Source: an uncultured Chloroflexia bacterium
Lineage (GTDB): Bacteria > Chloroflexota > Anaerolineae > Promineifilales > Promineifilaceae
Reading direction: 5' to 3'
Length of the DNA: 64,000 nt
Assembly (NCBI GenBank): GCA_963767495.1
Contig: CAVYDY010000004.1
Location: 156,985-220,984 of the forward strand
Position numbers and translations under genes: made by a program
Notes under the pieces: model-generated
Databases searched by the model: none
Told to the model about the DNA's origin: nothing
Seen by the model: the letters and a program-made list of their open reading frames with translations, nothing else
Shown here: piece after piece, positions 1 to 64,000 of the stretch
How the letters are laid out: each line of letters opens with the position of its first letter
Numbering within the stretch: the stretch's first letter is position 1

Positions 1-3000
1 ACACTGTTGGAAACACGGCGAGGGGTGTCCGATGCCAGTATCGACCTGATCCCACTCAGCGATGGTCTTCCCGCCGCCGTAATGAGCGAGGGCATACCAC
101 AACTGCTGGACGAAAAACAGATCGCCGCAGGCAATATCTACAACCCGGCCGATCCCACGCTGTGGGACGGTTCACTGGCGACGATCATGTCACTGCCGCT
201 GCATGCGTACGGGGAGACGCTCGGCGCCCTGACCCTGGCGACCACGCGCTCTGATGGCTACGACGCTGAAGATATGAAGGTAGCCAAGACCGTAGCCACC
301 CATCTCGCCCTGGCCATTGAACGCTGGCAGCAAACGGATCGCCTGCGTGATGCCAACCAGGAATCAGCGCGGCTCGCTTCGTTTCCGGAGATGAATCCGC
401 GGCCGATCATTGAATTGGGGCGCGACGGCCGTATTCTCTATCTCAATCCCGCCGGGGAACAGATCATCCCCAACTGCCGCCATGACGGGCTGAACTCGCC
501 GCTGCTCGCTGATTTCGCCTCTATCGTCGATCAGCTGAACAGCAATGACGGGCAGCCGGTCGTCCGCGAAGTTCAGCTTGACCAGGTCTGGTACCAGGAA
601 CTGTTCCATGTCGTCCCCAACAGCGACAGCATCCGCTGCTTCATCACCGATATCAGCGAGCAAAAAAACGCCGAAGAAGCGGCACGACAGCAAAGCGAGT
701 ATCTCAGCGCCCTACACGAAACAACCCTAGGCTTGATCAGCCGCCACGATCTCAATGATCTGCTGCACGCGATCATCAATCGCGCCGGGCAGCTGCTGGG
801 CACTCCGAATGGCTTTGTCTTCCTGCTTGAAGAACAGGACAACGAACTCGAACAGAAAGTAGGCGTCGGCATATTTGAATCGGTGAACGGCTATCGCCTG
901 AAGAAAGGGGACGGCCTTTCCGGCCGCGTATGGGAAACGGAAGAAGCGATTCTTGTCGAGGATTACAACACGTGGGAACATCGCGTGGCCAGTTCCGAAT
1001 TGAGCCTTATTCGCGGGCTGATGGCCGTGCCGCTGCACTCCGCCAACAAAGTAGTAGGCACCATCGGCCTCGCCTATGAGCGGGATTCAGAACTGCAGTT
1101 TGATGAAGCCAAGGTTGAGTTGGTCGGCCGTTTCGCCGAATTAGCCTCCATCGCCCTCGACAATGCGCGCCTCTTCACTGAATCCAAGGAACAAGCGCGC
1201 CGCCTTGGCCTGCTCAACCAGATGGGTCGTGAAATGAACCGCGCCTCAACGCATGAAGAAATCCTGGAAGTAGTCACCACCTATACTCCACAGATAGTCA
1301 GCGCTGACCGCGTCAGCGCCGCCCTGCCCAGCGGCGATGGCGAACATATGCGTCTCTTCGCCGTGGCCGGCGACCACAGCATCCTGCCCGTTGGCGACGA
1401 ACTGCCCATCGACGGCTCGCTAATCGGCCGGGCGGTCCGCGAGAAACAGCTTATCTGTACGCCTGACTTGAGCGACATTGACACGCTTGACGCGCGACAG
1501 CTGTCCGCCCAAGGACTGCGTTCGGCGATCAACGTGCCCATGATCGCCGGCGATCGCGTCGTCGGCGTATTGAACGCCGCCAGCAGCCAGGTTGGCGCCT
1601 ACGGTGAGCGGGACGAAGGGCTGTTGACACAGATCGCCTCGTTCGTTGCTGCGACGGGCGACAATATCCGCCTCATCCTCGATGCGAAGGAAGCGCGCGC
1701 CGCCGCCGAAGCGGCTAATGAAGCGAAGAGCGCCTTCCTGGCCACGATGAGCCATGAAATCCGCACGCCCATGAACGGCGTCATCGGCATGACCAGCCTG
1801 CTGCTGGATACCCAACTCGACGAAGAGCAGCGTGACTACGCGCTCACCGTGCGCAACAGCAGCGACGCCTTGCTGACGATCATCAATGACATTCTCGACT
1901 TCTCCAAGATCGAGGCCGGCAAAATGGATATCGAGATCGCGCCGGTCGATTTGCGCGAGTGTATCGAAAGCGCGCTCGACCTGCTCGTCCCCAAGGCAGC
2001 CGGCAAAGGGCTCGATCTCGCCTACATCATCACCACAAATACGCCCGAACATCTGCAAGGTGATGTCACCCGCCTGCGGCAGATCATCGTCAATCTGTTG
2101 AGCAACTCGGTCAAGTTCACCGAAAAAGGTGAAATCGTCGTCACCGCCAGCGGATCTCCGGTCGAAGAGCAGGCCGCCGGCAACGGGCAAACTTACTTCT
2201 ACCACATCTCCGTACGGGACACCGGCCTGGGGATCCCCGCCGACCGGCTGGACCGCCTCTTCCAATCCTTCAGCCAGGTAGACGCCTCCACCACCCGCCG
2301 CTTTGGCGGCACCGGTCTGGGCCTGGCGATCAGCAAGCGCCTCAGCGAATTGATGGGCGGCACGATGTGGGTAGAAAGCAGCGGCATACCCGGGGAGGGA
2401 TCAACCTTCCATTTCACATTCCGCGCCACCGCTGCTGCGCACCCAGACGAGGACATGCTGCATGAAGAGCTGCCTGCCCTACGCGGCAAACGCCTGCTGT
2501 TCGTGGATGATAATGAAACCAGCCGCCGTATTCTTGCCGCGCAGGCGGAGTCATGGGGGATGAGCTGCCGCGGCAGTGAATTCCCGGCGGAGGCGCTGGG
2601 CTGGATTCAGAGCGGCGAGCAGTTCGACATCGCGATTCTTGATTACCAGATGCCTTTCATGAACGGCGTAGAATTGGCCAACGCCATCCGCCAGGTGCGC
2701 CCCGCCGAAGCGCTGCCACTGGTCATGCTCTCCTCGCAGAGCCGGCGCGAGCTGGATACCGGCGACCTCGATTTTGCCGCCTATCTCACCAAGCCGATCA
2801 AACCTTCCCAGCTGCATGACGCGCTGGTAACGGTCCTTGCCGGCCATTTGAAACGCACGGGACCGGCTCCTCAGAAGTCAGAATTCGACGCACAGTTGGG
2901 AGAACGGCTGCCGCTGACCATTCTGCTGGCCGAAGATAACGCGACCAACCAGAAGCTGGCCATACGCCTGCTCGGCCGTATGGGCTACGACGCTGACATT

Positions 3001-3543
3001 GTGGAGACAGGACTGCAGGCCGTCGAGGCCGTTGCCGCCGGCGCCTACGACGTGGTCTTGATGGATTTGCAGATGCCGCAGATGGACGGCCTTGAGGCGA
3101 CGCGCCAGATTCGCCGCGCGGGCAGCGATCCGCAGCGCCCTTACATTGTGGCTATGACTGCCAATGCAATGGCCGGTGACCGCGAGCGCTGTCTTGCCGC
3201 CGGCATGAACGACTATGTGAGCAAACCGGTGCGCGTCAAAGCGCTGGTTGAAGCCTTGACGCACGCCGGGGAAACGGTACAAGAACAAAACGGCCGTTCA
3301 GCCGAATCGCTCGAGGAGCTGCCGGCGGAGGCGGCGACACCAGCGGCTGCCCCTCCCCCTCCGCCGAGACGCTGGACGTTGACGCGCTCAACAATCTACT
3401 TGACACTGTCGGCGGCGATCTCGAATTTCTCGCCGAGTTGGTCGAGACGCTGCTGGAGGATGCGCCGCTGCTGCTCGCCGACATGCGCCAGGCGGCCCAA
3501 TCCGGCGACGCACCCGCTTTGCGCCTGGCGGCGCATAGTCTAA
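1..3543 (+). CDS. hybrid sensor histidine kinase (GAF-PAS-GAF-GAF-HisKA-HATPase-REC-REC); 5' end lies outside the window and the 3' end is frameshifted away from its Hpt domain
   Basis: The frame is open from nt 1, and the TTG at 7 sits in the middle of a GAF domain. H-box [15 protein letters not shown]; ATP-lid motifs DTGLGI and GGTGLGLAI. Two receiver domains ([21 protein letters not shown] and [21 protein letters not shown]). The last ~60 aa are Arg/Cys/Trp-rich and look out of frame. Confidence 0.9.
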
Positions 3544-3713
3544 AATCCAATAGTGCAGATTTTGGCGCGATGGCCTTGAACGCCTTGTGCAAACAGCTGG
3601 AAATGATGGGAAAGGATAATCAACTGGATGGCGCGCTGCCGCTGATTGACGAGGCGGACGCCGCCTTCGAAGCGGCCAAGCCGGCCCTGTTGGCCCTGAC
3701 TGAGAACAACTAA
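3438..3713 (+). CDS. Hpt (histidine phosphotransfer) domain, the detached C-terminal module of the upstream hybrid kinase
   Basis: [14 protein letters not shown] matches the Hpt phosphohistidine motif. The same frame is open back to 3252. From about 3363 it already reads Hpt-like sequence ([34 protein letters not shown]) with no ATG or GTG start. Confidence 0.85.
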
Positions 3714-3728
3714 CCGCTAGAAAACCTG

Positions 3729-3776
3729 CCAGGTCTTGATAGTGGGCTGCAGCGCAACTACGCCCATAAGACCTGG
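3729..3776 (+). terminator. imperfect hairpin between the two kinase genes (possible terminator or attenuator; no clear U-tract)
   Basis: Arms CCAGGTCTT..TGGGC and GCCCA..AAGACCTGG read directly from the sequence. Confidence 0.3.
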
Positions 3777-3809
3777 TAGTTATGGTTACACGAAATACCA
3801 GGAGATTCG

Positions 3810-5234
3810 ATGGACGAAAAGCAAACCGGTCACATTCTTGTCGCTGATGACAACCGCATGAACCGTATGAAACTTTCGCGCAACCTTGAGCAGCAGGGGC
3901 ACACCGTAGCCACGGCCGAAAACGGTGAAGAGGCGCTGGAAATGATGCTCGACGCGCCGTACGATGTGCTTCTGCTCGACATTCTAATGCCCAAGATGGA
4001 CGGCTACCAGGTATTGGAGAAAATGAAGGATGATGCCACGCTGCGCACCATCCCGGTCATCGTCATCTCCTCGCTCGACGAGATCAACAGCGTTGTGCGC
4101 TGCATCGAAATGGGCGCCGAGGATTATCTACCCAAGCCATTCAACCCGGTCATTCTCAAAGCGCGCCTCGATGCCAGTCTGCGTCGAAAACGGCTGCGCG
4201 ATCTTGAACAGGCGTTTGTGCAGCAGGAAGTAACCCTGCGCCAGAATGAGAAGCTGGCTACACTGGGCAAGCTCAGTGCCGGCATGGCCCACGAGTTGAA
4301 CAACCCCGCCGCGGCCACCAAGCGCGGCGCGGCGCAGCTGCTGGAGCGTTTCGCCGGCATGCAGGCGATCTACCTCAAATTGGGATCGCTTAGTCTCACC
4401 CAGGAGCAGGTCGATACCTTGATTGCGCTGGACCAGAAGGCGAGCGAAAGCGCAAATAATCCAGCCGAGCTCGACGCCCTGGCGCGCAGCGACCGCGAGT
4501 CTGACCTGGAAATCTGGCTTGAGGATAATGGTATTGAAGATCCCTGGGAAGTGGCGCCTAATCTTGTCGACCTCGGCTACACGGAAGCGGAGCTGGGCAG
4601 CCTGGCAGAGCAGTTCACTGCCGATCAGCTGCCCGCTGTTTTCGGCTGGCTGGACAGCACCTTCGCCATCTACGGCCTGCTCGAAGAGGTTGGCGAAGGC
4701 GCCGGCCGCATCTCGGAACTCGTAAAAGCGCTAAAATCGTACAGCTATCTCGATCAGGCGCCGGTACAGATGATCAATGTCCATGAGGGGCTGGACAGCA
4801 CCCTGGTCATTATGCGCAGCAAGTTGAAAGGCAATGTCACGGTCACCCGCGCTTATGATGCTGAAATGCCCTACATTGAGGCGTACGGCAGTGAGCTAAA
4901 CCAGGTATGGACCAATCTGCTGGATAACGCCATCGACGCCGTCAATGAACAGGGCGCGATCGCGATTCGCACTTCATTTGACGACCGCTGGGTAATCGTG
5001 GAGATCGAAGACAATGGGGAAGGCATTCCCGATACGGTCCTGCCCCATATATTTGATCCCTTCTATACGACCAAAGAGCCGGGCAAAGGAACCGGCATGG
5101 GCCTGAATATCAGCCACAATATCGTTGTTCAACAGCACAACGGCCGTTTCGAGGTCCAATCAGAGGCAGGCCAGACCATCTTCACGATCCGCCTGTCCCG
5201 CGAAGGCATAGGCGCCGAGCAGGCGACGGGCTAA
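3810..5234 (+). CDS. response-regulator receiver fused to a histidine kinase (REC-HisKA-HATPase)
   Basis: N-terminal REC (ILVADDNRMNRM..LLLDILMPKMDG..KPF). H-box GMAHELNNPAAA. C-terminal N/G1/G2 boxes (NLLDNAIDA, DNGEGIP, GKGTGMGL). GGAG-type RBS upstream. Confidence 0.9.
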   Translation: MDEKQTGHILVADDNRMNRMKLSRNLEQQGHTVATAENGEEALEMMLDAPYDVLLLDILMPKMDGYQVLEKMKDDATLRTIPVIVISSLDEINSVVRCIEMGAEDYLPKPFNPVILKARLDASLRRKRLRDLEQAFVQQEVTLRQNEKLATLGKLSAGMAHELNNPAAATKRGAAQLLERFAGMQAIYLKLGSLSLTQEQVDTLIALDQKASESANNPAELDALARSDRESDLEIWLEDNGIEDPWEVAPNLVDLGYTEAELGSLAEQFTADQLPAVFGWLDSTFAIYGLLEEVGEGAGRISELVKALKSYSYLDQAPVQMINVHEGLDSTLVIMRSKLKGNVTVTRAYDAEMPYIEAYGSELNQVWTNLLDNAIDAVNEQGAIAIRTSFDDRWVIVEIEDNGEGIPDTVLPHIFDPFYTTKEPGKGTGMGLNISHNIVVQQHNGRFEVQSEAGQTIFTIRLSREGIGAEQATG

Positions 5235-5258
5235 CAGGCCGGCGGCCTGCGCTGCGAC

Positions 5259-5873
5259 TTACTTCTTGCTGTAGTGCCGTTTCACTTTCACTTCAGGCAA
5301 ATCTTTCATCGCCTTCTTGGTAATGTTTAAGTAGACGGCGCCGTCGTCGACCTTGTCAATCAAGTCCAGGGGCACGCTTACTTCCCGTTTGCCCCACAGA
5401 TGTCCCTTCTCCAAAACCAGGTGCGAGATATGTCCGCTGTTGGAATCGATGATGAACTCGTCGACAATGCCCACCTGACCATCCGTCGCGTGAACCGGAT
5501 CGCCGCGGTGCACGGCCAGTTCGCCGGCAGGAACAACTTCCACGTCCACCGGCTGCGCCTCGTAATCCATCGTCACATAAGGTGCTTCCCACTCGCCCCC
5601 CTGAAACTCAGGGTAGACGGGAACCCCCTCCACAAAATGCGTCTGATTGAACTGGTCCATTGATGTAATATCTGCTTTGCTGCAATCGAGCGTGATCGAA
5701 TCATGATCCGTGGCCACAACATGCGCCAGTGGCACCGTACGATCATCATGCTTCGATAACTGGACCACAACGTGCGTGATGCTCTTGCTCACCGGATCGA
5801 TGATGACGGCCGCTGAAGTACCAAGGGGACCATCCGTGCCATTTACCTGCGCCTTAAGAGGAATATCTTTCAT
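5259..5873 (-). CDS. PRC-barrel domain protein (two PRC-barrel-like halves)
   Basis: Repeated V..D...G.V..V..D......ITHLVV-type segments (SITHVVVQ and HISHLVLEKG) typical of PRC-barrel proteins. Confidence 0.6.
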   Translation of the reverse strand: MKDIPLKAQVNGTDGPLGTSAAVIIDPVSKSITHVVVQLSKHDDRTVPLAHVVATDHDSITLDCSKADITSMDQFNQTHFVEGVPVYPEFQGGEWEAPYVTMDYEAQPVDVEVVPAGELAVHRGDPVHATDGQVGIVDEFIIDSNSGHISHLVLEKGHLWGKREVSVPLDLIDKVDDGAVYLNITKKAMKDLPEVKVKRHYSKK

Positions 5874-5951
5874 GCTAACTCTCCATGTTTGCTAACGTAA
5901 CCAGTGATATGACCACCCCAATGCCGCGGGCCGCAGCCCCATTTTCAGCAT

Positions 5952-6227
5952 CTAGGAAACCACATCATTCCAATTTGCGGCCAGGAGCGCGCCCAGTTCG
6001 CCCGCCTGCACCGTTTCCACACGAATTATTCTGATGCTTTTATCGAGCGGCTCAGCCATCCATGCGGAGTTCGCACCCTGCGCAACACGCATGACGCGCT
6101 CCACAACGCCATCACCAGGCAGGCCGCTGAAGTTCACCTTTGGCACCGCCGGCTGCATCCCGTCCGTCACGCCAAAATCGTCGCTGGTCATTGTCGCGGG
6201 CCGTTCCACGCCGGCCGATTGAAGCAA
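5952..6227 (-). CDS. small hypothetical protein (start uncertain)
   Basis: ORF only. No recognisable motif and a weak RBS. Confidence 0.25.
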   Translation of the reverse strand: MLQSAGVERPATMTSDDFGVTDGMQPAVPKVNFSGLPGDGVVERVMRVAQGANSAWMAEPLDKSIRIIRVETVQAGELGALLAANWNDVVS

Positions 6228-6479
6228 ATAGACAGTCTCTTCTGACTGCAGCGGATAACTGTTACTTTTCGCCTTCCTGATTTTGTGTTGCGCACTAGAT
6301 TCTCTCCATTCCGCCTCTCCCTGTCAACTGCTCCCCCATTACCCAGCACTGCTGCCGTCTACAGCCCGGCCGTATCATCACGCTGCAGATACCTGACGCT
6401 GCTGCCAGGTTGGGCTGACAACTCCGCTCTTTGCGCTACAATAGGCTTCATCAAATAGTATCCATATTATGCCGAAACA

Positions 6480-7787
6480 ATGCACGATTCTGAACTTATC
6501 ATTGCCCTCTTTCTGCTGATTGCCGCCGTTGTCACCGGTCTGGGATCCAAAATCGGCCGCTGGTACATCAGCATGCCCATGGTCTTCGTCCTGGCCGGCA
6601 TCTTGGTCGGCCCGCGGATGTCAGAAATCCTTTCTGTCTACCCCGCCTCCGACTTCGTCCAGCTACTGGCAGAAGTGACCCTGGCGCTGATTTTGTTCGC
6701 CGACGCTTCGACGTTAAGCCTGCGCGAGGCAAGCGACGATGCCCAGCTGCCCGGGAGGCTGCTGGCCTTCGGCCTGCCGCTGACCATCGTTCTCGGCGGC
6801 ATTGCCGGCAAGATTCTCTACCCTGAGCTTTCGATCGGCTACGCGCTGCTGATCGCCGCCATTCTCGCCCCGACCGACGCAAGCCTCGGCCTGCCCGTCT
6901 ACACAAATCCCAGCATACCTGTCCGTATTCGCCGCGCGTTGAATATCGAGAGCGGCCTCAACGACGGCATCGCCTCTCCTATCGTGCTGCTCTTTCTCGC
7001 GCTCACGCTGAGCGAGGAAGGGATCACGCTCGGCAACTGGCTCAGCGACGCCGCGGTCGAACTCTTCGTGGCCATTCTCGTCGGCCTGGCCATCGGCGTC
7101 GCCGGCGGCAAATTTCTGGAAACGGCCGTTGACCGGCGTTGGACTTCCAGTATGTGGAGCAAACTGGCCATCTTCGCCGTTGCCCTGGCCAGCTATTTCC
7201 TCTCCGTCGCCCTCGGCGGCAACGGCTTCGTCGCCGCTTTCGTCGGCGGCATCTTTTTCGGCCACGCTTCCCATCACAAATTGGCCGAACAAACAGAATT
7301 CACCGAGGCCAACGGCTCACTGCTGGCGATGCTAGTGTGGACCATCTTCGCCGCCATCTTCGTCACGCCGGAACTCCTTGACTACGCTATGAGATTCGAT
7401 GCCAGGGCAATCCTCTACGTCATATTGAGCCTGACTGTCGTGCGCATGCTGCCCGTGGCGATCAGCATGATCGGCAGCGGCCTGCGGCGCGATACCGTGT
7501 TGATCATGGGTTGGTTCGGGCCGCGCGGCCTCGCCTCCGTCGTCTTTGCCGTGCTGGCCGTCGCCAAATTTAGAGAATACGGCCTGGTGCCCGAACCCCT
7601 GGCCACCGTGGTCACCCTGACCATCATGTTCAGCGTTTTCGCCCACGGTTTCTCCGCCCAACCGCTTGTCAACTGGTACGCACGTCGCCTGGAGGAAGCG
7701 GAAGACGGTCATGTGGAACTTGAAGAGATGCCCGAAATGCGGCCCCGTTCCCGGATGTTGACTGCGCAGAAGGATGCGCACAAGTAA
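6480..7787 (+). CDS. cation:proton (Na+/H+) antiporter, CPA1/NhaP-like
   Basis: About 11-12 hydrophobic helices. LAPTDA and ESGLNDG motifs characteristic of Na+/H+ exchanger family proteins. Confidence 0.85.
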   Translation: MHDSELIIALFLLIAAVVTGLGSKIGRWYISMPMVFVLAGILVGPRMSEILSVYPASDFVQLLAEVTLALILFADASTLSLREASDDAQLPGRLLAFGLPLTIVLGGIAGKILYPELSIGYALLIAAILAPTDASLGLPVYTNPSIPVRIRRALNIESGLNDGIASPIVLLFLALTLSEEGITLGNWLSDAAVELFVAILVGLAIGVAGGKFLETAVDRRWTSSMWSKLAIFAVALASYFLSVALGGNGFVAAFVGGIFFGHASHHKLAEQTEFTEANGSLLAMLVWTIFAAIFVTPELLDYAMRFDARAILYVILSLTVVRMLPVAISMIGSGLRRDTVLIMGWFGPRGLASVVFAVLAVAKFREYGLVPEPLATVVTLTIMFSVFAHGFSAQPLVNWYARRLEEAEDGHVELEEMPEMRPRSRMLTAQKDAHK

Positions 7788-7946
7788 GGTCGCTGCCGTT
7801 CTTTTGCAGCAAACAGCCCATAGGGCCTGCGGACGTCAACATGCAAAACGCCTTAGTAGGCTTCCAGCCTACTTACCCTGCTAAACGGTGGTTTGCGGCC
7901 ACCGGCGGCAGACCACCAGCAACGACCATCAGCGCTGGAATGACGC

Positions 7947-8408
7947 ATGACCAACATCACCCAAATTCGCCCCGCCGCCAAGGACAACCAGCCGGCCATC
8001 AAACAGCTCATCCGCGAAGGGGGCATCAATCCGCTGGGCATCGACTATCCGCGTTTTCTCGTCGCCGTTGATGCCGCCGGAACCGTCGTCGGCTGCGGCC
8101 AGGTCAAGGAACATGGCGACGGCTCACGCGAACTCGCCTCAATCGTTGTCACCCGCGACTGGCGCGGGCGCGGCATCGCCGGTGAGCTTATCCAGGCGCT
8201 GCAGGAAAAGCACGGCTCCCCGCTGTGGCTCACCTGTATGGACCGCCTCGTCCCCTTCTACCAACCTTTTGGCTTCACGCAGATCACGTCAGGCCGGGAA
8301 ATGCCGCCCTATTTCCGCCGCGCCGTTCGCCTATTCAAGCTCTACCAGGCGCTTACCCGCCACAAAGGAATCTTGGCGGTCATGGTCTGGCCTGGCGCGG
8401 AAGAATGA
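7947..8408 (+). CDS. GNAT family N-acetyltransferase
   Basis: Acetyl-CoA binding motif A region VTRDWRGRGIAGELI followed by FYQPFGF. Confidence 0.8.
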   Translation: MTNITQIRPAAKDNQPAIKQLIREGGINPLGIDYPRFLVAVDAAGTVVGCGQVKEHGDGSRELASIVVTRDWRGRGIAGELIQALQEKHGSPLWLTCMDRLVPFYQPFGFTQITSGREMPPYFRRAVRLFKLYQALTRHKGILAVMVWPGAEE

Positions 8409-8659
8409 GCCGCTGTCCTCGCTAAGAAATCTAGCCAAGCGACAAGTAATAGGATATCATAATATATGTAAACGCTCGTCGCCGGGGATGCTGTCCATCC
8501 GCTGCCCGACCGTTCGCCTTGCCCTATGTGAACTATCGATGCACCTATCAGCCGCGAAGCGATCAGAACAAAACGCAGCCGCGGCCAGAGCTTACTAATC
8601 ACAACCACAAGCGGCGTTTACGTTGTCAGCACCAACCGTGGTCCAAAGAGGAGACAACA

Positions 8660-8959
8660 ATGAGCAATCAAGGCCGTCCACGAAAAGCCGAAACGTGTGA
8701 GCACATGGCTCAGGTAGTGCAGGGCATCGCACCTAACACCCCAGAAGGGTGCGAAGAATGCCTGGAAATGGGCGACAGCTGGGTGCACCTGCGTCTGTGC
8801 CTGATCTGCGGCCATGTCGGCTGCTGCAACAATTCAAAAAACAAGCACGCCAGCAAACATTATGAGAGCACCGGCCATCCTGTCATTCGCTCCTTCGAAC
8901 CGGGCGAGAACTGGATGTGGTGCTACGAAGATGAGGAATTCATCGTCCCCAAGAAATAG
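8660..8959 (+). CDS. UBP-type zinc finger (ZnF-UBP) domain protein
   Basis: The Cys/His pattern CEEC...HLRLCLICGHVGCC...KHASKHYESTGHP is typical of ZnF-UBP. ATG at 8660 is preceded by AAGAGGAG. The longer track ORF from 8519 has a non-protein-like N-terminus. Confidence 0.75.
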   Translation: MSNQGRPRKAETCEHMAQVVQGIAPNTPEGCEECLEMGDSWVHLRLCLICGHVGCCNNSKNKHASKHYESTGHPVIRSFEPGENWMWCYEDEEFIVPKK

Positions 8960-8967
8960 ACGAGCCG

Positions 8968-11900
8968 ATGGCCGACCAATTCACAGACGCGCCGCAGATG
9001 CCCGATGGCTACGCGGACAAACTACGCCAGGCGCAGGCCAGCCGCGCCATGCAGGGAGAACGGCGCGTTATCACGCTGCTGTTTTGCGACGTGACCGGCT
9101 CCACGGCGATGGCTGAAAAGCTTGATCCGGAAGAGTGGGCCGAGATCATGAACGAAGCTTTTCAATACATGATCGCCCCCATCTACACGTATGAAGGAAC
9201 GGTGGCCCGCCTGATGGGCGACGCCGTCCTCGCCTTTTTCGGCGCGCCCATCGCCCATGAAGATGATCCGCAAAGAGCTGTCCTGGCTGGATTGGATATT
9301 GTCACCGGCATCGAACAGTTCGCCGCCGAAATTGAAGCGACCTACCGTATGGCCTTCAACGTACGTGTGGGTATCAATACCGGCCCGGTCGTCGTCGGCG
9401 AAATCGGGCCCGATCTCGCGGTGGAGTACACGGCGATGGGCGATGCGGTCAACCTGGCCGCGCGCATGGAGCAAACGGCCGAACCGGGAACGGTGCAGAT
9501 AGCCGAGAACAGCTACCAGCTGGTTGAACCCTTCTTCAACGTCACCCCACTGGGGCCGCTTGCCGTCAAAGGCAAGGCGCAGCCGGTGAGAGCGTACCGC
9601 GTCGACAGCATTGCCGCCGAGCCGGGCAGCCTGCGCGGCCTGTCCGGGCTCGACTCGCCGCTGGTCGGCCGTGAAGCGGAGCTGGCCCAACTGCGCCAGA
9701 TCGTGAGCGCCCTACGCGAAAGCGAGCGCGGCCAGATCGTGTTCTTGACCGGGGAGGCGGGTCTGGGCAAGAGCCGCCTGATCGACGAACTGCACACCTA
9801 CTGGCTGGCCACGCGCCAGGCGACGCCGGATGGCTGGCGGCACTGGGAACAGATGGCCGCCGTTTCCTTCGAAGCCTCCCGGCCGTACGGCATGATCAAG
9901 CACCAGCTGCGCAGCGTCTGCCATATCAGCGATTCCGACACCGATGAACAGGCCCGCGGCAAGCTCGCCCATACAGTCAGCGTGTTCCCCCCTGCCCTGC
10001 AAGAACGCCTGAATCTCCTCTACGCCATCCTGCTGGGCATCGGCGGCGAAGAATCTGAACTACATCCCGAAGGGGAAAACTTCAAACGAGAGCTGTTCGA
10101 CGCGATGCTGAAGGCCAACCGCCTGCGCGCCGCCGACCAACCAACGGTCATGGTCGCCGACGATATTCATTGGAGCGATCCCGCATCGACTGAGGAATTG
10201 GAGAACCTGCTCAAACTGACGCTCGATCTGCCTATTTTGTTCTTGGCCATCATGCGACCCGAGCGAGACAGCGCCGCCTGGGCCATGAAAGAGCGGGTCG
10301 CCCTTGACTATGCGCCGCAGTTCTCAGAAATCAACCTCCGGCCACTGAGCAGCGTTGAAAGCGCCAACCTGGTCGACCAGCTGCTGCCTATCGAGGATAT
10401 GCCCACTGCCGTACGCGAGATGATTCTGCAGCGCACTGACGGCAATCCTTTCTTCATCGAAGAAGTCATCCGTTCCCTCCTGGACAGCGGCGCCTTGCAG
10501 CAGTCGGCGGGTGAACTGCACTGGAATCCGGGACAATCAACAGCGCAGATCTCAATCCCGGGAAATGTCCAGGCCCTTCTCGCTGCGCGCATCGACCGCC
10601 TGGAAAAAGATTCGCGGCACACGCTGCAGCTGGCCGCCGTAATCGGCCGTAATTTCTACCGCCGCGTGCTAGATACGATCAGCGATACGGCCGCCATTCT
10701 TGATGAACAGCTGCGCGAGTTGGAGGCCCTGGCCTTTATTCGCGAGGCGGCCCGCCTGCCCGAAGTGGAGTACGCCTTCCGCCATGCGCTTACCCGCGAC
10801 GCGGCCTATGCCACGATCCTGCGCCGCCGGCGGCGGCAGTTCCACAAACGCGTCGGAGAGGCGTTCGAGGCGCTGTTCCCCGACCGCCTCGAAGAAGAAG
10901 CGCACCGCCTGGCCGAACATTTCAGCGAGGCGCTCATTCTGGACAAGGCGCAGCATTATTACACGATGGCCGGCGATCATGCGGGTCGTCTTTACGCCAA
11001 CAATGAGGCGATCGAGCATTACGGTAAGGCGATCCGCCTCGCTCGCGACAGCGGTACGGACCAGCAGCTGGCCCGGCTCTATAAGCGGCTGGGTCGTACT
11101 TACGAAGCGGACGGCCATTACGACAACGCGCTGGCCATGCACAAGGAGATGATCGCACTGGCCGAGCAGCGCGGCGCTCCCTCATTGAAGCTGCAGGCGC
11201 TGCTATCGGAAGCAACCATCCGCGGCACATTTACAGACAAATTCGACGCCCGCAAAGGGTATGCGCTGTCCAACGAGGCGCTGACTCTGGCGCGCGAGCT
11301 GGGCGACGCGCGCGCGGAATCCAAGGCGTATTGGAATCTCTCCCTGCTGGGCACCTATGCGGTCCAAGATGTCCACCAGACCATCGAACACGGCGAGCAG
11401 GCGGTATCCATCGCCCGCAAGCACAGGCTGCGCGAAGAACTTGCCTACGCGCTGCATGACCTCGCCCGTCCCTATGCGATGGCAGGTCGTCTGGCCGACG
11501 GCCAGATCGCTTTGGAAGAGGCGGCGCAGCTGTGGCGTGAACTCGGCCGTTCCAACATGGTTGCCGACAACCGCACGACGCTGGCTGAGAACCTGAATCT
11601 GCAGGGAGATTTGCTGAACGGCATCAACAAGTGCGAAGAGGCTTTACGGATAAGCCGCCGCACAAGCAGCTATTGGGGCCAGGCATACGCGCTGGCGACA
11701 ATGGCGCCCATGCTGCTGGAAATCGGCCGGGTTGATGAAGCGCTTGCCGCCTGGGACGAGGGGCTTGATGCCGCTGAACGGGCCAACTTCTCCGCCCCGC
11801 AGGTGTATGCCCGCGCTAATCTCGCCTTGAGCTACGCCTATCTTGGCGATCTTGAGCGCGCCTTCCAGGTGACGGATCAGGCACAGCGCGTCGTCGAGAA

Positions 11901-12471
11901 CTTGAAGATGCCCGCTTTCTCCAGCCTGCCGCAGCTGACCTATTCCTATCTGCACGCCTTAAACGGCAATGAAGAAGAAGCACGGCGTCTGTTTCCGTCC
12001 AGTATCTACTCCCTGACCATCGCCAGGTCCGAACCAATTCTGTTTGGCCTGGCAGTTTCCACGGAACTGCTAATCACCCTCGCTGAAGAAGATTTCGCGG
12101 CGACGCTGAGCGGTGTCGATCAGGCACTGCGTGAGGCCAGGCAGAGCGGCCTGTCACTGCTCATCCCGGAACTGCAAATGATCAAAGCCCGGGCGCTGCA
12201 CGGCTTGAATCGCATCGATGAGGCGGCGCAGCTGCTCGCCGTCGCCGCGGAACATGCGCGCTCTTTTGGCGCGAAGAGGACTTTGCTGCCCATTCTCAGC
12301 CTGCAATCGCAGGTTGAGCAGGAGCAAGGCAATGAGCCTGCCGCAGCCGCCGCCCGGGCGGAAGGCCAGGCAGCAGCTGCCTTTATCGCCGGGCAGATCA
12401 GCGACCCCGATCTGCGCCGCAGCTTCTGGCAGACGGAGACGGCCGTACGGCTGAATGACGGCGCTGCCTGA
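8968..12471 (+). CDS. class III adenylate/guanylate cyclase domain fused to a STAND/AAA NTPase and TPR repeats
   Basis: Cyclase homology domain (ITLLFCDVTGSTAMAE..RLMGDAVLAFFGAP..GINTGPVVVGEIG..YTAMGDAVNLAARME). Walker A LTGEAGLGKSRL at aa ~260. Walker B VMVADDIHWSD. TPR-like C-terminal half. Starts 9 nt after the ZnF-UBP gene. Confidence 0.9.
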   Translation: MADQFTDAPQMPDGYADKLRQAQASRAMQGERRVITLLFCDVTGSTAMAEKLDPEEWAEIMNEAFQYMIAPIYTYEGTVARLMGDAVLAFFGAPIAHEDDPQRAVLAGLDIVTGIEQFAAEIEATYRMAFNVRVGINTGPVVVGEIGPDLAVEYTAMGDAVNLAARMEQTAEPGTVQIAENSYQLVEPFFNVTPLGPLAVKGKAQPVRAYRVDSIAAEPGSLRGLSGLDSPLVGREAELAQLRQIVSALRESERGQIVFLTGEAGLGKSRLIDELHTYWLATRQATPDGWRHWEQMAAVSFEASRPYGMIKHQLRSVCHISDSDTDEQARGKLAHTVSVFPPALQERLNLLYAILLGIGGEESELHPEGENFKRELFDAMLKANRLRAADQPTVMVADDIHWSDPASTEELENLLKLTLDLPILFLAIMRPERDSAAWAMKERVALDYAPQFSEINLRPLSSVESANLVDQLLPIEDMPTAVREMILQRTDGNPFFIEEVIRSLLDSGALQQSAGELHWNPGQSTAQISIPGNVQALLAARIDRLEKDSRHTLQLAAVIGRNFYRRVLDTISDTAAILDEQLRELEALAFIREAARLPEVEYAFRHALTRDAAYATILRRRRRQFHKRVGEAFEALFPDRLEEEAHRLAEHFSEALILDKAQHYYTMAGDHAGRLYANNEAIEHYGKAIRLARDSGTDQQLARLYKRLGRTYEADGHYDNALAMHKEMIALAEQRGAPSLKLQALLSEATIRGTFTDKFDARKGYALSNEALTLARELGDARAESKAYWNLSLLGTYAVQDVHQTIEHGEQAVSIARKHRLREELAYALHDLARPYAMAGRLADGQIALEEAAQLWRELGRSNMVADNRTTLAENLNLQGDLLNGINKCEEALRISRRTSSYWGQAYALATMAPMLLEIGRVDEALAAWDEGLDAAERANFSAPQVYARANLALSYAYLGDLERAFQVTDQAQRVVENLKMPAFSSLPQLTYSYLHALNGNEEEARRLFPSSIYSLTIARSEPILFGLAVSTELLITLAEEDFAATLSGVDQALREARQSGLSLLIPELQMIKARALHGLNRIDEAAQLLAVAAEHARSFGAKRTLLPILSLQSQVEQEQGNEPAAAAARAEGQAAAAFIAGQISDPDLRRSFWQTETAVRLNDGAA

Positions 12472-12568
12472 ACCACTCCCACACATCAAAAACCAGCGAC
12501 CTCATGCAAATCCGATCAACATAGCATATAATAAGATTTTGAACGCAAGCATCGGAGAATCCCAACCA

Positions 12569-13723
12569 TTGAAAAGCCTCGCCAGAAAGACAACTTTCTT
12601 TGCCGCCGTCTGCACCCTGCTGCTCCTCGTTGCTGCCTGCCAATCAGAAGCGCCGGCCGGGGATGAAATCGCCCAACTACCGGCAGCAGAGACACCAACG
12701 GCGGCGAATACAGCCGCTGCCACTCTTGAGCCCACGGCCACAGCCACAACCGCCGCGGCGGCGAGCGCTACGGCGACCGCCCTCCCCCCTGCGTCGCCAA
12801 CCAGCGTGCCGACATCAACGCTGCCGCCCGATCCAACAACCGCGGTCAAGCCCACAGATACAAGAGTACCACCAACGCCCGAGCCGATCGTCCCAACACG
12901 CACACCGGAGCCCACAGCGCCGCTTCCCGAATGGCTCGTCTACCTAAATCGCTTCCGCGCAATGGCCGCCCTATCCCCGGTGACCGACTGGGAGCCGTAC
13001 AACCAGGGCAGCGAGCTGCACAGCTACTATATGGTCACGACTGACAGCGCCATCGCCCACAGTCAGGATCCCGAGCACCCCTTGTTCGATGCCGCCGGCG
13101 ATCAGGCGGCGCGCAATGGGAATCTATTCGCTACCAGCCAGCTTGATGCCAACTTTGTCTGGAGCATGAATTTCTGGGCATCCGCTCCCTTCCATCTCAT
13201 CGGCATGCTCGATCCCAAACTCAGCCGCGTCGGTTATGGCGATCACGTAGAGGCAGCAGGCGATGTGAATATGGCCGCGGTTCTGGACATTGGTTCTGAC
13301 ACCGGACAGGACACCAGCACAGAATTTCCCATCACCTTCCCCGGCCCGGACAGCAGTACCTGGATCGTGCGCCACAGTCTCTTCGAATGGCCTGATCCTA
13401 TTGGCAGCTGTCCCGGTTTCTCCCGCCCATCCGGCGCGCCGATCGTTCTCTTCCTGGGCGATGGCTCGCTCACACCGCAGGTCGCCTCACACCGCCTGGC
13501 TTTGGGCGACAGCGTGCTGGAAACCTGCTTATTTGACGAGACCAGCTATCGCAACGCTGATCCCTATGCTGAACAGGTCGGCCGTACCATCCTGGATCTC
13601 AATGACGCCGTGGTGATCATCCCGCGCCAGCCCCTGGCCGCCGGCGAAACGTACACTGCCCAAGTCACGGCGGACGACCAGACCCATACGTGGAAGTTCC
13701 ACACCATCAAACGACCTGACTGA
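12569..13723 (+). CDS. secreted lipoprotein with Pro/Thr/Ala-rich linker and CAP/SCP (PR-1-like) domain
   Basis: An in-frame TTG at 12569 gives MKSLARKTTFFAAVCTLLLLVAAC (signal peptide plus lipobox). Then an A/T/P-rich linker. Then YLNRFRAMAALSPV...HSYYM...APFHLIGMLDPKLSRVGYG, which resembles CAP domains. Confidence 0.65.
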   Translation: MKSLARKTTFFAAVCTLLLLVAACQSEAPAGDEIAQLPAAETPTAANTAAATLEPTATATTAAAASATATALPPASPTSVPTSTLPPDPTTAVKPTDTRVPPTPEPIVPTRTPEPTAPLPEWLVYLNRFRAMAALSPVTDWEPYNQGSELHSYYMVTTDSAIAHSQDPEHPLFDAAGDQAARNGNLFATSQLDANFVWSMNFWASAPFHLIGMLDPKLSRVGYGDHVEAAGDVNMAAVLDIGSDTGQDTSTEFPITFPGPDSSTWIVRHSLFEWPDPIGSCPGFSRPSGAPIVLFLGDGSLTPQVASHRLALGDSVLETCLFDETSYRNADPYAEQVGRTILDLNDAVVIIPRQPLAAGETYTAQVTADDQTHTWKFHTIKRPD

Positions 13724-13817
13724 ACCCTGCTTGCGCAGGAGACAAGTTCACGGACCCGGACGTCAACGGCCGGGTCATTTTGTTTTCCGTCAGCTGTTTT
13801 CTGTTGATTGTCGACCG

Positions 13818-14120
13818 CTAGCCCGATTTCGGAACCAGATCCTCATACTGCGGATGCCGTTCAATATAGGCGCGGATAAAGGGGCATCGTGGGATCACTT
13901 TCAGATCATTGTCGCGGGCGTAATCCAATACATAACGCGCCAGATAGCTGGCGATGCCATGCCCTTTCATGGTGAAGGGCACCACCGTATGTGTGAAAAT
14001 GATCTGCGTCGGGCCCAACATCACGTAGTTGACGCGGGCCATATGATCGTCCACGTGCAGCTCAAAACGCTGCGCTGATTCATTCTTGATGACTTCATAC
14101 TCGGGGGAAGATTCGCTCAT
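13818..14120 (-). CDS. small GNAT-like acetyltransferase (YjdJ / Acetyltransf_CG type)
   Basis: MSESSPEYEVIKNESAQRFEL...FTHTVVPFTMKGHGIASYLARYVLDYARDNDLKVIPRCPF matches the single-domain GNAT-like family. Start taken at the internal ATG at 14120. Confidence 0.7.
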   Translation of the reverse strand: MSESSPEYEVIKNESAQRFELHVDDHMARVNYVMLGPTQIIFTHTVVPFTMKGHGIASYLARYVLDYARDNDLKVIPRCPFIRAYIERHPQYEDLVPKSG

Positions 14121-14149
14121 TCTTGGTTCTCCAAACTGGGGTTTCGTTC

Positions 14150-14422
14150 TCAATGACGGCCGTATCGCGCATCTGCCCGCGCCTTCGCCTTCGCCGCCTC
14201 AATCTCACGGTCGCGCGCCGGCGCCTTCGTCACCAGACTGTCCAGCAGCCGCTGCGTCACCTGCGCCACTTCGGAAACCGCCGCTTCAAACGCCGCGTCA
14301 TTCGCCTGCGAAGGAATGCGAAAGCCGCTTACTTTGCGCACATACTGCTGCGCTGCGCCCAGCACTTCCTCTTCCGTTGCCGGCGGATCATAGTTGAACA
14401 AAGTCTTGATATTGCGGCACAT
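14150..14422 (-). CDS. DUF2277 family protein
   Basis: MCRNIKTLFNYDPPATEEEV...REIEAAKAKARA is the characteristic DUF2277 sequence. The track ORF extension up to 14770 is Arg/Gly-rich and not protein-like. Confidence 0.75.
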   Translation of the reverse strand: MCRNIKTLFNYDPPATEEEVLGAAQQYVRKVSGFRIPSQANDAAFEAAVSEVAQVTQRLLDSLVTKAPARDREIEAAKAKARADARYGRH

Positions 14423-14568
14423 CCTCACGCTCCTGACCAACAGTAGTATAATACAACGGCTTCCAACTTTACCCAGTTCACGCCAGGATGCAAGGGAAGT
14501 GGGGAATTCGCATGGCAGGGGGCGGCGTCGCGAGACACGCCTTGTACCCTGTTGTCGTCTTATGCTGC

Positions 14569-15561
14569 CTATTGATTGTTGATCAAGGCGTCGGCCGCCG
14601 CCAGCCCCGACAATACCGCCCCTTCCACACGGGGGCCGCCAAAAACATCGCCGGCAAACAGAAGCTGCGGCCGTCCGGGGATCTGCACGGTGCGCTGTTC
14701 CACGACATCCGTAGGAATGCTGTACTGCCAACGCTCCAGCGTCCAGGCGTTCACCGGCGCTTCGAGCCAATAGGAAGCCGCATCCAGCAGCAGTTCCGCC
14801 ACCTGCTGATCAGCCGTTCCCCAATGCTCCACACTGAACTGCGGTCCGGCATGGATCGTGACCGCGAAGCTGTCTGGCGACACGCCCTTCTGCCTGTTAT
14901 CACCGATAAAGGTGATTGGCTCGCCATGCAGCTGCAGGCCGCCCGGCGGAGGCAGCTTGCTCGCCTCTTGTAGTTCAACCAGCAGCGCCAGGCAGGGCGC
15001 GTAGCTGATTGAGTCAAATTGCGCCCGGTATGCTTCTGGGAGCTGGCAGCCGCCGGCCGCCAGCAGATCCAGAGACAGCGGCAAGGGCGGTGTCAGCAGC
15101 AGAGCACGGCCGTCTATGCTGTCACCCCCGCCTAAAGTCAGCCGCCAGACATCATTGACAACCGCCGCGGCTTCCACGTGCCGGTTCACACGCACATCAA
15201 GCCCAGCAGCCAAGTAAGCCGGGATGCTGTCCATCCCCGGAACGCCGCGGTAGCGCGGATACCCATCCTCGCGTGTCCGGCCCGACGCCCGCGTAAACCC
15301 CCTGCTCCACAGACCGGCGACGCCGACGTCCAGCCAGTCATCAACCATCCGCCGGAAACGCGGCTCGCGCACGGTGAAGAACTGTGCGCCGCTGTCGAAA
15401 CGGCTGCTGCCGGCCGTCCGTGTCGCCATTCGCCCGCCAACTTCTGCCGCGGTCTCCAGGACGATCACCTTATGCCCATGCGCGCGCAGCTCCCGCGCCG
15501 CCACCAGGCCGGATAGTCCTGCACCAACAACAACAATAGGATCAAATGAGTTTGTCATCAA
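14569..15561 (-). CDS. NAD(P)/FAD-dependent oxidoreductase (renalase/amine-oxidase-like)
   Basis: N-terminal dinucleotide fold IVVVGAGLSGLVAARELRAHGHKVIVLETAAEVGGR. C-terminal FAGD motif. Confidence 0.8.
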   Translation of the reverse strand: MMTNSFDPIVVVGAGLSGLVAARELRAHGHKVIVLETAAEVGGRMATRTAGSSRFDSGAQFFTVREPRFRRMVDDWLDVGVAGLWSRGFTRASGRTREDGYPRYRGVPGMDSIPAYLAAGLDVRVNRHVEAAAVVNDVWRLTLGGGDSIDGRALLLTPPLPLSLDLLAAGGCQLPEAYRAQFDSISYAPCLALLVELQEASKLPPPGGLQLHGEPITFIGDNRQKGVSPDSFAVTIHAGPQFSVEHWGTADQQVAELLLDAASYWLEAPVNAWTLERWQYSIPTDVVEQRTVQIPGRPQLLFAGDVFGGPRVEGAVLSGLAAADALINNQ

Positions 15562-15665
15562 TCAATGTATAGAAACAGTAGGAACAAAAGACAGAAAACG
15601 AAGCGTTGATCTCTTGTCTTGCACGCTGCGATCCGGAATCAGAATTCCGATTTCCATAACCACCT

Positions 15666-18139
15666 TCAGTCCAGGTTCACCCTACGCAGCCGCAGCGCAT
15701 TCATCACCACGCTGAAGCTGGAAAATGCCATCGCCCCCGCGGCCAGCATCGGATGAAGCTGGCGCAGGAAATCGGGCGCCCAGGTGAAGGGCGCCAAAAT
15801 ACCGGCGGCGATGGGAATCAGGGCCACGTTATAGCCAAACGCCCAACCCAGATTCTGGTGGATATTGCGCATCGTCGCCTTGGACAGGGTAAGCGCTTGG
15901 GGCACGCTGCGCAGATCGCCGCGCATCAAAATCACATCGGCCGTTTCTACAGCGACATCCGTCCCTGTGCCGATCGCCATGCCCACATCCGCCTGCGCCA
16001 ATGCCGGCGCATCGTTAATGCCGTCGCCGACCATGGCCACGATCCGCCCTTCTTCCTGCAGCTGCTTGACGTAGGCCGCTTTCTCGCCGGGCAGCACCTC
16101 GGCAAAGACGCGGTCTACGCCGGCCAGCCCGGCAATTGCCTTCGCCGTCGCTTCATTGTCGCCGGTCATCATCACCACGTCGAGGCCCATCTCCTGCAGG
16201 CGTTCCACCGCCTCACGCGAACCCTCCTTGATCGTGTCCGCCACGGCGATCAGCGCCGCCGCCTGACCATCAACAGCGAGCCACATCGCCGTCTTCGCCT
16301 CCGCTTGCAGCGCCGCCGCCTTGGGACCCAGGCCGTTCATAGCGACTGCCTCACGCTCCATCAGACGCTGGTTGCCCAAGAGAATGTGTTTGCCGTCCAC
16401 GGTAGCCGCAATGCCAAATCCGGCAATGCCTTCAAACGTATCCGGCATGCGCAGGGCCAGCCCCTGCTCCTCAGCAGATCGCACGATGGCCTCGCCCAGG
16501 GGATGTTCCGAACCGCGTTCGGCCGAAGCGGCCAGCTGCAGGAGATCGGCGCCGTCCAGAGCCGCCTGCTCGCTGAGCAGCACATCGGTCACCGCCGGTT
16601 CACCGCGCGTAATCGTACCCGTCTTGTCGAGGACAATCGTATCCAGATCATGCGCCTGTTCCAGCGCGGTGCTGTTGCGGAACAAGATGCCATATTCGGC
16701 GCCCTTACCCATACCCACCGTGATCGAGGTCGGTGTGGCCAGCCCCATGGCGCATGGGCAGGCGATAACGAGCACCGCTACCATGCGAATCAGCGCCTGC
16801 ACGGGATCACCCGTCGTCAGGTACCAGATGGCGAAAGTGAGCAGCGCGGTGATGATCACGAACGGTACAAAATAGGCGGCCACGCGGTCTACCACGCTTT
16901 GGATCGGCGCCTTGCTGCCCTGTGCCTGTTCGACAAGAGTGATGATCTGCGCCAGCGCCGTCTCTTTGCCCACGCGCGTCGCTTCGATGGTCAGCATGCC
17001 CTGCTTATTGATCGTTGCCCCGATCACTTCATCGCCGGCGGCCTTACTGACCGGCAGGCTTTCGCCGGTGATCATGCCCTCGTCTACCGCCGAACGGCCG
17101 TCCACGACGAGGCCGTCCACCGGGATCTCTTCCCCGGCCGTACGATCACCCGATCACCGACCAGCACCTCTTCGACAGGCACATCAATCGTCATGCCATC
17201 CCGCTCTACGCGCGCCGTCTTCGCCTGCAGGCCGGCCAGCTTGCGAATCGCCTCGCTCGTCTGGCCCTTGGCCCGCGCTTCGAGCAGTTTCCCGAGCACA
17301 ATCAGCGTAATAATCACCGCCGCTGTCTCGAAATAGACATGGGTACCCAAAGCGGTCGAGCCCATGGCCAGAGCGATCATCACGGCGATACTGAAGAAGT
17401 AGGCCACTGAGGAGCCCATCACCACCAACACATCCATGTTGGCGCTGCCGTTGCGCAGGCTCTTGTAAGCGCCGACATAATAATCCCACCCGACATAGAA
17501 CTGCACCGGTGTGGCCAGAGCGAGGAAAAGCCAGTTGACCCACGGTTCGTGCGACCACGCGCCCAGCAGCCCGAAATCGCGCGCCATGCTCAAGACAAAC
17601 AACGGCACCGTGAAGATCAGGCCGACCAGCAGCCGCTTCTGCTGGTGGTGAATCTCTGCCTCGCGCGCCGCCGCTTCAGCGTCTTCCATCACCTCGCCGT
17701 CGCCGCTGTCGACGACGTCATACCCCGCCCTGCGCACCACGGCCGCCAGTTCAGCGCGGGTGGTCACGCCCGGCGCATACGTAACCGAAGCCTTATTGGT
17801 TGCATAATTAACCGTCGCTTCAAGCACACCGTCCGATTTGTTCAGCCGCCGCTCAATGGTCGACGCGCAGTTGGCGCAGGTCATCCCCAGCAGAGGCAGT
17901 TCTACAGTCGCCGTAGGCACCTTGTAACCAGCGCGCTCCACGCGAGCGATCACAGTTGCCGTCGCCTCCCCCGCGCTGACCAGCGCCGGATCATAGGTGA
18001 AGGTCACCTTCTCACTGGCATAGTTAACCGCGGCGCCGCTGACGCCCTCCACCTTCTTGGCGTTGCGTTCCACCGCCGCCACGCAGTTGGCGCAGGTCAT
18101 GCCCAGCACAGGCAGGGTAATTTGCTTTGAATCACTCAT
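15666..18139 (-). pseudogene. copA: copper-translocating P1B-type ATPase CopA, interrupted by a 1-nt frameshift (ORF pieces 17084..18139 and 15666..17120)
   Basis: Two HMA domains (GMTCANCVAAVE and GMTCANCASTIE). [22 protein letters not shown] motifs. The reading frame breaks in RPG|KRSRW, where [15 protein letters not shown] is expected. Adding one G to the GGGG run (plus-strand CCCC at 17132-17135) restores the frame. Confidence 0.9.
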
Positions 18140-18285
18140 TTAACAGCCTATTAGCTTGTCAGCGGTCAGCACCTAACCTGAAGAAGCAAAATTCCTTCAC
18201 AATGGATCAGTGCCGACTTGCGTTGGGCACGTTCCGTGCCCATGCCGCACTCCGCGCAGCCAAACCCACAATACATAAACAGAAA

Positions 18286-18522
18286 TCAGTCAATCTGCAT
18301 CAACTGCTGCGGCGGATAGTTGATTTCCGTCAGCAGAGATTCAATCGATTCCCACGTCGCCGGCGCATCCCAGGATACAGTCACCTGTTTGCTCTCCTGT
18401 TCCGCTTTCACACTGCTCACGCCTTCCAGGTCGGTCAGCTCAAGTTCAATCGTGCTCGTGCAATGCCCACAACTAATACTCGGTACCACAAAAGTTTTCG
18501 TCGTCATAATTTTATTCTCCAT
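18286..18522 (-). CDS. copZ: copper chaperone CopZ (HMA domain)
   Basis: The ferredoxin-like HMA fold motif appears as SCGHC (SISCGHCTSTIE). The true start may be the second ATG at 18507, which has GGAG upstream. Confidence 0.8.
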   Translation of the reverse strand: MENKIMTTKTFVVPSISCGHCTSTIELELTDLEGVSSVKAEQESKQVTVSWDAPATWESIESLLTEINYPPQQLMQID

Positions 18523-18638
18523 CTATCTCGCAGCCGCGGCATCGTTGCCGCGCACATTTTCTAGACCTCCGAGGTTTACGAACTTACCCACAGGCAGAAG
18601 GTTCCGCGAAGCTTCGGAGGTTTCTGTTGATCTTCGCT

Positions 18639-18920
18639 TCACCGCTTGTTCGTCACCGCGAACACACTGGTTATTTCTTCCAGCACCCGCTCGCGATCAT
18701 CCGCATCTTCGCCGCGCACGGCCGTTGTCACGCAGGTATGCAAATGATTATCCAGGATAATCGTATTCACCTTGCTCAGCGCCGCCTGCACCGCCTGAAT
18801 CTGCTTGATCACATCAATGCAGTACTGGTCTTCTTCCACCATGCGCGCGATGCCGTTAATGTGCCCCGCCGCGCTGGCAAGCCGCTGTTCAACCCCCTTT
18901 TTCGTCGCTTCATCCATCAT
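18639..18920 (-). CDS. csoR: CsoR/RcnR-family metal-sensing transcriptional repressor
   Basis: MMDEATKKGVEQRLASAAGHINGIARMVEEDQYCIDVIKQIQAVQAAL...HLHTC carries the C-H-C metal ligand pattern of CsoR. Start taken at the ATG at 18920. Confidence 0.85.
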   Translation of the reverse strand: MMDEATKKGVEQRLASAAGHINGIARMVEEDQYCIDVIKQIQAVQAALSKVNTIILDNHLHTCVTTAVRGEDADDRERVLEEITSVFAVTNKR

Positions 18921-18938
18921 ATGACACCTACTTATCCC

Positions 18939-18960
18939 TACCCCCCAGGGGGAGGGGGTA
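18939..18960 (-). promoter_or_regulatory. CsoR-type operator (GC-tract inverted repeat TACCCCC-N8-GGGGGTA)
   Basis: The plus strand reads TACCCCCCAGGGGGAGGGGGTA, 19 nt upstream of the csoR start. It resembles the known CsoR boxes (TACCC..GGGTA with a G/C tract). Confidence 0.65.
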
Positions 18961-18965
18961 AGTTG

Positions 18966-18994
18966 AGTATAGACCATTCCCCTTCCAGAAACAA
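18966..18994 (-). promoter_or_regulatory. candidate sigma-70 promoter of the csoR-copZ-copA operon
   Basis: On the minus strand: TTGTTT (18989-18994), 17-nt spacer, TATACT (18966-18971). It lies immediately upstream of the operator. Confidence 0.45.
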
Positions 18995-18998
18995 GCAG

Positions 18999-19040
18999 AG
19001 ACGCAAGATCTTGCCTCACTCTCAGCAAGATCATGCGTCT
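18999..19040 (-). terminator. 16-bp hairpin downstream of the DsrE-like gene
   Basis: AGACGCAAGATCTTGC - 10-nt loop - GCAAGATCATGCGTCT (one mismatch). A T-rich stretch follows on the minus strand. Confidence 0.5.
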
Positions 19041-19104
19041 CTCTCACGGACGCGCCACCTATGAAGGGGCGAAGCACGCCGCCCAGCAGCGGCTGTGACT
19101 TCCG

Positions 19105-19506
19105 CTACAGCGTAATGACCTGGTCCGGCATGTTTCCCGCCAGAGCCGCGTAAAGATCGGGGAAACAGCCGACCTGCACGCCCGCGACCGTATTGACCGT
19201 ATGGCATTTCCCTGGTTCCGTGCGGCCCGTCCCATCAGGCGCGCACCAGCGCGGTTCGCCCTCCGCCAGATTACGCTCCAGCGCACACATATCACACATC
19301 ATCAGAAGCATGCCCGTATCGGCGGCAACCCTGGCCAACCGCTCGCCAATTGGATCGCCCTGGCGCAGGATGAATGTGTTGTCGTCGAAGAAGAACATGC
19401 CCACAACCTCGACCCCGTGGGTGCCTGCTTCCAACTGCGGCAGGATCATTTGTCCCACCTTGTAACTGGCGGCGCGTGGATTGGCGAATACATAGGCTAC
19501 TTTCAT
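19105..19506 (-). CDS. DsrE/DsrF-like family protein
   Basis: MKVAYVFANP...GVEVVGMFFFDDN...MMCDMCALERN resembles the DsrE-fold small proteins. ATG at 19506 is preceded by AAGAGGA. Confidence 0.5.
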   Translation of the reverse strand: MKVAYVFANPRAASYKVGQMILPQLEAGTHGVEVVGMFFFDDNTFILRQGDPIGERLARVAADTGMLLMMCDMCALERNLAEGEPRWCAPDGTGRTEPGKCHTVNTVAGVQVGCFPDLYAALAGNMPDQVITL

Positions 19507-19755
19507 GATCATCCTCTTCTTGATTAGATTGCTGCTATTGCCGGCTCGGATTGTGGGGACGGCCGTCTGTATCTGCGAGCGCGATCCCATCGTATCATAG
19601 GATACACTCATCACTAAATCAACTCACGGAGCGCGGCCAGACTGCCCAGAGCAGCACGCAGATTAGACAATCCAGGCACCTGAGTGCTTTCATTGACCAC
19701 GGCAGACTGCTAAGATGCTTCTTTGACAAACAACTCAGTTCAAGGAGAAACAGAA

Positions 19756-19971
19756 ATGGCTGGAAAACTACTCGCTGCAGGCATCATCTTACTTATCACC
19801 GGCACAATCGGCCGGCTGTACGCCGCCAACTATACATACGTAGACGCGGACAACATCCTGCGCGACAGCGCATGGCTGCCGATCGGCAGCCTGATGATGC
19901 TGGTTGGGGCTGTTTTGCTGCTGGTTTCGGCCGTGCTCTATGGCGTCACCTATGTAAGAGGAACGGGCTAA
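19756..19971 (+). CDS. small two-helix membrane protein
   Basis: MAGKLLAAGIILLITGTIG... and ...LMMLVGAVLLLVSAVLYG are hydrophobic helices. AAGGAG sits 7 nt upstream of the ATG at 19756. Confidence 0.5.
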   Translation: MAGKLLAAGIILLITGTIGRLYAANYTYVDADNILRDSAWLPIGSLMMLVGAVLLLVSAVLYGVTYVRGTG

Positions 19972-20142
19972 GCACAGCCCTCGATCACCGCTGCGCCCAT
20001 CTCTTGACAAGCCACCCGATCCGGCTACCATCCCCCAAAAAAGGAGAGCGCAATCGACAAAGCTGACAGCATGCGGGCAGCCTGCCATCCGCGGACTGCT
20101 CGTTTTCCGCTTTCAGTCTTCCGTTGACTGTTAACCGTTGGC

Positions 20143-21189
20143 ATGATCACCCTACCTGGCCTCATCGACGTCCATACCCATCTCCGCGTGCCCGGCGGCG
20201 AGCACAAAGAAGATTTCACGACCGGCACCGCATCCGGCCTGGCCGGCGGCATAACTATGCTCCTGGCCATGCCTAACACCACACCGCCAATCACAACCGC
20301 CGAGGTACTGCGCAAGACGCGCGCCCAGGCGGCACAGGATATTCTCTGCGACGTCGGTCTCTTCGCCGGCGCCAGTCCCGAACACACGGCAGACCTTCCT
20401 GACCTGGCCCCCGGCGCCGCTGCGCTCAAGATCTATCTCAACGACACTTTCGGCCCGCTGCGCGTGGAGGATGTGCCCACCCTGCGCGCCTGCTTCCAGG
20501 AGTGGCCGCGTGAACAGATGATCGCCATGCATGCCGAGAAGCAAAGCGTCGCCGTGGGCATTGGTCTCGCCGCCACCTACAACCGCCCGGTCCATTTCTG
20601 CCATATCAGCCGCCGCGAAGAGATCGAACTCATCGCCGATGCCAAAATGCGCGGCCTGCCCGTCACCTGTGAAGTGACGCCTCACCACCTCTTCTTTGAC
20701 GAAGCGGACGCCCTGCGCCTGGGAACGCTAGGCGACATGCGCCCCGTTCTGGGCACGGCCGACGACGTCACCGCCCTGTGGCAGCACATCAACTACACCG
20801 TCGACTGTATCGCCACCGATCACGCGCCGCATACATTGCAGGAAAAAGGATCGGACACCCCCCCACCCGGCGTGCCCGGCGTAGAAACCTCACTGCCGCT
20901 GATGCTCACCGCCGTCGCCCAAGACCGGCTCACCCTCGAGCGCCTCATTGAGCTCATGCACCACAATCCGCGGCGCATCTACAATCTGCCCGAGCAGCCC
21001 GACACCCGCGTCGAAGTAGACATGACGCCGGCCATCATTCGCGGCGCGGAAACAAGAAGCAAGTGCGGCTGGTCTCCCTTCGACGGCATGGAGGTTGCCG
21101 GCCGCGTGTCGCGTGTCGTCCTGCGCGGCAAAATCGTCTACGAAGACGGCCGTGTTCTTGCTCAACCCGGTGATGGCTGGGTTTTGTAG
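20143..21189 (+). CDS. pyrC: dihydroorotase-family amidohydrolase, short CAD-like form
   Basis: LPGLIDVHTHLRVPGGEHKEDF...AMPNT...LKIYL...CEVTPHHL...DHAPH are DHOase metal and substrate motifs. It lacks the ~50-aa N-terminal beta-sandwich of typical type I enzymes. Confidence 0.75.
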   Translation: MITLPGLIDVHTHLRVPGGEHKEDFTTGTASGLAGGITMLLAMPNTTPPITTAEVLRKTRAQAAQDILCDVGLFAGASPEHTADLPDLAPGAAALKIYLNDTFGPLRVEDVPTLRACFQEWPREQMIAMHAEKQSVAVGIGLAATYNRPVHFCHISRREEIELIADAKMRGLPVTCEVTPHHLFFDEADALRLGTLGDMRPVLGTADDVTALWQHINYTVDCIATDHAPHTLQEKGSDTPPPGVPGVETSLPLMLTAVAQDRLTLERLIELMHHNPRRIYNLPEQPDTRVEVDMTPAIIRGAETRSKCGWSPFDGMEVAGRVSRVVLRGKIVYEDGRVLAQPGDGWVL

Positions 21190-21272
21190 CGGCCAGGAAT
21201 GGTGGCAGGGATGTGGCTTGAGCTCTTTCCGGCTGCCACTCGCTGCCCCCAGACAACCCAAAACGAAGAATC

Positions 21273-21299
21273 GAGCAAGGGCAGAGAGTGCCCTTGCTC
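21273..21299 (-). terminator. 11-bp stem hairpin downstream of the secreted-protein gene
   Basis: GAGCAAGGGCA-gagag-TGCCCTTGCTC. On the minus strand it is followed by GATTCTTCGTTTTGGG. Confidence 0.55.
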
Positions 21300-21360
21300 A
21301 ATCTTCAATCATTCACTGGCCAGTTCTTCCCCAAACCAACGCGATCCAAGGAATATCTAT

Positions 21361-21888
21361 TTATCCATCGCTGTCTTGCGCAAAGTAATCGCAGAGCGTT
21401 GCATCATCAAGAACTGTTAGGCCCGCCTGCCTGTCCTCAGGATAGGTGAAACTGTCGCTGTCATGATAGACAAGGCCATGACCAGGTATATTTATATTCC
21501 ATCCAATGCCGACCCAATGGGCAGATATGGGATTGTCCTCTTCCGTAGCCGGCGGCTCCCATTTTACCTGTAGGTTGATATGGTAAGTACCGTTGAGCAC
21601 CTTATCGGGATTCCCCTCACGATATATCATGTCAGTGCCATTGACGTGCTCATTTCTTTGTAGCAAGTTGCCATCTCTGTCATGCCGGTCCTTGATGCGG
21701 GCGAAAGCTTCTTCGTGATTCCAGAGCCAGAAATCACCGACTCCGATTTCTCCGCCGCAGTAAACCAGTGGATAATCAGAAACCACGTGATAATGCTCTG
21801 GGGGTTGGGATCGCGGGGCTGCAAAAGCAGGAACCACCATTGCGGCAAGCATTAGTACGAGTATGAATAGAACCATTATCTTTTTCAT
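21361..21888 (-). CDS. secreted hypothetical protein
   Basis: Signal peptide MKKIMVLFILVLMLAAMVVPAFAA. AAGGAG RBS. Sits in low-GC DNA. No recognisable domain. Confidence 0.6.
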   Translation of the reverse strand: MKKIMVLFILVLMLAAMVVPAFAAPRSQPPEHYHVVSDYPLVYCGGEIGVGDFWLWNHEEAFARIKDRHDRDGNLLQRNEHVNGTDMIYREGNPDKVLNGTYHINLQVKWEPPATEEDNPISAHWVGIGWNINIPGHGLVYHDSDSFTYPEDRQAGLTVLDDATLCDYFAQDSDG

Positions 21889-22152
21889 TTGAATTCTCCT
21901 TTTTTGTGCAAGTGACCCTATCTGTCACAGGGTTTTCAATTTGAACGCTATTCTGAAATCTTGATATGACACACTCCTTTGCTGTGTATTCCACTGCCTC
22001 ACCAGCCAGGTTCTCATTCCGAGACTCTCTGTTCATATGCCCCGCTGGTTCAGTTTTCCCGCCGCCTGGCTGCCTGAGAAACTTCACGGCCGGCCGTACC
22101 GGCAGGATTGACCTCTTTCCTAGACTGCGGTTTTGATAGTCACTATATGCTG

Positions 22153-22386
22153 TCAAATATTCTGGTTAACGTGGGGTCTGTTTGAACGGTCAAGGGTGCC
22201 GATTCGTCTTATCAGTGCCGCCACAGCTGTTACCGGCATAAACAGGATTCCTCCTACCGTATGAGAAGGATTTTCACTTGCCCTGTTATTACTGCGGTTC
22301 AAAGAGCGATGGCTCTCAGCTTCATTGATTCTTGTCTGTATTCGTTCATTTACTTGCTGGTTTTGCCAACTGTAATTGCCGTTCAT
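22153..22386 (-). CDS. small hypothetical protein with one hydrophobic segment
   Basis: Strong GGAGG 5 nt upstream of the ATG at 22386. Has a polar N-terminus followed by GGILFMPVTAVAALI. Low-GC region. Confidence 0.45.
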   Translation of the reverse strand: MNGNYSWQNQQVNERIQTRINEAESHRSLNRSNNRASENPSHTVGGILFMPVTAVAALIRRIGTLDRSNRPHVNQNI

Positions 22387-22441
22387 TTTGACCTCCGCTT
22401 GGTCCGAAAATTGAATGTCATGTCAACAGTATCCACAACAG

Positions 22442-22511
22442 CCGTTTTCAGAACGTTTCATTGCCGTTACCAAATATGGCCATACCGTTACCATTTGCTC
22501 CGTTGGTAACG
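22442..22511. promoter_or_regulatory. phased CCGTT-core direct repeats in the divergent intergenic region
   Basis: CCGTTTTCA (22442), ACGTTTCA (22453), CCGTTACCA (22464), CCGTTACCA (22485), CCGTTGGTA (22500). CGTT cores are spaced 11, 11, 21 and 15 nt. CGTTACC (22486) and GGTAACG (22505) also form an inverted pair. Confidence 0.45.
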
Positions 22512-22605
22512 ACTTTGTGTTAACCTCAAGTAGGCGAACAGGTTCTTGTGCAGGAACTGGGGGGATCTGTTTGGCTAATCTCTAATTTGATAAAGGATAC
22601 AGTGG

Positions 22606-25600
22606 ATGGAACAATTGAATATCACCCTCTTTGGCCCGCTGCAGATTTTCCTAGACAATGAACTGGTCTCTGATTTTCGTACGAAAAAAGTGGTGGCCTT
22701 GCTTGTATACCTGGCGGCCGAACCGGAGAGAGCACATCGCCGGGAAACACTGATGACCCTGCTGTGGCCAGGCATGCCTGAGACCTCTGCCCGCGCCAAT
22801 TTACGTCAGGTATTGTTTCGCCTCAAGCAAGCGATGTCTGATTTTGTGGTGGAAGACACGGCCGTTCCCCTACTGATCACCAACCGCCACACCATCCAGA
22901 TAAATCGGGCTGCCCCTGTTCTCGTCGATTCAGTGCAGTTTGAATCTCTTTTGAGCCAGACCCGGAGCCACGACCACGTTGACCTCTTGACCTGTCACAC
23001 GTGCAGAAGCAACCTGGTCGCCGCGGCCACGCTCTACACCGGGCACTTTTTGGCAGACTTTTACTTGGAAGACAGCAACGAATTTGAGGAGTGGGCAGAA
23101 ATCAGGCGGCAAGGAACCATGCGGAAAGCACTGGACGCGATGGATATCCTGACCACCATCGCCATGCGCCAACAGGCCTATGCTGAAGCTCGTATGCTGG
23201 CTGAACGCCAACTAGAAATTGACGACTTGCGCGAAAGCGCCTATCAGCAGTTGATGGAAATCTCGGCGCGTAATGGCCAGCGCAATGAGGCGCTGGCTGT
23301 CTACGAGAAGTGCCGCCGCCACCTCATGGAAGAGCTGGGCATGGCCCCAGCCAAGCGCACGACCACCCTCTACGAGCAAATCCTGGCCGGGGATTTGCGG
23401 TTCGATTCTGTTCAAGAACAAGGGGCGCGTGGCTATGAACTACAGGATGAGATTGGCGCTGGCGCTTATGGGGTCATTCATCGCGCCATACAACCTGCTA
23501 TTGGACGCGAAGTAGCGGTCAAGGTAATTCGTCGTCGCTACGCCAATGATCCTTCTTTTATTCGGCGCTTTGAAGCTGAAGCACAAACAATTGCCCGCCT
23601 GGAGCATCCGCACATCGTCCCTCTTTATGATTATTGGCGCGATCCGGAGGGAGCGTACCTGGTCATGCGGTTGCTGCGTGGGGGTAATCTACTAACCGCA
23701 TTGGCGGACGGACCCTGGCCGGTCGATCGTACGCAAAAATTACTTGACCAAATCACACCTGCCTTAGCCGCTGCTCATCATCATGGTGTTGTCCATCGCG
23801 ATATTAAACCGGCCAATATCCTGTTTGATAAGAGTGATAACGCCTATCTCTCAGATTTTGGCATTGCCAAAGATTTGCACAGCGATCGTCAGTTCACGAT
23901 GGAAGCTGGTATTATGGGCACGCCTGATTACATCTCACCAGAACAGCTGCTGGAGGAAAGGGTCAGCCCGCAGTCGGATATCTACAGTTTGGGGGCGGTC
24001 CTTTATGAAATGTTGACGGGTGAGAAGCCATTCCCAGATGCGCCGATGGCGACGGTCATTCAGAATCATCTATCGACCCCATTCCCGCTAGTCTCTGAAA
24101 GTCGCCCCGACGTGCCGTCACAGATTGATGAAGTAATTCAACAAGCCACCGCCAAACGGCCGTCTGACCGGTACGCCAATGTCATGGAAATGGCGGCGGC
24201 CTTTCGCTCGGCTGTGCAAGGTATCTCTGGAGAGCCGGCAGCACCGGCTGTCACCCCCGTAGTTGAACCGCTCTACAACCCCTACAAAGGTCTGCGTTCA
24301 TTCCAGGAAGCAGACGCTGATGACTTCTACGGTCGCGAAGGGCTTGTCGAGCAGTTGATCGCAGGCGTGGCCGATTCGAGGTTCCTGGCCGTCGTCGGAC
24401 CCAGCGGCAGCGGCAAGTCCAGCGCAGTCAAGGCTGGACTCATCCCGGCACTGCGCAAAGGGGTTATTCCCTCTCGCGACGATCAGGCTCGTTCGGACAA
24501 GTGGTTCGTGACCGAAATGACACCGGGCAGCCATCCCCTAGAAGAGCTGGAATTGGCCCTGTGGCCCATTGCAGTTGACCCGCCACCATCGCTGGTCGAG
24601 CCGATGCGCCACGATACGCGCGGACTCTCGCGAACGATTCGCCGCATTTTGCCCAACGAAGAGGGCGCCCAACTTCTGCTAGTTATTGACCAGTTTGAGG
24701 AGCTTTTTACGCTAGTGGACGATGAGGAGCGGCGGGCCTTTTTCATCGACAGCCTGTTGACAGCCATCCGCGACCCGCGCAGCCCGCTGCGCGTTGTCAT
24801 TACCCTGAGGGCTGACTTTTACGACCGTCCTCTGCAGATGCAGAGTCTTGGCAAACTGCTGAAGGAAAATACGGCGATCGTTTTACCTATGCCGGCCGCG
24901 GATTTGACCTGGGCTATCCGCGAACCGGCGCGGCGCATGGGTGTGCGGCTGGAACCGGGCCTAGCGGAAGCCATTGTGGCCGACATCAGCGACCAGCCCG
25001 GCGGACTGCCCCTTTTACAATTTGCCTTGACAGAGTTGTTTGAGCAGCGCCAAGATGGGCAAATGACGCGTGCGAGCTATGAGAAGATTGGCGGCGCGAC
25101 GGGCGCGCTGGGGCGGCGGGCAGATGAAATATATGATGAACTCGATGAAGCCGGGCAGGAAGCGACACGGCAGCTCTTCATGCGTCTGGTAACCTTGGGA
25201 GAAGGGGTTGAGGATACCAGGCGGCGAGTTCTGCGCTCAGAAATTGAATCGGTTGACGATAGTCAACAGTCGGTGGTTGATGAGTTTGGCCAGGCGCGGT
25301 TGTTGACTTTTGATCATGATCCGGTCACGCGGGAGCCAACAGTGGAGGTGGCGCACGAAGCTTTGCTGCGGGAGTGGCGCCACCTGCGTTCCTGGTTGGA
25401 TGAGAGTCGCAGTGATGTGCGCACCTTACGCCTGCTGTCCCTAGCTGCGAACGATTGGCAGGGCGGTGGACGAGATGACAGCTATCTGCTCCGCGGTTCA
25501 AGACTGGAACTGTTTGCCGGTTGGGCAGCCGGCAGCAGCATTGTAATGACTGAGAGCGAGCGCCAATTCCTGGACGCCAGCATCGCCTGGCGGCTGGAAC

Positions 25601-28035
25601 GGCAGACCCAGGAAGAAGGCCGGCGGCAAGAGGAGCTGGAGACGGCTCAGAAGCTGGCCGCAACGGAGAAAGCACGGGCGGAAGCTGAAGAGCAGAGAGC
25701 TGAAGAACAAGCGTTAGCGGCCCAAGGTTTCCGCCGGCGTTCTTATGTTCTGGGTGGTGTATTGGTAATGGCCGTCTTGCTGGCCAGCGCTGCCTTCTTT
25801 TTTGCCCAGCAGTCGAGCGAGAATGCCGCCGAGGCCCAGGACAACGCCCAGCTCGCGGCAACACGAGAGGCCGAGGCCGTGGCTGAAGGTCTTCGTGCCG
25901 ACAATCAGCGGGATGTCGCCTTGGCCGCGGGAGTTGAGGCTGATGGGGCACGGGTGGCGGCTGAAGAACAGGCTAGAGTCGCCTTTTCCCGCGAGCTGGC
26001 AGCTGAAGCCGTCAGCAATCTGGCCGAGGATCCACAGCGCAGCGTACTGCTCGCACTACAGGCTCTCAGCACAGCCCATACCCAGGAGGCAGAAGAAGCC
26101 CTACACCGCGGCATTCCCAATCTCAGGCTCCTGCAAACAATGGTTGGTCATGAGGACGGTATCTCTGACCTGGACTACAGCCAGGATGGTTCTCGCCTGG
26201 TGTCCTCAAGTTGGGACGGCTCGGCGCGGGTTTGGGATACGGCGACCGGCCAGGAAGTGCTTGTGTTGGGCGAGCCAGAAGAGACAATTGAAAATGTGGC
26301 TTACAGCAGTGATGGTTCCTTCATAGTCACTGGGGGCCCTGACATTGACAGAACGCTGGATATAGCAAGAATGTGGGATGCAGCCAGCGGTGAGCTAATC
26401 GCTGCCTTTCCCAATGACAGCGACAATCCATATTCTGACTGGAATATCGGTATGGACATCAGTCCTGATAGCAAAAGCGTAGCTGTCAGCGACGGATTTG
26501 GGCGGGTCACATTGTGGGATGCAGCCACGTTGACTGAACGCGCCACTTTTGACATGAGTGAAACAGATGTGGCGCACGTCAAACTGGCTTTCAGCCCCGA
26601 TGGTTTCCGTTTGGTTATGTTGGGTGCCCTTGAGGACGACAATAAAGTTATCCGAATTATCGAAGTTGATTCGGGTACCGAATTACTGTCAATTGAAGAC
26701 GTGGGTAATGACTTCGCACTCAGTCCCGATGGCAGGCGATTATTGGTTGGTGATCAAAACGGCCGGGCAGTGCGTTTGTGGGATCTTGATGCCATGGTTG
26801 AAATGGATCGTTATCCAGCTTATGCAACGAATGAAGTTGGGGGCCTGGCGTTCAGCCCGGACGGCGCGCGCTTTTCAAGCTATACACGAGATCTTTCCGG
26901 TGTTCAGATTTGGGAAACCGAAACGGGTCGCGAGATAATGACGCTGCCCGCTCACCGCGGCCTGATGTCGAACATTCTTTTCAGTCCGGATGGCAGCAGT
27001 CTGGCTACCACTGGCCATGACAAATTTGTGAAGGTTTGGGACATCACTCCCGCGCGCGAACTCCTGACGGTACAGCCATTTATCGAGGATGACTGGGCGG
27101 AGGTTACCAGTATCGCTTTCAGTCAGGACGGGACCATGCTGGCGGCAGGCGGAATTGTTGGTGGGGTTTCGTTGTGGGACCCGGTCACGGGGGAAAGTCT
27201 GAACATGCTGGAAGGGCATAACGATTTTGTCGGTGGTTTGAGCTTCAGTCCCACTGGGGATCGCCTGGCCAGCGGCAGTGATGACAGCACGGTTATGATG
27301 TGGGACACCACAACAGGTGACCTGCTGTTCACGCTGACCGATCATGAGGATTGGGTCAACAGTCTGGTCTACAGCCCGGATGGGGCCACCATTGCCAGCG
27401 CCGGCAATGATGCCCAATCGTTTGTATGGGATGCGACCAGCGGTGAAGTTCTATATCAATTCCCACTACCGGATCGGGCCTGGGGTATCGCCTACAGTCC
27501 AGACGGCACGCTGTTGGCCACCGGGTGGTTAGGAGGCGTGGCTGTTCGGGATATGGCTAGCGGGCAGACTGTAAGCGAAATCGATTACGATCAGAATGCT
27601 CTCCATGTGTACTTTTCAGCTGACGGATCGCACCTGATCACCGCGGGTGTGGATGGTATCGTGAGGATCTGGGAAGTGGGAACAGGGCAGCTGGTGCAGG
27701 AGATTAATGCGGACCAACAAATTCTGCAGGGATCGTCTGTCAGTCCCGACGGGAGTATCGTTGCCACGGCATCGAATGGAAGTGACGTGCGGCTGTGGGA
27801 TTATCAGAGCGGGGAGCGTAGGCTAATCTTGGAGGGGGCCGGAGAAGGCGTGACCTTGGCCGAATTCACACCGGATGGGCGGCAGTTGGTAACGGGCGGC
27901 TTTGATGGCAACGTGCGCTTCTATGTCCTGGCAGTGGATGAATTGGTAGACCTTGCCGAATCCCGTTTGACGCGCTCATTGTCGGAAGAGGAATGCCAAG
28001 AATACCTGCATGTGGATGCCTGCCCGGCTGAATAG
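22606..28035 (+). CDS. 1809-aa multidomain protein: SARP-type wHTH + BTAD, Ser/Thr protein kinase, STAND (nSTAND-like) NTPase, coiled coil, one TM helix, ~14 WD40 repeats
   Basis: wHTH/BTAD about nt 22606-23400 (KKVVALLVYLAAEP..LWPG..ARANLRQVLFRLK; ESAYQQLMEISARNGQRNEALAVYEKCRRHLMEELG). Kinase about nt 23434-24210 (GAGAYGV, VAVKVI, HRDIKPANIL, DFG, GTPDYISPE). NTPase about nt 24271-25410 (NPYKGLRSFQEADADDFYGRE, GPSGSGKSS, LLLVIDQFEELF). TM about nt 25741-25803 (SYVLGGVLVMAVLLASAAFFFA). WD40 blades about nt 26128-27960 (repeated ..VWD/LWD/IWE endings). Confidence 0.9.
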   Translation: MEQLNITLFGPLQIFLDNELVSDFRTKKVVALLVYLAAEPERAHRRETLMTLLWPGMPETSARANLRQVLFRLKQAMSDFVVEDTAVPLLITNRHTIQINRAAPVLVDSVQFESLLSQTRSHDHVDLLTCHTCRSNLVAAATLYTGHFLADFYLEDSNEFEEWAEIRRQGTMRKALDAMDILTTIAMRQQAYAEARMLAERQLEIDDLRESAYQQLMEISARNGQRNEALAVYEKCRRHLMEELGMAPAKRTTTLYEQILAGDLRFDSVQEQGARGYELQDEIGAGAYGVIHRAIQPAIGREVAVKVIRRRYANDPSFIRRFEAEAQTIARLEHPHIVPLYDYWRDPEGAYLVMRLLRGGNLLTALADGPWPVDRTQKLLDQITPALAAAHHHGVVHRDIKPANILFDKSDNAYLSDFGIAKDLHSDRQFTMEAGIMGTPDYISPEQLLEERVSPQSDIYSLGAVLYEMLTGEKPFPDAPMATVIQNHLSTPFPLVSESRPDVPSQIDEVIQQATAKRPSDRYANVMEMAAAFRSAVQGISGEPAAPAVTPVVEPLYNPYKGLRSFQEADADDFYGREGLVEQLIAGVADSRFLAVVGPSGSGKSSAVKAGLIPALRKGVIPSRDDQARSDKWFVTEMTPGSHPLEELELALWPIAVDPPPSLVEPMRHDTRGLSRTIRRILPNEEGAQLLLVIDQFEELFTLVDDEERRAFFIDSLLTAIRDPRSPLRVVITLRADFYDRPLQMQSLGKLLKENTAIVLPMPAADLTWAIREPARRMGVRLEPGLAEAIVADISDQPGGLPLLQFALTELFEQRQDGQMTRASYEKIGGATGALGRRADEIYDELDEAGQEATRQLFMRLVTLGEGVEDTRRRVLRSEIESVDDSQQSVVDEFGQARLLTFDHDPVTREPTVEVAHEALLREWRHLRSWLDESRSDVRTLRLLSLAANDWQGGGRDDSYLLRGSRLELFAGWAAGSSIVMTESERQFLDASIAWRLERQTQEEGRRQEELETAQKLAATEKARAEAEEQRAEEQALAAQGFRRRSYVLGGVLVMAVLLASAAFFFAQQSSENAAEAQDNAQLAATREAEAVAEGLRADNQRDVALAAGVEADGARVAAEEQARVAFSRELAAEAVSNLAEDPQRSVLLALQALSTAHTQEAEEALHRGIPNLRLLQTMVGHEDGISDLDYSQDGSRLVSSSWDGSARVWDTATGQEVLVLGEPEETIENVAYSSDGSFIVTGGPDIDRTLDIARMWDAASGELIAAFPNDSDNPYSDWNIGMDISPDSKSVAVSDGFGRVTLWDAATLTERATFDMSETDVAHVKLAFSPDGFRLVMLGALEDDNKVIRIIEVDSGTELLSIEDVGNDFALSPDGRRLLVGDQNGRAVRLWDLDAMVEMDRYPAYATNEVGGLAFSPDGARFSSYTRDLSGVQIWETETGREIMTLPAHRGLMSNILFSPDGSSLATTGHDKFVKVWDITPARELLTVQPFIEDDWAEVTSIAFSQDGTMLAAGGIVGGVSLWDPVTGESLNMLEGHNDFVGGLSFSPTGDRLASGSDDSTVMMWDTTTGDLLFTLTDHEDWVNSLVYSPDGATIASAGNDAQSFVWDATSGEVLYQFPLPDRAWGIAYSPDGTLLATGWLGGVAVRDMASGQTVSEIDYDQNALHVYFSADGSHLITAGVDGIVRIWEVGTGQLVQEINADQQILQGSSVSPDGSIVATASNGSDVRLWDYQSGERRLILEGAGEGVTLAEFTPDGRQLVTGGFDGNVRFYVLAVDELVDLAESRLTRSLSEEECQEYLHVDACPAE

Positions 28036-28221
28036 ACGGAGGCTGTTTGACGTCACCAGCGATGGGATTTGTCATGTCCCATTTCGCGGCGTGCATAAAC
28101 TGCTGGGGACTATCTGTGCCTGGCAATCCATACCGAGTCTTACCAGCGTGTTTCTTGAGGAAACGAATCAGCGACCAGCCGGTCGGCGATGATCACCCAC
28201 GTGGATTCACGCTGTCCTACA

Positions 28222-29097
28222 TCAGGCACTGCCAACCAGCGGCAGGCGGCGCAGCATGCCGGCAAGCCGCAGCGCATCGCGCGGCACGTATTCGGTGATT
28301 CCCAGACCGACCACATCGAATTCCTGGGAGACATCGGCCAGCAGGCGCACGGCCGTTTCAACGCCCAATCCGTTCGCTGCCTGCCAGATCGTTGAACTGA
28401 ACGCCGCCGGCTCCAGTACATCGAGGTCGAAATGAATCGCCACGCGTGACGCGCCACATTCGCGCATCCACTGCAAGACGACATCACTGCTCGCCGCAAC
28501 CTCGTCAACTGTCGCGTTGGGTATCGTCACGCCAAAATGGGTTTGCACAGCGTCCAGTTCATCGACAGCGGCGCGCAGGCCGGTAAACAGCAGCTGAGCT
28601 GGAACCAGCGGACGCGTCACCTCGGCGACAAACGCCGCATCGCCCAATCCCAGCAGCGCGCTGAGCACCATCGAGTGAAAGTTAACGTTGCGATCGTCCT
28701 GCTGTGGCAGCGCCGTGTCCGGGTGTGCGTCCAGCCACAAGACAGCCAGGTCGCCGTCATACCGCTCGTTCAGATAGGCGACCGGTGCGAAATCCACGCT
28801 GCACTCGCCGCCAAAGACGACGACGCGGTCCGGCTGACGCCTTTCCAGGATACGCCGCGCCTCACGCGCCTGCGCCAGCAGTACCTCGCGGGCGAAGATG
28901 CCCTGTTCAACCGTGTGGCCCTCGCGCCCCAGGCCGATCGTGACCTCTTCAACCGCCGCACTCGAAGGTGGCGCCAACCAGGCCAACAAACGGCCGCCCA
29001 GGTAATAGCCGGGCTGCTCTCCCCCACCCTGCCACTGCGGCATCAACAAGCGTAGCGTCAATCCGTCGTCTGCATCTGCTGTCGTTTGCATAGGCAT
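28222..29097 (-). CDS. arginase/agmatinase/formiminoglutamase-family metallohydrolase
   Basis: LWLDAHPD and VAIHFDLDVLEP match the ureohydrolase Mn-binding motifs. Confidence 0.7.
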   Translation of the reverse strand: MPMQTTADADDGLTLRLLMPQWQGGGEQPGYYLGGRLLAWLAPPSSAAVEEVTIGLGREGHTVEQGIFAREVLLAQAREARRILERRQPDRVVVFGGECSVDFAPVAYLNERYDGDLAVLWLDAHPDTALPQQDDRNVNFHSMVLSALLGLGDAAFVAEVTRPLVPAQLLFTGLRAAVDELDAVQTHFGVTIPNATVDEVAASSDVVLQWMRECGASRVAIHFDLDVLEPAAFSSTIWQAANGLGVETAVRLLADVSQEFDVVGLGITEYVPRDALRLAGMLRRLPLVGSA

Positions 29098-29202
29098 CTC
29101 CCACGCCTGGTGGCATCAACGTCACGGCTTTACGCAGCAGTGGAATGGATTCCGCGGCTGGATGAACCTGACATGATGAATCAGGCTTTTGGCGCCAGCG
29201 GA

Positions 29203-30579
29203 CTAGCGGGCAGCCAGCTTCGCGCCTTCGGCCGTGTCCTCGATCTCGTACCCCAGCTCACGAATCTGCTCACGCAGCGCATCCGCCTCAGCCCACCGTT
29301 TCTCCAGCCGCGCCTGATCCCGCTGCTGAACCAGGATCATGACCGCTTCCGGCGCCGCCTCCTGCGCCGGCTGCCAAGCCGCGAGGTCCAGTCCTAACAC
29401 TTTATCGAAGGCCAGTACAGTCCCCTTCTTGACGGAATCAGGCAGATCACTTTTTGCCAACTCCCAGGTCACTGCCAGCGCGCGCGGCATATTCAAATCA
29501 TCGTTGATCTGTGCCGTGAAACTCCGCAGGAAGCCCGCATCGGCCGTTCCCGGCGCGCCCCATGCGTAGACGGCCGTGCGCAGCCGGTTCAGCGCCGTTT
29601 GCGCCCCTGCCACGCCCTGCCAGTTGAAAGTCAGCTTCGATCGGTAATGACCGCCAAGGCAGAAGAAACGCCACACCAGCGGCTCATACCCTTCATCAAG
29701 CAGCGTCTGCAGGCGCAGGAAATTGCCGGCCGATTTGCCCATGCGCCCCGCATCCGACAGCTGCAAGAAATAGCCGTGCATCCAGAAATTGGCCAGGTTG
29801 GTGCCGTGACACGCCTGCGTCTGCGCGATCTCATTCGGATGGTGCACCATGATATGATCTTCGCCACCCGTATGGATATCAAAGAAGGGGCCGAGATACC
29901 TGGCCGACATGGCCGAGCATTCAATGTGCCAGCCGGGGAAGCCGACGCCCCAGGGGCTCTCCCATTCCATTTGCCGCTGTTCATCGGGCCGGCTGAACTT
30001 CCACAGTGCGAAATCGGTGGGCGAACGCTTTTCAGCCATCTCTACGCGCGCGCCGGCCTGCAGTCCCTCGATATCCAGGCGCGCCATACGGCCGTATTCC
30101 GGCATTCTGGCCGTATCGAAATAGACGCCGTCAGACGTCTCATACGTATATCCCTGCGCCTCAATGCAGCGGATGAAATCGATCTGATCCTGGATATGGT
30201 CCGTGGCCCGGCACCAGATGTCCGGCTCCAGGATATTCAACGCGCGCAGGTCATTCTGGAACGCCTCCGCGTAGAGTTCGGCGATCTCCCAGGCGGTCCG
30301 GCCCGTGCGCCGCGAACCGGTCTCCATCTTGTCTTCCCCCGTGTCAGCATCGGAGACCAGGTGCCCCACGTCGGTGATATTCATCACGTGGGTTACCTCA
30401 TACCCATTGAAGCTCAGAACGCGCCGCAGGATGTCGGAGAAGATGTAGGTGCGTAGATTGCCTATGTGCGCGTAATCGTAGACCGTCGGCCCACAGGAAT
30501 AAAGACCGACCTGCGGCGGGTTCAATGCTTCGAATTCGCGCAAGCTGCGCGTCAAGGTGTCATATAAGCGAAATTCCAT
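29203..30579 (-). CDS. cysS: cysteine--tRNA ligase
   Basis: CGPTVYDYAHIGNLR (HIGH motif), GGEDHIMVHHPNE, and the KMSKS-like RMGKSAGN. Length is typical of CysRS. Confidence 0.93.
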   Translation of the reverse strand: MEFRLYDTLTRSLREFEALNPPQVGLYSCGPTVYDYAHIGNLRTYIFSDILRRVLSFNGYEVTHVMNITDVGHLVSDADTGEDKMETGSRRTGRTAWEIAELYAEAFQNDLRALNILEPDIWCRATDHIQDQIDFIRCIEAQGYTYETSDGVYFDTARMPEYGRMARLDIEGLQAGARVEMAEKRSPTDFALWKFSRPDEQRQMEWESPWGVGFPGWHIECSAMSARYLGPFFDIHTGGEDHIMVHHPNEIAQTQACHGTNLANFWMHGYFLQLSDAGRMGKSAGNFLRLQTLLDEGYEPLVWRFFCLGGHYRSKLTFNWQGVAGAQTALNRLRTAVYAWGAPGTADAGFLRSFTAQINDDLNMPRALAVTWELAKSDLPDSVKKGTVLAFDKVLGLDLAAWQPAQEAAPEAVMILVQQRDQARLEKRWAEADALREQIRELGYEIEDTAEGAKLAAR

Positions 30580-30589
30580 CCATACCTTT

Positions 30590-30997
30590 CTAATCCGCCA
30601 GCCAGGTCATCAAGCCGCCAACGTCGCTCATAACAATGAAGAAGAACAAAACAATGCCAACGAAATAGGCGTACACCTCGCCACGGCTGATGAAATCCGG
30701 CACACCCTGCCACAGTTTGGCAACCGCCAGCGCAATGGCAAAGGGCGTCGAGGCCAGCACCATAAACATCAACACCATGACCGGCATATAGAGTAGAGAG
30801 ACCGCCCCGGCATCCTTCGGATCAGGCTGGCCATAGGCCGGCAGGTGACCCACCTGAACCGCCGCTGCGATGACAAAAATGGCGAACAGCAGCAGCCATA
30901 TGAGGGGAAGGTAGATCAGGATCTTGAAAATCAGGTGCAGGAGTCTCATGCCCCAGCGTTCAGCGATGCTCTGTTTTTTGGGTTCCGGTGAAGTCAT
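30590..30997 (-). CDS. integral membrane protein, unknown function
   Basis: Four hydrophobic helices. It ends 11 nt upstream of cysS, so the two are probably co-transcribed. Confidence 0.6.
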   Translation of the reverse strand: MTSPEPKKQSIAERWGMRLLHLIFKILIYLPLIWLLLFAIFVIAAAVQVGHLPAYGQPDPKDAGAVSLLYMPVMVLMFMVLASTPFAIALAVAKLWQGVPDFISRGEVYAYFVGIVLFFFIVMSDVGGLMTWLAD

Positions 30998-31167
30998 GGG
31001 GTAACAAGCTCTCTCTTCGTGCGATTCAACGAAGAACCGATGGTTGATGCTTTCTTCTTGTGCTTTTCGTGCCCTGAATATACTGCGGCTTGCAGAAAAC
31101 TGAAAGTCCGCTGCCCGATTTTCATCGCGGCATCATTGCCGCCCAACGGCCGTTCATATGCCGCCGC

Positions 31168-31851
31168 CTAGTACTGAATCACCTGCGGCACCAGCGGCAC
31201 CACTTGCGTGACCCACAGCCTCATATCATCTATGCCGAGATGCCCTTTGTATACCCGCTTCTCTTCATTGATCCGCATGAGCGTTTCATACATCACGACG
31301 TAATCTGAATTGGCCACCTTCTCCACCGTATCATACGGCGAATCAACGAGCAGCCTGGCGAATTTCGGGCCAACCCATTTCATTCTTGCTACATCGGTTA
31401 GTTTCGTCAATACCAGCAGCGTACTCTCGTCAATCTGCTGCGCCTCCGCGAACGCGCGTCTGCTCTCGGGGGTGAGCACGTGCGGAAAGAGCTGCTTGGT
31501 CTGCTTGATGCCGGCCTCCTGCAGTCTGACCATGACCGCCGCATCGACGCCCGGAAAATCCGAAAAAGCGATCGGCTTCGGTTCGTAACTGTTCACCTCC
31601 CGCCGCAGAACGGTCAGATAGTCGACTGGCAGGCCCGTCTCAGCGGCGAAGGAGGCCACGGCCGTTTTCGTCTTCAACGCTTTTTGCAGCTGCGCCAGAT
31701 TTTCGATGCCATGCTGCCGCAAGCAGGCGAAGCGCGCGTCAACATCGTCCAATAGAATCTGCTGGCTGGGCAGCAGGCGGCCGGTGGTGATGATCTCCTT
31801 TAGCCGCTCAACCGTGAACCTGCCTAAGTCGATAGTGTAGCCCGTCTCCAT
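31168..31851 (-). CDS. DUF4332-like (helix-hairpin-helix) domain protein
   Basis: Repeated HhH-like segments (GIENLAQLQ, AGIKQTKQL, WVGPKFARLLVDSPYDTVEKV). Start placed at the ATG at 31851, which has GGAGG 7 nt upstream. Confidence 0.5.
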   Translation of the reverse strand: METGYTIDLGRFTVERLKEIITTGRLLPSQQILLDDVDARFACLRQHGIENLAQLQKALKTKTAVASFAAETGLPVDYLTVLRREVNSYEPKPIAFSDFPGVDAAVMVRLQEAGIKQTKQLFPHVLTPESRRAFAEAQQIDESTLLVLTKLTDVARMKWVGPKFARLLVDSPYDTVEKVANSDYVVMYETLMRINEEKRVYKGHLGIDDMRLWVTQVVPLVPQVIQY

Positions 31852-31941
31852 GAGACGCCCTCCGAAACCGAACAAAGATCTTGCCGATCGGCGCAGATTA
31901 TTTGCCGGATCTGTGAAATCTGCGCAATCTATGATTTTCCC

Positions 31942-32790
31942 TCAGGCAAGCCCGGCAAACAAGTCAGCGGCGATGGTCCCGCTGCATACCTTACTGACCG
32001 GGCCAGTCATCGTTGCCGCAAAATCCCTGTCAAACGCGATTTTGATCTCGCCGCCTGGCATATGCACAGTGATTTGTGCGTCGCAAAGGCCCAGTTTGTG
32101 GGCGACCGCCGCCGCCGCCGTGCTGCTGCTGCCCGAGGCCAGCGTATATCCCGCGCCCCTTTCCCATATTTCGATCTTGATATTCGATCGATCAATCACC
32201 TGCATGAACTGCACGTTGGTGCGCCGTGGAAAGCGCGCCTCCACCTCGATCAGCGGGCCATAACGCAGCGTTTCTTCTTCCTCCGGCTCCTGTTCAGACA
32301 GCACGACGCAATGTGGGTTGCCCACCGTCGCCGCGCAAAATACCAGGTCACGGCCGTTGATCAGCAGCGTTTCCCTAAGCACCTCGCGCGGCGGACCGTC
32401 CACGGGAATCAGTGCGCTGTCGAAACTAACCCTGCCCATCTCGACGGTCACCAGACGGCCGTCCGCGCTCAGCTCACAAACCACGGCACCGCCAGGCGTC
32501 TCCACGCTGAAGAGGCGCTCAGCACTCAATCCATCATCGACGAGCGACCGCGCAAAAATACGCAGCCCATTGCCGCTCTTCTCAGCCTCACTGCCGTCCG
32601 GGTTGAAGATTCGCAGCCCAAAATCGCACGTCTCGCTCGCCGACGGACCCAGCAGTATCCCATCAGAGCCGACACCATAATTACGGTGGCAGATCCGGCG
32701 GATCAGCGCCGGCGAAACTGTTTCCGCCAGATCGGCGGGATGAATCACGATATAATCATTTCCCAGCGCATGATATTTGCTGAATCTCAT
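31942..32790 (-). CDS. dapF: diaminopimelate epimerase
   Basis: MRFSKYHALGNDYIV, NPDGSEAEKSGNGLR, and a second active-site region ERGAGYTLASGSS. Confidence 0.9.
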   Translation of the reverse strand: MRFSKYHALGNDYIVIHPADLAETVSPALIRRICHRNYGVGSDGILLGPSASETCDFGLRIFNPDGSEAEKSGNGLRIFARSLVDDGLSAERLFSVETPGGAVVCELSADGRLVTVEMGRVSFDSALIPVDGPPREVLRETLLINGRDLVFCAATVGNPHCVVLSEQEPEEEETLRYGPLIEVEARFPRRTNVQFMQVIDRSNIKIEIWERGAGYTLASGSSSTAAAAVAHKLGLCDAQITVHMPGGEIKIAFDRDFAATMTGPVSKVCSGTIAADLFAGLA

Positions 32791-33122
32791 TGCTGCTCAT
32801 CCTCTTCTCCAGCGCGCCACCAGACCGCGCCGCTCACCCCAAGTGTACACTAAATACCCTCGTTTGCTGTCCTAATTCCGGCGACATTATGTCAATTATT
32901 TTTCCGGTAGCAGCTGCCAGCAGCACGTCCAAAACCAGACCAACACATGCCACAACATACCGGAAACGTTATGTCAACATTGCAATAATTGTACGACAAA
33001 GCCGGATTTTCTCGCACCCAGACAGCTCCTCGAAAAAACCGTTTTCTAACAGCGCTGCAACTTCCTGGCGAGGCGCTGCGTAGTAAAGGATAATGCACAT
33101 GCCAACAAAGGATACCGCATAG

Positions 33123-34304
33123 ATGTTTGATGCAGAGGAAAGAACGCGCCGCTGGCGGCTGGTCCTCGGCCAGGATCCGGACAGCGAACAAGGCGGCGGC
33201 GAGAGCGGCGAAGGGCAGGAATCGGCGGACGGACTCTCCCCTGAGGACCAGGCGCTCGATCAGGCGCTGGAAACTCTCTACGGCGATGGGGATGAGGGCG
33301 ATCTCAGTGACTCAGCGCCCGACCTCGCCCGCTGGCTGGGGGACATCCGCTCCTATTTCCCCGACAACGTGGTGCACATTATGCAGCGCGACGCCCTACA
33401 GCGTTTCAAGCTGCGCAACGTCCTCGATCAACCGGAACTTCTGGCGGCAATAGAGCCGGATGTCCACCTGGTAGCCGATATCCTGGCCCTCAACAAGGTG
33501 ATGCCCGTGCAGACGCGTGAGTCGGCGCGCGACGTGGTGCGCCAGGTCGTTGAGGAGATGCGTGAGAAGTTGACGTACCCTCTGGAACAGGCGATTAAAG
33601 GCAGCCTGAATCGGGCGACACGCACCCGGCGGCCGCGCTTCAAAGAGATTAACTGGGGGCGCACGATTCACAAGAACCTCAAGCATTACCAGCCGGCGCA
33701 GCAGACAATCGTGCCCGAAACGCTGGTCGGCTACGGCCGTAAACGATCGTCGCTGCGCGATATTATCATCGCCCTGGACACCAGCGGCTCTATGGCCACA
33801 TCGGTGGTTTACGGAAGCATCTATGCCGCCGTGCTGGCCACGATTCCCGCTGTCTCCACACATCTGGTGATGTTCGACACCTCAGTGGTTGACCTGACCG
33901 AAGAGATGAGCGATCCGGTCGATCTCCTCTTCGGCATTCGCCTGGGCGGCGGCACCAATATCGACCGCGCTCTCGCCTACTGCCAGAATCTTGTGTCACG
34001 CCCGCAGGATACCGTGCTGGTCCTGATCAGCGATCTTTTCGAAGCAGGGAACAAGGAAGGGGTCGTGCAGCGCCTCTCTGACCTAACGGCCGGCGGCGTC
34101 AAAGTGGTCACCCTGCTCGCCCTCAATGACAAAGGGGCGCCCCGCTTCAATCGTGAGATCGCCGGGCAGCTGGCGGAGCTCGGTCTGCCCTCCTTCGCCT
34201 GCACGCCCGATCTTTTCCCCGACCTGATGGCCGCCGTCCTCGAAGAGCGCGATCTGTTCCATTGGGCGGCCGTCAACGACGTCGTCACCGCGCCCGATAA
34301 CTAG
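33123..34304 (+). CDS. VWA domain protein (CoxE/YehP-like)
   Basis: The MIDAS-type motif appears as IIIALDTSGSM, followed by GGGTNI and LISDLFE. Acidic N-terminal region. Confidence 0.75.
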   Translation: MFDAEERTRRWRLVLGQDPDSEQGGGESGEGQESADGLSPEDQALDQALETLYGDGDEGDLSDSAPDLARWLGDIRSYFPDNVVHIMQRDALQRFKLRNVLDQPELLAAIEPDVHLVADILALNKVMPVQTRESARDVVRQVVEEMREKLTYPLEQAIKGSLNRATRTRRPRFKEINWGRTIHKNLKHYQPAQQTIVPETLVGYGRKRSSLRDIIIALDTSGSMATSVVYGSIYAAVLATIPAVSTHLVMFDTSVVDLTEEMSDPVDLLFGIRLGGGTNIDRALAYCQNLVSRPQDTVLVLISDLFEAGNKEGVVQRLSDLTAGGVKVVTLLALNDKGAPRFNREIAGQLAELGLPSFACTPDLFPDLMAAVLEERDLFHWAAVNDVVTAPDN

Positions 34305-34551
34305 GCATCCACGAATCCACAAACTACTGCCCAACAGAGGCGCAAGATTGTGCATCCCCACAAGATCGCAAGTCTTAACGTCTCTGCGGCGTCTAGCCGA
34401 TGTGGAAAGAGCCCTAAAATCGACTTGAGAGCTCTTCGTCCTTTGAACGATCTTTACCGGCCCGGCACTCTACATTGTATCAGCGCCTATGGGAATCAAG
34501 GGCCAAATCGTTGATACAATAAAAGGCCTCAGCCAAGATAAATGTCAACGA

Positions 34552-35388
34552 CTACGGGAGGTAGCTGTTGACGAAATCCAGGACATTCTGTCTGTCCATA
34601 CGGAAAACGCCGCCGGTACCCCTGCAGTTTCCGTTCAGACCAAAAGAAGTTACGCCACCGACCACATTGCTGTCGTAAATGAAATTCGGCCCACCCGAAT
34701 CACCAAAGCATGTCCCGCCGGTTGAGTGGTTGTTGGACAGAAGAAGCGAAAAATCTCCGGTCGAGCCGGGTGCGTTTATGGCGTTCAGCTTCGGGTTAGC
34801 AAACATGCGCACTTTGTCTGCTGATTCGTATACCGGGCTGATGTACTGCAGTCCATAGCCGACTGCCGTAAACCACAATTCATGCTTTCCTCGCTGCTTC
34901 GCGTATTTATCGAGTTCGTCAGCCTCCGGCAGTACGCCAAATTCCTCAATGGGCACGCCGTATTCATCAGTAACGACACCAGGATCTTCAAGAATAACCA
35001 CGCCTACATCATTGTAGAAGAAAGGCGCAGTTTCATAGGACGGGTGAGCATGCCACGAGACTGCTTCTACGCTGTTGGGTCCCGAGAGAGGGTAATTGTT
35101 GTCGCCATTTTCGACATCCGATTCGATAAAGACACGCATGCCCGTGAAAGGCTCATCCGGGTAATTTGACGTGCAATGACCAGCGGTCAGGACAACGGTC
35201 GGCGAAAGCAAGGTCGCACTGCAGCGGAAGGCTGGTGCTCCACCGACTTCCATTAAGAGCAAAACCACATGGGGATGGCCATCTTCGTCCAGTTCGCCAT
35301 TTGTAATTGCCGACGCGCCGGCAACTATCCCCAACATAAAGACCAGGACGACGGCCGTAACGATCAATAAGCTTTTCTTGTTGTTCAT
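34552..35388 (-). CDS. secreted trypsin-like serine protease (S1 family)
   Basis: Signal/anchor KKSLLIVTAVVLVFMLGIVAGASA. Catalytic motifs LTAGHC and CFGDSGGP. Confidence 0.88.
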   Translation of the reverse strand: MNNKKSLLIVTAVVLVFMLGIVAGASAITNGELDEDGHPHVVLLLMEVGGAPAFRCSATLLSPTVVLTAGHCTSNYPDEPFTGMRVFIESDVENGDNNYPLSGPNSVEAVSWHAHPSYETAPFFYNDVGVVILEDPGVVTDEYGVPIEEFGVLPEADELDKYAKQRGKHELWFTAVGYGLQYISPVYESADKVRMFANPKLNAINAPGSTGDFSLLLSNNHSTGGTCFGDSGGPNFIYDSNVVGGVTSFGLNGNCRGTGGVFRMDRQNVLDFVNSYLP

Positions 35389-35694
35389 TCGAAATCACTC
35401 CTCAATCATCATTTGTAGGTTACCGGAAGCCTGAATTTCTGCTGCAGCCAGCAGGCGCAGCACAATGAGGCGCGGTAAGCGGCCAACAAAACCTGGTGAT
35501 CAGCCTTCTGACAATAGGCAACACCTCCTTTTTTTTGAACAATGAATCTTGGGTGGCTCCAGACACCGCTCAGTAACTTGAGCTTAGCAGCTATCGACAA
35601 TTTTGTCTATTGACTTTTATCAGGCTCGGCCTGCCAGGTTGGCTACTCTGCGTTCGTCGCTGCGACCCCACTCGGGTCCCAACTTCTCGCTCAC

Positions 35695-36516
35695 CTACGC
35701 ACCAAAATATCGATCCAGGAAACGCAGGGTCTGCTGCCAGGCATCTCCCGCGGCGCCCGGCTGGTCGTAGTTTTCCTCGGTAAGAAAAGCGTGCCCCACA
35801 TCGGGATAGATCGTGATCTCGTTCTCAATGTCCAGGCTGTTCAGTGCCGCCTCAAATTCGAGCACCTCTTCCGGAAAGATCGTGTTGTCTTCCTCGGCAA
35901 AGATACCAAGGACGGGCTGATCGTTCGTCAGTGGATAGAGGAGCGCCGGTTCGGTCACGACAGCTCCGTAATAGAGGATGGTCAGGGCGAGATTCTCCGA
36001 TTGGCGCAGGCCGAGCTGCAGGGAATGACCGCCGCCGAAGCAGAAGCCCATGGAAGCCACGCGATTGACATCAACCCCGTCCAGGCTGCGCAGGTGAGCC
36101 AGGGCGCTGTCCATATCCCCTTCTACCTGGGCAGTAGGCGTGCCCAGCCGCAGCCAGAGCGCACGTGGAATCGTGCTGGCGAGCTCCCCGCGATACCCGT
36201 CCGGCGCGAATACGACGTACCCTTCCTCGGCAAGCGCATCGGCCAGGATCGTGATGCCCTCGTTCAGACCCCACCACTCATGGATCAGTAGGACTGCCGG
36301 ATACGTTCCCGGCTCCGACGGTGCGCTCAGATAACCAAGTAGTTCATTGCCGTCGCTGTCGGTATAGGAGACATTGGCAAAATCGGCCGTCTTGTCACCA
36401 GTAAGCGTATCCCAAACGAACATGCCGCCCAGGATAATAACCCCGGCGAGAATGATGAGCCCGACACCGATACCAATTCTACGCAGCCAAATACGCGCTG
36501 TTGATTGTTCTTTCAT
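35695..36516 (-). CDS. membrane-anchored dienelactone hydrolase family protein
   Basis: N-terminal TM helix. LLIHEWWGLN, the nucleophile elbow GFCFGG, and C-terminal YPDVGHAF. Confidence 0.85.
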   Translation of the reverse strand: MKEQSTARIWLRRIGIGVGLIILAGVIILGGMFVWDTLTGDKTADFANVSYTDSDGNELLGYLSAPSEPGTYPAVLLIHEWWGLNEGITILADALAEEGYVVFAPDGYRGELASTIPRALWLRLGTPTAQVEGDMDSALAHLRSLDGVDVNRVASMGFCFGGGHSLQLGLRQSENLALTILYYGAVVTEPALLYPLTNDQPVLGIFAEEDNTIFPEEVLEFEAALNSLDIENEITIYPDVGHAFLTEENYDQPGAAGDAWQQTLRFLDRYFGA

Positions 36517-36931
36517 TCATTCTTCCTTTGTCTGATTGCAGTCTGCCACTTGTCCCCCATTGTAGTATGAGCGTCTGTAAAAGCCGCAGCACTTCTCAAA
36601 TGATACTGATATTGAGGGCAGCCATCGCGCAAACTGAACGAGGGCGACAACGAACGCGAGGTCACCTGACTGGAGCTGTCTAATGACCGGGCGTATGTCG
36701 TGCTTGTCGCCCAGGCAGCCAGGCTCGCTGCTGCCGGCGCCGCTGCTGGTGATTCCGGCGGCCGTTGGCGTTCGCATGTGGATAACCGTGCCGGCCATGG
36801 CGCGGAATGCGCAGCCCGCCTCTCAAGCAAGCCATTTCGCACGCTTGCTTGATGCTGCACGAGACGCCCCTGAGCGGGCGGATCTGGACCCTAGAAGCGT
36901 ACCTATGCTCGCTTTTCCCGCTTAGGAAAGC

Positions 36932-36941
36932 CCTTGCGCCG
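36932..36941. repeat. target-site duplication, left copy (CCTTGCGCCG)
   Basis: Identical 10-mer abutting both IS ends. Confidence 0.8.
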
Positions 36942-38229
36942 CACGGTTTTTCCAAAGTCAGCCATATGACGATAGGGCAAGGGTAAACTTAGCATCGAAT
37001 TTGCGCCGAGCTGATGCCAGATTGCGAAAACCAAGCTTGCTCATTAGGCCGATGATGAAATTGTTTAGGACGGCCATTGCTTCGGCCAGATAATCGTTGG
37101 ACATACGAGTCCCATCTTCATCCAAGGTAACATCGCGGCGATAGTGCAAACCATTTTCGATACCCCAATGATTCCGCGTCCACTCTAATAGTTGTTTTGC
37201 AGATGCTTTCTCCGGTGACATGCTCGTGATGCCAACGACCTCATCAATGGAAATGACGCCAGTCGTCATCTCAGTCACTTTTCTCTCCAACTTGAATACC
37301 TGCTGCAGACCAGGCCAGTCAATAAATCCGCTGTCATCCGCAATTACTGTCAGAGTCCGTTGCTCCAGACGTCCATGCCCCTTTTCTGTTGTCTGTGCCT
37401 CGCCCCGTACTAGTTCTGGTGCATGCCAACCGAGCGCTCTTCTTGCTGGTGCGAAGAACTGTTCAACATCTTCTTTCAGACGCGGCTGATTGCCCTTCAC
37501 AAACCACAAGTAATCGCCACCTTCATAGAGTACCTGGGCCGACAAGTTGCGTTGGGTGAACAGGGCATCACCGACCACAACACGCCCCCTGAGGTCCAAA
37601 GATGTTAAGATGCGTGGCGCTGCAGTCAGTTCACTCTCTTTGCACTCTACTGCCACCTGCATCAAGACAATCCCTTCTTCGGGAAGATAGGCCACCAGTA
37701 AGTGCACGCCACTGGATTCTCCTTTTGGAATCGTCCCCCGTAATGTCTTGCCGTCCAGGGTGACCAGTATGCTTTGCTGACCGCCATAGGTTTGATGCAG
37801 GAAGCGATTGAAGACTGTCTGTAACTCTTCAGCTATGACTGTCTCTGCCAGTGTCCGCCGTATGGTGTTGAGTGAGGGCACTGTCTGCCGCTCGGCGCTA
37901 AAGGCGATTGCCAACTGTTTTTCCCGCAGTTTCGCCCACTCGGCAATTGCACTGGGCTTATTCTGCCCGCAAAGCTTGGCCAAAACGATGATGCTCAATA
38001 GATATGGTAACGAGTATCGTATCCCTCGCCGGCTCCGCTGGTCGCTGACCTGCTGCAAATGCTCCATGAATGCATGAATATCAAAGACAACCCCATCCGA
38101 CAAAACGCCTTCCAATGTGATATGATCTTGCATGAGAACCTCTTTCGTTATTTGGTTTTTGAGCAAATCCCATAATAACAGATTGAGGTTCTTTCGTTTT
38201 ATATCTTTTTCGACTTTGGAAAAGCCCTG
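36942..38229 (-). mobile_element. ISAs1-family insertion sequence (1288 bp) with 18-bp imperfect terminal inverted repeats
   Basis: The left end is CACGGTTTTTCCAAAGTC (36942-36959). The reverse complement of the right end (38212-38229) is CAGGGCTTTTCCAAAGTC, so 16 of 18 positions match. Flanked by an identical 10-bp direct repeat. Lower GC than its surroundings. Confidence 0.85.
36958..38133 (-). CDS. ISAs1-family DDE transposase
   Basis: The N-terminal DDE_Tnp_1_assoc-like region is DQRSRRGIRYSLPYLLSIIVLAKLCGQ. LDGKTLRGT, DALFTQ and NHWGIENGLHYRRDVTLDED are hallmarks of ISAs1/H-repeat transposases. ATG at 38133 has an AGAGG RBS. Confidence 0.9.
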   Translation of the reverse strand: MQDHITLEGVLSDGVVFDIHAFMEHLQQVSDQRSRRGIRYSLPYLLSIIVLAKLCGQNKPSAIAEWAKLREKQLAIAFSAERQTVPSLNTIRRTLAETVIAEELQTVFNRFLHQTYGGQQSILVTLDGKTLRGTIPKGESSGVHLLVAYLPEEGIVLMQVAVECKESELTAAPRILTSLDLRGRVVVGDALFTQRNLSAQVLYEGGDYLWFVKGNQPRLKEDVEQFFAPARRALGWHAPELVRGEAQTTEKGHGRLEQRTLTVIADDSGFIDWPGLQQVFKLERKVTEMTTGVISIDEVVGITSMSPEKASAKQLLEWTRNHWGIENGLHYRRDVTLDEDGTRMSNDYLAEAMAVLNNFIIGLMSKLGFRNLASARRKFDAKFTLALSSYG

Positions 38230-38239
38230 CCTTGCGCCG
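38230..38239. repeat. target-site duplication, right copy (CCTTGCGCCG)
   Basis: Identical 10-mer abutting both IS ends. Confidence 0.8.
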
Positions 38240-38353
38240 GCGCTGACTTAGCCTCGTTGTCACCGTTTGTTATAATCAGAGTCGTTTCGTAAAGACAGAC
38301 AGATTCCATAGCTTGAAAATCTGAGGTATCCTGGCCTCATTTCTGGAGTATTT

Positions 38354-39532
38354 ATGCTGCAATCTTTTCCGTCGGCAGACGAGCAGGTAGCGGCGGCAAC
38401 GGCCGTCTTGCTGGACACCTTCCCGGTTGATTCCGCCGACATTCGCCAAGTTTTTATGCCCTACCGCATCTGCCCCTTGGGGGCGCACATCGATCACCAG
38501 GGAGGGCACGTGCTCGGCCGGACGATCAATACAGGCACGGCGCTTGTCTACGTCCCCCTGGACAAGGCAGAAATTCAACTGGCCAGCCCAAACTTTTCCG
38601 GCTCGATCACCTTTCCCATCGGCACGGCGGTGCAGCCCGATCATTGGGCGCGATATGCCCAGGGCGCCGCGCTGGCACTGGACAAGAATTATGCGCTGAG
38701 CAGAGGGTTTGCCGGCGTCAGCAGCGGCACGCTAATTGGTGCGGGTCTTAGTTCTTCGGCGGCGGTGGGATTGGCTTACCTGCAAGCATTGGCCGACGTG
38801 AACGATCTGTTCCTCGGTGATACAGCATTGGTGGAGCTGGATTACCAGCTGGAACACGCGCATCTGGGCCTACAGAACGGCATCCTCGATCAAAGCAGTA
38901 TTTTGTACGGGCAGGAAGATGCCCTTGTATACATTGACACCCGCTACCGGCAAATACGCCTTGTGCCCGATCCCCCGCAGACAGAGGGTGTGGGCTGGCT
39001 GATCATTCATTCGGGCATCGCCCGTGAGTTAACAAAGAGCGGCGGCTACAATAAGAGCGTCGATGAATGCCGCGGAGCGGCACAGTGGCTCTCCCCGGAA
39101 GCTATCGTGCTGTCTGACGTGCCCCGCAATCTGTTCGACGATCACGCTGCAAAGATGCCTGATCACCTGCGCCGCCGCGCGACCCATTTCTTCGGCGAAG
39201 TGGATCGGGTCAGTGACGGCGTGGAGGCGTGGGAACAAAATGATATCGGCCGTTTCGGCGCATTGATGAACGATTCTTGTGCGAGCTCGATTTATCAATA
39301 CGGGTCGGGACAGGACGAAATCATCGCCCTCCACGAAATTGTCAGCGGGGCCAGCGGCGTCTTTGGCAGCCGGTTCAGCGGCGGCGGCTACGGCGGATGC
39401 GTTATTGGGTTGGTCGATCGCGCACAAGCGGAAGAAGCCGCAGCCCAGATTTTGGGAGCATACCGTGAGAAGTTCCCCGAACTGGCCGATAAGGCAGCGG
39501 TCTACCTGGTTGAGAACGGGGCGCACGGTTGA
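38354..39532 (+). CDS. GHMP-family sugar 1-kinase (galactokinase-like)
   Basis: The galactokinase-signature-like region is RICPLGAHIDHQGG. The GHMP motif appears as GAGLSSSAAV. C-terminal SGGGYGGC. Confidence 0.8.
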   Translation: MLQSFPSADEQVAAATAVLLDTFPVDSADIRQVFMPYRICPLGAHIDHQGGHVLGRTINTGTALVYVPLDKAEIQLASPNFSGSITFPIGTAVQPDHWARYAQGAALALDKNYALSRGFAGVSSGTLIGAGLSSSAAVGLAYLQALADVNDLFLGDTALVELDYQLEHAHLGLQNGILDQSSILYGQEDALVYIDTRYRQIRLVPDPPQTEGVGWLIIHSGIARELTKSGGYNKSVDECRGAAQWLSPEAIVLSDVPRNLFDDHAAKMPDHLRRRATHFFGEVDRVSDGVEAWEQNDIGRFGALMNDSCASSIYQYGSGQDEIIALHEIVSGASGVFGSRFSGGGYGGCVIGLVDRAQAEEAAAQILGAYREKFPELADKAAVYLVENGAHG

Positions 39533-40266
39533 GCCGGAGACCACTCACGGCTGTTCTGCTGGCCGCCGGTCGGGGAAAGCGGCTGCGCCCTTATACGGAC
39601 CGTATGCCAAAACCGCTGCTGCCGGTAGACGGCCGTCCTACGCTGGATTTCGTGCTGACCGCGGCGGCAAACGCCGGCATCCAGACGGTGATCCTTGTGA
39701 CGCACCATATGAGCGGGCAAATCGAGGAGTTCGCCGGTGATGGCGCCGCCTGGAACATGGCGGTCGTCACCTGCCGTCAGCCGAAGATGTTGGGAACCGC
39801 CCATGCTTTGCAGACGGCCGTTTCTGCTTACCCCACCCTGTTTGCCTCAGAACAACCGTTTATTCTAACCGCTACCGATTACATCCTGCCGCCCGACTAC
39901 CTGTCCAATCTATCCGCCGCCCACGCAGCCGGCAACACAGATATGACCTTCAGCCTCAAGAAACTGCCCCGCGAGAAGATTGTGACCAGCAGCAGCGCGC
40001 GCTTCATGAGCAACGGGCAAATCGCACGAATCATCGAAAAACCTGCTCCCGAGGAAATAAACAGCCCCTATTCTGTCTCGCTGACCTTCATTCTGCCGGG
40101 CGCCGCTGTGGATTACTTGGCAAACATGGAGCCATCAATACGCGGCGAATATGAGATCCAAAGCGTGATCAACCAGATGCTGGGAGTTGGCTTCACCGCG
40201 AGCGGTTTGGAACAGGAAACGCCCCGGGAGTGGAGCATAGAGCGCGACGGCGCGGTCATTTCTTGA
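39529..40266 (+). CDS. sugar-1-phosphate nucleotidylyltransferase
   Basis: LLAAGRGKRLRPYTDRMPKPLLPV is the NTP-transferase signature. The TTG start overlaps the upstream stop (TTGA). Confidence 0.8.
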   Translation: MSRRPLTAVLLAAGRGKRLRPYTDRMPKPLLPVDGRPTLDFVLTAAANAGIQTVILVTHHMSGQIEEFAGDGAAWNMAVVTCRQPKMLGTAHALQTAVSAYPTLFASEQPFILTATDYILPPDYLSNLSAAHAAGNTDMTFSLKKLPREKIVTSSSARFMSNGQIARIIEKPAPEEINSPYSVSLTFILPGAAVDYLANMEPSIRGEYEIQSVINQMLGVGFTASGLEQETPREWSIERDGAVIS

Positions 40267-40431
40267 GGCATCTCATGGGCAGCCAAGCAGGGATCATACA
40301 GGCTTTGATCCCGCGCCGCAGCTCTCCCCACTCTGATCAAATTATGGTACTATAGCAGTTGGCTTGGCCCTATTCGATTCGGCCCAACCGCAAAGCAGAT
40401 ATCCAAAATAGTTTAACAACCGGAGACATCA

Positions 40432-41511
40432 ATGAGACCACTAAAAGAAATGATACCCGCCGGCGTTATCACCGGTGACGACGTACAGAAAGTATTTGAA
40501 TACGCACAGGCGAACAGCTTTGCGCTGCCCGCCGTGAACACGACGGGCACGAACAATGTCAACGCGGCGATGGAAACGGCCGTTAAGGTCAACGCCCCGC
40601 TTATGATCCAGTTTTCCAGCAGCGGCGCTCTATTCTACGCCGGCAAGACACTGCCCAATGACAATATGCAGGGCTCGGTAGCCGGCTCTGTCGCCGCCGC
40701 CATGCACGTGCACGATCTGGCGCCAAAATATGGCGCTTACGTCATGCTGCATACCGATCACTGCCCGCGCAGCCGCCTGGCCTGGCTGGACGGCCTGCTC
40801 GACGCCGGCGAGGAGTTCTACAAAGCAAACGGCATTCCGCTCTACAGCTCGCATATGATTGATCTCTCCACGGAGCCGATCGAAGAGAATATCGAGACCT
40901 GCAAAGCGTACCTGGATCGCATGAGCAAACTGGATATGACCCTCGAGTTTGAGCTGGGCATCACCGGCGGTGAGGAAGACGGCATCGACCATTCCGACGT
41001 CGACTCCTCGCGCCTCTATACACAGCCCGAAGATGTCGCTTACGCCTACGAAGAATTGAGCAAGGTGAGCGATCGCTTCACCGTCGCCGCTTCCTTCGGA
41101 AACGTGCACGGCGTCTATAAGCCAGGCAACGTCAAATTGACGCCGACGATTCTACGTGATTCGCAGATCTACGTGCAGGAAAAATACGGCACGGAAGAAA
41201 AACCGATCTACTTCGTCTTCCACGGCGGTTCCGGTTCCTCGCCAGAAGAGATAGCCGAGGCGATCAGCTACGGCGTGATCAAGATGAATATTGACACCGA
41301 CACCCAGTGGGCGATGTGGGACGGTGTGCTAAACTATTACCGGACGAATGAAGCCTACCTGCAGACGCAGTTGGGCAACCCGAACGGCCCCGATGCCCCT
41401 AACAAGAAGTATTACGACCCGCGCGCCTGGCTGCGCAGCAGTGAAGAGTACTTCGTGGCCCGTATGGTGCGCGCCTGTGAAGAGTTGAATAATATCGACA
41501 CATTGGGATAA
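40432..41511 (+). CDS. fba: class II fructose-bisphosphate aldolase
   Basis: FALPAVNTTG, MLHTDHC, LEFELGITGGEEDG, FGNVHGVYK and VFHGGSGS are class IIa FBA motifs. Confidence 0.92.
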   Translation: MRPLKEMIPAGVITGDDVQKVFEYAQANSFALPAVNTTGTNNVNAAMETAVKVNAPLMIQFSSSGALFYAGKTLPNDNMQGSVAGSVAAAMHVHDLAPKYGAYVMLHTDHCPRSRLAWLDGLLDAGEEFYKANGIPLYSSHMIDLSTEPIEENIETCKAYLDRMSKLDMTLEFELGITGGEEDGIDHSDVDSSRLYTQPEDVAYAYEELSKVSDRFTVAASFGNVHGVYKPGNVKLTPTILRDSQIYVQEKYGTEEKPIYFVFHGGSGSSPEEIAEAISYGVIKMNIDTDTQWAMWDGVLNYYRTNEAYLQTQLGNPNGPDAPNKKYYDPRAWLRSSEEYFVARMVRACEELNNIDTLG

Positions 41512-41558
41512 GAACGTTTAGCTGGGAACTGAGAACGGGAAACGGTTAACGATTGAGG

Positions 41559-41595
41559 CCGCCGGCTGGTTTGTTTGACCGGCCGGCGGTTTTTT
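41559..41595 (+). terminator. rho-independent terminator after fba
   Basis: CCGCCGGCTGGT...ACCGGCCGGCGG stem followed by TTTTTT. Confidence 0.75.
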
Positions 41596-41710
41596 GTAAC
41601 GCATGAAGGTGACTTGTGGCTGTGCTGCTGACTGACCAGCGTTGTGCTGCTGTTCTGTCGATTGGGAATAGGCAGCCATCTGCAGGTCTATGCAGCTATA
41701 AGGCAATGAA

Positions 41711-42394
41711 ATGAGCTCCTATCTTGATCCTATGCTGGACAGTATGCAAGCGGCCGCCGATCCTGAAAATGCGCCGGGAATGGCCGCCTATTTGCGCGAT
41801 CAGTTTGCCTGCCTGGGCATCAAAACGCCTGTCAGACGCGCACTGTTGAAGCAGTTCCTGGCCGCGTATGGTCTGCCGCCTCTGGAAGAGCTGCCCGCCG
41901 TTGTTGAGGAATTGTGGACGCTGCCCTATCGTGAATATCAGTACAATGGGATTGATATCCTGCGCAAAATGCAGAAGAAGCTGACGCCGGAATTTGTGCC
42001 CACGCTGGAATGGCTGATCCTTAGCAAATCGTGGTGGGACACGGTCGATCTGCTGGCGAGCAATATGGTAGGAACGATTTTCGCGAGCTACCCGGAGGTG
42101 CGACAAACGGCCGTCCAGCGCTGGCGCGCCAGCGAGAATATCTGGCTGCGCCGTACCACGCTGATTTTCCAACTCAAGTATCGGGACCGCACCGATGTGC
42201 CTCTGCTCTTCTCGCTGATCGATGAGAATCTGACCGACAGTGAATTCTTCATCCAGAAGGCGATTGGCTGGGCCCTGCGCGAATACTCCAAGACCGATGC
42301 GGCGGCCGTTCGTGACTTCGTAGGCAAGCGTGAACTATCCCCCCTGGCCCATCGCGAAGCACTCAAGTGGCTCAACCGGCAGATGAATCCCTAA
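41711..42394 (+). CDS. DNA alkylation repair protein (AlkC/AlkD-like HEAT-repeat family)
   Basis: WWDTVDLLA, LRRTTLIFQL and IQKAIGWALREYSK are typical of the DNA_alkylation family. Confidence 0.75.
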   Translation: MSSYLDPMLDSMQAAADPENAPGMAAYLRDQFACLGIKTPVRRALLKQFLAAYGLPPLEELPAVVEELWTLPYREYQYNGIDILRKMQKKLTPEFVPTLEWLILSKSWWDTVDLLASNMVGTIFASYPEVRQTAVQRWRASENIWLRRTTLIFQLKYRDRTDVPLLFSLIDENLTDSEFFIQKAIGWALREYSKTDAAAVRDFVGKRELSPLAHREALKWLNRQMNP

Positions 42395-42500
42395 ATGCCT
42401 CGACGATCGAACTGGCCAGCAAGAAAAGGATTTCCCACCATGAGCGTATTCTTGACAAGCAGCGTGGTATGCTGCTCTATGATCGCGAAGGAGCACACGC

Positions 42501-43544
42501 TTGTCGCTAGATAACTTCATCCGTCTGATGCCCAAAGTTGAGCTGCACGTCCATCTCGAAGGCTCGATCCGGCCGGCGACCTTACTAACCCTTGCCAAAC
42601 GCAACCAGGTCGATCTGCCGGCGAACAGCGTTGAAGAGCTGGAAGCGTGGTACCGGTTCACCGATTTCGATCATTTCATAGAGGTCTACTTTGCGATCTG
42701 CAACTGCCTGCGCACGGCCGATGATTTCGAATTGATCACAGCCGAATTTTTGCGCGGCCAGGAAGAGCAGAATATTCGCTACAGCGAGGTGATATTCACG
42801 CCGTTTACGCATTACGAACATGTCGCATTCGATGATCAGCTGGCGGCCATCAACCGTGCCCGGGCATGGGCTGCTGATGAATTAGAGGTGACGATGGGGC
42901 TGGCGCCCGATATCTCGCGCAACGTGCGGCCGGTCGCTCACAGCATGTTGGTCGCCAATTGGGCTGTGCAGAAGCAGGGACAGGGGATCATCGGTCTGGG
43001 CCTCGGGGGGCCGGAAGTCGATAATCCACCGGAGCTCTTTACGGAAGCGTTTAACCTGGCCTTCGAAGCCGGGCTGCCCAGCCTGCCCCATGCCGGCGAG
43101 ACAGAGGGGCCGGCGAGCATCTGGGGTGCGCTGAATGCGCTGCACGCAGTGCGCATCGGGCATGGTGTGCGCTGCCTGGAAGATTCTGATTTGGTGCGCG
43201 AACTGCGCGAGCGCCAGGTGCCGCTGGAGGTTTGTCCCAGCAGCAATGTCTGTCTCGGCGTCGTGCCGAGTCTTGAGGAACACCCCCTGCCCCGCTTACT
43301 GGATGAGGGGCTATACGTGACCATCAACTCGGACGATCCGCCGATGTTCAATACGACCCTGACCGACGAATACCTGCGCATCAGTGAGACCTTCGGCTTT
43401 AGCCTCGAACAGATCAAGTCTTTGGTTATCAACGGCGTGCACGCCACGATGCTGCCGCCCAGGGAACGCAGAGTGATGGAAGCGGAATTTGTAACTGAGT
43501 TCAATGAGTTGGATTGGCGATTGGGGCCATCGATGGGAGCGTAG
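42501..43544 (+). CDS. add: adenosine deaminase
   Basis: LPKVELHVHLEGSIRP, HAGE, and SDDPPMF with the catalytic Asp pair. Confidence 0.9.
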   Translation: MSLDNFIRLMPKVELHVHLEGSIRPATLLTLAKRNQVDLPANSVEELEAWYRFTDFDHFIEVYFAICNCLRTADDFELITAEFLRGQEEQNIRYSEVIFTPFTHYEHVAFDDQLAAINRARAWAADELEVTMGLAPDISRNVRPVAHSMLVANWAVQKQGQGIIGLGLGGPEVDNPPELFTEAFNLAFEAGLPSLPHAGETEGPASIWGALNALHAVRIGHGVRCLEDSDLVRELRERQVPLEVCPSSNVCLGVVPSLEEHPLPRLLDEGLYVTINSDDPPMFNTTLTDEYLRISETFGFSLEQIKSLVINGVHATMLPPRERRVMEAEFVTEFNELDWRLGPSMGA

Positions 43545-43559
43545 GAGCGGGGAAGCATT

Positions 43560-44483
43560 ATGAACAAGATCAATCGCGTGGCCATTCTGGGCGCTGGGGG
43601 GTTGGGAGCAGCGTACGGCAGTCGCTTTTTGAACGCGCCGGGCTTTGAGACTGATTTTATCGCGCGCGGCGAGCGGTATGAACGGCTGCAAAAAGAGGGT
43701 CTGGTCGTCAATAATGTGCCTGTCGACGTGTCGCCCGTTCATCCTGGGGATGAAACAGCGAAAACGGCCGATTTGATTATCGTCGCCCTGAAACAATACC
43801 ACCTGGCGAATGCTCTGCCTGACCTACGGCCGTTCGTCGGCGAGCAAACCACGATCTTGTCAGTCATGAACGGCCTGGACAGCGAAGCGGTCCTTGGCGA
43901 ACGGTACGGCATGGACAAGATGCTCTACGCCATCGCCCTGGGCATTGACGCCGTACGTGAGGGGAACCGCATCGATTATTCGGCCGGCGGTAAGATATTC
44001 TTCGGCGAACCGCAAAACGATGCGCCCAGTGAACGCGTCCTGCGTGTCCAGGAAGCATTTGACCGCGCAGCCATTCCGGCGGAAACACCGGCCGATATGA
44101 TGTTGACCATGTGGCGCAAGTTTATGATCAACGTAGGCATCAACCAGGCGTCGGCCGTTTTGCGCGCGCCCTACGGCGTTTTTCAGGGGGATCCCGCCGC
44201 GCAGGAGATCATGGAATCATTGATGCGCGAAGCGATCGCCGTGGCCCATGCCGAAGGCGTCCACCTGAGCGAAGCGGATTTACAGGGTTGGTATGATTTC
44301 CTGAACACACTTTCGCCGGACGGCAAGACATCCATGCTGCAAGATGTCGAGGCCGGCCGCCAGACCGAGGTAGAGATTTTCGGCGGCAAAGTGGTCGAAC
44401 TTGGCGATTTGCACCAGCTACCCACGCCGGTCAACCGCACTATCGTCAATGCGATCCGTGTGCAGGAGCGGCGCAGCCGTTAG
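43560..44483 (+). CDS. panE: 2-dehydropantoate 2-reductase
   Basis: VAILGAGGLGAAYG Rossmann motif. SMLQDVEAGRQTEVEIFGG is a ketopantoate reductase C-terminal motif. Confidence 0.85.
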   Translation: MNKINRVAILGAGGLGAAYGSRFLNAPGFETDFIARGERYERLQKEGLVVNNVPVDVSPVHPGDETAKTADLIIVALKQYHLANALPDLRPFVGEQTTILSVMNGLDSEAVLGERYGMDKMLYAIALGIDAVREGNRIDYSAGGKIFFGEPQNDAPSERVLRVQEAFDRAAIPAETPADMMLTMWRKFMINVGINQASAVLRAPYGVFQGDPAAQEIMESLMREAIAVAHAEGVHLSEADLQGWYDFLNTLSPDGKTSMLQDVEAGRQTEVEIFGGKVVELGDLHQLPTPVNRTIVNAIRVQERRSR

Positions 44484-44567
44484 CGTGCCCTTTCTCAAAA
44501 AGCCGGTTAGCCAGATTCGGAAATTTGGATACTATAGCTGCCTCGTTAGCGAATCAAGAGTGACTAA

Positions 44568-45362
44568 ATGACTGAAGAAACAGCATTAGTTCCCATTGAG
44601 CAAAGAACGGTCGCCTTCTACGGTGACGAGATCGTTGCTGTGCGCGCAAAGGACGGTCTTGTCTACGTCCCCATGCGCCCGATTTGTGATCTTCTGGGCG
44701 TTTCCTGGTCATCGCAGCAGAACCGGATCGGCCGGGATGAAGTCTTGTCGGAAGCGGCGCGCAGTATCTCCGTGTTCGTAACGAACACGCAGGGGCAAAG
44801 TCAGAACCGGACAATGCTCTGCCTGCCCCTGGACTATGTTAGCGGCTTTCTCTTTGGGCTCAATGCGAGCCGTGTCAAAGAGGATATTAGAGACAAAATC
44901 ATCCGCTACCGCAAAGAGTGCTACCAGGTGCTGGCCGAGGCATTCTACGAAGGACGGCTCAATCCGGACAGTGACTTTGAGGCGCTGATTGCGGGTGATT
45001 CCCCGGCGGCGCAGGCGTACCGTACCTTTCAAGCGCTTGCGAAACTGGCGCGCCACCAACTTGTCCTGGAATCCCGCCTCGACACCCATGAAGAGAGAAT
45101 CGAACAGCTGGAAACGATCGTCGGCGATCCCGGACGATTCGTAACGCCCGACCAGGCAAGTCAATTGAGCCAGGCGGTTAAGACGATCGCTATGAAATTA
45201 TCCAAAGCGAGCGGCCGCAACGAGTATGGCGGCGTCTACGGGGAGCTGTACCGCAAATTCGGCATCACCAGCTACAAACAGCTGCCGGCAGCCAAATTCG
45301 ACGAAGCGATGAAATGGCTGAATGAGTGGCGCGAGAGCATTGAGGGAGACGTTCCCTTCTAG
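44568..45362 (+). CDS. phage antirepressor-like protein (P22 Ant N-terminal-type domain plus ORF6C-like C-terminal domain)
   Basis: VAFYGDEIVAVRAKDGLVYVPMRPICDLLGVSWSSQQNRI...MLCLPLDYVSGFLFGLNASRV resembles the P22_AR_N family. The C-terminus YRKFGITSYKQLPAAKFDEAMKWLNEW resembles ORF6C. Confidence 0.65.
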   Translation: MTEETALVPIEQRTVAFYGDEIVAVRAKDGLVYVPMRPICDLLGVSWSSQQNRIGRDEVLSEAARSISVFVTNTQGQSQNRTMLCLPLDYVSGFLFGLNASRVKEDIRDKIIRYRKECYQVLAEAFYEGRLNPDSDFEALIAGDSPAAQAYRTFQALAKLARHQLVLESRLDTHEERIEQLETIVGDPGRFVTPDQASQLSQAVKTIAMKLSKASGRNEYGGVYGELYRKFGITSYKQLPAAKFDEAMKWLNEWRESIEGDVPF

Positions 45363-45378
45363 GACACAGCAGCGGTTT

Positions 45379-46230
45379 ATGCAAAAAACGATCATAGTCA
45401 CCGGCGCCACGTCAGGCATCGGCAAAGAGGCGGCGCGCGAATTCGCCGCGCGCGGAGCGCAGGTTGTCGTCGTCGGACGCAGCGCGGAAAAGACGCGGAA
45501 TACGGTCGCCTGGATAGGCGAGAAGACGGGCAGCAAGCAGGTAGATTACCTGTTGGCCGATTTCTCGTCTCTAGACGAAGTACGCCAATTGGCCGCCCAG
45601 TTTTCAGAGCGATACGGCAGCTTGGACGTGTTGGTCAACAATGCCGGCGCCGTCTTCCTCAGCCGTCAGGAAAGCGCCGATGGTTATGAGATGACCTTCG
45701 CCGTCAATCACCTGGCACCCTTTCTGCTGACCAATTTGCTGCTGAGTTCTCTGCAAGAAGCTGCGCCGGCGCGCGTCGTCACCGTCGCTTCTGACGCCCA
45801 TGAAGGGGCATCAATGGAACTTGACAATTTGCAGTTTGAGCAGGGGTATTCGATCATGAAGGCGTACGGTCGTTCCAAGCTGGCCAATATTCTCTTCAGC
45901 TACGAACTCGCCCGGCGTCTGGAAGGCAGCGGCATCACGTCCAATGCGATGCATCCTGGCTTTGTTTCTACGGGCATCGGCAGCAATAATGTGCCCGGCT
46001 GGGCCGGCGGTCTATTTCAGCGCGCCACCAGCCTCTTCGCCCGCGACGCCGCCAAGGGCGCGGAAACGATCATTTACCTGGCCGATTCGCCGCAGGTGGC
46101 CGGCGTTTCGGGAAAATACTTCATGGATGAGCAGCCGATCCAGTCCTCGCCAATCACCTATGACGAAGCGCTCGCCCGCCGCCTGTGGAAAGAAAGCGCG
46201 GCCATGGTGGGCCTCGCGGATATCCCATAG
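45379..46230 (+). CDS. SDR-family oxidoreductase
   Basis: TGATSGIGKE, NNAG and YGRSK catalytic motif. Start taken at the internal ATG at 45379. Confidence 0.88.
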   Translation: MQKTIIVTGATSGIGKEAAREFAARGAQVVVVGRSAEKTRNTVAWIGEKTGSKQVDYLLADFSSLDEVRQLAAQFSERYGSLDVLVNNAGAVFLSRQESADGYEMTFAVNHLAPFLLTNLLLSSLQEAAPARVVTVASDAHEGASMELDNLQFEQGYSIMKAYGRSKLANILFSYELARRLEGSGITSNAMHPGFVSTGIGSNNVPGWAGGLFQRATSLFARDAAKGAETIIYLADSPQVAGVSGKYFMDEQPIQSSPITYDEALARRLWKESAAMVGLADIP

Positions 46231-46476
46231 AGCGGGAGCAAACACCCGCCGGCAGTGCGTACAGCAGCCGCCCAAACATACTCTCATTGACATAACCTTC
46301 ATTTTCCTGGGCGAATAACCCACGAGAAACCTACGCTGCCCCCCAATTTTCGGACAGGTGATAGCTGGCTTAAGCCGCGATCTGCGCCATATCCGCGATT
46401 GATACAATGGATCGCAGGTGGGTTTATTCAACCTAGACATTAGATGCACAAACGTGCACATGGAGGTTACCGAAAC

Positions 46477-47541
46477 ATGAGTAACGTTAAGAAAAGTCTC
46501 CTTCTAGTTTTTGTTCTCCTACTGACAATGGTTCCCCTGGCGCTGGCACAGTCCGCGCCCGTTAACACGGTGGCCGGCGTTGCTGATAGTGACGGCCGTT
46601 TTGATACCCTGGCCGCAGCGGCTGCCGCGGCCGGCCTCACCGATGACCTATCCGGCGGCACATGGACCGTCTTTGCCCCGACCGATGAGGCGTTCGCCAA
46701 ACTTGGCCTCACAGCGGACAACATCGCTGAAGCCTATACGGCCGAAGAGCTGGCCGATCTCCTTCTGTACCACACGCTGAAAGGGGATAATTCGACTGCC
46801 ACATTGAAGACCATGCTGGGCAACGTAACCATGGCCAACGGCGGATTGGCCGGGCTGAAGTTCTACGAAGATGCGCTCTACGTGAACGACAATGCGAAAT
46901 TGATTGAGGAAAATGTGATCGTTGACAACGGCCGTATTCACGTCGTCGACAATGTCATCCTGCCGCCCTGGCCGCGTGTTGAAGATGCACAGCCTACGGT
47001 GCAGGAAACGATACAGGCGATCGCCGCCAAGGTCGTTGAGGCGGTGCCTGAAGCGGCCGAACCAGTCGCTGAAGCTGTTGAAGCGATCGCGGACGCGCCG
47101 CCGGTGACCTCCGTGTCGCCGAACAGCATCGCCGGGCTGGCCGTGGCTGACGGCCGTTTCAACACGCTGATCACGGCCGTAATTGCCGCCGATCTGTTGG
47201 ATGATCTTGTCAGCGGGGAGTGGACCGCCTTCGCACCTACCGATGCAGCGTTCGCCAAAGCAGGCCTGAATGCCGACAACATCACCACCACCTACAGCCA
47301 GGAAGAACTGGCTGATCTGCTGCTCTACCACGTCATGAAGGGCAGCAATTCAACCGCCCAGCTGAAAACGCAGCTAGGGAATGTGACGATGGCTAACGGC
47401 CAGCTGGCGGGTCTCAAATTCTACGAGGACCACCTGTATGTCAACGACGATGCGATGATCATTCTCGAAAACATCGTCGCCGAAAATGGTACCCTGCATG
47501 TGGTTGATAATCTCATTCTGCCACCCTGGCCACGCGAGTAA
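46477..47541 (+). CDS. secreted protein with two fasciclin (FAS1) domains
   Basis: Signal peptide MSNVKKSLLLVFVLLLTMVPLALA. Two copies of TVFAPTDEAFAK...LLYHxxKG...HVVDNxILPPWPR. Confidence 0.88.
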   Translation: MSNVKKSLLLVFVLLLTMVPLALAQSAPVNTVAGVADSDGRFDTLAAAAAAAGLTDDLSGGTWTVFAPTDEAFAKLGLTADNIAEAYTAEELADLLLYHTLKGDNSTATLKTMLGNVTMANGGLAGLKFYEDALYVNDNAKLIEENVIVDNGRIHVVDNVILPPWPRVEDAQPTVQETIQAIAAKVVEAVPEAAEPVAEAVEAIADAPPVTSVSPNSIAGLAVADGRFNTLITAVIAADLLDDLVSGEWTAFAPTDAAFAKAGLNADNITTTYSQEELADLLLYHVMKGSNSTAQLKTQLGNVTMANGQLAGLKFYEDHLYVNDDAMIILENIVAENGTLHVVDNLILPPWPRE

Positions 47542-47743
47542 CGACCACCATACACAATGAGCCGTCTGGCGCTGCATACAGCCAAACCCTGGACGCATAA
47601 GATTCATTCAGAATCTCGTCCTTAACCAACCCACCCTATTGGCGGTATGGCAAGCAGACTCGACGGCAGCTGACGTTCTGTCCGGGGGAACTATCCTGGA
47701 CAGAACGCCTCTTCTATGGCAGGTTAGTCGAGAAACTGTAGGG

Positions 47744-47779
47744 CCCGACACCCGGAAATGGCAGGGTGTCGGGTCTTTC
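47744..47779 (+). terminator. rho-independent terminator after the fasciclin gene
   Basis: CCCGACACCC - 10-nt loop - GGGTGTCGGG followed by TCTTTC. Confidence 0.65.
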
Positions 47780-47862
47780 AATTGACATTACTGACGGGGT
47801 ACGCCAATTCCAATTTCATGACCTTATTACAGCACCGCGCCTAAAGCGGTTAAAATAGGGGC

Positions 47863-50349
47863 GTGATGCCAACCCTTGACCGCCGCTACACGCCTTTTCT
47901 GGCTGTCCTCATCTACGCCCTCTTCGCGGCTGCGCTGACCTGGCCCGCGCTGGCCAATCTTGGGTCAGCGATCCCGGGCAATGAGGGAGACGCCTTTGTT
48001 CACTTGTGGACCTATCACTGGGTCAAGGATGTCCTGAGCAGCGGGCAGAGCCTTTTTTTCACTGATCGCCTCTTCTATCCGCAAGGGGTCGCGCTCTACA
48101 CCCATAATTTCGCCTGGATGAATATTGCCATGTGGCTGCCCCTGCAGGCGCTGGTGGGCGGGACAGCCGCCTATACACTGGTCTACTTGTTGGTCCTGGT
48201 CTCTAACGGCACGGCCGTCTATTTACTGGTGCGCCACCTGGCAGCCTTCGAGCCGGCCGCTTTCCTGGCCGGCTTCATCGTCACCGGTTGGCCGTACATC
48301 ATCACCCGCTTCAGCCAGCCCAATCTGATTTTCATCGCCTTTGTGCCTTTGGCGCTGCTGGCGATGCACCGTCTGACGCTGAGCAGACGCTGGATCGATG
48401 CGCTCTGGTTGGGGCTGGCCGTGGCCGGTATCGGCATCAGCCGCTACCAGATGCTGATCATGAGCGCACCACTGCTGCTGCTGGCGGCATTCTACTGGCT
48501 GTGGGAAGGGCCAGACGAAACGAGGCGCCGCTCCTTTTTTCAGCTGCTGGCTGCCGCCGCGTTGGCGCTGCTGCTGTTGGCGCCCTTCGCCGGGCCGGTC
48601 ATCCGCTTCCAGATGACGCGCGAATTCGCCGGCGATATTCTGCGCGATGAGGCGCAGTGGGGCGAAGCGGACCTATTGGGCTACTTCTTGCCCGGACTGG
48701 GCATGCCGCTGCTTGGTACGCTGGCGGCCGAGCGCTTTCCAGATATCTTGACGCACACGCCAATCGGTCTGATCACCCTGACCCTGGCCATCCTGGGCCT
48801 CTTCGCCCCAAGACGTGACAAATGGCTGTGGGTGAGTATGGCCCTGCTGCTTCTGCTGCTGGCGCTGGGCCGCGTGCTGACGGTCAATGGCCAGGTGCTG
48901 AACCCCCTGCCCTATGCATGGCTGGAAGACAATCTCTTCATCGTTCAGCTGATCCGCTATCCATCCCGCTTCTCGGCGCTGCTGGCGATCCCCATCGCGG
49001 TACTCGCCGGTTACGGTGTGCTGCTGCTTGGCAAGCTGTTATCCATGCGGGCGACCTGGGCAGCGACAACCGTCCTGGCCATCCTGATCGCCCTGGGCTA
49101 TCGCGTGCCTGAATACCCGCTGCTGCCTCTGGAAACACCGGCCTGGTATGAAACGCTGGCCGAAGAACCAGGCACATTCGGTCTGGCCACAATTCCCTTC
49201 ACGCGTACTTTTGACGAGTTCGCCATGACTTACCAGCTGACGCATCAAAAACCGCTGGTCGCCGGGCATGTCTCCCGCCCGCCGCGCGAAGCGTATGATT
49301 TCATCAATGAAACGCCGTTTCTGACGGGGCTGCGCGAACGCTCACCTGTACCGCCGCCGAGTGATGATATTTCCGGACAGTTACGACCGTTGGCGGCGAA
49401 CAATCTGCCCTACCTGGTCATTCACAAACGTTTCCTCCCGCCGGAGCAGACCAGCCAGTGGCGGCGCTGGATGGGCATCGCGCCATTCCATGAAGATGAG
49501 GATCTGCTGGTCTATCCTACCGCGCTGCAGGCCGGGGTAGATTATCGCGTGGAAGAGACGGCCGTGCCGGGCCTCGCCTATGTAGCGGGGCAACTTCATC
49601 CTAACTCGATCGGCATCGGCGACCCACTAAACGGTGTCACCCATTGGTCAGTCGGGGCGGAAACGATGCGCGACTGGACCGCCTGTTACGAGCTGCGAGA
49701 CGCCGCGGGAAATTCAGTTGAAGAAATCTGCCAGCCGCTGCAGTTTCCGGCGCAAAGCGGGAACGGCCAGCAGCTGGTAAGCGCTCCTTTCAGAATCGCC
49801 CTGGCGCGTTCCCCCAGCCAGGGAACCTACCAGGTCAGTGTGCGCCTGCCGGCGGGAGGTAGTCAGGACAGTAGGCGTTTCGAGATTGGTCCACTTTATG
49901 TAACCAGCGAGGGACGCCAGTTTAGCAGCCCCACGCCTGAAACATCAGCGGCCATATCCTTGGGAACGACGGTGGCGCTGGTTGGCTATGACGGGCCGCG
50001 CCTGGGCAATCAGAGCCTCGACCTAACGCTGTTCTGGCAGGCGGTCGAGGAAATGGACATCTCCTATAAGTTCTACGTGCATCTCTTCGACAGTGAGAGC
50101 GGCGAACTGGCAGCACAGGTGGACACTGTACCCCGCGATTGGACCTACCCCACCAATGTGTGGCATGCCGGGGAATATGTGAGCGACCGCTTATCGCTGC
50201 CCTTGTCGGCCCTGCCGCCGGGCACCTACCGTGTCGAAGCAGGCATCTACCATCCGGATACCGGCGAACGGCTGCCGGCGATTGGTGCGGACAGCGTACC
50301 GCTGCCAAACAGTTCGATTCCTTTGGGCGAGGTGACCGTAGGGAAATAG
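47863..50349 (+). CDS. large polytopic membrane protein with extracytoplasmic C-terminal domain (possible GT-C-type glycosyltransferase)
   Basis: About 13 hydrophobic helices in the first 430 aa, then a ~400-aa soluble domain. There is no motif I can name with confidence. Confidence 0.6.
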   Translation: MMPTLDRRYTPFLAVLIYALFAAALTWPALANLGSAIPGNEGDAFVHLWTYHWVKDVLSSGQSLFFTDRLFYPQGVALYTHNFAWMNIAMWLPLQALVGGTAAYTLVYLLVLVSNGTAVYLLVRHLAAFEPAAFLAGFIVTGWPYIITRFSQPNLIFIAFVPLALLAMHRLTLSRRWIDALWLGLAVAGIGISRYQMLIMSAPLLLLAAFYWLWEGPDETRRRSFFQLLAAAALALLLLAPFAGPVIRFQMTREFAGDILRDEAQWGEADLLGYFLPGLGMPLLGTLAAERFPDILTHTPIGLITLTLAILGLFAPRRDKWLWVSMALLLLLLALGRVLTVNGQVLNPLPYAWLEDNLFIVQLIRYPSRFSALLAIPIAVLAGYGVLLLGKLLSMRATWAATTVLAILIALGYRVPEYPLLPLETPAWYETLAEEPGTFGLATIPFTRTFDEFAMTYQLTHQKPLVAGHVSRPPREAYDFINETPFLTGLRERSPVPPPSDDISGQLRPLAANNLPYLVIHKRFLPPEQTSQWRRWMGIAPFHEDEDLLVYPTALQAGVDYRVEETAVPGLAYVAGQLHPNSIGIGDPLNGVTHWSVGAETMRDWTACYELRDAAGNSVEEICQPLQFPAQSGNGQQLVSAPFRIALARSPSQGTYQVSVRLPAGGSQDSRRFEIGPLYVTSEGRQFSSPTPETSAAISLGTTVALVGYDGPRLGNQSLDLTLFWQAVEEMDISYKFYVHLFDSESGELAAQVDTVPRDWTYPTNVWHAGEYVSDRLSLPLSALPPGTYRVEAGIYHPDTGERLPAIGADSVPLPNSSIPLGEVTVGK

Positions 50350-50595
50350 CGGATTCCGCGCAGGATTGCGCCGTGGCAGCATCGAATGGCAGCCATAGGT
50401 TTCATCTACATCCCCAGAACATTGATCGATCAGCCAGATGCATTTGTTGAGAAGCATGAATTGGGCACAGAGGACGCTGAGAAGACCCGGTGGACAAGAA
50501 CAGACATCCTCAGCGATCTCTGTGCCCCTCCGCGCGCGCTATGTCCGGTGAATAGGCTGTCCCGGGTCACAAAGACAACGGCTGCTTAGTACGGC

Positions 50596-51027
50596 TTATT
50601 CATCACCGTCCGCCGTACACCAATATTGAAGTTCAGCGCCGGTGGTGGGGTGATAGACGTAGTTGAGCCCGGTGAAGCCGTGGCCGCCGATGAACTGATT
50701 CTGAGGACCGCGTGCAGCGGGCAGCTGGTATAGTTGGGAGATCAAGGGATCGGTTTGTCCCGGCTCAGTCACCCAGAGACGCAGAGCGCGTTCGTTGTCA
50801 GACGCTCCGTCGCTATAGTCGGCATGGAACGACAGATCAGTGAAGCGGATCGCCTGCTGCGAATCTTCATCGGCTATCGTGATGGCTTCCTCCCGTTCGA
50901 TAGGCACGGAAACGCTGAGGCGATAGGCTGTGTGGCAGGTAATGGACGAGGCGCGGGCGGGCCCCGCTTCGCTCGCCGATTGGCAGGCGGCGAGGAACAG
51001 TCCAAGTAAGAGTAGTAATCTACACAT
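50596..51027 (-). CDS. lipoprotein, unknown function
   Basis: MCRLLLLLGLFLAAC is a signal peptide plus lipobox, taken from the internal ATG at 51027. Confidence 0.6.
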   Translation of the reverse strand: MCRLLLLLGLFLAACQSASEAGPARASSITCHTAYRLSVSVPIEREEAITIADEDSQQAIRFTDLSFHADYSDGASDNERALRLWVTEPGQTDPLISQLYQLPAARGPQNQFIGGHGFTGLNYVYHPTTGAELQYWCTADGDE

Positions 51028-51107
51028 GATAATCACCTCTCTCTCGAATGAATACGTTGCGGAATTGTACACGCTTCCGCGCATTTGGGCGGATAGGAAT
51101 TGGAGAA

Positions 51108-52012
51108 ATGATGCAAGAACCGCGACGTGAAAAACGGCCGTCTGCTTTGCAGAACTATGTGCATATCATCGGTGTGCACTACCCAGAACTGCAAGGGGCT
51201 GACGTGCGCATGGTCGCGCAGGGAGGGCAGTTTAATGATGCACTGATCGTTGACGACAAGCTGATCGTCCGTTTTCCCCGCTACGCTGAAGGGGTGGAGA
51301 CGATGCGCCGCGAAGTTGCTTTCCTGCATGCCGTTCGCGGACAGACAACGCTGCCCATTCCCGATCCCGTGTATGTCAATCTTAACGATGCCCCGCTGGG
51401 CGAAGCGTTCATGGGATATCGCCTGCTGGCGGGCAAACCGCTGTGGCGAGCGGCCGTTCTGGAACAGACCGACGAGCAGATTCTGGATCGGTGGGCGCAG
51501 CAACTGGCCGGTTTCCTGCGCGAATTGCATGGCATTACCGCGGAGGCGTTCGTCGGCGCGTGGACGGTCGTTGATGGGCTGGAAACGTGGCAGACGATGT
51601 ATGATGATATAGAAGGCAGCTCTCGCCGCTGATGCGCCTGGACGCCCGGCAGGCGGTAAGCGCCCATTTTAAATCCTTCTTGGATGACTCTGCCTTGAAC
51701 CAGTTCACGCCGGCGCCGCGGCATGGCGACTTCGGCAGCGGCAATATTCTCACGGATGAGCGGGGCATAGCGATCAGCGGCATCATCGATTTCGAATTCG
51801 CCGCTATCGGCGACCCCGCATTGGACATCGCCGCGCTGTCGACATTAGGAGATACGTTGTTCGGCCGTTTTGCTGCCGCCTACCCTGCCATTGAGACGAT
51901 GCTGCCTCGCGCCCGCTTCTACCGCGGCACTTATGCGCTGGCCGAAGCACTGCATGGATTCAAGAACGGGGATCAAGAGGCGTTTGAAGCGGGGATGGCC
52001 CTATACGTCTGA
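51108..52012 (+). pseudogene. aminoglycoside/choline-kinase-like phosphotransferase (APH family), interrupted by a 1-nt frameshift (ORF pieces 51048..51632 and 51632..52012)
   Basis: The N-lobe piece contains GGQFNDALIVDDKLIVRFP. The C-lobe piece contains the catalytic HGDFGSGNIL and IIDFE. The second frame is open from 51608 and reads QLSPLMRLDARQ. The pieces join if one base is added near 51615-51618. Confidence 0.8.
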
Positions 52013-52050
52013 TGGGTGGCGGCGGCCGCCCAGAATCAGCTGCTGATAGT

Positions 52051-53226
52051 CTACTGTTCGCTCTCCGCCGGCAGCAGCAGCCCGGCCAGGAAGGCGATGA
52101 TGGCCAGGACAGCCGTCAACTGCAGGGCCAATGCCAGTCCTATTTGATCAGCTGCATAGCCAACAAGCAAAACACCCAGGGAACCGCTGAAGAACATGAA
52201 GCCAAGGGCGAGTCCCGAGGCCATCGCGCGTTGTCCGGGCAGCAACTGCTGAACCATCAAGACCAGGACACTGTGTGGCATGCCAACAAAGAAACCGGCG
52301 GCAAGCAGCAGCGCCAGACGAATGACGTCGGTCGCATCGATGTAGAGGACCACGGGGATGATCGCGGCAGCGGCGGCGATCAGAATCACGACACGGCCGT
52401 TCCAGCGATCAGCCAGTATGCCGCCGGCAACGCCGCCCAGCGCAGAGCCAAGCATGAAGATACCTGACATGAGCCCAACATAGCTGGCGCTGTATCCTAG
52501 TTCCGTGAACAGTTTCGGAGCAAAGGTGATCGCGGAGAGGCTGATCGTGCTGGTACATAAGATAATGATGCTGAGCAGCAGCGCCCGGCGATAAGGCAGG
52601 CGACTCTGACTTTGCGGCGCGCTTGCTCCCTCACCCGGCCCGGCGGCCGGTTCGGCGACCTGATAATCGGCAGTCAACCATTTCCAGGCGCTGATCGTGG
52701 CCGTGAAGGCGGCCAGTGGCAGAATCACGTAGGCGGTCCGGCCGAAGTTCTCTAGTAGGATGCCGGCCGCTACCGGCCCGACGAATAGACCGAGCTGCCC
52801 CGCCATGAAGAATATCGACGTGGCCTGGGTTCGATGCGCAGCACTGGCCTGGCTGGCAACCATGGTGCCGGTTGGGTGAAAGGCGCCAGATCCTAGACCG
52901 GCCACCGTTAGGGCGGCCAGAGCCGGCCAAGGAGGTAACAGCGCCGCTGCGGCATAGAAGAAGACCATCCAACTGACGCCGCCGATAACCGGCCAGCGTG
53001 GACCGATGCGGTCGGCCAGACGGCCGAACAACGGCTGTGACAGCGCGTTGCCCACATTGTAAAGCAGGAGGACGATGGCGACCTGCACATTGCTGAGGCC
53101 AATAAGGAGGGCCAGGATGGCGACCAGCAGCGAACGGCTGCTGTTGAGGACATCAACGAAGAAATGTCCGTAGGCAACCGCCTGGTATTCTCGATTCTGC
53201 AGGTAGCTTGCTTCTGTTACAGCCAC
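52051..53226 (-). CDS. MFS transporter
   Basis: 12 predicted helices. An MFS loop 2-3 motif appears as GRLADRIGPR. Confidence 0.85.
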   Translation of the reverse strand: MAVTEASYLQNREYQAVAYGHFFVDVLNSSRSLLVAILALLIGLSNVQVAIVLLLYNVGNALSQPLFGRLADRIGPRWPVIGGVSWMVFFYAAAALLPPWPALAALTVAGLGSGAFHPTGTMVASQASAAHRTQATSIFFMAGQLGLFVGPVAAGILLENFGRTAYVILPLAAFTATISAWKWLTADYQVAEPAAGPGEGASAPQSQSRLPYRRALLLSIIILCTSTISLSAITFAPKLFTELGYSASYVGLMSGIFMLGSALGGVAGGILADRWNGRVVILIAAAAAIIPVVLYIDATDVIRLALLLAAGFFVGMPHSVLVLMVQQLLPGQRAMASGLALGFMFFSGSLGVLLVGYAADQIGLALALQLTAVLAIIAFLAGLLLPAESEQ

Positions 53227-53249
53227 GCCGTCACGCTCATGCTTGTCCG

Positions 53250-54545
53250 CTAATCCGCGCTGCGGGCCTGATTAACGGCCGTTTCGCTGCGCGCCACATT
53301 GAAATAGTAAAAGAGGCCCCAGATGACGGTCACGATTAGTGAGGTGATTGCGGAAAAAACCGTTACTTGGCGCGCATCGAAGCCTGCCGAATCCATCAGA
53401 TGACCGGCGACGTAGATGGAGATTGACTGCGTCAGCGTCAGTGCGGCGAATTCGAACGCGAAAACACGACCACGGAAACGATCGGGAACGATCATCTGCA
53501 AGAGTGCCGCCGAAAAGACCCATATTGTCCCTGACCCGAGGGTGCGCAGCATGGCCATCAGTAAGAAAACGGCGAGAGTGGGCGCCAGGCTCAAGCCATA
53601 GATGCCTGCCGTCAAGGAAATGAACCCGAGTAGAATACCGAGCATCAGCTTCCTTGGTGCGTCGCCAAGCCAGCGGCGCATGAATATCGGGCCCAAGCCC
53701 GTCCCCAAACCGGTGACAAAATAGATGACGCCCAAGGTCGCCGCGCCTGTCGCCGCCAGATTCAGGCGCCGCCCTACCCCGGCAAGGTCATTTTCGAAGT
53801 ATTCGTTGGCGTAGGTCACCTCCAATACGTTGATCGCCCCCCAGGCAAGCGAGCCGCCCGCTTTGGCCAAGCTGATCACAAAGATGAACTTCTCAGAACG
53901 CAGGTAGCGCATGCCATCAATGAACTGCAACCAGCCACCGGACGCTTGATCAGGGAAGCGTTCCCGCTGCGGTAAGACGATGCGCGAAATGAAGAAGGCA
54001 GACAACAGGAAGGTCAGCGCGTCGGCCACAAAAGCGGTTTCAATGCCGAATATGGCCGCCACTGCCCCACCGGCAAAAGCGCCCAGGGCTAACATCGTGC
54101 TCCAGGTAAATGAGTCGAGCGCGTTCGCTGTGACCAGATCCTCTTTGTCCACGATATTGGCGATAACGGCCGATTTCGCCGGCGTGAAGAGCGCGCTGAG
54201 TGTGAACTGAAAGAAGGTAAGGACGTAGAAGAGCCATATCTGGTCGGGGGAGCGAATAAGCAAGAAAGACAAGACTGTCGCCGCGCGCAAGAGATCGGTC
54301 AGGATCATAATACTGCGCCGGTTAAAGCGGTCGGCAAGGACGCCGGCTACGGGACTGAATAAGAAAAGGGGCAAAAAGCGCAGTAGAAAAAGCGTACTGA
54401 CTGCCAGGCCACTGTCCGTTAGACGGGTAATAAGCTCAGCGGAGGCGATGAGGTTAAACCAGTCGCCCAGATATGAGACGACGCTGCCTAACCAGAGGTT
54501 GCGATAATTAGAATTGTGACGAAGAAGAGTGATGTATTCGCGCAT
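53250..54545 (-). CDS. MFS transporter
   Basis: 12 predicted helices. An MFS motif appears as GVLADRFNRR. Confidence 0.85.
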   Translation of the reverse strand: MREYITLLRHNSNYRNLWLGSVVSYLGDWFNLIASAELITRLTDSGLAVSTLFLLRFLPLFLFSPVAGVLADRFNRRSIMILTDLLRAATVLSFLLIRSPDQIWLFYVLTFFQFTLSALFTPAKSAVIANIVDKEDLVTANALDSFTWSTMLALGAFAGGAVAAIFGIETAFVADALTFLLSAFFISRIVLPQRERFPDQASGGWLQFIDGMRYLRSEKFIFVISLAKAGGSLAWGAINVLEVTYANEYFENDLAGVGRRLNLAATGAATLGVIYFVTGLGTGLGPIFMRRWLGDAPRKLMLGILLGFISLTAGIYGLSLAPTLAVFLLMAMLRTLGSGTIWVFSAALLQMIVPDRFRGRVFAFEFAALTLTQSISIYVAGHLMDSAGFDARQVTVFSAITSLIVTVIWGLFYYFNVARSETAVNQARSAD

Positions 54546-54635
54546 GCGGGCTTGTCAACAATTCAGCCTCTCAACATCTCAGCAACTGGCTGACTAGCTG
54601 TTAAGCTGACTAGCTGATAAGCAAAACAAAAAAAG

Positions 54636-54759
<124 letters not shown>

Positions 54760-54855
54760 CTGATTAAAAACGATTTTGTTAAATGAAAATGAATAAGATG
54801 ATAATCACGTGTTTCGCACACGCTGCTAAAATTCCAAAGTCTCCGTATCATACTC

Positions 54856-57803
<2,948 letters not shown>

Positions 57804-58118
57804 ATATGATACGGAGAATTTGAAATTCTCGCTCGTATATATATTGTTTTACGTGTGTGCTGTGTACGTTACGATTATCATCGTTATTCAGTTTTCAAGG
57901 TGCGATCCAACAACAAAGTAAGCTGCTGGCCACTGTCACCTAGAGTGACAGTGGCCAATTTCCTACGTATTCGTTTGATTAAGGTGCAACAGAGACAAAA
58001 AAAGCTGGCACACAACCAGCAAGACAAGTCAGGTGTGATGCCTTTCCAAATTATGTCGTCTGGTTACGTTCCATTAAACTCACTCACCGGCAGCGCCGGC
58101 AGCCAACTCACTAGCCAG

Positions 58119-58191
<73 letters not shown>

Positions 58192-58208
58192 TTTTAAGGT
58201 TGGTAAGG

Positions 58209-58282
58209 TGGGCCTGGTTGGACTCGAACCAACGACCTCTCCCTTATCAGAGGAACGCTCTAACCGGCTGAGCTACAGGCCC
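58209..58282 (-). tRNA. tRNA-Ile (anticodon GAU)
   Basis: GGGCCTGTAGCTCAGCCGGTTAGAGCGTTCCTCTGATAAGGGAGAGGTCGTTGGTTCGAGTCCAACCAGGCCCA folds as a cloverleaf. It occupies the canonical spacer position. Confidence 0.95.
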
Positions 58283-58452
58283 TCATCCGCTGACGCGGAA
58301 AACAATTTGGCCTGGCCAAACCGTTTTTGGTTTGTAAATGGACTTTAACAACTGAAAAGTGATAGAAACGTAGCAATCTTGCACAGTCACTCTCCGAAGA
58401 GAATGCTTGACCTAGAATTTGATCATGCCTCGCGGCACAATCGGAATCCATA

Positions 58453-59957
<1,505 letters not shown>

Positions 59958-60030
59958 AAAGTTTGTATCCGTTCGTTTTACGGAACTATTTTAAAAATTG
60001 ACTTGTTTGACACAAGAATTGCTATTCGAT

Positions 60031-60059
60031 CGTTTCTATCACTTTTCAATTGTTAAAGT
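60031..60059 (-). other. 16S leader arm of the pre-rRNA processing stem, containing a boxA-like CTTTAACAA
   Basis: 29 nt, complementary (one G:U wobble pair) to 58342-58370 in the 16S-tRNA spacer. The transcript reads ..GUACUUUAACAAUUGAAAAGUGAUAGAAACG. Confidence 0.7.
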
Positions 60060-60223
60060 ACAGGGCGCTCTCAAAATCTATTCGCTAGATTGTTTGATTG
60101 CCCAGCAATACGGGACAAAAAACGGCCTCCAACGTGAAAGCCGTCTGGTACCTCGCATTTGCTATTCGTTGTTGTCTGAGTGCTTCACTTGTTAGTAACG
60201 GCACTCCGTCTGACAAGATCACT

Positions 60224-60251
60224 AGTGTATCACACTATTTCTGCTTGTCAA
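60224..60251 (-). promoter_or_regulatory. candidate rRNA operon promoter
   Basis: On the minus strand: TTGACA (60246-60251), 16-nt spacer, TACACT (60224-60229). It lies about 270 nt upstream of the mature 16S. Confidence 0.35.
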
Positions 60252-61061
60252 GTATTTCATTTGGCATTAAAAAACGGCTCCGGTTGGAACCGCCCACCTA
60301 ATGTCTGAAATGTATTGTGCGGCTTCGCGCATCGCTAACGGCACATGTTTTTAAACAACGATGGGAAGTATAGCCATCGCATATGGGCCTGTCAACTATC
60401 TGAGAATCGCTCTCATAAAAGGATCTAATCCTTGCGCAGGGGGTGAAAACAAAGGGGGAAACGGCCGTTCTTGCACCCCGGCCGCTGACCCTTCCTCTAT
60501 TGTAGATCGCCATAGTTCGCGCCCCTGCAGGCAGAGCCATCTCCTGGTTAGCCGGACGGCAGCCAGTTCAGGCAGCGCCTGGAGTCCCCCTACCCTACCA
60601 CCGGAATGATCGCAGCTGGGATCGGCAGCAGAGAGCCGGCACCCCATACGGCCACTTCCGGGCGACTTACATCCCCCCTTGGCTACGCCCTGTGCAGCAC
60701 GGCAAACTTTGCGTCTCTGCGGGCAGCGCGATTGCGCAGGCGGACGGCTGTACAGACAATATGAGCGGTACGCACTTCCTTACCAAAGGCGCGCCCCCAA
60801 CAGCACAGTTTTGCCGGTCGCGCAGATCCATCATCGACCTAACTGCCCACGTACGCCAGTCCACAGCCCAGATCCCCGCCAGGCATTTCCCATAGAACGG
60901 CCGAAACAGCCGTTTTGCATAGCAGATGCATTTCGCCGTTTAGCGGGAGCACAGCAGCCAGCCTCCCCCGAAAACAACGACGCAGCAGGCTCCCTTCTTA
61001 TAATAGGAAAGCTGCTGCAGCCGTTTCGCAGTAGACCACAGCTTAATTCTGATCAATATAC

Positions 61062-61086
61062 GAAAAAAGTGGCGGCGAATGCCGCC
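61062..61086 (-). terminator. rho-independent terminator of the ATPase operon
   Basis: On the minus strand: GGCGGC-attc-GCCGCC followed by ACTTTTTTCG. It lies 25 nt after the stop of the 61111..61683 gene. Confidence 0.75.
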
Positions 61087-61110
61087 AAAATGGGGCGAAT
61101 AGATTATTAG

Positions 61111-61683
61111 CTACTCATAACTATTAAAGGCTTCCTGGATGCTTTTGCGCATCTGATCGAGGCTCATTTCGCTGCCCTGAAAATCGCCGGCGGCCAGGTA
61201 ATGATCGAGCAAAACCAGGCCGAGGCTGAACGTTTCACTGCGGCTGGCGCCGAAAGCGGCATTCAGCGCACCATGGGCCCTGCCGAGCTCGATCACCTGC
61301 TGCGGAGACACACGCACGGACGTCCACTTCTCCTCACCCTCTTTCGGCGGCAGCGACATATCCCACAACAGATAGAGTGAATCCATGTCAGTCACGCCTT
61401 CCGGGATTTCGCGGTTGCGACCGGCGACAGCCCGTCGCAGCGCCTCCAGGCGCGCCGTCAGAATCGTGATCGTCAAGTCAGCAAGGTCAGCACGCGCAAG
61501 CCCATCAGGCAGCCGGCTGGCAAGAACTTTCATCAGCGCCTTCTCATCAGGGCGCAAAGCGACATAAACATTCTGGCGGCTGACTGTGCGCGGTGGACGA
61601 CCCCGCTTTGGCTTCTCCTTGAGCAAAGCCGCCATCGTGGCGGAATCGTACTCAACTGGTTCCGTCTTGTTTTTCTTGCTCAT
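61111..61683 (-). CDS. hypothetical protein with N-terminal AT-hook-like KRGRPPR motif
   Basis: Protein-like composition. Starts 9 nt after the ATPase stop codon. No recognisable domain apart from the basic GRP motif. Confidence 0.6.
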   Translation of the reverse strand: MSKKNKTEPVEYDSATMAALLKEKPKRGRPPRTVSRQNVYVALRPDEKALMKVLASRLPDGLARADLADLTITILTARLEALRRAVAGRNREIPEGVTDMDSLYLLWDMSLPPKEGEEKWTSVRVSPQQVIELGRAHGALNAAFGASRSETFSLGLVLLDHYLAAGDFQGSEMSLDQMRKSIQEAFNSYE

Positions 61684-61692
61684 GTGCGCGAA

Positions 61693-62565
61693 CTACTCCG
61701 CCTGGCGATAACCGGAATGGTTCGCCAGGAATTCTTCGACAAACGGCCCATTCACCTGAAAATCATCAGTGGAAAGAAGCTCTAGGCAGAGGTGCAGCCC
61801 AAGCAGGCAAATGCTGCGCGGGTAGCCGCGTGTTTCCTGCCAGATGGGCATAATCGCGTCGTCGGTAAACAACGGCTGCAGTTTACTATCCCGTCCCGCG
61901 GCCAGCAGCCTGTACTCGATGAGGGACTTGGTGTCATCAGGCGTCAAGGGATCAAGCGAGGATCGCGTGGCCACACGATCATTGAAGTCAGGCACAGTGC
62001 GCAGCTTTAGGTCAAGCTCAGGCCGGCCAAGCAAAATCAACTGGTACGCCTTCCCCCCTTTGGGATCGCGGTAGTTCAACAGACTGCGCAGGGCGAGAAA
62101 CTGCTCCTCTTCCAATTCATGCGCTTCATCGATGATCAACAGCGGCAAGATACCTTCCTCCGCCTTCTGGGTAAGGAACGTGCGCAGTTCATTCATCTGG
62201 TGCTCAGTCGCGCGCCGCGTGCGCAGCCCAAATTCGGCAGCGATGCGGCGCAAGAGCAGCAGGCCGCTGCGCTTCGGCGGCTCATCGACACGCGCGGGAA
62301 TAAAATCAGGTCGCCTTTGGTAGCGGCTGAAAAACCAGGAGGCCAAAGTCGTCTTGCCGGTCCCCACCTCGCCAACCACGACGGACGCACCCTGCGCAGC
62401 CTCAACCATATAGCTGACTTTGGACAGCGCCCGCCTAGTCTCCGTCGAGAGGTACATGAAGCGCGGATCCGCTTCAATACTGAATGGCGGCACCACCATA
62501 CCAATGCGGTTCCAATTGGGATTGATGCCGCTGATACCAATGCTGGTCTGCAAATCAATTGCCAT
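61693..62565 (-). CDS. ExeA/TniB-like AAA+ ATPase (AAA_22 type)
   Basis: Walker A VVGEVGTGKTTL. Walker B LLIIDEAHEL. Then LILLGRPEL...RVATRSSLDPL...IEYRL..AG......F...A......TRGYPRSI, which follows the ExeA (COG3267) pattern. Confidence 0.8.
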   Translation of the reverse strand: MAIDLQTSIGISGINPNWNRIGMVVPPFSIEADPRFMYLSTETRRALSKVSYMVEAAQGASVVVGEVGTGKTTLASWFFSRYQRRPDFIPARVDEPPKRSGLLLLRRIAAEFGLRTRRATEHQMNELRTFLTQKAEEGILPLLIIDEAHELEEEQFLALRSLLNYRDPKGGKAYQLILLGRPELDLKLRTVPDFNDRVATRSSLDPLTPDDTKSLIEYRLLAAGRDSKLQPLFTDDAIMPIWQETRGYPRSICLLGLHLCLELLSTDDFQVNGPFVEEFLANHSGYRQAE

Positions 62566-62665
62566 AACTTATCCCCACGGCGCCAGCAGGCGCTGATTAT
62601 CTTCCATGTAATGGCTAGATTGTAACAACGATAGCGTTTCAATACAAGCCGAGCCCATTAGATCG

Positions 62666-62694
62666 TTGACATCGCCATTCTATTCTGCTAGACT
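62666..62694 (+). promoter_or_regulatory. near-consensus sigma-70 promoter pointing right
   Basis: TTGACA (62666-62671), 17-nt spacer, TAGACT (62689-62694), within an AT-rich intergenic region. Confidence 0.4.
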
Positions 62695-63231
62695 GCCGAT
62701 TATGGTATAAATCTGGCAATATAGGCATATAGATGCTATATTTTCACAATGTATAGCCTATTATGAAGCTGGCATTCGCGAAGAAACGGTTCAAAAAGCA
62801 TTGATTTAGCCGCTATGAAGATCAGTGGAGTGATGATTATTGGAAGCGCAGCAGGGGAGAATGGCACCCCTGGCGTGAGGTCAACGAAGAAATGGCGACG
62901 GCCGCCTGAGTCGCGCGGCCGTTATTGCGCCTGCTAAGGGCGCTAGAAAAGACAACGGCCAGACGCCGCCACGTCTGGCCTACATTCATACACCCGTAAG
63001 CTATACCTCTGCTTATGTGCCGCCAACACGAAAAACAGAGCCCCTTCATTGGGGAGGGGGAATTTGTATCCCTTTTGCATAGCTCACTAGCTAGGTATGA
63101 GCATAACACAGCCGATCTACGATGTCAACCAGGCAGTAAGGACATTATCGGGCTGTTAACGGAGCAGACTTCGGCCGCCGCCAATGGCCGTAGATGCTCC
63201 TGTTATGTCTACCTGAAAGAGTGGCAACGCT

Positions 63232-64000
63232 TTGAAAGAGAAGCAGCCAGCGGCCGACCGCCATCGGATCCTGGCGGATGCACAGCAGCTATTGATGGCC
63301 CGGCGCGCCGCACTGCGCCAGGCCAGGAAAGGGAGCAATATCTCCCCGACGTTCGCTGATCCCGGCCGCTCCCCCCACCCTGAACCAGACAAATCCAATC
63401 GGACAACTTCGCTCGCTGAACTGGCCGCGGCAGTCGACAGCCTTCCTCCCCATTTGGGCTGGGGCAGCAAGGCACAAACGGCTGTCTTGCGCGCCGCAGC
63501 ACGGCGGCGCCGCAGCACACCATCGCCGGCCGATGAGAAGCCGGCCTGGTCAACGCCTACAGCACCATGCCCACCGAGAGCCAACGCACCGGACGAGCGC
63601 AGCGAGTCCAACTTCTCCGCCGACGGCCGTATTTCTCTGGCGCCGTCGCTGGGACTGGCCATTCTGCGCCACAATCAGGCGGCTGCAGCCCGCTTGTGGC
63701 TGCTGCTGCGCGCCCTTGATCAACAGGGGCGGGGCGCGATCTCCCGCGAACACGCACACAGCGCCTTCACGGACAAAACATCGGCGCTGCACATCTGCGG
63801 ACGCCGCCATCTGCGCAACCTGCTCAACGCCGGCAGCGGACTTTTCTGGGAAGTGGACGACAGGATGATCTGGCTGCGATCGGCTGTGCATGTGGCGCGT
63901 TCACTCGGCGTTGCTCATTTTCGCGGCCAGGACGTGGCCCTACCGGTCAAGGCGCTCACCGGCGGCATTGGCGCCGTGCGCGCTAACCTATTCGCCAGCT
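63232..64000 (+). CDS. hypothetical protein, 3'-truncated by the window end (not in the supplied ORF track); start uncertain (TTG 63232 or ATG 63295)
   Basis: The frame with codons starting at 63232, 63235 and so on is open from 63217 to nt 63999. It reads ..ISLAPSLGLAILRHNQAAAARLWLLLRALDQQGRGAISREHAHSAFTDKTSALHICGRRHLRNLLNAGSGLFWEVDDRMIWLRSAVHVARSLGVAHFRGQDVALPVKALTGGIGAVRANLFAS. The C-terminal half is protein-like and the N-terminal half is low-complexity. Confidence 0.5.
   Translation, partial: MKEKQPAADRHRILADAQQLLMARRAALRQARKGSNISPTFADPGRSPHPEPDKSNRTTSLAELAAAVDSLPPHLGWGSKAQTAVLRAAARRRRSTPSPADEKPAWSTPTAPCPPRANAPDERSESNFSADGRISLAPSLGLAILRHNQAAAARLWLLLRALDQQGRGAISREHAHSAFTDKTSALHICGRRHLRNLLNAGSGLFWEVDDRMIWLRSAVHVARSLGVAHFRGQDVALPVKALTGGIGAVRANLFAS

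Follow-up and report, generated by a model that had tools for sequence, protein, structure and literature searches.

An HIP1-like 8-bp palindrome, ACGGCCGT, in a Promineifilaceae-centred lineage of the Chloroflexota

In a Promineifilaceae genome (Chloroflexota), judging from a 64-kb stretch of a MAG (hereafter the window), the 8-bp palindrome ACGGCCGT is about 25-fold commoner than expected by chance, and it is preserved base for base in relatives even where proteins are altered as a result, so that it looks like a counterpart of the cyanobacterial palindrome HIP1. Every HIP property that could be tested here was found: over-representation under composition, Markov and codon-aware models, occurrence in every codon phase as well as outside coding sequence, origin by base substitution with no conserved flanks, one-base deviations at the first and last base, restriction to a lineage, derivative forms with the same core in relatives, and positional conservation far above that of control palindromes. 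This bears out the resemblance to HIP1, built on a CGGCCG core of EagI type, that had been proposed from the sequence alone. [quoted passage not shown] Our literature search found no account of ACGGCCGT or CGGCCG as an HIP; the motif is apparently an undescribed, non-cyanobacterial counterpart of this long-unexplained repeat, and would add to the HIP kind its first member outside the cyanobacteria. We consider it very likely that ACGGCCGT is a true selected HIP-type element, while the complete reading, an HIP of this lineage acting as a DNA-level signal, seems to us probable on balance.

Abundance of ACGGCCGT and its core in the window

Exact k-mer counting found 39 copies (Table 1), where the sequence-only reading had claimed at least 38, and all eight positions that it had given as examples were among them. 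This corresponds to 6 copies per 10 kb and makes ACGGCCGT the commonest palindromic 8-mer of the window, followed by CGCCGGCG with 20 copies, and the second commonest of all 8-mers. Base composition predicts 1.6 copies and dinucleotide-preserving shuffles gave 1.27 ± 1.30 (maximum 6, n = 100). The Markov comparison suggested by the earlier reading gave a divided answer: the excess stood against the order-3 and order-5 expectations (3.6 and 14.5), but the maximal-order ratio of 39/29.9 (1.3) is unimpressive when taken alone, which is because the constituent 7-mers ACGGCCG (58) and CGGCCGT (65) consist mostly of motif copies. Gaps between copies were near random at this scale, with a coefficient of variation of 0.73–1.16.

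The CGGCCG core was found 126 times versus 36 expected, and within these cores the two outer flanks were still associated with each other (odds ratio 3.3, p = 0.0014). One-base variants were frequent, as had been noted, with 45 at positions 1 and 8 compared to 31 for all internal positions; enrichment was limited to these two outer positions and internal variants were near expectation. Beyond the 8 bp, bases were weakly biased towards (A)(A/G)ACGGCCGT(T/C)(T), in agreement with the earlier remark that the flanks are not conserved.

Table 1 The 39 copies of ACGGCCGT in the window. Asp/Asn/Tyr-Gly-Arg is read as NAC-GGC-CGT, Thr-Ala-Val as ACG-GCC-GTN and X-Arg-Pro-X as NNA-CGG-CCG-TNN; L numbers denote related loci.
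Position	Gene or region (coordinates, strand)	Peptide	Remarks
425..432	GAF/histidine-kinase/receiver (1-3543 +)	Asp-Gly-Arg	
3290..3297	GAF/histidine-kinase/receiver (1-3543 +)	Asn-Gly-Arg	
5140..5147	receiver/HATPase (3810-5234 +)	Asn-Gly-Arg	
7122..7129	Na/H exchanger (6480-7787 +)	Thr-Ala-Val	
12439..12446	adenylate-cyclase/AAA/TPR (8968-12471 +)	Thr-Ala-Val	3' end of gene
14156..14163	DNA without a secure gene call		non-coding or unassigned
15106..15113	amine-oxidase-like (14569-15561 -)	Asp-Gly-Arg	
17094..17101	P-type ATPase (15666-17120 -)	Asp-Gly-Arg	within overlap with upstream frameshifted fragment
18718..18725	metal-sensitive repressor (18639-19034 -)	Thr-Ala-Val	
19559..19566	hypothetical (19105-19614 -)	Thr-Ala-Val	
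21146..21153	amidohydrolase (20143-21189 +)	Asp-Gly-Arg	
22858..22865	1809-aa kinase/STAND/WD40 (22606-28035 +)	Thr-Ala-Val	
24156..24163	1809-aa kinase/STAND/WD40 (22606-28035 +)	Lys-Arg-Pro-Ser	
28349..28356	arginase family (28222-29097 -)	Thr-Ala-Val	
29570..29577	cysS (29203-30579 -)	Thr-Ala-Val	motif at same aligned position in L027, L028, L038, L048
30088..30095	cysS (29203-30579 -)	Tyr-Gly-Arg	Tyr-Gly-Tyr in most orthologues; same change in L039
31146..31153	intergenic gap 30998-31167		
31658..31665	DUF4332 (31168-31875 -)	Thr-Ala-Val	conserved in L085
32350..32357	dapF (31942-32790 -)	Asn-Gly-Arg	
32455..32462	dapF (31942-32790 -)	Asp-Gly-Arg	ACGACCGT in L084
33733..33740	VWA (33123-34304 +)	Tyr-Gly-Arg	conserved in L084, ACGGCCAT in L085
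35351..35358	trypsin-like protease (34552-35388 -)	Thr-Ala-Val	
38399..38406	GHMP kinase (38354-39532 +)	Thr-Ala-Val	
39629..39636	nucleotidyl-transferase (39529-40266 +)	Asp-Gly-Arg	
39814..39821	nucleotidyl-transferase (39529-40266 +)	Thr-Ala-Val	
40576..40583	class II fructose-bisphosphate aldolase (40432-41511 +)	Thr-Ala-Val	conserved in L084, L085
42107..42114	DNA-alkylation-repair (41711-42394 +)	Thr-Ala-Val	conserved in L084, TCGGCCGT in L085
43826..43833	ketopantoate reductase (43560-44483 +)	Leu-Arg-Pro-Phe	
46592..46599	fasciclin (46444-47541 +)	Asp-Gly-Arg	
46928..46935	fasciclin (46444-47541 +)	Asn-Gly-Arg	
47150..47157	fasciclin (46444-47541 +)	Asp-Gly-Arg	conserved in L085
47173..47180	fasciclin (46444-47541 +)	Thr-Ala-Val	23 bp after 47150 copy
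48211..48218	828-aa PMT_2-like membrane protein (47863-50349 +)	Thr-Ala-Val	
49558..49565	828-aa PMT_2-like membrane protein (47863-50349 +)	Thr-Ala-Val	conserved in L084
51134..51141	APH phosphotransferase fragment (51048-51632 +)	Lys-Arg-Pro-Ser	
52393..52400	MFS transporter (52051-53226 -)	Asn-Gly-Arg	
53275..53282	MFS transporter (53250-54545 -)	Thr-Ala-Val	
60461..60468	upstream of rRNA operon (16S gene ends at 59958)		non-coding
63623..63630	~50 bp from tRNA-Arg (63496-63571 -)		ORF 63232-63999 + doubtful, so copy may be non-coding

Lineage restriction and positional conservation

Relatives were analysed as 21-kb samples of each genome, numbered as L loci. About 15 related loci carried ACGGCCGT at 6–18 copies per 10 kb. 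It was the top palindrome, at this density, in L027, L028, L037–L039, L048, L058, L060, L084–L087 and L211, where it reached 33–95 times the base-composition expectation (72–95 times in the dense loci). It was absent from about 60 other Anaerolineae and outgroup loci. The motif is thus restricted to one lineage within the Chloroflexota, centred on the Promineifilaceae; protein relatives of the window carry the names Promineifilaceae and Ca. Leptofilum. The CGGCCG core is the invariant part and the outer bases are lineage-specific: most genomes have A..T, a single one has T..A and some have none, with AA/TT or C/G as further outer extensions in other genomes. L088 contained 40 copies of TCGGCCGA and zero of ACGGCCGT, and in L047, L049 and L209 only CGGCCG was enriched (5–10x), with no flank preference.

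Across aligned relatives, 68–78% of ACGGCCGT sites were found at identical positions, compared to 0–30% for control palindromes. Conserved sites amounted to 67/89 versus 7/67 for control palindromes of 75% GC, and to a fraction of 0.16 for any 75%-GC 8-mer in the same comparison; between L086 and L087, which share 75% identity, 21 of 31 sites were conserved versus 0 of 16 controls. The conserved island was exactly 8 bp long, with an identity of 0.84–0.94 inside and 0.70–0.77 in the flanks. In most genomes of the lineage the exact 8-mer is kept in place by purifying selection that overrides the choice of codons and in some cases of amino acids. The earlier reading had suggested following motif positions into related genomes. 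In the window's own lineage only 7/28 sites (~25%) were shared with relatives at 75% identity, which is 2–3 times background, and many gains and losses indicated site turnover. The window genome is a weak, possibly decaying, HIP representative.

Proposed mechanism and competing explanations

By analogy with HIP1, CGGCCG would be recognised by a DNA methyltransferase resident in the cell, probably an orphan one, or by another dimeric protein. A process biased towards this core would generate its raw excess, and a second reader would select the complete 8-mer, which would label DNA as native during uptake, recombination or repair. The comparisons show that new copies originate in situ through point substitutions, whatever the reading frame, and also in non-coding DNA. 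A function as a methylation-linked self-DNA tag is suggested by the same analogy, and we put it forward as a tentative possibility. Motif scans of the window and of the 21-kb related loci found no DNA methyltransferase, and we know of no documented natural competence in these uncultured bacteria. A probable integrated element in L087 (7 kb from the integrase onward) carried 0 copies versus ~15 expected. Some plasmid- or phage-like IMG/VR contigs were richer in the motif than chromosomes, which fits mimicry of a self-tag and, equally, contigs that have long been resident and exposed to the mutational bias of the host.

An alternative explanation is that ACGGCCGT is bound by a dimeric protein that is abundant and either nucleoid-associated or chromosome-organising, which is the structural role that Xu et al. 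put forward for HIP1. The conserved exact 8-mer, a palindrome with lineage-variable outer positions as a co-evolving dimeric reader predicts, and the 10–90 kb periodicity of HIP1 (PMC5861425) all agree with such a site. However, local spacing was near random in our 64-kb and 21-kb stretches, which are too short for periodicity, no candidate protein is known, and EMSA in cyanobacteria found no HIP1-binding complex (cited in 10.64898/2026.06.24.733823), and we regard this role as unlikely.

The excess could also be a functionless by-product of biased mutation or repair, for example of CGGCCG methylation combined with repair, by the very-short-patch or the mismatch pathway, in which near-matches are turned into matches, along the lines of Elhai's ratchet model for HIP1 (PMC4390886). 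As continual replenishment predicts, CGGCCG sites in the three core-only genomes were not positionally conserved (7/48 versus a baseline of 0.10), and the turnover in the window lineage points in the same direction. A replenishing neutral process does not, however, predict that the full 8-mer is kept so far above flanks and control palindromes or as a sharp 8-bp island, an argument made previously for conservation and selection of HIP1 (PMC5861425). Moreover, no depletion of the transition neighbours of CGGCCG was found, so that there is no Dcm/Vsr-like sequence signature. We consider a pure by-product quite improbable, and a selected HIP-type element remains our preferred reading.

Codon phases and encoded peptides

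Based on the gene calls made in the present analysis, 36 copies lie within genes, which are found on both strands, and the other 3 in non-coding DNA, consistent with the first description. All three codon phases were observed (17 ACG-GCC-GTN, 16 NAC-GGC-CGT and 3 NNA-CGG-CCG-TNN), one more than the minimum claimed earlier. ACGGCCGT is not a peptide, RNA or mobile-repeat signal, and the sequence-only reading had rightly set aside both a motif at the protein level and a dispersed mobile element. Codon usage or a favoured peptide (Thr-Ala-Val or Asp-Gly-Arg) is refuted as the source of the excess, since shuffling synonymous codons, with all proteins and the codon usage of individual genes left unchanged, lifts the expectation from 1.6 to 6.1 ± 2.3 (maximum 17, n = 1000) versus 37 copies observed in coding sequence, the same DNA word is obtained from two unrelated peptides, a third phase and non-coding copies, and motif-bearing sequences span 47–62% GC. 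Nothing beyond the repetition itself speaks for a REP/MITE-like dispersed mobile repeat or for an artefact of assembly or sequencing, and both are likewise refuted, by flanks without similarity, by in-frame copies inside conserved genes with no indels compared to orthologues, and by identical positions in MAGs that come from separate projects and were built with different assemblers (SPAdes NODE_, MEGAHIT k141_, long-read contig_ and JGI records).

The motif has distorted proteins, in which Thr-Ala-Val and Asp/Asn/Tyr-Gly-Arg are 2–3.5 times too frequent. Thr-Ala-Val was found 26 times in the window versus 7.6 expected, with 18 of the 26 encoded by ACGGCCGTN (4.5 expected from codon usage), and Asp/Asn/His/Tyr-Gly-Arg 22 times versus 10.4 expected, with 16 of the 22 motif-encoded (~1 expected). 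This inflation was confined to the residue order that encodes the motif, and the pressure behind the excess acts on DNA, not on peptides. In cysS, the window and L039 have each independently replaced the near-universal Tyr-Gly-Tyr by Tyr-Gly-Arg, and Thr-Pro-Gln/Glu has given way to Thr-Ala-Val in L037 and L039.

Abundance and codon placement of ACGGCCGT

In the window (57.6% G+C), we counted 39 exact copies of ACGGCCGT; a sequence-only reading had reported at least 38 and quoted coordinates for eight, all of which are among the 39. ACGGCCGT led the palindromic 8-mers (next, CGCCGGCG with 20 copies); of all 8-mers, only AACGGCCG/CGGCCGTT, a word that overlaps it, was commoner. Markov models predicted 1.6 (order 0), 2.1 (order 2), 3.6 (order 3), 5.2 (order 4), 14.5 (order 5) and 29.9 copies (maximal order), and 100 dinucleotide-preserving shuffles contained 1.27 ± 1.30 copies, with a maximum of 6. 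The climb in expectation at high order is circular, because the 7-mers ACGGCCG (58) and CGGCCGT (65) are mostly the motif and because the core CGGCCG is itself enriched 3.5-fold (126 vs 36). The maximal-order model, whose 7-mers are dominated by the motif itself, was therefore dropped as a test; in its place we used Markov models of lower order, shuffles that preserve codons, and a test for association between the two flanks. The claimed excess over a naive expectation persisted under each kind of model, at 24-fold (order 0), 11-fold (order 3) and 6-fold (codon-preserving shuffles). Among copies of the core, a preceding A and a following T were associated (39/19/26/42, odds ratio 3.3, p = 0.0014), and the palindromic 8-mer is therefore a unit. 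Density was 1.10 copies per kb in DNA that aligned to relatives and 0.52 per kb elsewhere (p = 0.025), a contrast given no weight here because relatives were sampled for part of the window only.

By composition, TGATCA was the most over-represented palindromic hexamer of the window (40 vs 10.7 expected); it was likewise high in L013 and L077, two unrelated loci. TGGCCA was enriched 2.5- to 4-fold in many loci, motif-bearing and motif-free alike.

Codon placement was assessed on our own gene calls, 45 genes identified by a codon-usage score trained on Pfam-supported genes. Copies of ACGGCCGT lay on both strands, 36/39 of them in genes, where they were read as ACG-GCC-GTN (Thr-Ala-Val; 17 copies), NAC-GGC-CGT (Asp/Asn/Tyr-Gly-Arg; 16 copies) or NNA-CGG-CCG-TNN (3 copies); the remaining 3 were non-coding. 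The earlier statement that copies occur on both strands, in at least two codon phases and in non-coding DNA can thus be extended to all three phases. When synonymous codons were shuffled 1000 times within each gene, leaving proteins and per-gene codon usage unchanged, 6.1 ± 2.3 copies were obtained (maximum 17), compared to 37 observed in coding sequence, in agreement with the view that ACGGCCGT is not a protein motif.

The proteins themselves are distorted, which is evidence that here the DNA shapes the protein. Thr-Ala-Val occurred 26 times in the window proteins vs 7.6 expected from composition, while its five permutations occurred 5–11 times each, and 18 of the 26 were encoded by ACGGCCGTN (4.5 expected from codon usage). 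Similarly, [DNHY]-Gly-Arg was found 22 times vs 10.4 expected, and 16 of these were motif-encoded vs about 1 expected. In cysS, a Tyr-Gly-Tyr shared by 48 of about 70 other orthologues is replaced by Tyr-Gly-Arg (TAC-GGC-CGT) in the window; the same change arose independently in L039, a locus of a related genome, and Thr-Pro-Gln/Glu became Thr-Ala-Val in both L039 and the related L037. The distorted proteins and the cysS replacements exclude an origin in peptides or codon usage, which the codon shuffles also rule out, and show that the motif spread by substitution.

A dispersed repeat of the REP or MITE type was rejected as well. The flanks of ACGGCCGT are only weakly biased (A at −2, A/G at −1, T/C at +1, T at +2), which excludes a longer mobile repeat, and 36/39 copies are genic. 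As the sequence-only reading had supposed, the copies do not behave as mobile DNA: they align without gaps to motif-less orthologues (e.g. Tyr-Gly-Tyr to Tyr-Gly-Arg).

Motif states and site conservation among relatives

Relatives were sampled as 21-kb loci around the cysS or VWA gene, not as genomes, and are named as by their submitters. ACGGCCGT is a trait of a lineage, and five motif states were found in these samples. A single-gene cysS tree was considered as proof of one motif-bearing clade and set aside, since its deep branches are too poorly resolved for more than descriptive use.

Motif states among the sampled loci
State	Loci	Occurrence
Strong ACGGCCGT	L028, L037, L038, L039, L048, L086 (Ca. 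Leptofilum, 6.36-Mb contig), L087, L211	11–18 per 10 kb
Weaker ACGGCCGT	window, L027 (47% GC), L084, L085, L058, L060, L212	3–9 per 10 kb
TCGGCCGA in place of ACGGCCGT	L088	40 TCGGCCGA (within TTCGGCCGAA), zero ACGGCCGT
Core only	L047, L049, L209	CGGCCG enriched 5–10x, no flank preference
None	~60 other Anaerolineae, Caldilineae, Thermoflexales, Ardenticatenaceae-labelled and outgroup loci; L210	0–2 ACGGCCGT

ACGGCCGT was the top palindrome in 13 related loci, exceeding the base-composition expectation 33- to 95-fold in the relatives (72- to 95-fold in dense loci). Pooling 309 kb of ACGGCCGT-type loci gave 358 copies vs 9.3 expected at order 2. Under the same order of model, the ratio for CGGCCG was 0.55 in motif-free relatives, compared to an over-representation of 1.9- to 3.2-fold in motif lineages. 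One-base variants were enriched solely at positions 1 and 8 in the pooled loci (TCGGCCGT 5.5-fold, GCGGCCGT 2.5-fold), while internal variants stood at 0.2–1.7 times expectation; near-variants at the first base had also been called frequent in the sequence-only reading of the window. The octamer is further extended to AA..TT in the group of L028, L038, L048 and L086, and to C..G, with GG at −3/−4, in L037 and L039. L088, which bears TCGGCCGA, had unrelated sequence at the four places where it could be aligned to ACGGCCGT sites in L086 and L087. The core-only state may be a precursor or a relic of the 8-mer.

Positional conservation was measured by comparing motif sites to control sequences in blastn-aligned stretches of related loci. 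Motif sites were conserved at 20/26 in L037–L039 (85% identity), 21/27 in L028–L048 (80%), 13/19 in L028–L038 (77%) and 13/17 in L038–L048 (77%), or 67/89 (0.75) in these four pairs, of which those among L028, L038 and L048 are mutually non-independent. Controls were conserved much less (one-base variants 0.30; other 75%-GC palindromic octamers 7/67, i.e. 0.10; any 75%-GC octamer 0.16; Fisher p = 1e-16). The independent pair L086–L087 (75% identity) gave 21/31 (0.68), compared to 0.12 for one-base variants and 0/16 (0.00) for control palindromes, with a baseline of 0.11. The same order, motif above one-off variants above controls, has been reported for the cyanobacterial palindrome HIP1, GCGATCGC (PMC5861425). 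Identity per base was 0.84–0.94 at exactly the eight motif positions vs 0.70–0.77 in the 20 bases on each side, the drop beginning at the bases directly adjoining the motif; with so sharp an island, the sites do not simply lie within conserved protein segments. One cysS site was common to the window, L027, L028, L038 and L048 at ~70% nucleotide identity. Overall, these comparisons show selection for the exact 8-mer in the majority of genomes in the lineage. In core-only genomes, CGGCCG sites had no positional conservation (7/48 vs 0.10 in L047–L049).

The window itself is a weaker case. Compared to its closest available relatives, L084 and L085 (~75% identity), it shared 4/15 and 3/13 sites (0.23–0.27; controls 0.09–0.12), and many of its sites differed from theirs by several bases. 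The 8-bp island was shallow (0.76 vs 0.66–0.72 in the flanks) and motif density was one third of that in strong genomes. The motif is real in the window but under weaker constraint, or decaying, there.

Mobile DNA and candidate mechanisms

Putative mobile DNA included both motif-free and motif-dense stretches. All 31 ACGGCCGT copies of L087 lie before position 14214, and the motif-free 7 kb that follow (coordinates in the table below) are probably a recently integrated element. In the window, the transposase and antirepressor-like genes are both devoid of the motif, although only ~1 copy would be expected in the two together. The antirepressor-like gene, flanked by panE and a gene for a short-chain dehydrogenase, is absent from the syntenic L084 and L085; a similar gene occurs on the motif-dense IMG/VR contig L106. 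This contig (UViG 3300033417_000002, 49 ACGGCCGT in 13.2 kb) was recovered, together with L154 (3300048592_001391, 47 in 13.2 kb) and L089 (3300037515_000543, 44 in 14.7 kb), by scanning IMG/VR for two ACGGCCGT copies 9–39 bp apart. Their 30–37 copies per 10 kb are about twice the density of chromosomal loci, a comparison that is qualitative only because the scan favours dense contigs. L106 encodes ParA, RadC, a P22-type antirepressor, a lytic transglycosylase (SLT) and an FtsK/SpoIIIE ATPase, and L154 encodes ParB and a DndC-like PAPS reductase. The three contigs resemble plasmids, conjugative elements or phages that would belong to these hosts.

The motif is shown to be a DNA-level palindromic word made by substitution, with a constant hexamer core and lineage-specific outer bases. 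Its origin could involve two layers. A bias directed at the core would make CGGCCG common, as seen alone in L047, L049 and L209, and a reader of the full 8-mer would then give each site a value that preserves it. The core is the EagI/XmaIII site, and by analogy with HIP1 a resident methyltransferase probably acts on it. No C5 or N4/N6 methyltransferase motif was matched when the window and the motif-rich chromosomal loci were scanned with regular expressions. Three matches in viral loci were not methyltransferases on inspection, and an N6_Mtase-like protein of L154 was discarded as its catalytic motif is absent.

As to what is selected, we tentatively propose, on the analogy of HIP1, that the motif lets native DNA be recognised when DNA is taken up, recombined or repaired. 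ACGGCCGT resembles the DUS of Neisseria and the USS of Pasteurellaceae, which are short words present about once per kb, spread by substitution within genes, distort proteins and form lineage-specific dialects. DUS/USS are also scarce in recently acquired DNA; here, the integrase island of L087 had no copy, but some plasmid- or phage-like contigs were very dense in the motif. Unlike ACGGCCGT, DUS/USS are non-palindromic. Their recognition by competence proteins is known, in bacteria whose competence has been demonstrated; the host here is uncultured, and competence genes were absent from the 64-kb window. That the palindrome would instead be a binding site structuring the nucleoid appears less likely, as local spacing was near random (gap coefficient of variation 0.73–1.16); the quasi-periodicity expected of a highly iterated palindrome, at 10–90 kb, is a matter of whole chromosomes.

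Still less probable is a functionless by-product of repair. Such a process would fit the core-only genomes, and it has a model in Dcm/Vsr acting on E. coli CCWGG, where biased repair makes a methyltransferase target over-represented and which would be a plausible source of CGGCCG excess. However, it does not fit the sharp 8-bp conservation. Unlike with Dcm/Vsr, the excess is much larger, two extra bases are under selection and the deamination product is not depleted: we found no deamination or very-short-patch footprint, with observed/expected ratios of 0.8–1.3 for CGGCCA, CAGCCG and CGACCG in motif-bearing loci, not below those in motif-free relatives.

Relation to HIP1 and genomic context

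The likeness to HIP1 suggested by the sequence-only reading was borne out for every sequence-level feature of a highly iterated palindrome (HIP) that was tested, including an excess of at least 15-fold over composition that was robust to Markov and codon-aware models. Both words are GC-rich palindromic octamers with about one copy per 0.5–2 kb. They exceed expectation by tens of times, occur in every reading frame as well as in non-coding DNA, and spread by substitution. Both deviate at the first or last base, leaving a constant hexamer core (CGATCG in HIP1, CGGCCG here), carry palindromic extensions specific to lineages, and are conserved more than one-off variants, which in turn exceed control palindromes (PMC4390886, PMC5861425). 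ACGGCCGT differs in sequence, core and phylum (Chloroflexota), and it has no internal GATC, so that a Dam-type methylase cannot be involved. In cyanobacteria, the cognate methyltransferases of HIP1 are DmtA and DmtC, the latter methylating the internal CGATCG. Methylated HIP1 increases natural transformation 60- to 100-fold (10.1101/2024.09.10.611283), an effect from which a proposed role as uptake signal followed (10.64898/2026.06.24.733823).

Alternate or derivative HIPs of cyanobacteria (TCGATCGA, GGGATCCC, CAGGCCTG and GGCGCC-based words) are accompanied by matching methyltransferases (PMC4390886). Similar to these, related genomes here swap the dominant palindrome while keeping its behaviour, and the cyanobacterial pair GCGATCGC/TCGATCGA, with one core and different flanks, is mirrored by ACGGCCGT/TCGGCCGA. 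Unlike the derivatives, the TCGGCCGA genome lacks its motif where ACGGCCGT genomes have theirs (at few aligned positions), and for the core-only state we found no cyanobacterial counterpart in the HIP literature. That literature, as surveyed, concerns cyanobacteria only, with Chloroflexi also mentioned in one Synechocystis methylome study, and HIPs are still described as peculiar to cyanobacteria in a 2026 preprint (10.64898/2026.06.24.733823). Our literature search on over-representation or methylation of ACGGCCGT or CGGCCG, and on palindromes of Anaerolineae or Promineifilaceae, returned nothing relevant. With the tested HIP features present and no prior description found, ACGGCCGT is, as far as we can tell, the first HIP outside cyanobacteria.

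Another phylum would then have a HIP of its own, unrelated to HIP1. The function of HIP1, which to our knowledge has been studied in cyanobacteria only, has been open since 1993. The relatives sampled here range from motif-free loci through core-only ones and weak or strong 8-mers to an 8-mer with swapped flanks, an independent natural experiment, and it is this series within a single clade that makes the finding useful. A broader reading, which we consider speculative and rather doubtful, is that HIPs are a general, independently evolved bacterial "genome watermark", kept here by a writer and reader pair for CGGCCG at thousands of selected sites per genome, switching flanks and being mimicked by plasmids and phages. 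The outer-base specificity would then have been switched between lineages (ACGGCCGT, TCGGCCGA, core only), and resident plasmids and phages would copy the mark to pass as self. If the watermark is true, phylogenetic profiling across the graded states of this one clade would make it possible to find the responsible genes, which is not known to have been feasible for HIP1 in 30 years, and genes tracking motif state should reveal the writer and reader proteins. Methylation calls in existing long-read metagenomes could directly test the link to methylation. As a strong compositional marker, the motif could also help to bin these filaments, which are abundant in activated sludge and soil, to assign plasmids and phages to them and to spot recently acquired DNA in them.

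Coordinates of features in the window and in two loci of related genomes
Sequence	Position	Strand	Feature	Observation
Window	8968–12471		Adenylate-cyclase/AAA/TPR protein, 1167 aa	1 ACGGCCGT copy, under window average
Window	18139–17084	−	P-type heavy-metal ATPase gene, one of two ORFs	
Window	17120–15666	−	Same gene, other ORF	
Window	17084–17141		Split of the ATPase gene (minus strand)	One G short in run expected GGGGG
Window	17141–17132		One-off site tACGGCCGGGG	Overlapped by the G run
Window	22606–28035		BTAD/kinase/STAND/WD40 protein, 1809 aa	2 ACGGCCGT copies, under window average
Window	36958–38166	−	IS4-type DDE transposase gene	No ACGGCCGT
Window	44568–45362	+	P22-antirepressor-like gene (P22_AR_N and ORF6C)	No ACGGCCGT
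Window	51048–52012		APH-family phosphotransferase gene	Split into two ORFs
Window	51630–51634		Overlapping TGATG	Meeting point of the two ORFs
Window	54639–59958	−	Complete rRNA operon (16S, tRNA-Ile, tRNA-Ala, 23S, 5S)	Zero ACGGCCGT, ~3 expected at window average; largest motif-free gap
L087	14300–21245		Phage-type integrase, then ParA-like gene	0 ACGGCCGT, about 15 expected
L088	1–21200		GCA_023954475.1, JAMLHW010000008.1	CGGCCGAA 58x, both strands, giving TTCGGCCGAA

The split P-type ATPase gene is a pseudogene or the result of a sequencing error in the homopolymer, and the phosphotransferase gene has either suffered a frameshift or a nonsense change or is genuinely split. The window also carries a tRNA-Arg gene. 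Its gene content is typical of filamentous Chloroflexota, with GAF histidine kinases in addition to the two large multidomain proteins listed in the table. NCBI places Promineifilaceae in the Chloroflexota, order Promineifilales. The window had no match in the E. coli genome. Among species-representative genomes, the best matches of cysS were Anaerolineae MAGs (identity up to 72%), and the nearest named relatives of the window VWA protein were "Candidatus Promineifilaceae bacterium" (86%) and "Candidatus Leptofilum sp." (67%).

Follow-up and report, generated by a model that had tools for sequence, protein, structure and literature searches.

What would a bacterium do with a single polypeptide that joins a DNA-binding module, a protein kinase, an NTPase, one hydrophobic helix and an array of WD40 repeats? 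This question is raised by one gene in the 64-kb (64,000-nucleotide) stretch of Chloroflexota DNA that was analysed here, hereafter the window. The answer considered probable, at roughly 60%, is that the gene encodes a single-pass membrane signal transducer in one chain, running from SARP through kinase, nSTAND1 NTPase and transmembrane helix to WD40 propellers, with an autoregulation target deduced from comparison between loci. The gene and the parts of its product are as follows.

22606..28035, + strand: whole gene, ATG start, 1809 codons plus stop
22606..23400, + strand: SARP module, OmpR-type winged helix (aa 1-100) plus BTAD (aa 107-260), from Pfam, AfsR/EmbR matches and the AlphaFold2 (AF2) model
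22969..23004, + strand: H122-x-H124-x5-C130-x2-C133 loop at the start of the BTAD, candidate metal/redox site from conservation and the model
23434..24177, + strand: Hanks-type Ser/Thr kinase with intact catalytic residues (Pkinase, E 4e-51)
24280..25479, + strand: nSTAND1 NTPase (PF20703) with NPYKGL lead-in, Walker A GPSGSGKSS, Walker B LLLVIDQFEE and GxP LPLLQ
25552..25743, + strand: helical/coiled-coil connector, predicted cytoplasmic, ending at R1043-R1045 (AF2 helix aa 983-1054)
25744..25806, + strand: predicted transmembrane helix Y1047-A1067 (Kyte-Doolittle 19-residue mean 2.5)
25807..26100, + strand: Ala/Glu/Gln-rich helical stalk of variable length, predicted outside the membrane (AF2 helix aa 1075-1137)
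26149..27921, + strand: 14 WD40 blades, two seven-bladed propellers (blade HMM, Pfam)
27922..28032, + strand: C-terminal tail LTRSLSEEEC(1797)QEYLHVDAC(1806)P with a conserved cysteine pair

All five modules named in the first-pass annotation (SARP, kinase, NTPase, transmembrane helix and WD40) were recovered by profile or homologue comparison, and Pfam searches gave boundaries for the BTAD (PF03704, aa 107-260, E 5e-20, profile positions 1-146 of 146), the kinase (aa 277-524) and the NTPase (aa 559-958, E 1.5e-121, profile positions 1-378 of 379). The start codon is backed by the homologues, whose N-termini agree with that of the open reading frame. The fusion is not an assembly chimera, a possibility raised earlier, because four sources together provide over 100 independent assemblies that encode collinear full-length homologues of 42-70% identity. 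The same early description of the gene as compositionally atypical was not upheld: its GC content of 0.566 lies within the standard deviation (0.024, 5.4-kb windows) of the 0.576 found for the window, and the low-GC stretch is the 717-bp intergenic region upstream of the gene (GC 0.463), which contains the promoter.

The full architecture is common to at least 120 protein clusters; BTAD, Pkinase and nSTAND1 occur together in all 120 of the best clusters listed, about 108 of which are full length. Relatives are present in at least 589 GTDB species-level genomes, nearly all of them Chloroflexota, and most of these relatives lack the SARP module, the family being split into two architectural classes, with and without SARP. 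The family core is kinase-nSTAND1-TM-WD40, a large Chloroflexota family in which the SARP output has been acquired by one branch. Paralogues were observed inside single genomes (L060/L062, L021/L053 and L032/L064). The exact architecture is thus common in Chloroflexota, though literature searches for the SARP-kinase-nSTAND1-TM-WD40 arrangement returned no description. The pairing of SARP with STAND is already known (AfsR and the "large SARPs"), and the membrane-spanning, kinase-containing form is a variant of it. SARP cannot be called an unusual effector for the STAND class, as had been claimed, since AfsR and the medium and large SARPs already combine SARP with a NOD, with or without TPR (PMC10972967, PMC10936776).

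The N-terminus carries an OmpR-type winged helix followed by a BTAD, as in the SARP family. The winged helix was matched weakly by Pfam (aa 26-79, Trans_reg_C E 4e-4, under the gathering score), and sequence matches to AfsR and EmbR lie at aa 3-79 and 6-263. The AF2 model of the module (pLDDT 93) has AfsR as its best PDB match in Foldseek (8K60 and 8HVR, TM-score 0.70-0.78), with EmbR second and TPR proteins ranked thereafter. The closest relatives of the module are mostly proteins of about 1000 aa with SARP, AAA_16 or NB-ARC, and TPR, and the relatives of the module include true SARP+NB-ARC+TPR proteins such as P0160. The recognition helix of the winged helix, SARxNLRQ, is strongly conserved among homologues. 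Conservation of H122, H124, C130 and C133 reaches at least 90% for each residue in both A1 and A2, and the segment from H122 to C133 forms, in the AF2 model, the loop joining helices 108-121 and 131-143, possibly a metal or redox site.

The kinase also gave a PknB-type match at E 2.5e-85. Judged by residue content it is catalytically intact, with the catalytic Lys (K306), the HRD Asp (D399), the Asn (N404) and the DFG Asp (D417) all present; K306, N404, D417 and F418 are invariant among homologues and D399 nearly so (at least 90%). The earlier wording, an "apparently active" Hanks kinase, holds as far as these residues go. In the NTPase, Walker A (G598-S606) and the Walker B aspartate (D695 in D695QFEE) are both invariant, and the STAND plan is followed, with SARP and kinase N-terminal to the NTPase and the 14 WD40 blades C-terminal to it. 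The nSTAND1 fold model resembles Cdc6/ORC, NB-ARC and CED-4 no more than loosely. No closer structural class could be assigned to the nSTAND1-TM region, as Foldseek returned only generic AAA+/ORC/NB-ARC matches for its model (TM-score 0.2-0.35), and a sequence comparison of the region with the PDB found no relative.

Whether the protein spans the membrane turns on the hydrophobic helix, a 21-residue stretch (Kyte-Doolittle mean 2.3-3.3) that is kept in 119 of 120 homologues and 77 of 78 loci; AF2 confidence is low for this segment. The LRRRA at the end of the connector is conserved, its RRR preceding the helix, and the 15-residue flanks contain on average 4.7 Lys and Arg on the N side compared with 1.8 on the C side. 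Cysteines after the helix are even in number in 102 of 108 homologues, compared with no parity before it (49 even, 59 odd), in counts that include related sequences and so overstate independence. Additional cysteines after the helix arise as nearby pairs at about ten different alignment positions, and the tail pair C1797/C1806 is retained in nearly all relatives although its position moves. Because of the conserved helix, the Arg/Lys bias of its N flank and the pairing of cysteines after it, we infer an N-in/C-out topology, in which SARP, kinase and NTPase would be cytoplasmic and the stalk and propellers outside. The first-pass annotation had proposed a ToxR-like switch with an external WD40 domain; the winged helix and the single hydrophobic helix of that proposal are confirmed, and the outside location is predicted from flank charge and cysteine pairing. 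Predicted periplasmic WD40 repeats have a precedent in single-pass Ser/Thr kinases of the Planctomycetota, where many kinases are predicted to carry them (PMC11032199). The stalk varies among homologues (28% gaps, 36% identity). The blade HMM gave 14 matches between aa 1182 and 1772, in agreement with the Pfam WD40 and propeller families, and the propellers are the fastest-diverging part of the protein, with 28-33% identity to homologues compared with 66-68% for the kinase and NTPase.

The whole protein might instead be cytoplasmic or peripheral, the hydrophobic helix serving for oligomerisation or membrane docking and the propellers sensing a ligand inside the cell, in the manner of Apaf-1 and the soluble STAND regulators. 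All characterised STAND regulators (MalT, GutR, AfsR and Apaf-1) do sense in the cytoplasm (PMC10936776, PMC7159879); in the family representative P0131 the transmembrane helix is precisely deleted while the propellers and the cysteine pair are retained, and the SARP-kinase unit is also found with ATPase-TPR-SBP_bac_5 (P0141) or NB-ARC-TPR (P0242), neither with a transmembrane helix. Such an arrangement is nevertheless unlikely for the present protein, whose helix is too short for a hairpin, strongly hydrophobic, conserved in more than 190 relatives and marked by a strong positive-inside bias, with paired cysteines only on its C-terminal side. P0141 (SARP-kinase-AAA_16-TPR-SBP_bac_5) had also been considered as backing for an extracellular sensor and was rejected, having no hydrophobic helix.

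The nSTAND1 class brings in a further explanation, namely an NLR-like conflict or immunity sensor whose propellers would detect an invader, whose NTPase would oligomerise and whose kinase would be the effector shutting the cell down, with the SARP secondary. nSTAND1 was defined in predicted counter-invader systems with N-terminal effectors that include S/T/Y kinases (PMC8195603), the propeller end diverges fastest, and the paralogues have expanded within filamentous bacteria. PADLOC matched its kinase profiles PD-T4-6 and mad6 and one candidate profile, C3a189, that covers kinase and NTPase (aa 283-1168), but the generic PknB match is at least as good as these. The neighbouring genes are of a housekeeping kind (cysS, dapF, an arginase-family gene and an amidohydrolase gene) and differ at every homologue locus examined; in seven loci there was no conserved neighbourhood, and neither adjoining defence genes nor EAD partners or a DGR were found. 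No diversifying element was found at the gene, and Tandem Repeats Finder detected no DNA repeats inside it, which excludes DNA-level concerted evolution of the WD40 repeats. The propellers are moreover predicted to lie outside the cell, where known Avs/NLR-type systems do not sense phage proteins, and the conserved module at the output end is a transcription activator whose gene has its own operator-like promoter. The conflict or programmed-death reading mentioned in the first-pass annotation gains no support from the genomic context, and a conflict sensor appears improbable.

The promoter, which bears on the preferred reading of a membrane-bound transducer with transcriptional output, has the following elements.

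22464..22472, + strand: direct-repeat box 1, CCGTTACCA, candidate SARP operator, with an exact copy 21 nt downstream
22485..22493, + strand: direct-repeat box 2, CCGTTACCA, candidate SARP operator, starting 36 nt upstream of the -10 hexamer
22503..22511, - strand: inverted box copy (TTGGTAACG on the + strand), in the promoter spacer
22518..22526, + strand: extended -10 element TGTTAACCT, with hexamer TAACCT at 22521-22526

An 82-aa open reading frame at 22261-22509, which runs across the promoter boxes, gave no match to any family and was taken as spurious. No -35-like hexamer is present 17 nt upstream of TAACCT. If the -10 hexamer is numbered -12 to -7, the proximal box spans approximately -48 to -38 and adjoins the -35 position of AfsR with no overlap. 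The closest relatives, L113 and L115, have the same arrangement with the variant box CCGTTAGCA and the inverted copy TTGCTAACG, so that the C/G difference from the window co-varies in all three copies. The variable residue x of SAR-x-NLRQ tracks the box variant in a small sample.

Exact 8-mers repeated at 10/11, 21/22 or 31/32 nt within the 350 nt upstream were found in 12 of 18 SARP-type loci compared with 5 of 56 loci of the kinase-only class (Fisher p 3e-6; mean of 0.5 under shuffling), again with related sequences counted and independence overstated. In seven of the eight loci with boxes spaced at 21 nt, TGnTAnnnT stands at a distance of 34-37 nt from the proximal box, and it is conserved at the same box distance in homologue loci and in 13 metagenome promoters. 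Of the 29 metagenome matches to box-N13-box-N22-28-extended -10, 13 lie at or near a family SARP reading frame (12 of them immediately upstream of it, and L098 at about 1 kb upstream), the remainder being for the most part perfect tandem repeats of no relation. No second box pair was found in the window, where single near-matches to the box are mildly above chance (19, including the three promoter copies, against 9.3 +/- 3.1 expected).

SARP-bearing genes, and not their kinase-only relatives, carry helically phased direct repeats at a set distance from an extended -10 element. Because these repeats occur at a fixed distance from the extended -10 in SARP-type loci, they point to autoregulation, in which the SARP module would control its own promoter; the boxes could instead be bound by another regulator. 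The DNA-binding role first ascribed to the SARP module gains support from these repeats. They also bear on another idea, in which regulated proteolysis would free the SARP from a membrane receptor kinase, or the SARP would serve purely as a TPR-like scaffold for binding proteins, without contacting DNA while tethered. For the membrane-bound regulator CadC, activation that depends on proteolytic cleavage is reported (PMC11484849), and the BTAD is TPR-like, as the Foldseek matches ranked after AfsR and EmbR indicate. No protease gene is linked at any locus examined, however, the recognition helix is strongly conserved, the phased boxes argue for DNA binding, and ToxR-like receptors are described as uniting sensing with transcriptional activation in one membrane-integrated protein (PMC5430869); release or a scaffold role is considered very unlikely.

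As a membrane-tethered regulator, the protein might operate as follows. A ligand would bind the fast-diverging propellers and alter the association of the transmembrane and coiled-coil helices, whereupon nSTAND1 would switch or oligomerise in a nucleotide-dependent manner; autoinhibition of the SARP would be lifted and the kinases brought together for trans-phosphorylation. The tethered SARP would then bind helically phased direct repeats, with its own promoter (boxes at 22464 and 22485, extended -10 at 22518) as one target, giving feedback on its own expression. A parallel is provided by AfsR, in which NOD and TPR inhibit the SARP and ATP relieves the inhibition, and which is phosphorylated by a separate kinase, AfsK, that raises its ATPase activity (PMC10936776, PMC10972967). 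The fuller proposal, a membrane-spanning STAND (NLR-type) receptor in which an external double propeller acts through a single transmembrane helix on an nSTAND1 that gates the fused kinase and the tethered SARP driving its own promoter, with AfsK and AfsR parts in one chain, is offered tentatively, at somewhat short of even odds. A search of the literature found no description of a STAND switch with such outside-in input.

Switches of the STAND/NLR type are understood to sense in the cytoplasm, and a widespread family sensing outside would widen their known uses; its many paralogues would then be a repertoire of receptors for extracellular cues in filamentous Chloroflexota. The fusion of kinase, STAND NTPase and SARP is an independent sign that the three parts form one unit, and bears on the logic of AfsK-AfsR, namely the respective roles of phosphorylation and ATP. 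A concrete candidate DNA target is provided by the conserved box pair with its extended -10. The family is abundant in Anaerolineae, which are dominant in wastewater and sediment and hard to culture, and in which signalling is almost unstudied.

Among known systems, AfsR/AfsK of Streptomyces shares the N-terminal SARP fold, with a STAND-type NTPase and a repeat sensor after it, and the involvement of a Hanks kinase that acts, or here would act, on the regulator. Its target sites are direct repeats in helical phase near a promoter without a good -35, which the candidate boxes resemble. In the present protein, by contrast, the kinase is fused in cis between SARP and NTPase, the NTPase is nSTAND1 rather than NB-ARC, the sensor is WD40 rather than TPR, and a transmembrane helix stands between NTPase and sensor, all of which sets it apart from the soluble SARP+NB-ARC NOD+TPR type of large SARP. 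The boxes here are spaced at 21 nt and lie further upstream than the -35 position, whereas those of AfsR are contiguous 11-nt repeats overlapping it. EmbR with PknH of Mycobacterium tuberculosis is likewise a SARP regulator under a Hanks kinase, but EmbR reads phosphorylation through an FHA domain, has no NTPase, transmembrane helix or repeat sensor, and PknH is a separate protein.

PknD of M. tuberculosis and the planctomycete TM-STK-WD40 proteins share a cytoplasmic Hanks kinase, one transmembrane helix and an external propeller (here predicted), and have neither a STAND NTPase between kinase and membrane nor a DNA-binding output. The nSTAND1 conflict systems (Kaur, Iyer, Burroughs & Aravind, 2021) share the full-length PF20703 domain between an N-terminal effector, kinases among them, and C-terminal repeats; the examples given there rely on FGS/C-lectin sensors, EAD adaptors, DGR diversification and defence neighbourhoods, none of which is found here, and a SARP output or membrane-spanning layout was not found in that description.

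The ToxR-like receptors (ToxR, CadC and TcpP) share the N-terminal OmpR-type winged helix, cytoplasmic in their case, the single transmembrane helix and the extracytoplasmic sensor (topology here predicted), and CadC has a functional periplasmic disulfide (PMC3096576). They are small, pass their signal with neither chemical modification nor nucleotide-dependent modules, and contain no kinase or NTPase between DNA-binding domain and membrane, whereas here about 780 residues of enzymatic switch, kinase and NTPase included, lie between winged helix and membrane, and the winged helix is accompanied by a BTAD. Although its mode of working may resemble theirs, the protein does not belong to that family, and the best reading is that of a ToxR-like membrane-spanning variant in which AfsK and AfsR components are united in a single chain.

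ORF 22606-28035 (+) begins with ATG and encodes 1809 residues. Domain searches recovered in its product every module named in the first-pass annotation:

aa 107-260: BTAD, E 5e-20
aa 277-524: Pkinase, E 4e-51
aa 559-958: nSTAND1, E 1.5e-121, profile positions 1-378 of 379
Y1047-A1067: hydrophobic segment, preceded by R1043-R1045
about aa 1175 to 1785: WD40 and propeller families
aa 1182-1772: 14 WD40 blades (blade profile)

The winged helix of the SARP gave only a weak Pfam match (Trans_reg_C, E 4e-4, below the gathering score); despite this, it is confirmed at the level of sequence and model. In a sequence search of solved structures, residues 1-273 match AfsR (E 3e-6, aa 6-263) and EmbR, and an AlphaFold2 model of aa 1-275 (pLDDT 93, pTM 0.87) has as its top PDB match the AfsR SARP in transcription-initiation complexes (8K60, 8HVR; TM 0.70-0.78), followed by EmbR. 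Kinase residues K306, D399, N404 and D417-F418, together with Walker A (G598-S606) and Walker B (D695) of nSTAND1, show little or no variation across 32 homologs, and the sensor end diverges faster (28-33% identity to homologs) than the kinase and NTPase (66-68%). In a loop at the start of BTAD lies a motif absent from canonical SARPs, H122-x-H124-x5-C130-x2-C133 (aa 122-133; window 22969-23004), with conservation of 90% or more throughout the family; it may serve as a cytoplasmic zinc or redox site.

BTAD, Pkinase and nSTAND1 occur together in all of the best 120 protein clusters, which are annotated only as hypothetical, 'protein kinase' or 'WD40 repeat protein/SARP'. Of these, about 108 run the full length (1700-2000 aa, 42-70% identity), and with their spread across JGI, ENA, NCBI and Logan assemblies the ORF is not the assembly chimera considered at first. 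At least 589 relatives turned up when a single genome for each GTDB species was scanned; among the matches listed, nearly all were from Chloroflexota (Promineifilaceae, Caldilineaceae, Anaerolineales, Aggregatilineales, Phototrophicaceae), three loci came from Actinomycetota MAGs, and several genomes carried two copies each. Module profiles on 80 of these loci distinguished a SARP-kinase-nSTAND1-CC/TM-WD40-tail class (about 1750-1900 aa) and a commoner SARP-less class, kinase-nSTAND1-CC/TM-WD40-tail (about 1500-1600 aa). By these cluster and relative counts the architecture is common, as had been allowed for, but not already characterised: literature searches found no paper describing a SARP-kinase-nSTAND1-TM-WD40 protein. 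The product of ORF 22606-28035 is a member of a large, so far undescribed Chloroflexota family and no singular oddity.

Among 1.84 billion representatives, 2926 clusters matched the SARP module alone (E <= 1e-30); the top 150 are mostly proteins of about 1000-1150 aa. The following cluster representatives illustrate the layouts found:

P0135: SARP, AAA_16
P0160: SARP, NB-ARC, TPR (the 'large SARP' or AfsR plan)
P0242: kinase, SARP, NB-ARC, TPR
P0141: SARP, kinase, AAA_16, TPR, SBP_bac_5, without TM helix
P0176: SARP, nSTAND1, TM

SARP and kinase also occur together beside other partners and in reverse order (P0141, P0242), so that their association is not limited to one arrangement. Small, medium (with NB-ARC), large (with NB-ARC and TPR) and SARP-LAL classes are recognised in the literature, and AfsK phosphorylates AfsR (PMC10972967). 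Far from being an unusual STAND effector, as first proposed, SARP is a normal STAND partner, judging from these classes and from P0135, P0160 and P0242.

One strongly hydrophobic segment (19-residue Kyte-Doolittle mean 2.2-3.3) lies at the same place in 119 of the 120 homologs, always directly after LRRRA, and in 77 of 78 complete loci of both architecture classes. Its flanks of 15 residues hold a mean of 4.7 lysines plus arginines on the N side against 1.8 on the C side, so the N-terminal 1046 residues would be cytoplasmic by the positive-inside rule. Cysteines after the helix number two in 78, four in 21 and six in three of the homologs (even in 102/108); before the helix their number ranges between 0 and 7 and shows no parity (even in 49, odd in 59). 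The constant pair, C1797 and C1806 in the tail (LTRSLSEEECQEYLHVDACP), is shifted in other branches, where the number is still two, and further cysteines lie close together in twos, at about ten alignment positions that differ between lineages; single ones are rare. Even counts in exported proteins are reportedly an established signature of disulfide formation (analyses of Dutton and Beckwith), and the counts observed, taken over sequences that are themselves related, give independent support to an outside location for the post-helix part. The Ala/Glu/Gln-rich stalk that follows the helix, variable in length (28% gaps among homologs) and helical at aa 1075-1137 in the predicted model, suits a spacer. 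Single-pass kinases of Planctomycetota provide a precedent for predicted periplasmic WD40 repeats (PMC11032199). An outside-in topology is suggested, with SARP, kinase and NTPase inside and the WD40 sensor outside. A fully cytoplasmic protein is unlikely in view of the flank bias and cysteine counts. In P0131, a full-length member, the helix is precisely deleted at aa ~1075-1085 (junction QAAQRLQRQ/VRLTTSRELA) while the propellers and cysteine-paired tail are retained; possible explanations are a cytoplasmic form, a pseudogene or a fault of assembly.

The main new result is the promoter arrangement upstream of ORF 22606-28035:

22464: box 1, CCGTTACCA
22485: box 2, the same sequence, 21 nt on
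22503-22511: inverted box copy, TTGGTAACG
22518-22526: extended -10, TGTTAACCT, 80 nt before the ATG

Within 350 nt upstream of each gene, a repeated exact 8-mer (10/11, 21/22 or 31/32 nt apart) was found at 12 of 18 SARP-type loci but at only 5 of 56 loci of the kinase-only class (Fisher p 3e-6); after shuffling, the average was 0.5 of 18 and the highest value 3. The boxes share the core CGTCAACAAA, with lineage variants, and, of eight cases spaced at 21 nt, seven have the hexamer of a TGnTAnnnT element 34-37 nt past the second-box start. P0002 and P0005, the two nearest relatives, show the complete arrangement with CCGTTAGCA as box and TTGCTAACG as inverted copy; one base change therefore co-varies in all three copies. 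A metagenome scan with CGTCAACA-N13-CGTCAACA-N22-28-TGNTANNNT returned 29 matches, 12 of them directly upstream of an ORF starting with the family SARP module and a 13th (L098) about 1 kb upstream of one, with diverse spacers; the rest were mostly perfect 21-nt tandem repeats of another kind. In a small sample confounded by phylogeny, box variants go along with the variable residue of the SAR-x-NLRQ recognition helix:

Ala: CGTTAxC
His or Gln: CGTCAAC
Thr: ATCGTAAA
Val: GCGTGAAC

The boxes are most simply read as binding sites of the SARP module, with the gene under autoregulation; a SARP that does not bind DNA, or one released by proteolysis, is improbable. With the hexamer set at -12 to -7, the proximal box falls at about -48 to -38, adjoining the -35 position without overlap, whereas the afs box of AfsR occupies it (PMC10936776). 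The inverted copy in the promoter spacer, confined to the window's clade, could add negative feedback. About 40 nt upstream of box 1, positions 22424-22439 read CAACAGTATCCACAAC; this stretch is conserved as CAGTATCCACAAC or CAGTATACAC in L113 and L115, the two closest relatives, and is a possible additional element of promoter or operator.

ORF 22606-28035 is alone on its strand, flanked by the genes below and by a DUF4332 gene and dapF:

20143-21189 (+): amidohydrolase family
21361-21888 (-): ORF without family match
28222-29097 (-): arginase family
29203-30579 (-): cysS

Conserved neighbours were sought at six homolog loci and none were found, the neighbours being unrelated. PADLOC matches fell on the kinase domain and did not exceed the PknB match in strength; a single candidate profile spanned kinase and NTPase. 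Placement in a defence island, which would suit the conflict-system class first suggested, is not supported, and an NLR-like defence sensor is unlikely. Nor, contrary to the earlier claim, is the gene compositionally atypical: its GC is 0.566 against 0.576 for the window (sd of 5.4-kb windows 0.024), low GC being confined to the 717-bp intergenic region upstream of it (0.463). A foreign-DNA origin is likewise unsupported.

Several other genes in the window may be recorded. A second effector-STAND-repeat signalling protein lies 10 kb upstream, and a VWA gene adjoins a protease gene; vWA and trypsin domains are among the components of vWA-MoxR ternary conflict systems (PMC7159879).

8968-12471 (+): 1167-aa protein, adenylate/guanylate cyclase domain, AAA_16, MalT-like TPR
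15666-17120 (-): remainder of E1-E2_ATPase, hydrolase domain
17084-18139 (-): 2x HMA, first ~36 profile positions of E1-E2_ATPase
33123-34304 (+): VWA CoxE-like
34552-35388 (-): trypsin-like protease
36958-38166 (-): IS4-type DDE transposase (DDE_Tnp_1 with DDE_Tnp_1_assoc), in a lower-GC stretch (0.52-0.54)

The heavy-metal P-type ATPase at 15666-18139 is split over two overlapping ORFs, which implies a frameshift, pseudogene or sequencing error near 17084-17120.

In AfsR, the SARP is held inactive by the NOD and TPR, an effect lifted when ATP binds; AfsK phosphorylates the NOD, with the last Walker A residue among its targets, and raises ATPase activity (PMC10936776). By analogy, ligand binding at the propellers would be relayed by the TM helix and coiled coil to the nSTAND1 switch, freeing the SARP and bringing the kinases side by side. 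The SARP would then work from the membrane, still tethered to it, in the manner described for ToxR-like receptors such as ToxR and CadC (PMC5430869, PMC7496328). We give a probability of about 0.6 to this overall picture of a one-chain membrane transducer with outside-in topology and an autoregulated SARP output. Its interest lies in a probable outside-in STAND switch together with a directly testable candidate operator. Such a protein would work as if AfsK and AfsR were joined in a single chain, and also like a ToxR-type receptor, yet it lacks defining features of both the AfsR-type and the ToxR-type families.

Follow-up and report, generated by a model that had tools for sequence, protein, structure and literature searches.

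What does an ExeA/TniB-like AAA+ ATPase do when its gene is coupled to that of a small AT-hook protein and its usual partners are missing? This question is raised by a two-gene operon in a 64,000-nt stretch of chromosome (hereafter, the window) from a member of Ca. Promineifilaceae, in the phylum Chloroflexota, which the original prediction had read from the letters alone as either part of a mobile or plasmid-derived element or an uncharacterized DNA-targeting ATPase system. The latter wording is still the best general description: rather than a piece left behind by a transposon, the pair is probably an undescribed DNA-handling module. Promineifilaceae are filamentous and abundant in activated sludge; to our knowledge they have no genetic system, and building vectors for them presupposes knowledge of replicon-type modules.

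The ATPase and its predicted ribbon-helix-helix partner

An ORF check placed both genes on the minus strand with the spacing originally proposed: the gene of the 290-aa ATPase (61693-62565) is followed, across a 9-nt gap (61684-61692), by that of a 190-aa protein (61111-61683). We also located the terminator described 3' of the second gene, an intrinsic terminator (61060..61087, minus strand) that consists of the hairpin TGGCGGC-ATTC-GCCGCCA (61087..61070) and the CTTTTTTCG T-run and sets the two-gene operon apart from the downstream rRNA promoters. The pair lies, as described, between an rRNA operon (54639-59958, minus strand) and an AT-rich divergent region (62566-63231; GC 0.47-0.48), and its own composition is normal (GC 0.56-0.61 vs 0.56-0.58 for the genome). 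The reported absence of the ACGGCCGT octamer from 60469 to 63622 is real. The window has 39 copies of the octamer (one every 1.4 kb or so if the rRNA genes are left aside), and we give the gap little weight because a gap of 3.15 kb has a chance of about 0.1 and longer ones occur elsewhere in the window (for example, 7129-12439); a foreign origin read from it was set aside as not significant.

All four motifs originally listed for the ATPase (GEVGTGKTT, LLIIDEAHEL, LLGRPEL and TRGYPRSI) are in its translation. In this minimal ATPase an N-terminal PF..DPRF.YLS motif accompanies Walker A (GEVGTGKT) and Walker B (IIDEAH), and there are no further domains. It matches Pfam AAA_22 (3.6e-23) and falls under the cut-off of Pfam TniB (E 0.0036; 17 bits vs 22.4); its best NCBIfam model is TIGR03015, in a full-length alignment (residues 24-280 vs model positions 9-263 of 269) at 132.5 bits, far under the curated cut-off of 324.5. 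Other affinities are to phrog_296 'DNA transposition protein' (1.6e-18), to the PADLOC TnsC model (8e-7) and, marginally, to ShTnsC as the closest solved sequence (E 0.029). Orthologues are 70-80% identical, with invariant Walker residues and the N-terminal motif kept, and the ATPase is under strong purifying selection.

Both the assignment of the ATPase as ExeA/TniB/TnsC/MuB-like and the claim that no usual partner is visible held up. The protein stops after the AAA+ lid, with neither a transmembrane (TM) segment nor a peptidoglycan-binding tail and no further Pfam domain to E = 1; Pfam also gave no CbiA, AAA_31 or ParA match, as would be expected of a ParA-type deviant Walker A. Secretin (PF00263) had no match in this genome, which is 90% complete, and did have matches in control genomes; the search for TniQ found no match in the genome and likewise none in its controls. 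Neighbouring proteins include no rve or Mu domains and no secretion or exopolysaccharide genes, and a standard transposase does not adjoin the pair, the nearest rve gene lying 200 kb away (contig position 15707). A full-text literature search on COG3267/ExeA returned papers on type II secretion and unrelated subjects only. In other Chloroflexota, the genes of distant ExeA-like ATPases overlap a small ORF and adjoin those of HTH_36/RP-C-like proteins, and no homology of those small ORFs to the ribbon-helix-helix (RHH) family was detected. Some databases name such ATPases 'general secretion pathway protein A', a routine label of several hundred proteins that the present result corrects.

The 190-aa protein had been credited with an AT-hook-like motif as its sole recognizable feature. 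KRGRPPR does occupy residues 26-32, comprising an AT-hook (K-R-G-R-P, residues 26-30) with P25, G28, R29 and P30 invariant in alignment A2, and structure prediction adds two RHH repeats in one chain, preceded by a disordered N-terminus and followed by a C-terminal helix. The HMM and structure searches that had been proposed for this protein gave no sequence family (no Pfam, NCBIfam, PHROG or PADLOC match, and nothing below E 0.4 for the family profile against the PDB) and a TraY-like double RHH fold in the model. In this AF2 model (pLDDT 84 and pTM 0.76, with pLDDT above 90 across both repeats), repeat 1 has a strand at residues 37-43 and helices at 45-57 and 64-86, and repeat 2 has a strand at 119-125 and helices at 127-144 and 148-165. 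The best Foldseek match is TraY (9f11_G; E 4e-3, prob 1.0); VIA aligned 104/113 residues to TraY 9f0x_E (Z 7.6), gave lower scores for single-chain Arc (Z 5.7), DndE (Z 5.4) and VirC2 (Z 3.4), and matched repeat 2 to many RHH antitoxins. As modelled, the protein is a single-chain double RHH of the pseudo-dimer type. It represents a new and narrow family of predicted single-chain double-RHH/AT-hook proteins, with 47 representatives among 1.84 billion, and tblastn against PLSDB found nothing.

Conservation and inheritance of the pair

The proposed survey of co-occurrence showed the ATPase gene directly upstream of the RHH gene in 77/77 species loci of Ca. Promineifilaceae, with a 9-nt gap here and overlapping genes in relatives, and it extended the adjacency to a sister family (37% and 29% identity). 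Two observations argue for a joint function: this strict coupling, and the fact that the ATPase is more conserved than the RHH protein. The pair is single-copy and occupies one syntenic position in all loci examined, and the identity of relatives to this genome's pair tracks 16S identity (Spearman 0.78). From these directly computed gene structures, conservation and synteny, the pair is kept by apparently all members of the family and is vertically inherited.

Four genomes of the same genus (G213, G236, G265 and G326) seemingly lack the module, as a dispensable accessory island might. That reading is unproven because they also lack 16S and the neighbouring MBL orthologue, indicating that the whole rRNA-bearing contig is missing. 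Of the refuting outcome named in the original prediction, broad conservation in a housekeeping setting of known function, one half was observed: conservation is wide, within one family, and it is not accompanied by a known function.

The divergent neighbour and its control region

On the other side of the AT-rich region, and divergent from the pair in 68/68 loci, lies the gene of a 438-aa protein, p438 (plus strand, TTG start), whose 5' part occupies 63232..64000 of the window and which runs on to contig position 221529. The AF2 model of p438 comprises a disordered N-terminal third and then a double winged-helix core (residues 129-350; pLDDT above 90 in the core), and in this predicted model the entire core can be superposed on RepE and pi, both of them plasmid initiators. 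VIA aligned 153-168 residues between positions 129-348 and the RepE54 chain (14-243) at Z 6.4-7.3, and 167 residues between the core and pi (2nra_C) at Z 6.7; because these Z values are middling (about 7), the likeness holds at the level of the fold only. Leads from the Atlas were HTH_36 and RepL. There is no Pfam or PDB sequence match for p438 and no sequence similarity to Rep_3, and both tblastn against PLSDB and a profile search of IMG/VR returned nothing. The protein has a single invariant Asp and no conserved acidic triad. Within 6 kb of p438 we found no direct-repeat array of the iteron kind, and the contig's cumulative GC skew turns near 90 and 300 kb and not at the locus (219 kb).

p438 belongs to a new, Chloroflexota-specific family of RepE/pi-fold proteins with up to 15 matches (copies or fragments) per genome. 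Its paralogues adjoin either ParA/ParB or an ATPase_2+DUF234 AAA+/wHTH protein, and all 11 paralogue loci are without an RHH gene; AAA+ ATPases are recurrently paired with Rep-like proteins, both at these loci and in distant Chloroflexota. In the close relative G281, p438 is disrupted (two in-frame stops and a split match) and the ATPase and RHH genes beside it remain 78% and 66% identical, which suggests an independent role for the pair. The sister-family pair has no p438 neighbour (hhalign probabilities below 1% for p438 homologues beside it), and the pair's function is therefore not strictly p438-dependent.

The p438 promoter (TTGACA-17-TAGACT, 62666..62694, plus strand; 10/12 matches in the scan) is homologous to one that every relative keeps, with TTGACAT..ATTCTGATAGACTG as the conserved block in alignment A3, and its transcript would have a leader of about 540 nt. 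In relatives, an AT-rich 19-bp palindrome, AATCTATA-N3-TATAGATT, abuts the -35 box of this promoter. Each orthologous locus has a single copy, perfect in 17/20 family loci scanned and with 1-2 mismatches in the remaining 3, and the RHH-less p438 paralogue loci have none (0/11). This position and distribution make the palindrome a likely RHH site, and we infer that the 190-aa protein is its binder. No match within 3 mismatches is present in the window here; in this genome the putative operator survives as degenerate, rearranged and imperfect remnants at 62716..62762, on the downstream side of the p438 promoter (alignment A3), and the pair is nonetheless intact. Around the rRNA promoters, palindrome-like sites outscored shuffles in 4/15 loci only, and RHH sites at rRNA promoters were dropped on this count.

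The p438 leader is also fully overlapped, in antisense, by an sRNA gene found by a promoter and terminator scan (62947..63128, minus strand). A promoter (TTGACA-17-TATGCT, 63128..63100) and a terminator hairpin with a T-rich tail (62980..62957) delimit a predicted transcript of about 145 nt, and the gene recurs at 22 orthologous loci (E 1e-25 to 1e-57). RNAalifold predicts 31 pairs with 93.5% of cells paired, compared with 32-51% when slid, and 13 pairs show compensatory change vs 3.6 in shuffles (0 of 500). G.U pairs, valid on the minus strand only, are abundant, and the predicted sRNA carries a U-rich hairpin loop (UUGGCGG). Rfam holds no family for it, the best match being sau-63 at 28.9 bits vs a gathering score of 100. 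An antisense sRNA goes with every p438-family gene examined, pointing to a new structured (predicted) antisense sRNA as a constant companion of this family. The original idea of a mobile or plasmid-derived element divides accordingly: the RepE/pi-like neighbour and the antisense RNA favour plasmid-type ancestry, and single copy, normal composition, fixed synteny and 16S-like divergence speak against current mobility.

Possible roles and comparison with known systems

We tentatively read the pair as half of a lineage-specific chromosomal module with the layout of a plasmid basic replicon, in which the RHH protein acts as adaptor and repressor and the AAA+ ATPase as a switch; this could well be correct, and we stop just short of calling it probable. 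The control region would be flanked by the RepE/pi-like gene on one side and the coupled ATPase and RHH genes on the other, and the p438 leader would be covered by the structured, terminated antisense RNA of some 145 nt, made from a constitutive promoter. With the two RHH repeats acting as an internal pseudo-dimer and the AT-hook in the minor groove, the 190-aa protein would bind the palindrome and, by analogy with CopG, CopR and omega in plasmids, repress the initiator-like gene. The same protein may serve as a site-specific adaptor that recruits or switches the ATPase, a contact that we infer, and the ATPase in its ATP form would assemble on DNA like its nearest relatives, TnsC and MuB. The module may have been retained after the domestication of a plasmid-like replicon, and neither type II secretion nor transposition would have a part in its role.

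As to that cellular role, a bolder proposal is that the ATPase and the double-RHH protein form an undescribed DNA-maintenance machine (segregation, positioning or origin licensing), with an ORC/TnsC-like AAA+ protein replacing ParA, captured from a plasmid-type replicon and fixed beside the sole rRNA operon of Promineifilaceae; in this full form it seems to us unlikely. If the adaptor-plus-AAA+ reading is true, bacteria would have, in addition to the ParA, actin-like and tubulin-like systems, a fourth type of motor that handles DNA site-specifically, built from the ATPase class that also serves transposons (TnsC, MuB) and ORC.

Several other readings draw on the same observations. A partition-like or chromosome-organizing system, with an AAA+ motor in place of ParA, would cast the RHH protein as a centromere adaptor whose Arg-rich tail stimulates the ATPase and the palindrome as the centromere, and would position or segregate the rDNA-proximal region. 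Consistent with it are the type Ib layout (the ATPase gene leads, the small RHH protein encoded after it has a basic, flexible tail, and a palindromic candidate site lies upstream) and a second ParA/ParB set that adjoins the module or sits within 8 kb of it in several genomes and lies directly downstream in the sister family. In ParG and omega, an N-terminal tail stimulates the partner ATPase; we know of no AAA+ partition motor. The loci, however, have a single palindrome each in place of a repeat array, in this genome it is degenerate, and ParAB systems are present in any case, with p438 paralogues using ordinary ParAB, so that on balance we doubt this reading. We regard a replication accessory as quite unlikely: the ATPase and the double winged-helix Rep-like protein would then share between them the work of an ORC-like initiator or helicase loader, at a present or recent second plasmid-type origin in the chromosome. 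The RepE/pi-like fold, countertranscript control of a kind typical of plasmid rep genes, the occurrence of Rep-like proteins beside AAA+ ATPases of the ORC class, both at paralogue loci and in distant Chloroflexota, and the nearby ParAB would all suit such an origin. Against these stand a dnaA gene on the module's contig in three near-complete relatives (G272, G282 and G130), the lack of a skew turn or iterons at the locus, the sister-family pair without p438 and the broken p438 of G281; a chromid (secondary-replicon) origin was rejected on the grounds of dnaA on the same contig, skew turns elsewhere and the missing iterons.

The RHH protein might instead be a transcription factor only, acting on its own operon, p438 or the rRNA operon, with the ATPase a co-regulator or unrelated. 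RHH proteins are mostly repressors, the palindrome lies at a promoter, and a 16S start follows 470-860 nt downstream of the pair in the same direction in 28/80 loci. We find this improbable given the 77/77 coupling and the conservation of the ATPase above that of the RHH protein, and given that rRNA adjacency is missing in 28/80 loci, that rRNA-promoter sites exceed shuffles in 4/15 and that a terminator stands between the operons. The sequence affinities to TnsC, TniB and the phage 'DNA transposition protein', together with relatives linked to rve/Mu transposases in other Chloroflexota (28-30% identity), would fit a remnant of a Tn7/Tn5053/Mu-type transposition module that kept its TniB/TnsC/MuB-like target-selecting ATPase and lost its transposase. 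A single copy at a fixed syntenic site with vertical descent, no rve within 200 kb, a p438 without a conserved acidic triad and strong purifying selection on the ATPase make such a remnant very improbable. It is scarcely credible that the ATPase is a bona fide ExeA/GspA (type II secretion, pilus assembly) or an XrtA/PEP-CTERM-associated ATPase, as its database name and best NCBIfam model would have it, considering a TIGR03015 score of 132 vs a cut-off of 324, no TM or peptidoglycan domain, no secretin and no secretion or exopolysaccharide neighbours.

With ExeA/GspA and the TIGR03015 ATPase (COG3267), the ATPase shares PF..DPRF.YLS and the AAA_22 core; unlike them, it scores far under the cut-off, has no membrane or peptidoglycan part, no secretin and no EPS locus, and its downstream partner is a predicted RHH protein and not GspB/ExeB. 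TniQ-TnsC (type V-K CAST, Tn7-like) and MuB of Mu involve minimal AAA+ ATPases that polymerize on DNA and are placed by a site-specific adaptor. The present ATPase resembles them in size (290 aa vs 276 aa for ShTnsC), in its AAA_22 domain and in being encoded with a small, predicted DNA-binding partner, and differs in that there is no transposase, the RHH partner is not of the TniQ fold, element ends are absent, and the pair is single-copy and vertically inherited.

The partner itself is, in the predicted model, most like TraY of the F plasmid relaxosome, its best structural match, and VirC2 of the Ti plasmid, each with two RHH repeats in one polypeptide as a pseudo-dimer. It departs from both in showing no sequence similarity (12-14% identity), in having no relaxase or conjugation genes nearby and in its N-terminal AT-hook and extra C-terminal helix. 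As in type Ib partition cassettes (ParF-ParG of TP228; delta-omega of pSM19035), an NTPase gene precedes that of a small RHH protein, whose basic tail is predicted to be flexible, and a palindromic candidate site lies upstream; in those cassettes the upstream palindromic site doubles as the operator. Unlike type Ib, the motor here is AAA+ (AAA_22) and not a ParA-type Walker protein, the RHH repeats are fused and joined to an AT-hook, and the site is single and not an array. Plasmid copy control (CopG, RNAII and RepB of pMV158; CopR, RNAIII and RepR of pIP501; CopB, CopA and RepA of R1) likewise joins an initiator-fold gene with a long leader to an overlapping, terminated countertranscript, and a small repressor-type protein to an operator at the rep promoter, the last two being candidates here. 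The present locus differs from these plasmids in being chromosomal and family-wide, with no iterons or origin signature found, and in that its candidate repressor is co-transcribed with an AAA+ ATPase and divergent from the rep-like gene.

A gene pair beside the rRNA operon

The AAA+ ATPase gene (61693-62565, minus strand, 290 aa) and the gene for the 190-aa protein (61111-61683, minus strand) are ORFs lying 9 nt apart; their positions and translations agree with the original prediction, including all motifs quoted there, and the terminator it placed after the second gene is present as a hairpin with a T-run (61087..61070, minus strand). Downstream on the same strand lies an rRNA operon (16S at 58453-59958, 23S, 5S and two tRNAs), the sole one in the source genome (G000; four contigs, 4.98 Mb, 90% complete). 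The window occupies 156985-220984 of contig C4 in this assembly, and dnaA is on another contig. The pair has the GC content of the genome. To its right, a 666-bp AT-rich region precedes p438, a divergent 438-aa ORF that runs off the window, and beyond p438 come genes for a metallo-beta-lactamase (MBL)-fold protein, an EamA transporter, RpiB and a radical-SAM protein. Located 8 kb further on is a ParA-ParB pair (L003:9928-11821; G000:C4:226927-228820), the second in G000, the other being on C1. In G163 its orthologues (63% identity) sit directly beside the module (pair, control region and p438); in the sister-family locus L023, the ATPase-RHH (ribbon-helix-helix) pair is followed by one resembling ParA/ParB. 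The interval from operon terminator to rRNA promoters (60300-61060) includes a GC-rich, ORF-free stretch of ~660 nt with no sequence conservation in relatives by blastn; there, the whole corresponding interval measures 470-860 nt in total. In the whole window, 39 copies of the palindromic octamer ACGGCCGT are found (1.3 expected from shuffles), none of them in the rRNA genes. The stretch described as lacking it does lack it, but this 3.15-kb gap is unremarkable because the octamer occurs only about once per 1.4 kb.

Across 80 species-level loci surveyed for synteny, the ATPase gene was immediately upstream of the 190-aa gene on the same strand wherever flanking sequence sufficed (77/77), and p438 was divergent upstream of the pair in 68/68. 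Linkage of the pair to rRNA is frequent, not obligatory, because a 16S gene of the same orientation begins 470-860 nt downstream at 28 of the 80 loci, is missing from the flank at another 28, and at 24 the contig ends within 1.4 kb, as expected for an rRNA-caused assembly break. Four near-complete MAGs (G213, G236, G265 and G326; 4-20 contigs, 86-97% complete) yielded no 190-aa gene, 16S, neighbouring MBL orthologue or orthologue of the other genes flanking the rRNA operon; loss of the pair is not shown in them, as the rRNA-bearing contig is missing from the assemblies, and where MAGs of this kind seem to lack genes linked to rRNA, the absence reflects assembly or binning and not loss.

A metagenomic protein collection held 681 relatives of the 190-aa protein, all from Chloroflexota, the named ones being Promineifilaceae, Ardenticatenaceae or Anaerolineales. 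Only 47 clusters matched in a profile search of 1.84 billion representatives, and the family is therefore narrow. Whole-genome searches found the protein in 102 of 143 same-family genomes (a tally that, like that of p438-family matches, includes one unpublished genome, G226, on which no single claim depends), in 4 of 7 sister-family genomes at ~30% identity and in none of the 195 further genomes from the class. Where present it is almost always single-copy, and records that carry a name all come from MAGs, assigned to Ca. Promineifilum, Leptofilum, Leptovillus or a related taxon. The closer a relative is to G000 in 16S, the closer is its ATPase (71-80% identity; Spearman 0.78, n = 13, relatives not independent), and dnaA shares the module's contig in three near-complete relatives, 0.2-1.3 Mb away. 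The suggestion that the pair belongs to a mobile element thus did not survive: together with single-copy occurrence, synteny, 16S-tracking identity and same-contig dnaA exclude a currently mobile element or separate replicon.

The ATPase and its double-RHH partner

The ATPase is a bare AAA+ module with an ExeA-type N-terminal motif; its Walker A and Walker B motifs and downstream Arg residues do not vary among orthologues. Pfam assigns it to AAA_22 (3.6e-23), with TniB marginal and under the cut-off (0.0036); the best NCBIfam model, TIGR03015 (XrtA/PEP-CTERM-associated ATPase), aligns over the full length at 132 bits against a cut-off of 324. Its best matches are the PHROG ‘DNA transposition protein’ (1.6e-18) and PADLOC TnsC (8e-7); of the solved structures, ShTnsC matches best (E 0.029). 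The protein has no membrane or peptidoglycan-binding part. As originally noted, neither a secretin nor a linked transposase accompanies the pair: a secretin search of the 90% complete G000 gave no match, and the closest rve transposase is 200 kb distant. Orthologues are limited to the order. Outside it, a relative occurred in only 5 of 150 Chloroflexota genomes (<=32% identity): two are ordinary rve/Mu-transposase-linked TniB-like genes, and in the other three a small, overlapping ORF comes after an ExeA-like ATPase, two of these three adjoining an HTH_36/RP-C-like (replication-protein-like) gene.

Elsewhere in G000, an IS21-like element (rve transposase plus IstB-like ATPase) is present in four copies with identical match scores and frame lengths (C1:1478222, C1:3325419, C3:674845 and C4:15707) and a fifth, diverged copy (C3:902393); its IstB-like ATPase gives weak Bac_DnaA matches. 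In relatives (L012:11487-11530, and the same place in L013, L016, L017 and L027), a minus-strand TTGACA-17-TAACAT-like promoter ends ~10 nt or less from the ATPase start codon, suggesting a leaderless ATPase mRNA at these loci; in G000, by contrast, some 100 nt containing a GGGGA ribosome-binding site precede the gene.

No sequence library searched (Pfam, NCBIfam, PHROG, PADLOC or profile against PDB) recognized the 190-aa protein. Its AT-hook, first taken as the sole feature, lies on the N-terminal arm, and the AlphaFold2 model (pLDDT 84, pTM 0.76) shows two RHH repeats besides: strand 37-43 with helices 45-57 and 64-86, and strand 119-125 with helices 127-144 and 148-165; a final helix follows. 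In the orthologue alignment the N-terminus varies, the AT-hook core does not (P25, G28, R29 and P30 within K-P-K-R-G-R-P), and the RHH pattern is seen in two blocks. Foldseek ranked TraY chains of the F relaxosome first (E 4e-3, probability 1.0), followed by AcaB, DndE and VirC2; an all-against-all aligner gave TraY Z 7.6 (104/113 residues), single-chain Arc Z 5.7 and DndE Z 5.4, and matched many RHH antitoxins to repeat 2. On the strength of the model and these matches, the protein is predicted to be a single-chain double-RHH protein with a built-in pseudo-dimer, the arrangement by which it resembles TraY.

p438 and its control region

Alignment of 14 orthologous intergenic regions revealed a conserved promoter facing p438 (TTGACA-17-TAGACT, 62666-62694). 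In relatives, a 19-bp palindrome, AATCTATA-N3-TATAGATT, touches its -35 box. Each orthologous locus has a single copy of the palindrome, perfect in 17 of 20 family loci scanned and with 1-2 mismatches in three, and none of the 11 loci of p438 paralogues has one; G000 retains only degenerate, rearranged remnants (62716-62762).

The control region also contains a ~190-bp block more conserved than p438 itself. RNAalifold folds it into 31 pairs in four helices, in which 93.5% of cells pair versus 88.6% in shuffles (0/500 reach this) and 13 pairs show compensatory change versus 3.6 (0/500); sliding the partners leaves 32-51% of cells paired, and more than 50 G.U cells become mismatches if read on the other strand. 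Given this covariation and strand-specific G.U pairing, together with a minus-strand promoter (TTGACA-17-TATGCT, 63128..63100) and, ~145 nt after it, a terminator (10-bp GC-rich hairpin plus T-tail, 62980..62957, minus strand), the block is predicted to be a small RNA gene antisense to the p438 leader (62947-63128, minus strand). The sRNA, for which Rfam has no family, has a conserved UUGGCGG hairpin loop and ends ~100 nt before the p438 start codon. One to three tandem copies of the element precede every p438 paralogue examined; the second of two copies in G000 (C3:398417-398553) precedes its second p438-family gene. On the mRNA strand, attenuation in the leader is possible because a conserved CCCC..GGGG hairpin precedes a U-run.

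Neither single-sequence nor profile searches matched p438 to Pfam or PDB. Its model is confident over residues 130-370, and residues 129-348 superpose end to end on RepE54 (chain 14-243, Z 6.4-7.3, 153-168 residues) and on R6K pi (Z 6.7, 167 residues); residues 148-217 also match single winged-helix domains (Z ~7), and protein-atlas leads are HTH_36 and RepL. A DDE transposase is unlikely because only one Asp is invariant in the alignment. The family gives several matches per genome, as copies or fragments, up to 15. Paralogues adjoin ParA or ParA-ParB in L041, L046 and L047, and directly follow an ATPase_2+DUF234 AAA+/wHTH gene in L037 (G000), L039, L043 and L045. The G000 paralogue (30% identity) lies between that gene and a P22_AR_N/ORF6C antirepressor-like gene (region C3:396522-401011, L037:6522-11011); the trio of ATPase_2+DUF234 gene, sRNA element and p438-family gene recurs in L039, L043 and L045. 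An ORF convergent with the L039 paralogue (L039:8813-9583, plus strand) unexpectedly matches the eukaryotic-type PHAX RNA-binding domain (PF10258, 1e-16), surprising for a bacterium. Within the genus of G000, the p438 orthologue is disrupted in G281 (L019; C10:167221-168412; two in-frame stops and a split match) and shortened to a 283-aa ORF in G325 (L020); the ATPase and RHH genes of both are still intact (78-80% and 66% identity).

A replicon-type reading of the module

The RHH/AT-hook protein is the best candidate to bind the 19-bp palindrome, because protein and site are both unique to the orthologous locus and absent at other p438-family genes. Strict coupling of its gene to a TnsC/MuB-like AAA+ gene, and the way ORC-class ATPases recur beside Rep-fold proteins in the phylum, suggest that the two proteins may work on DNA as an adaptor-plus-switch pair; the proposal of an uncharacterised DNA-targeting ATPase system is thereby kept and sharpened. 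The output may be repression, partition-like positioning or an aid to initiation. A simple role centred on p438 is disfavoured: in the sister family the pair occurs without p438, in one close relative p438 is broken although the pair is intact, and the perfect palindrome is lost in G000 itself. Within a lineage-specific module, the pair varies the adaptor-plus-NTPase theme in a way not described before; new as well are the module's RHH family, Rep-fold family and antisense sRNA.

Basic replicons of plasmids such as pMV158, pIP501 and R1 combine a Rep gene, a long leader, a terminated countertranscript, a promoter operator, a small RHH protein and ParAB. As this grammar is chromosomally fixed here, with neither iterons nor a skew switch at the locus, we read the module as a probable domesticated replicon-type module: it has likely counterparts of these parts, with ParAB nearby, but differs from the plasmids in being fixed in the chromosome of a whole family.
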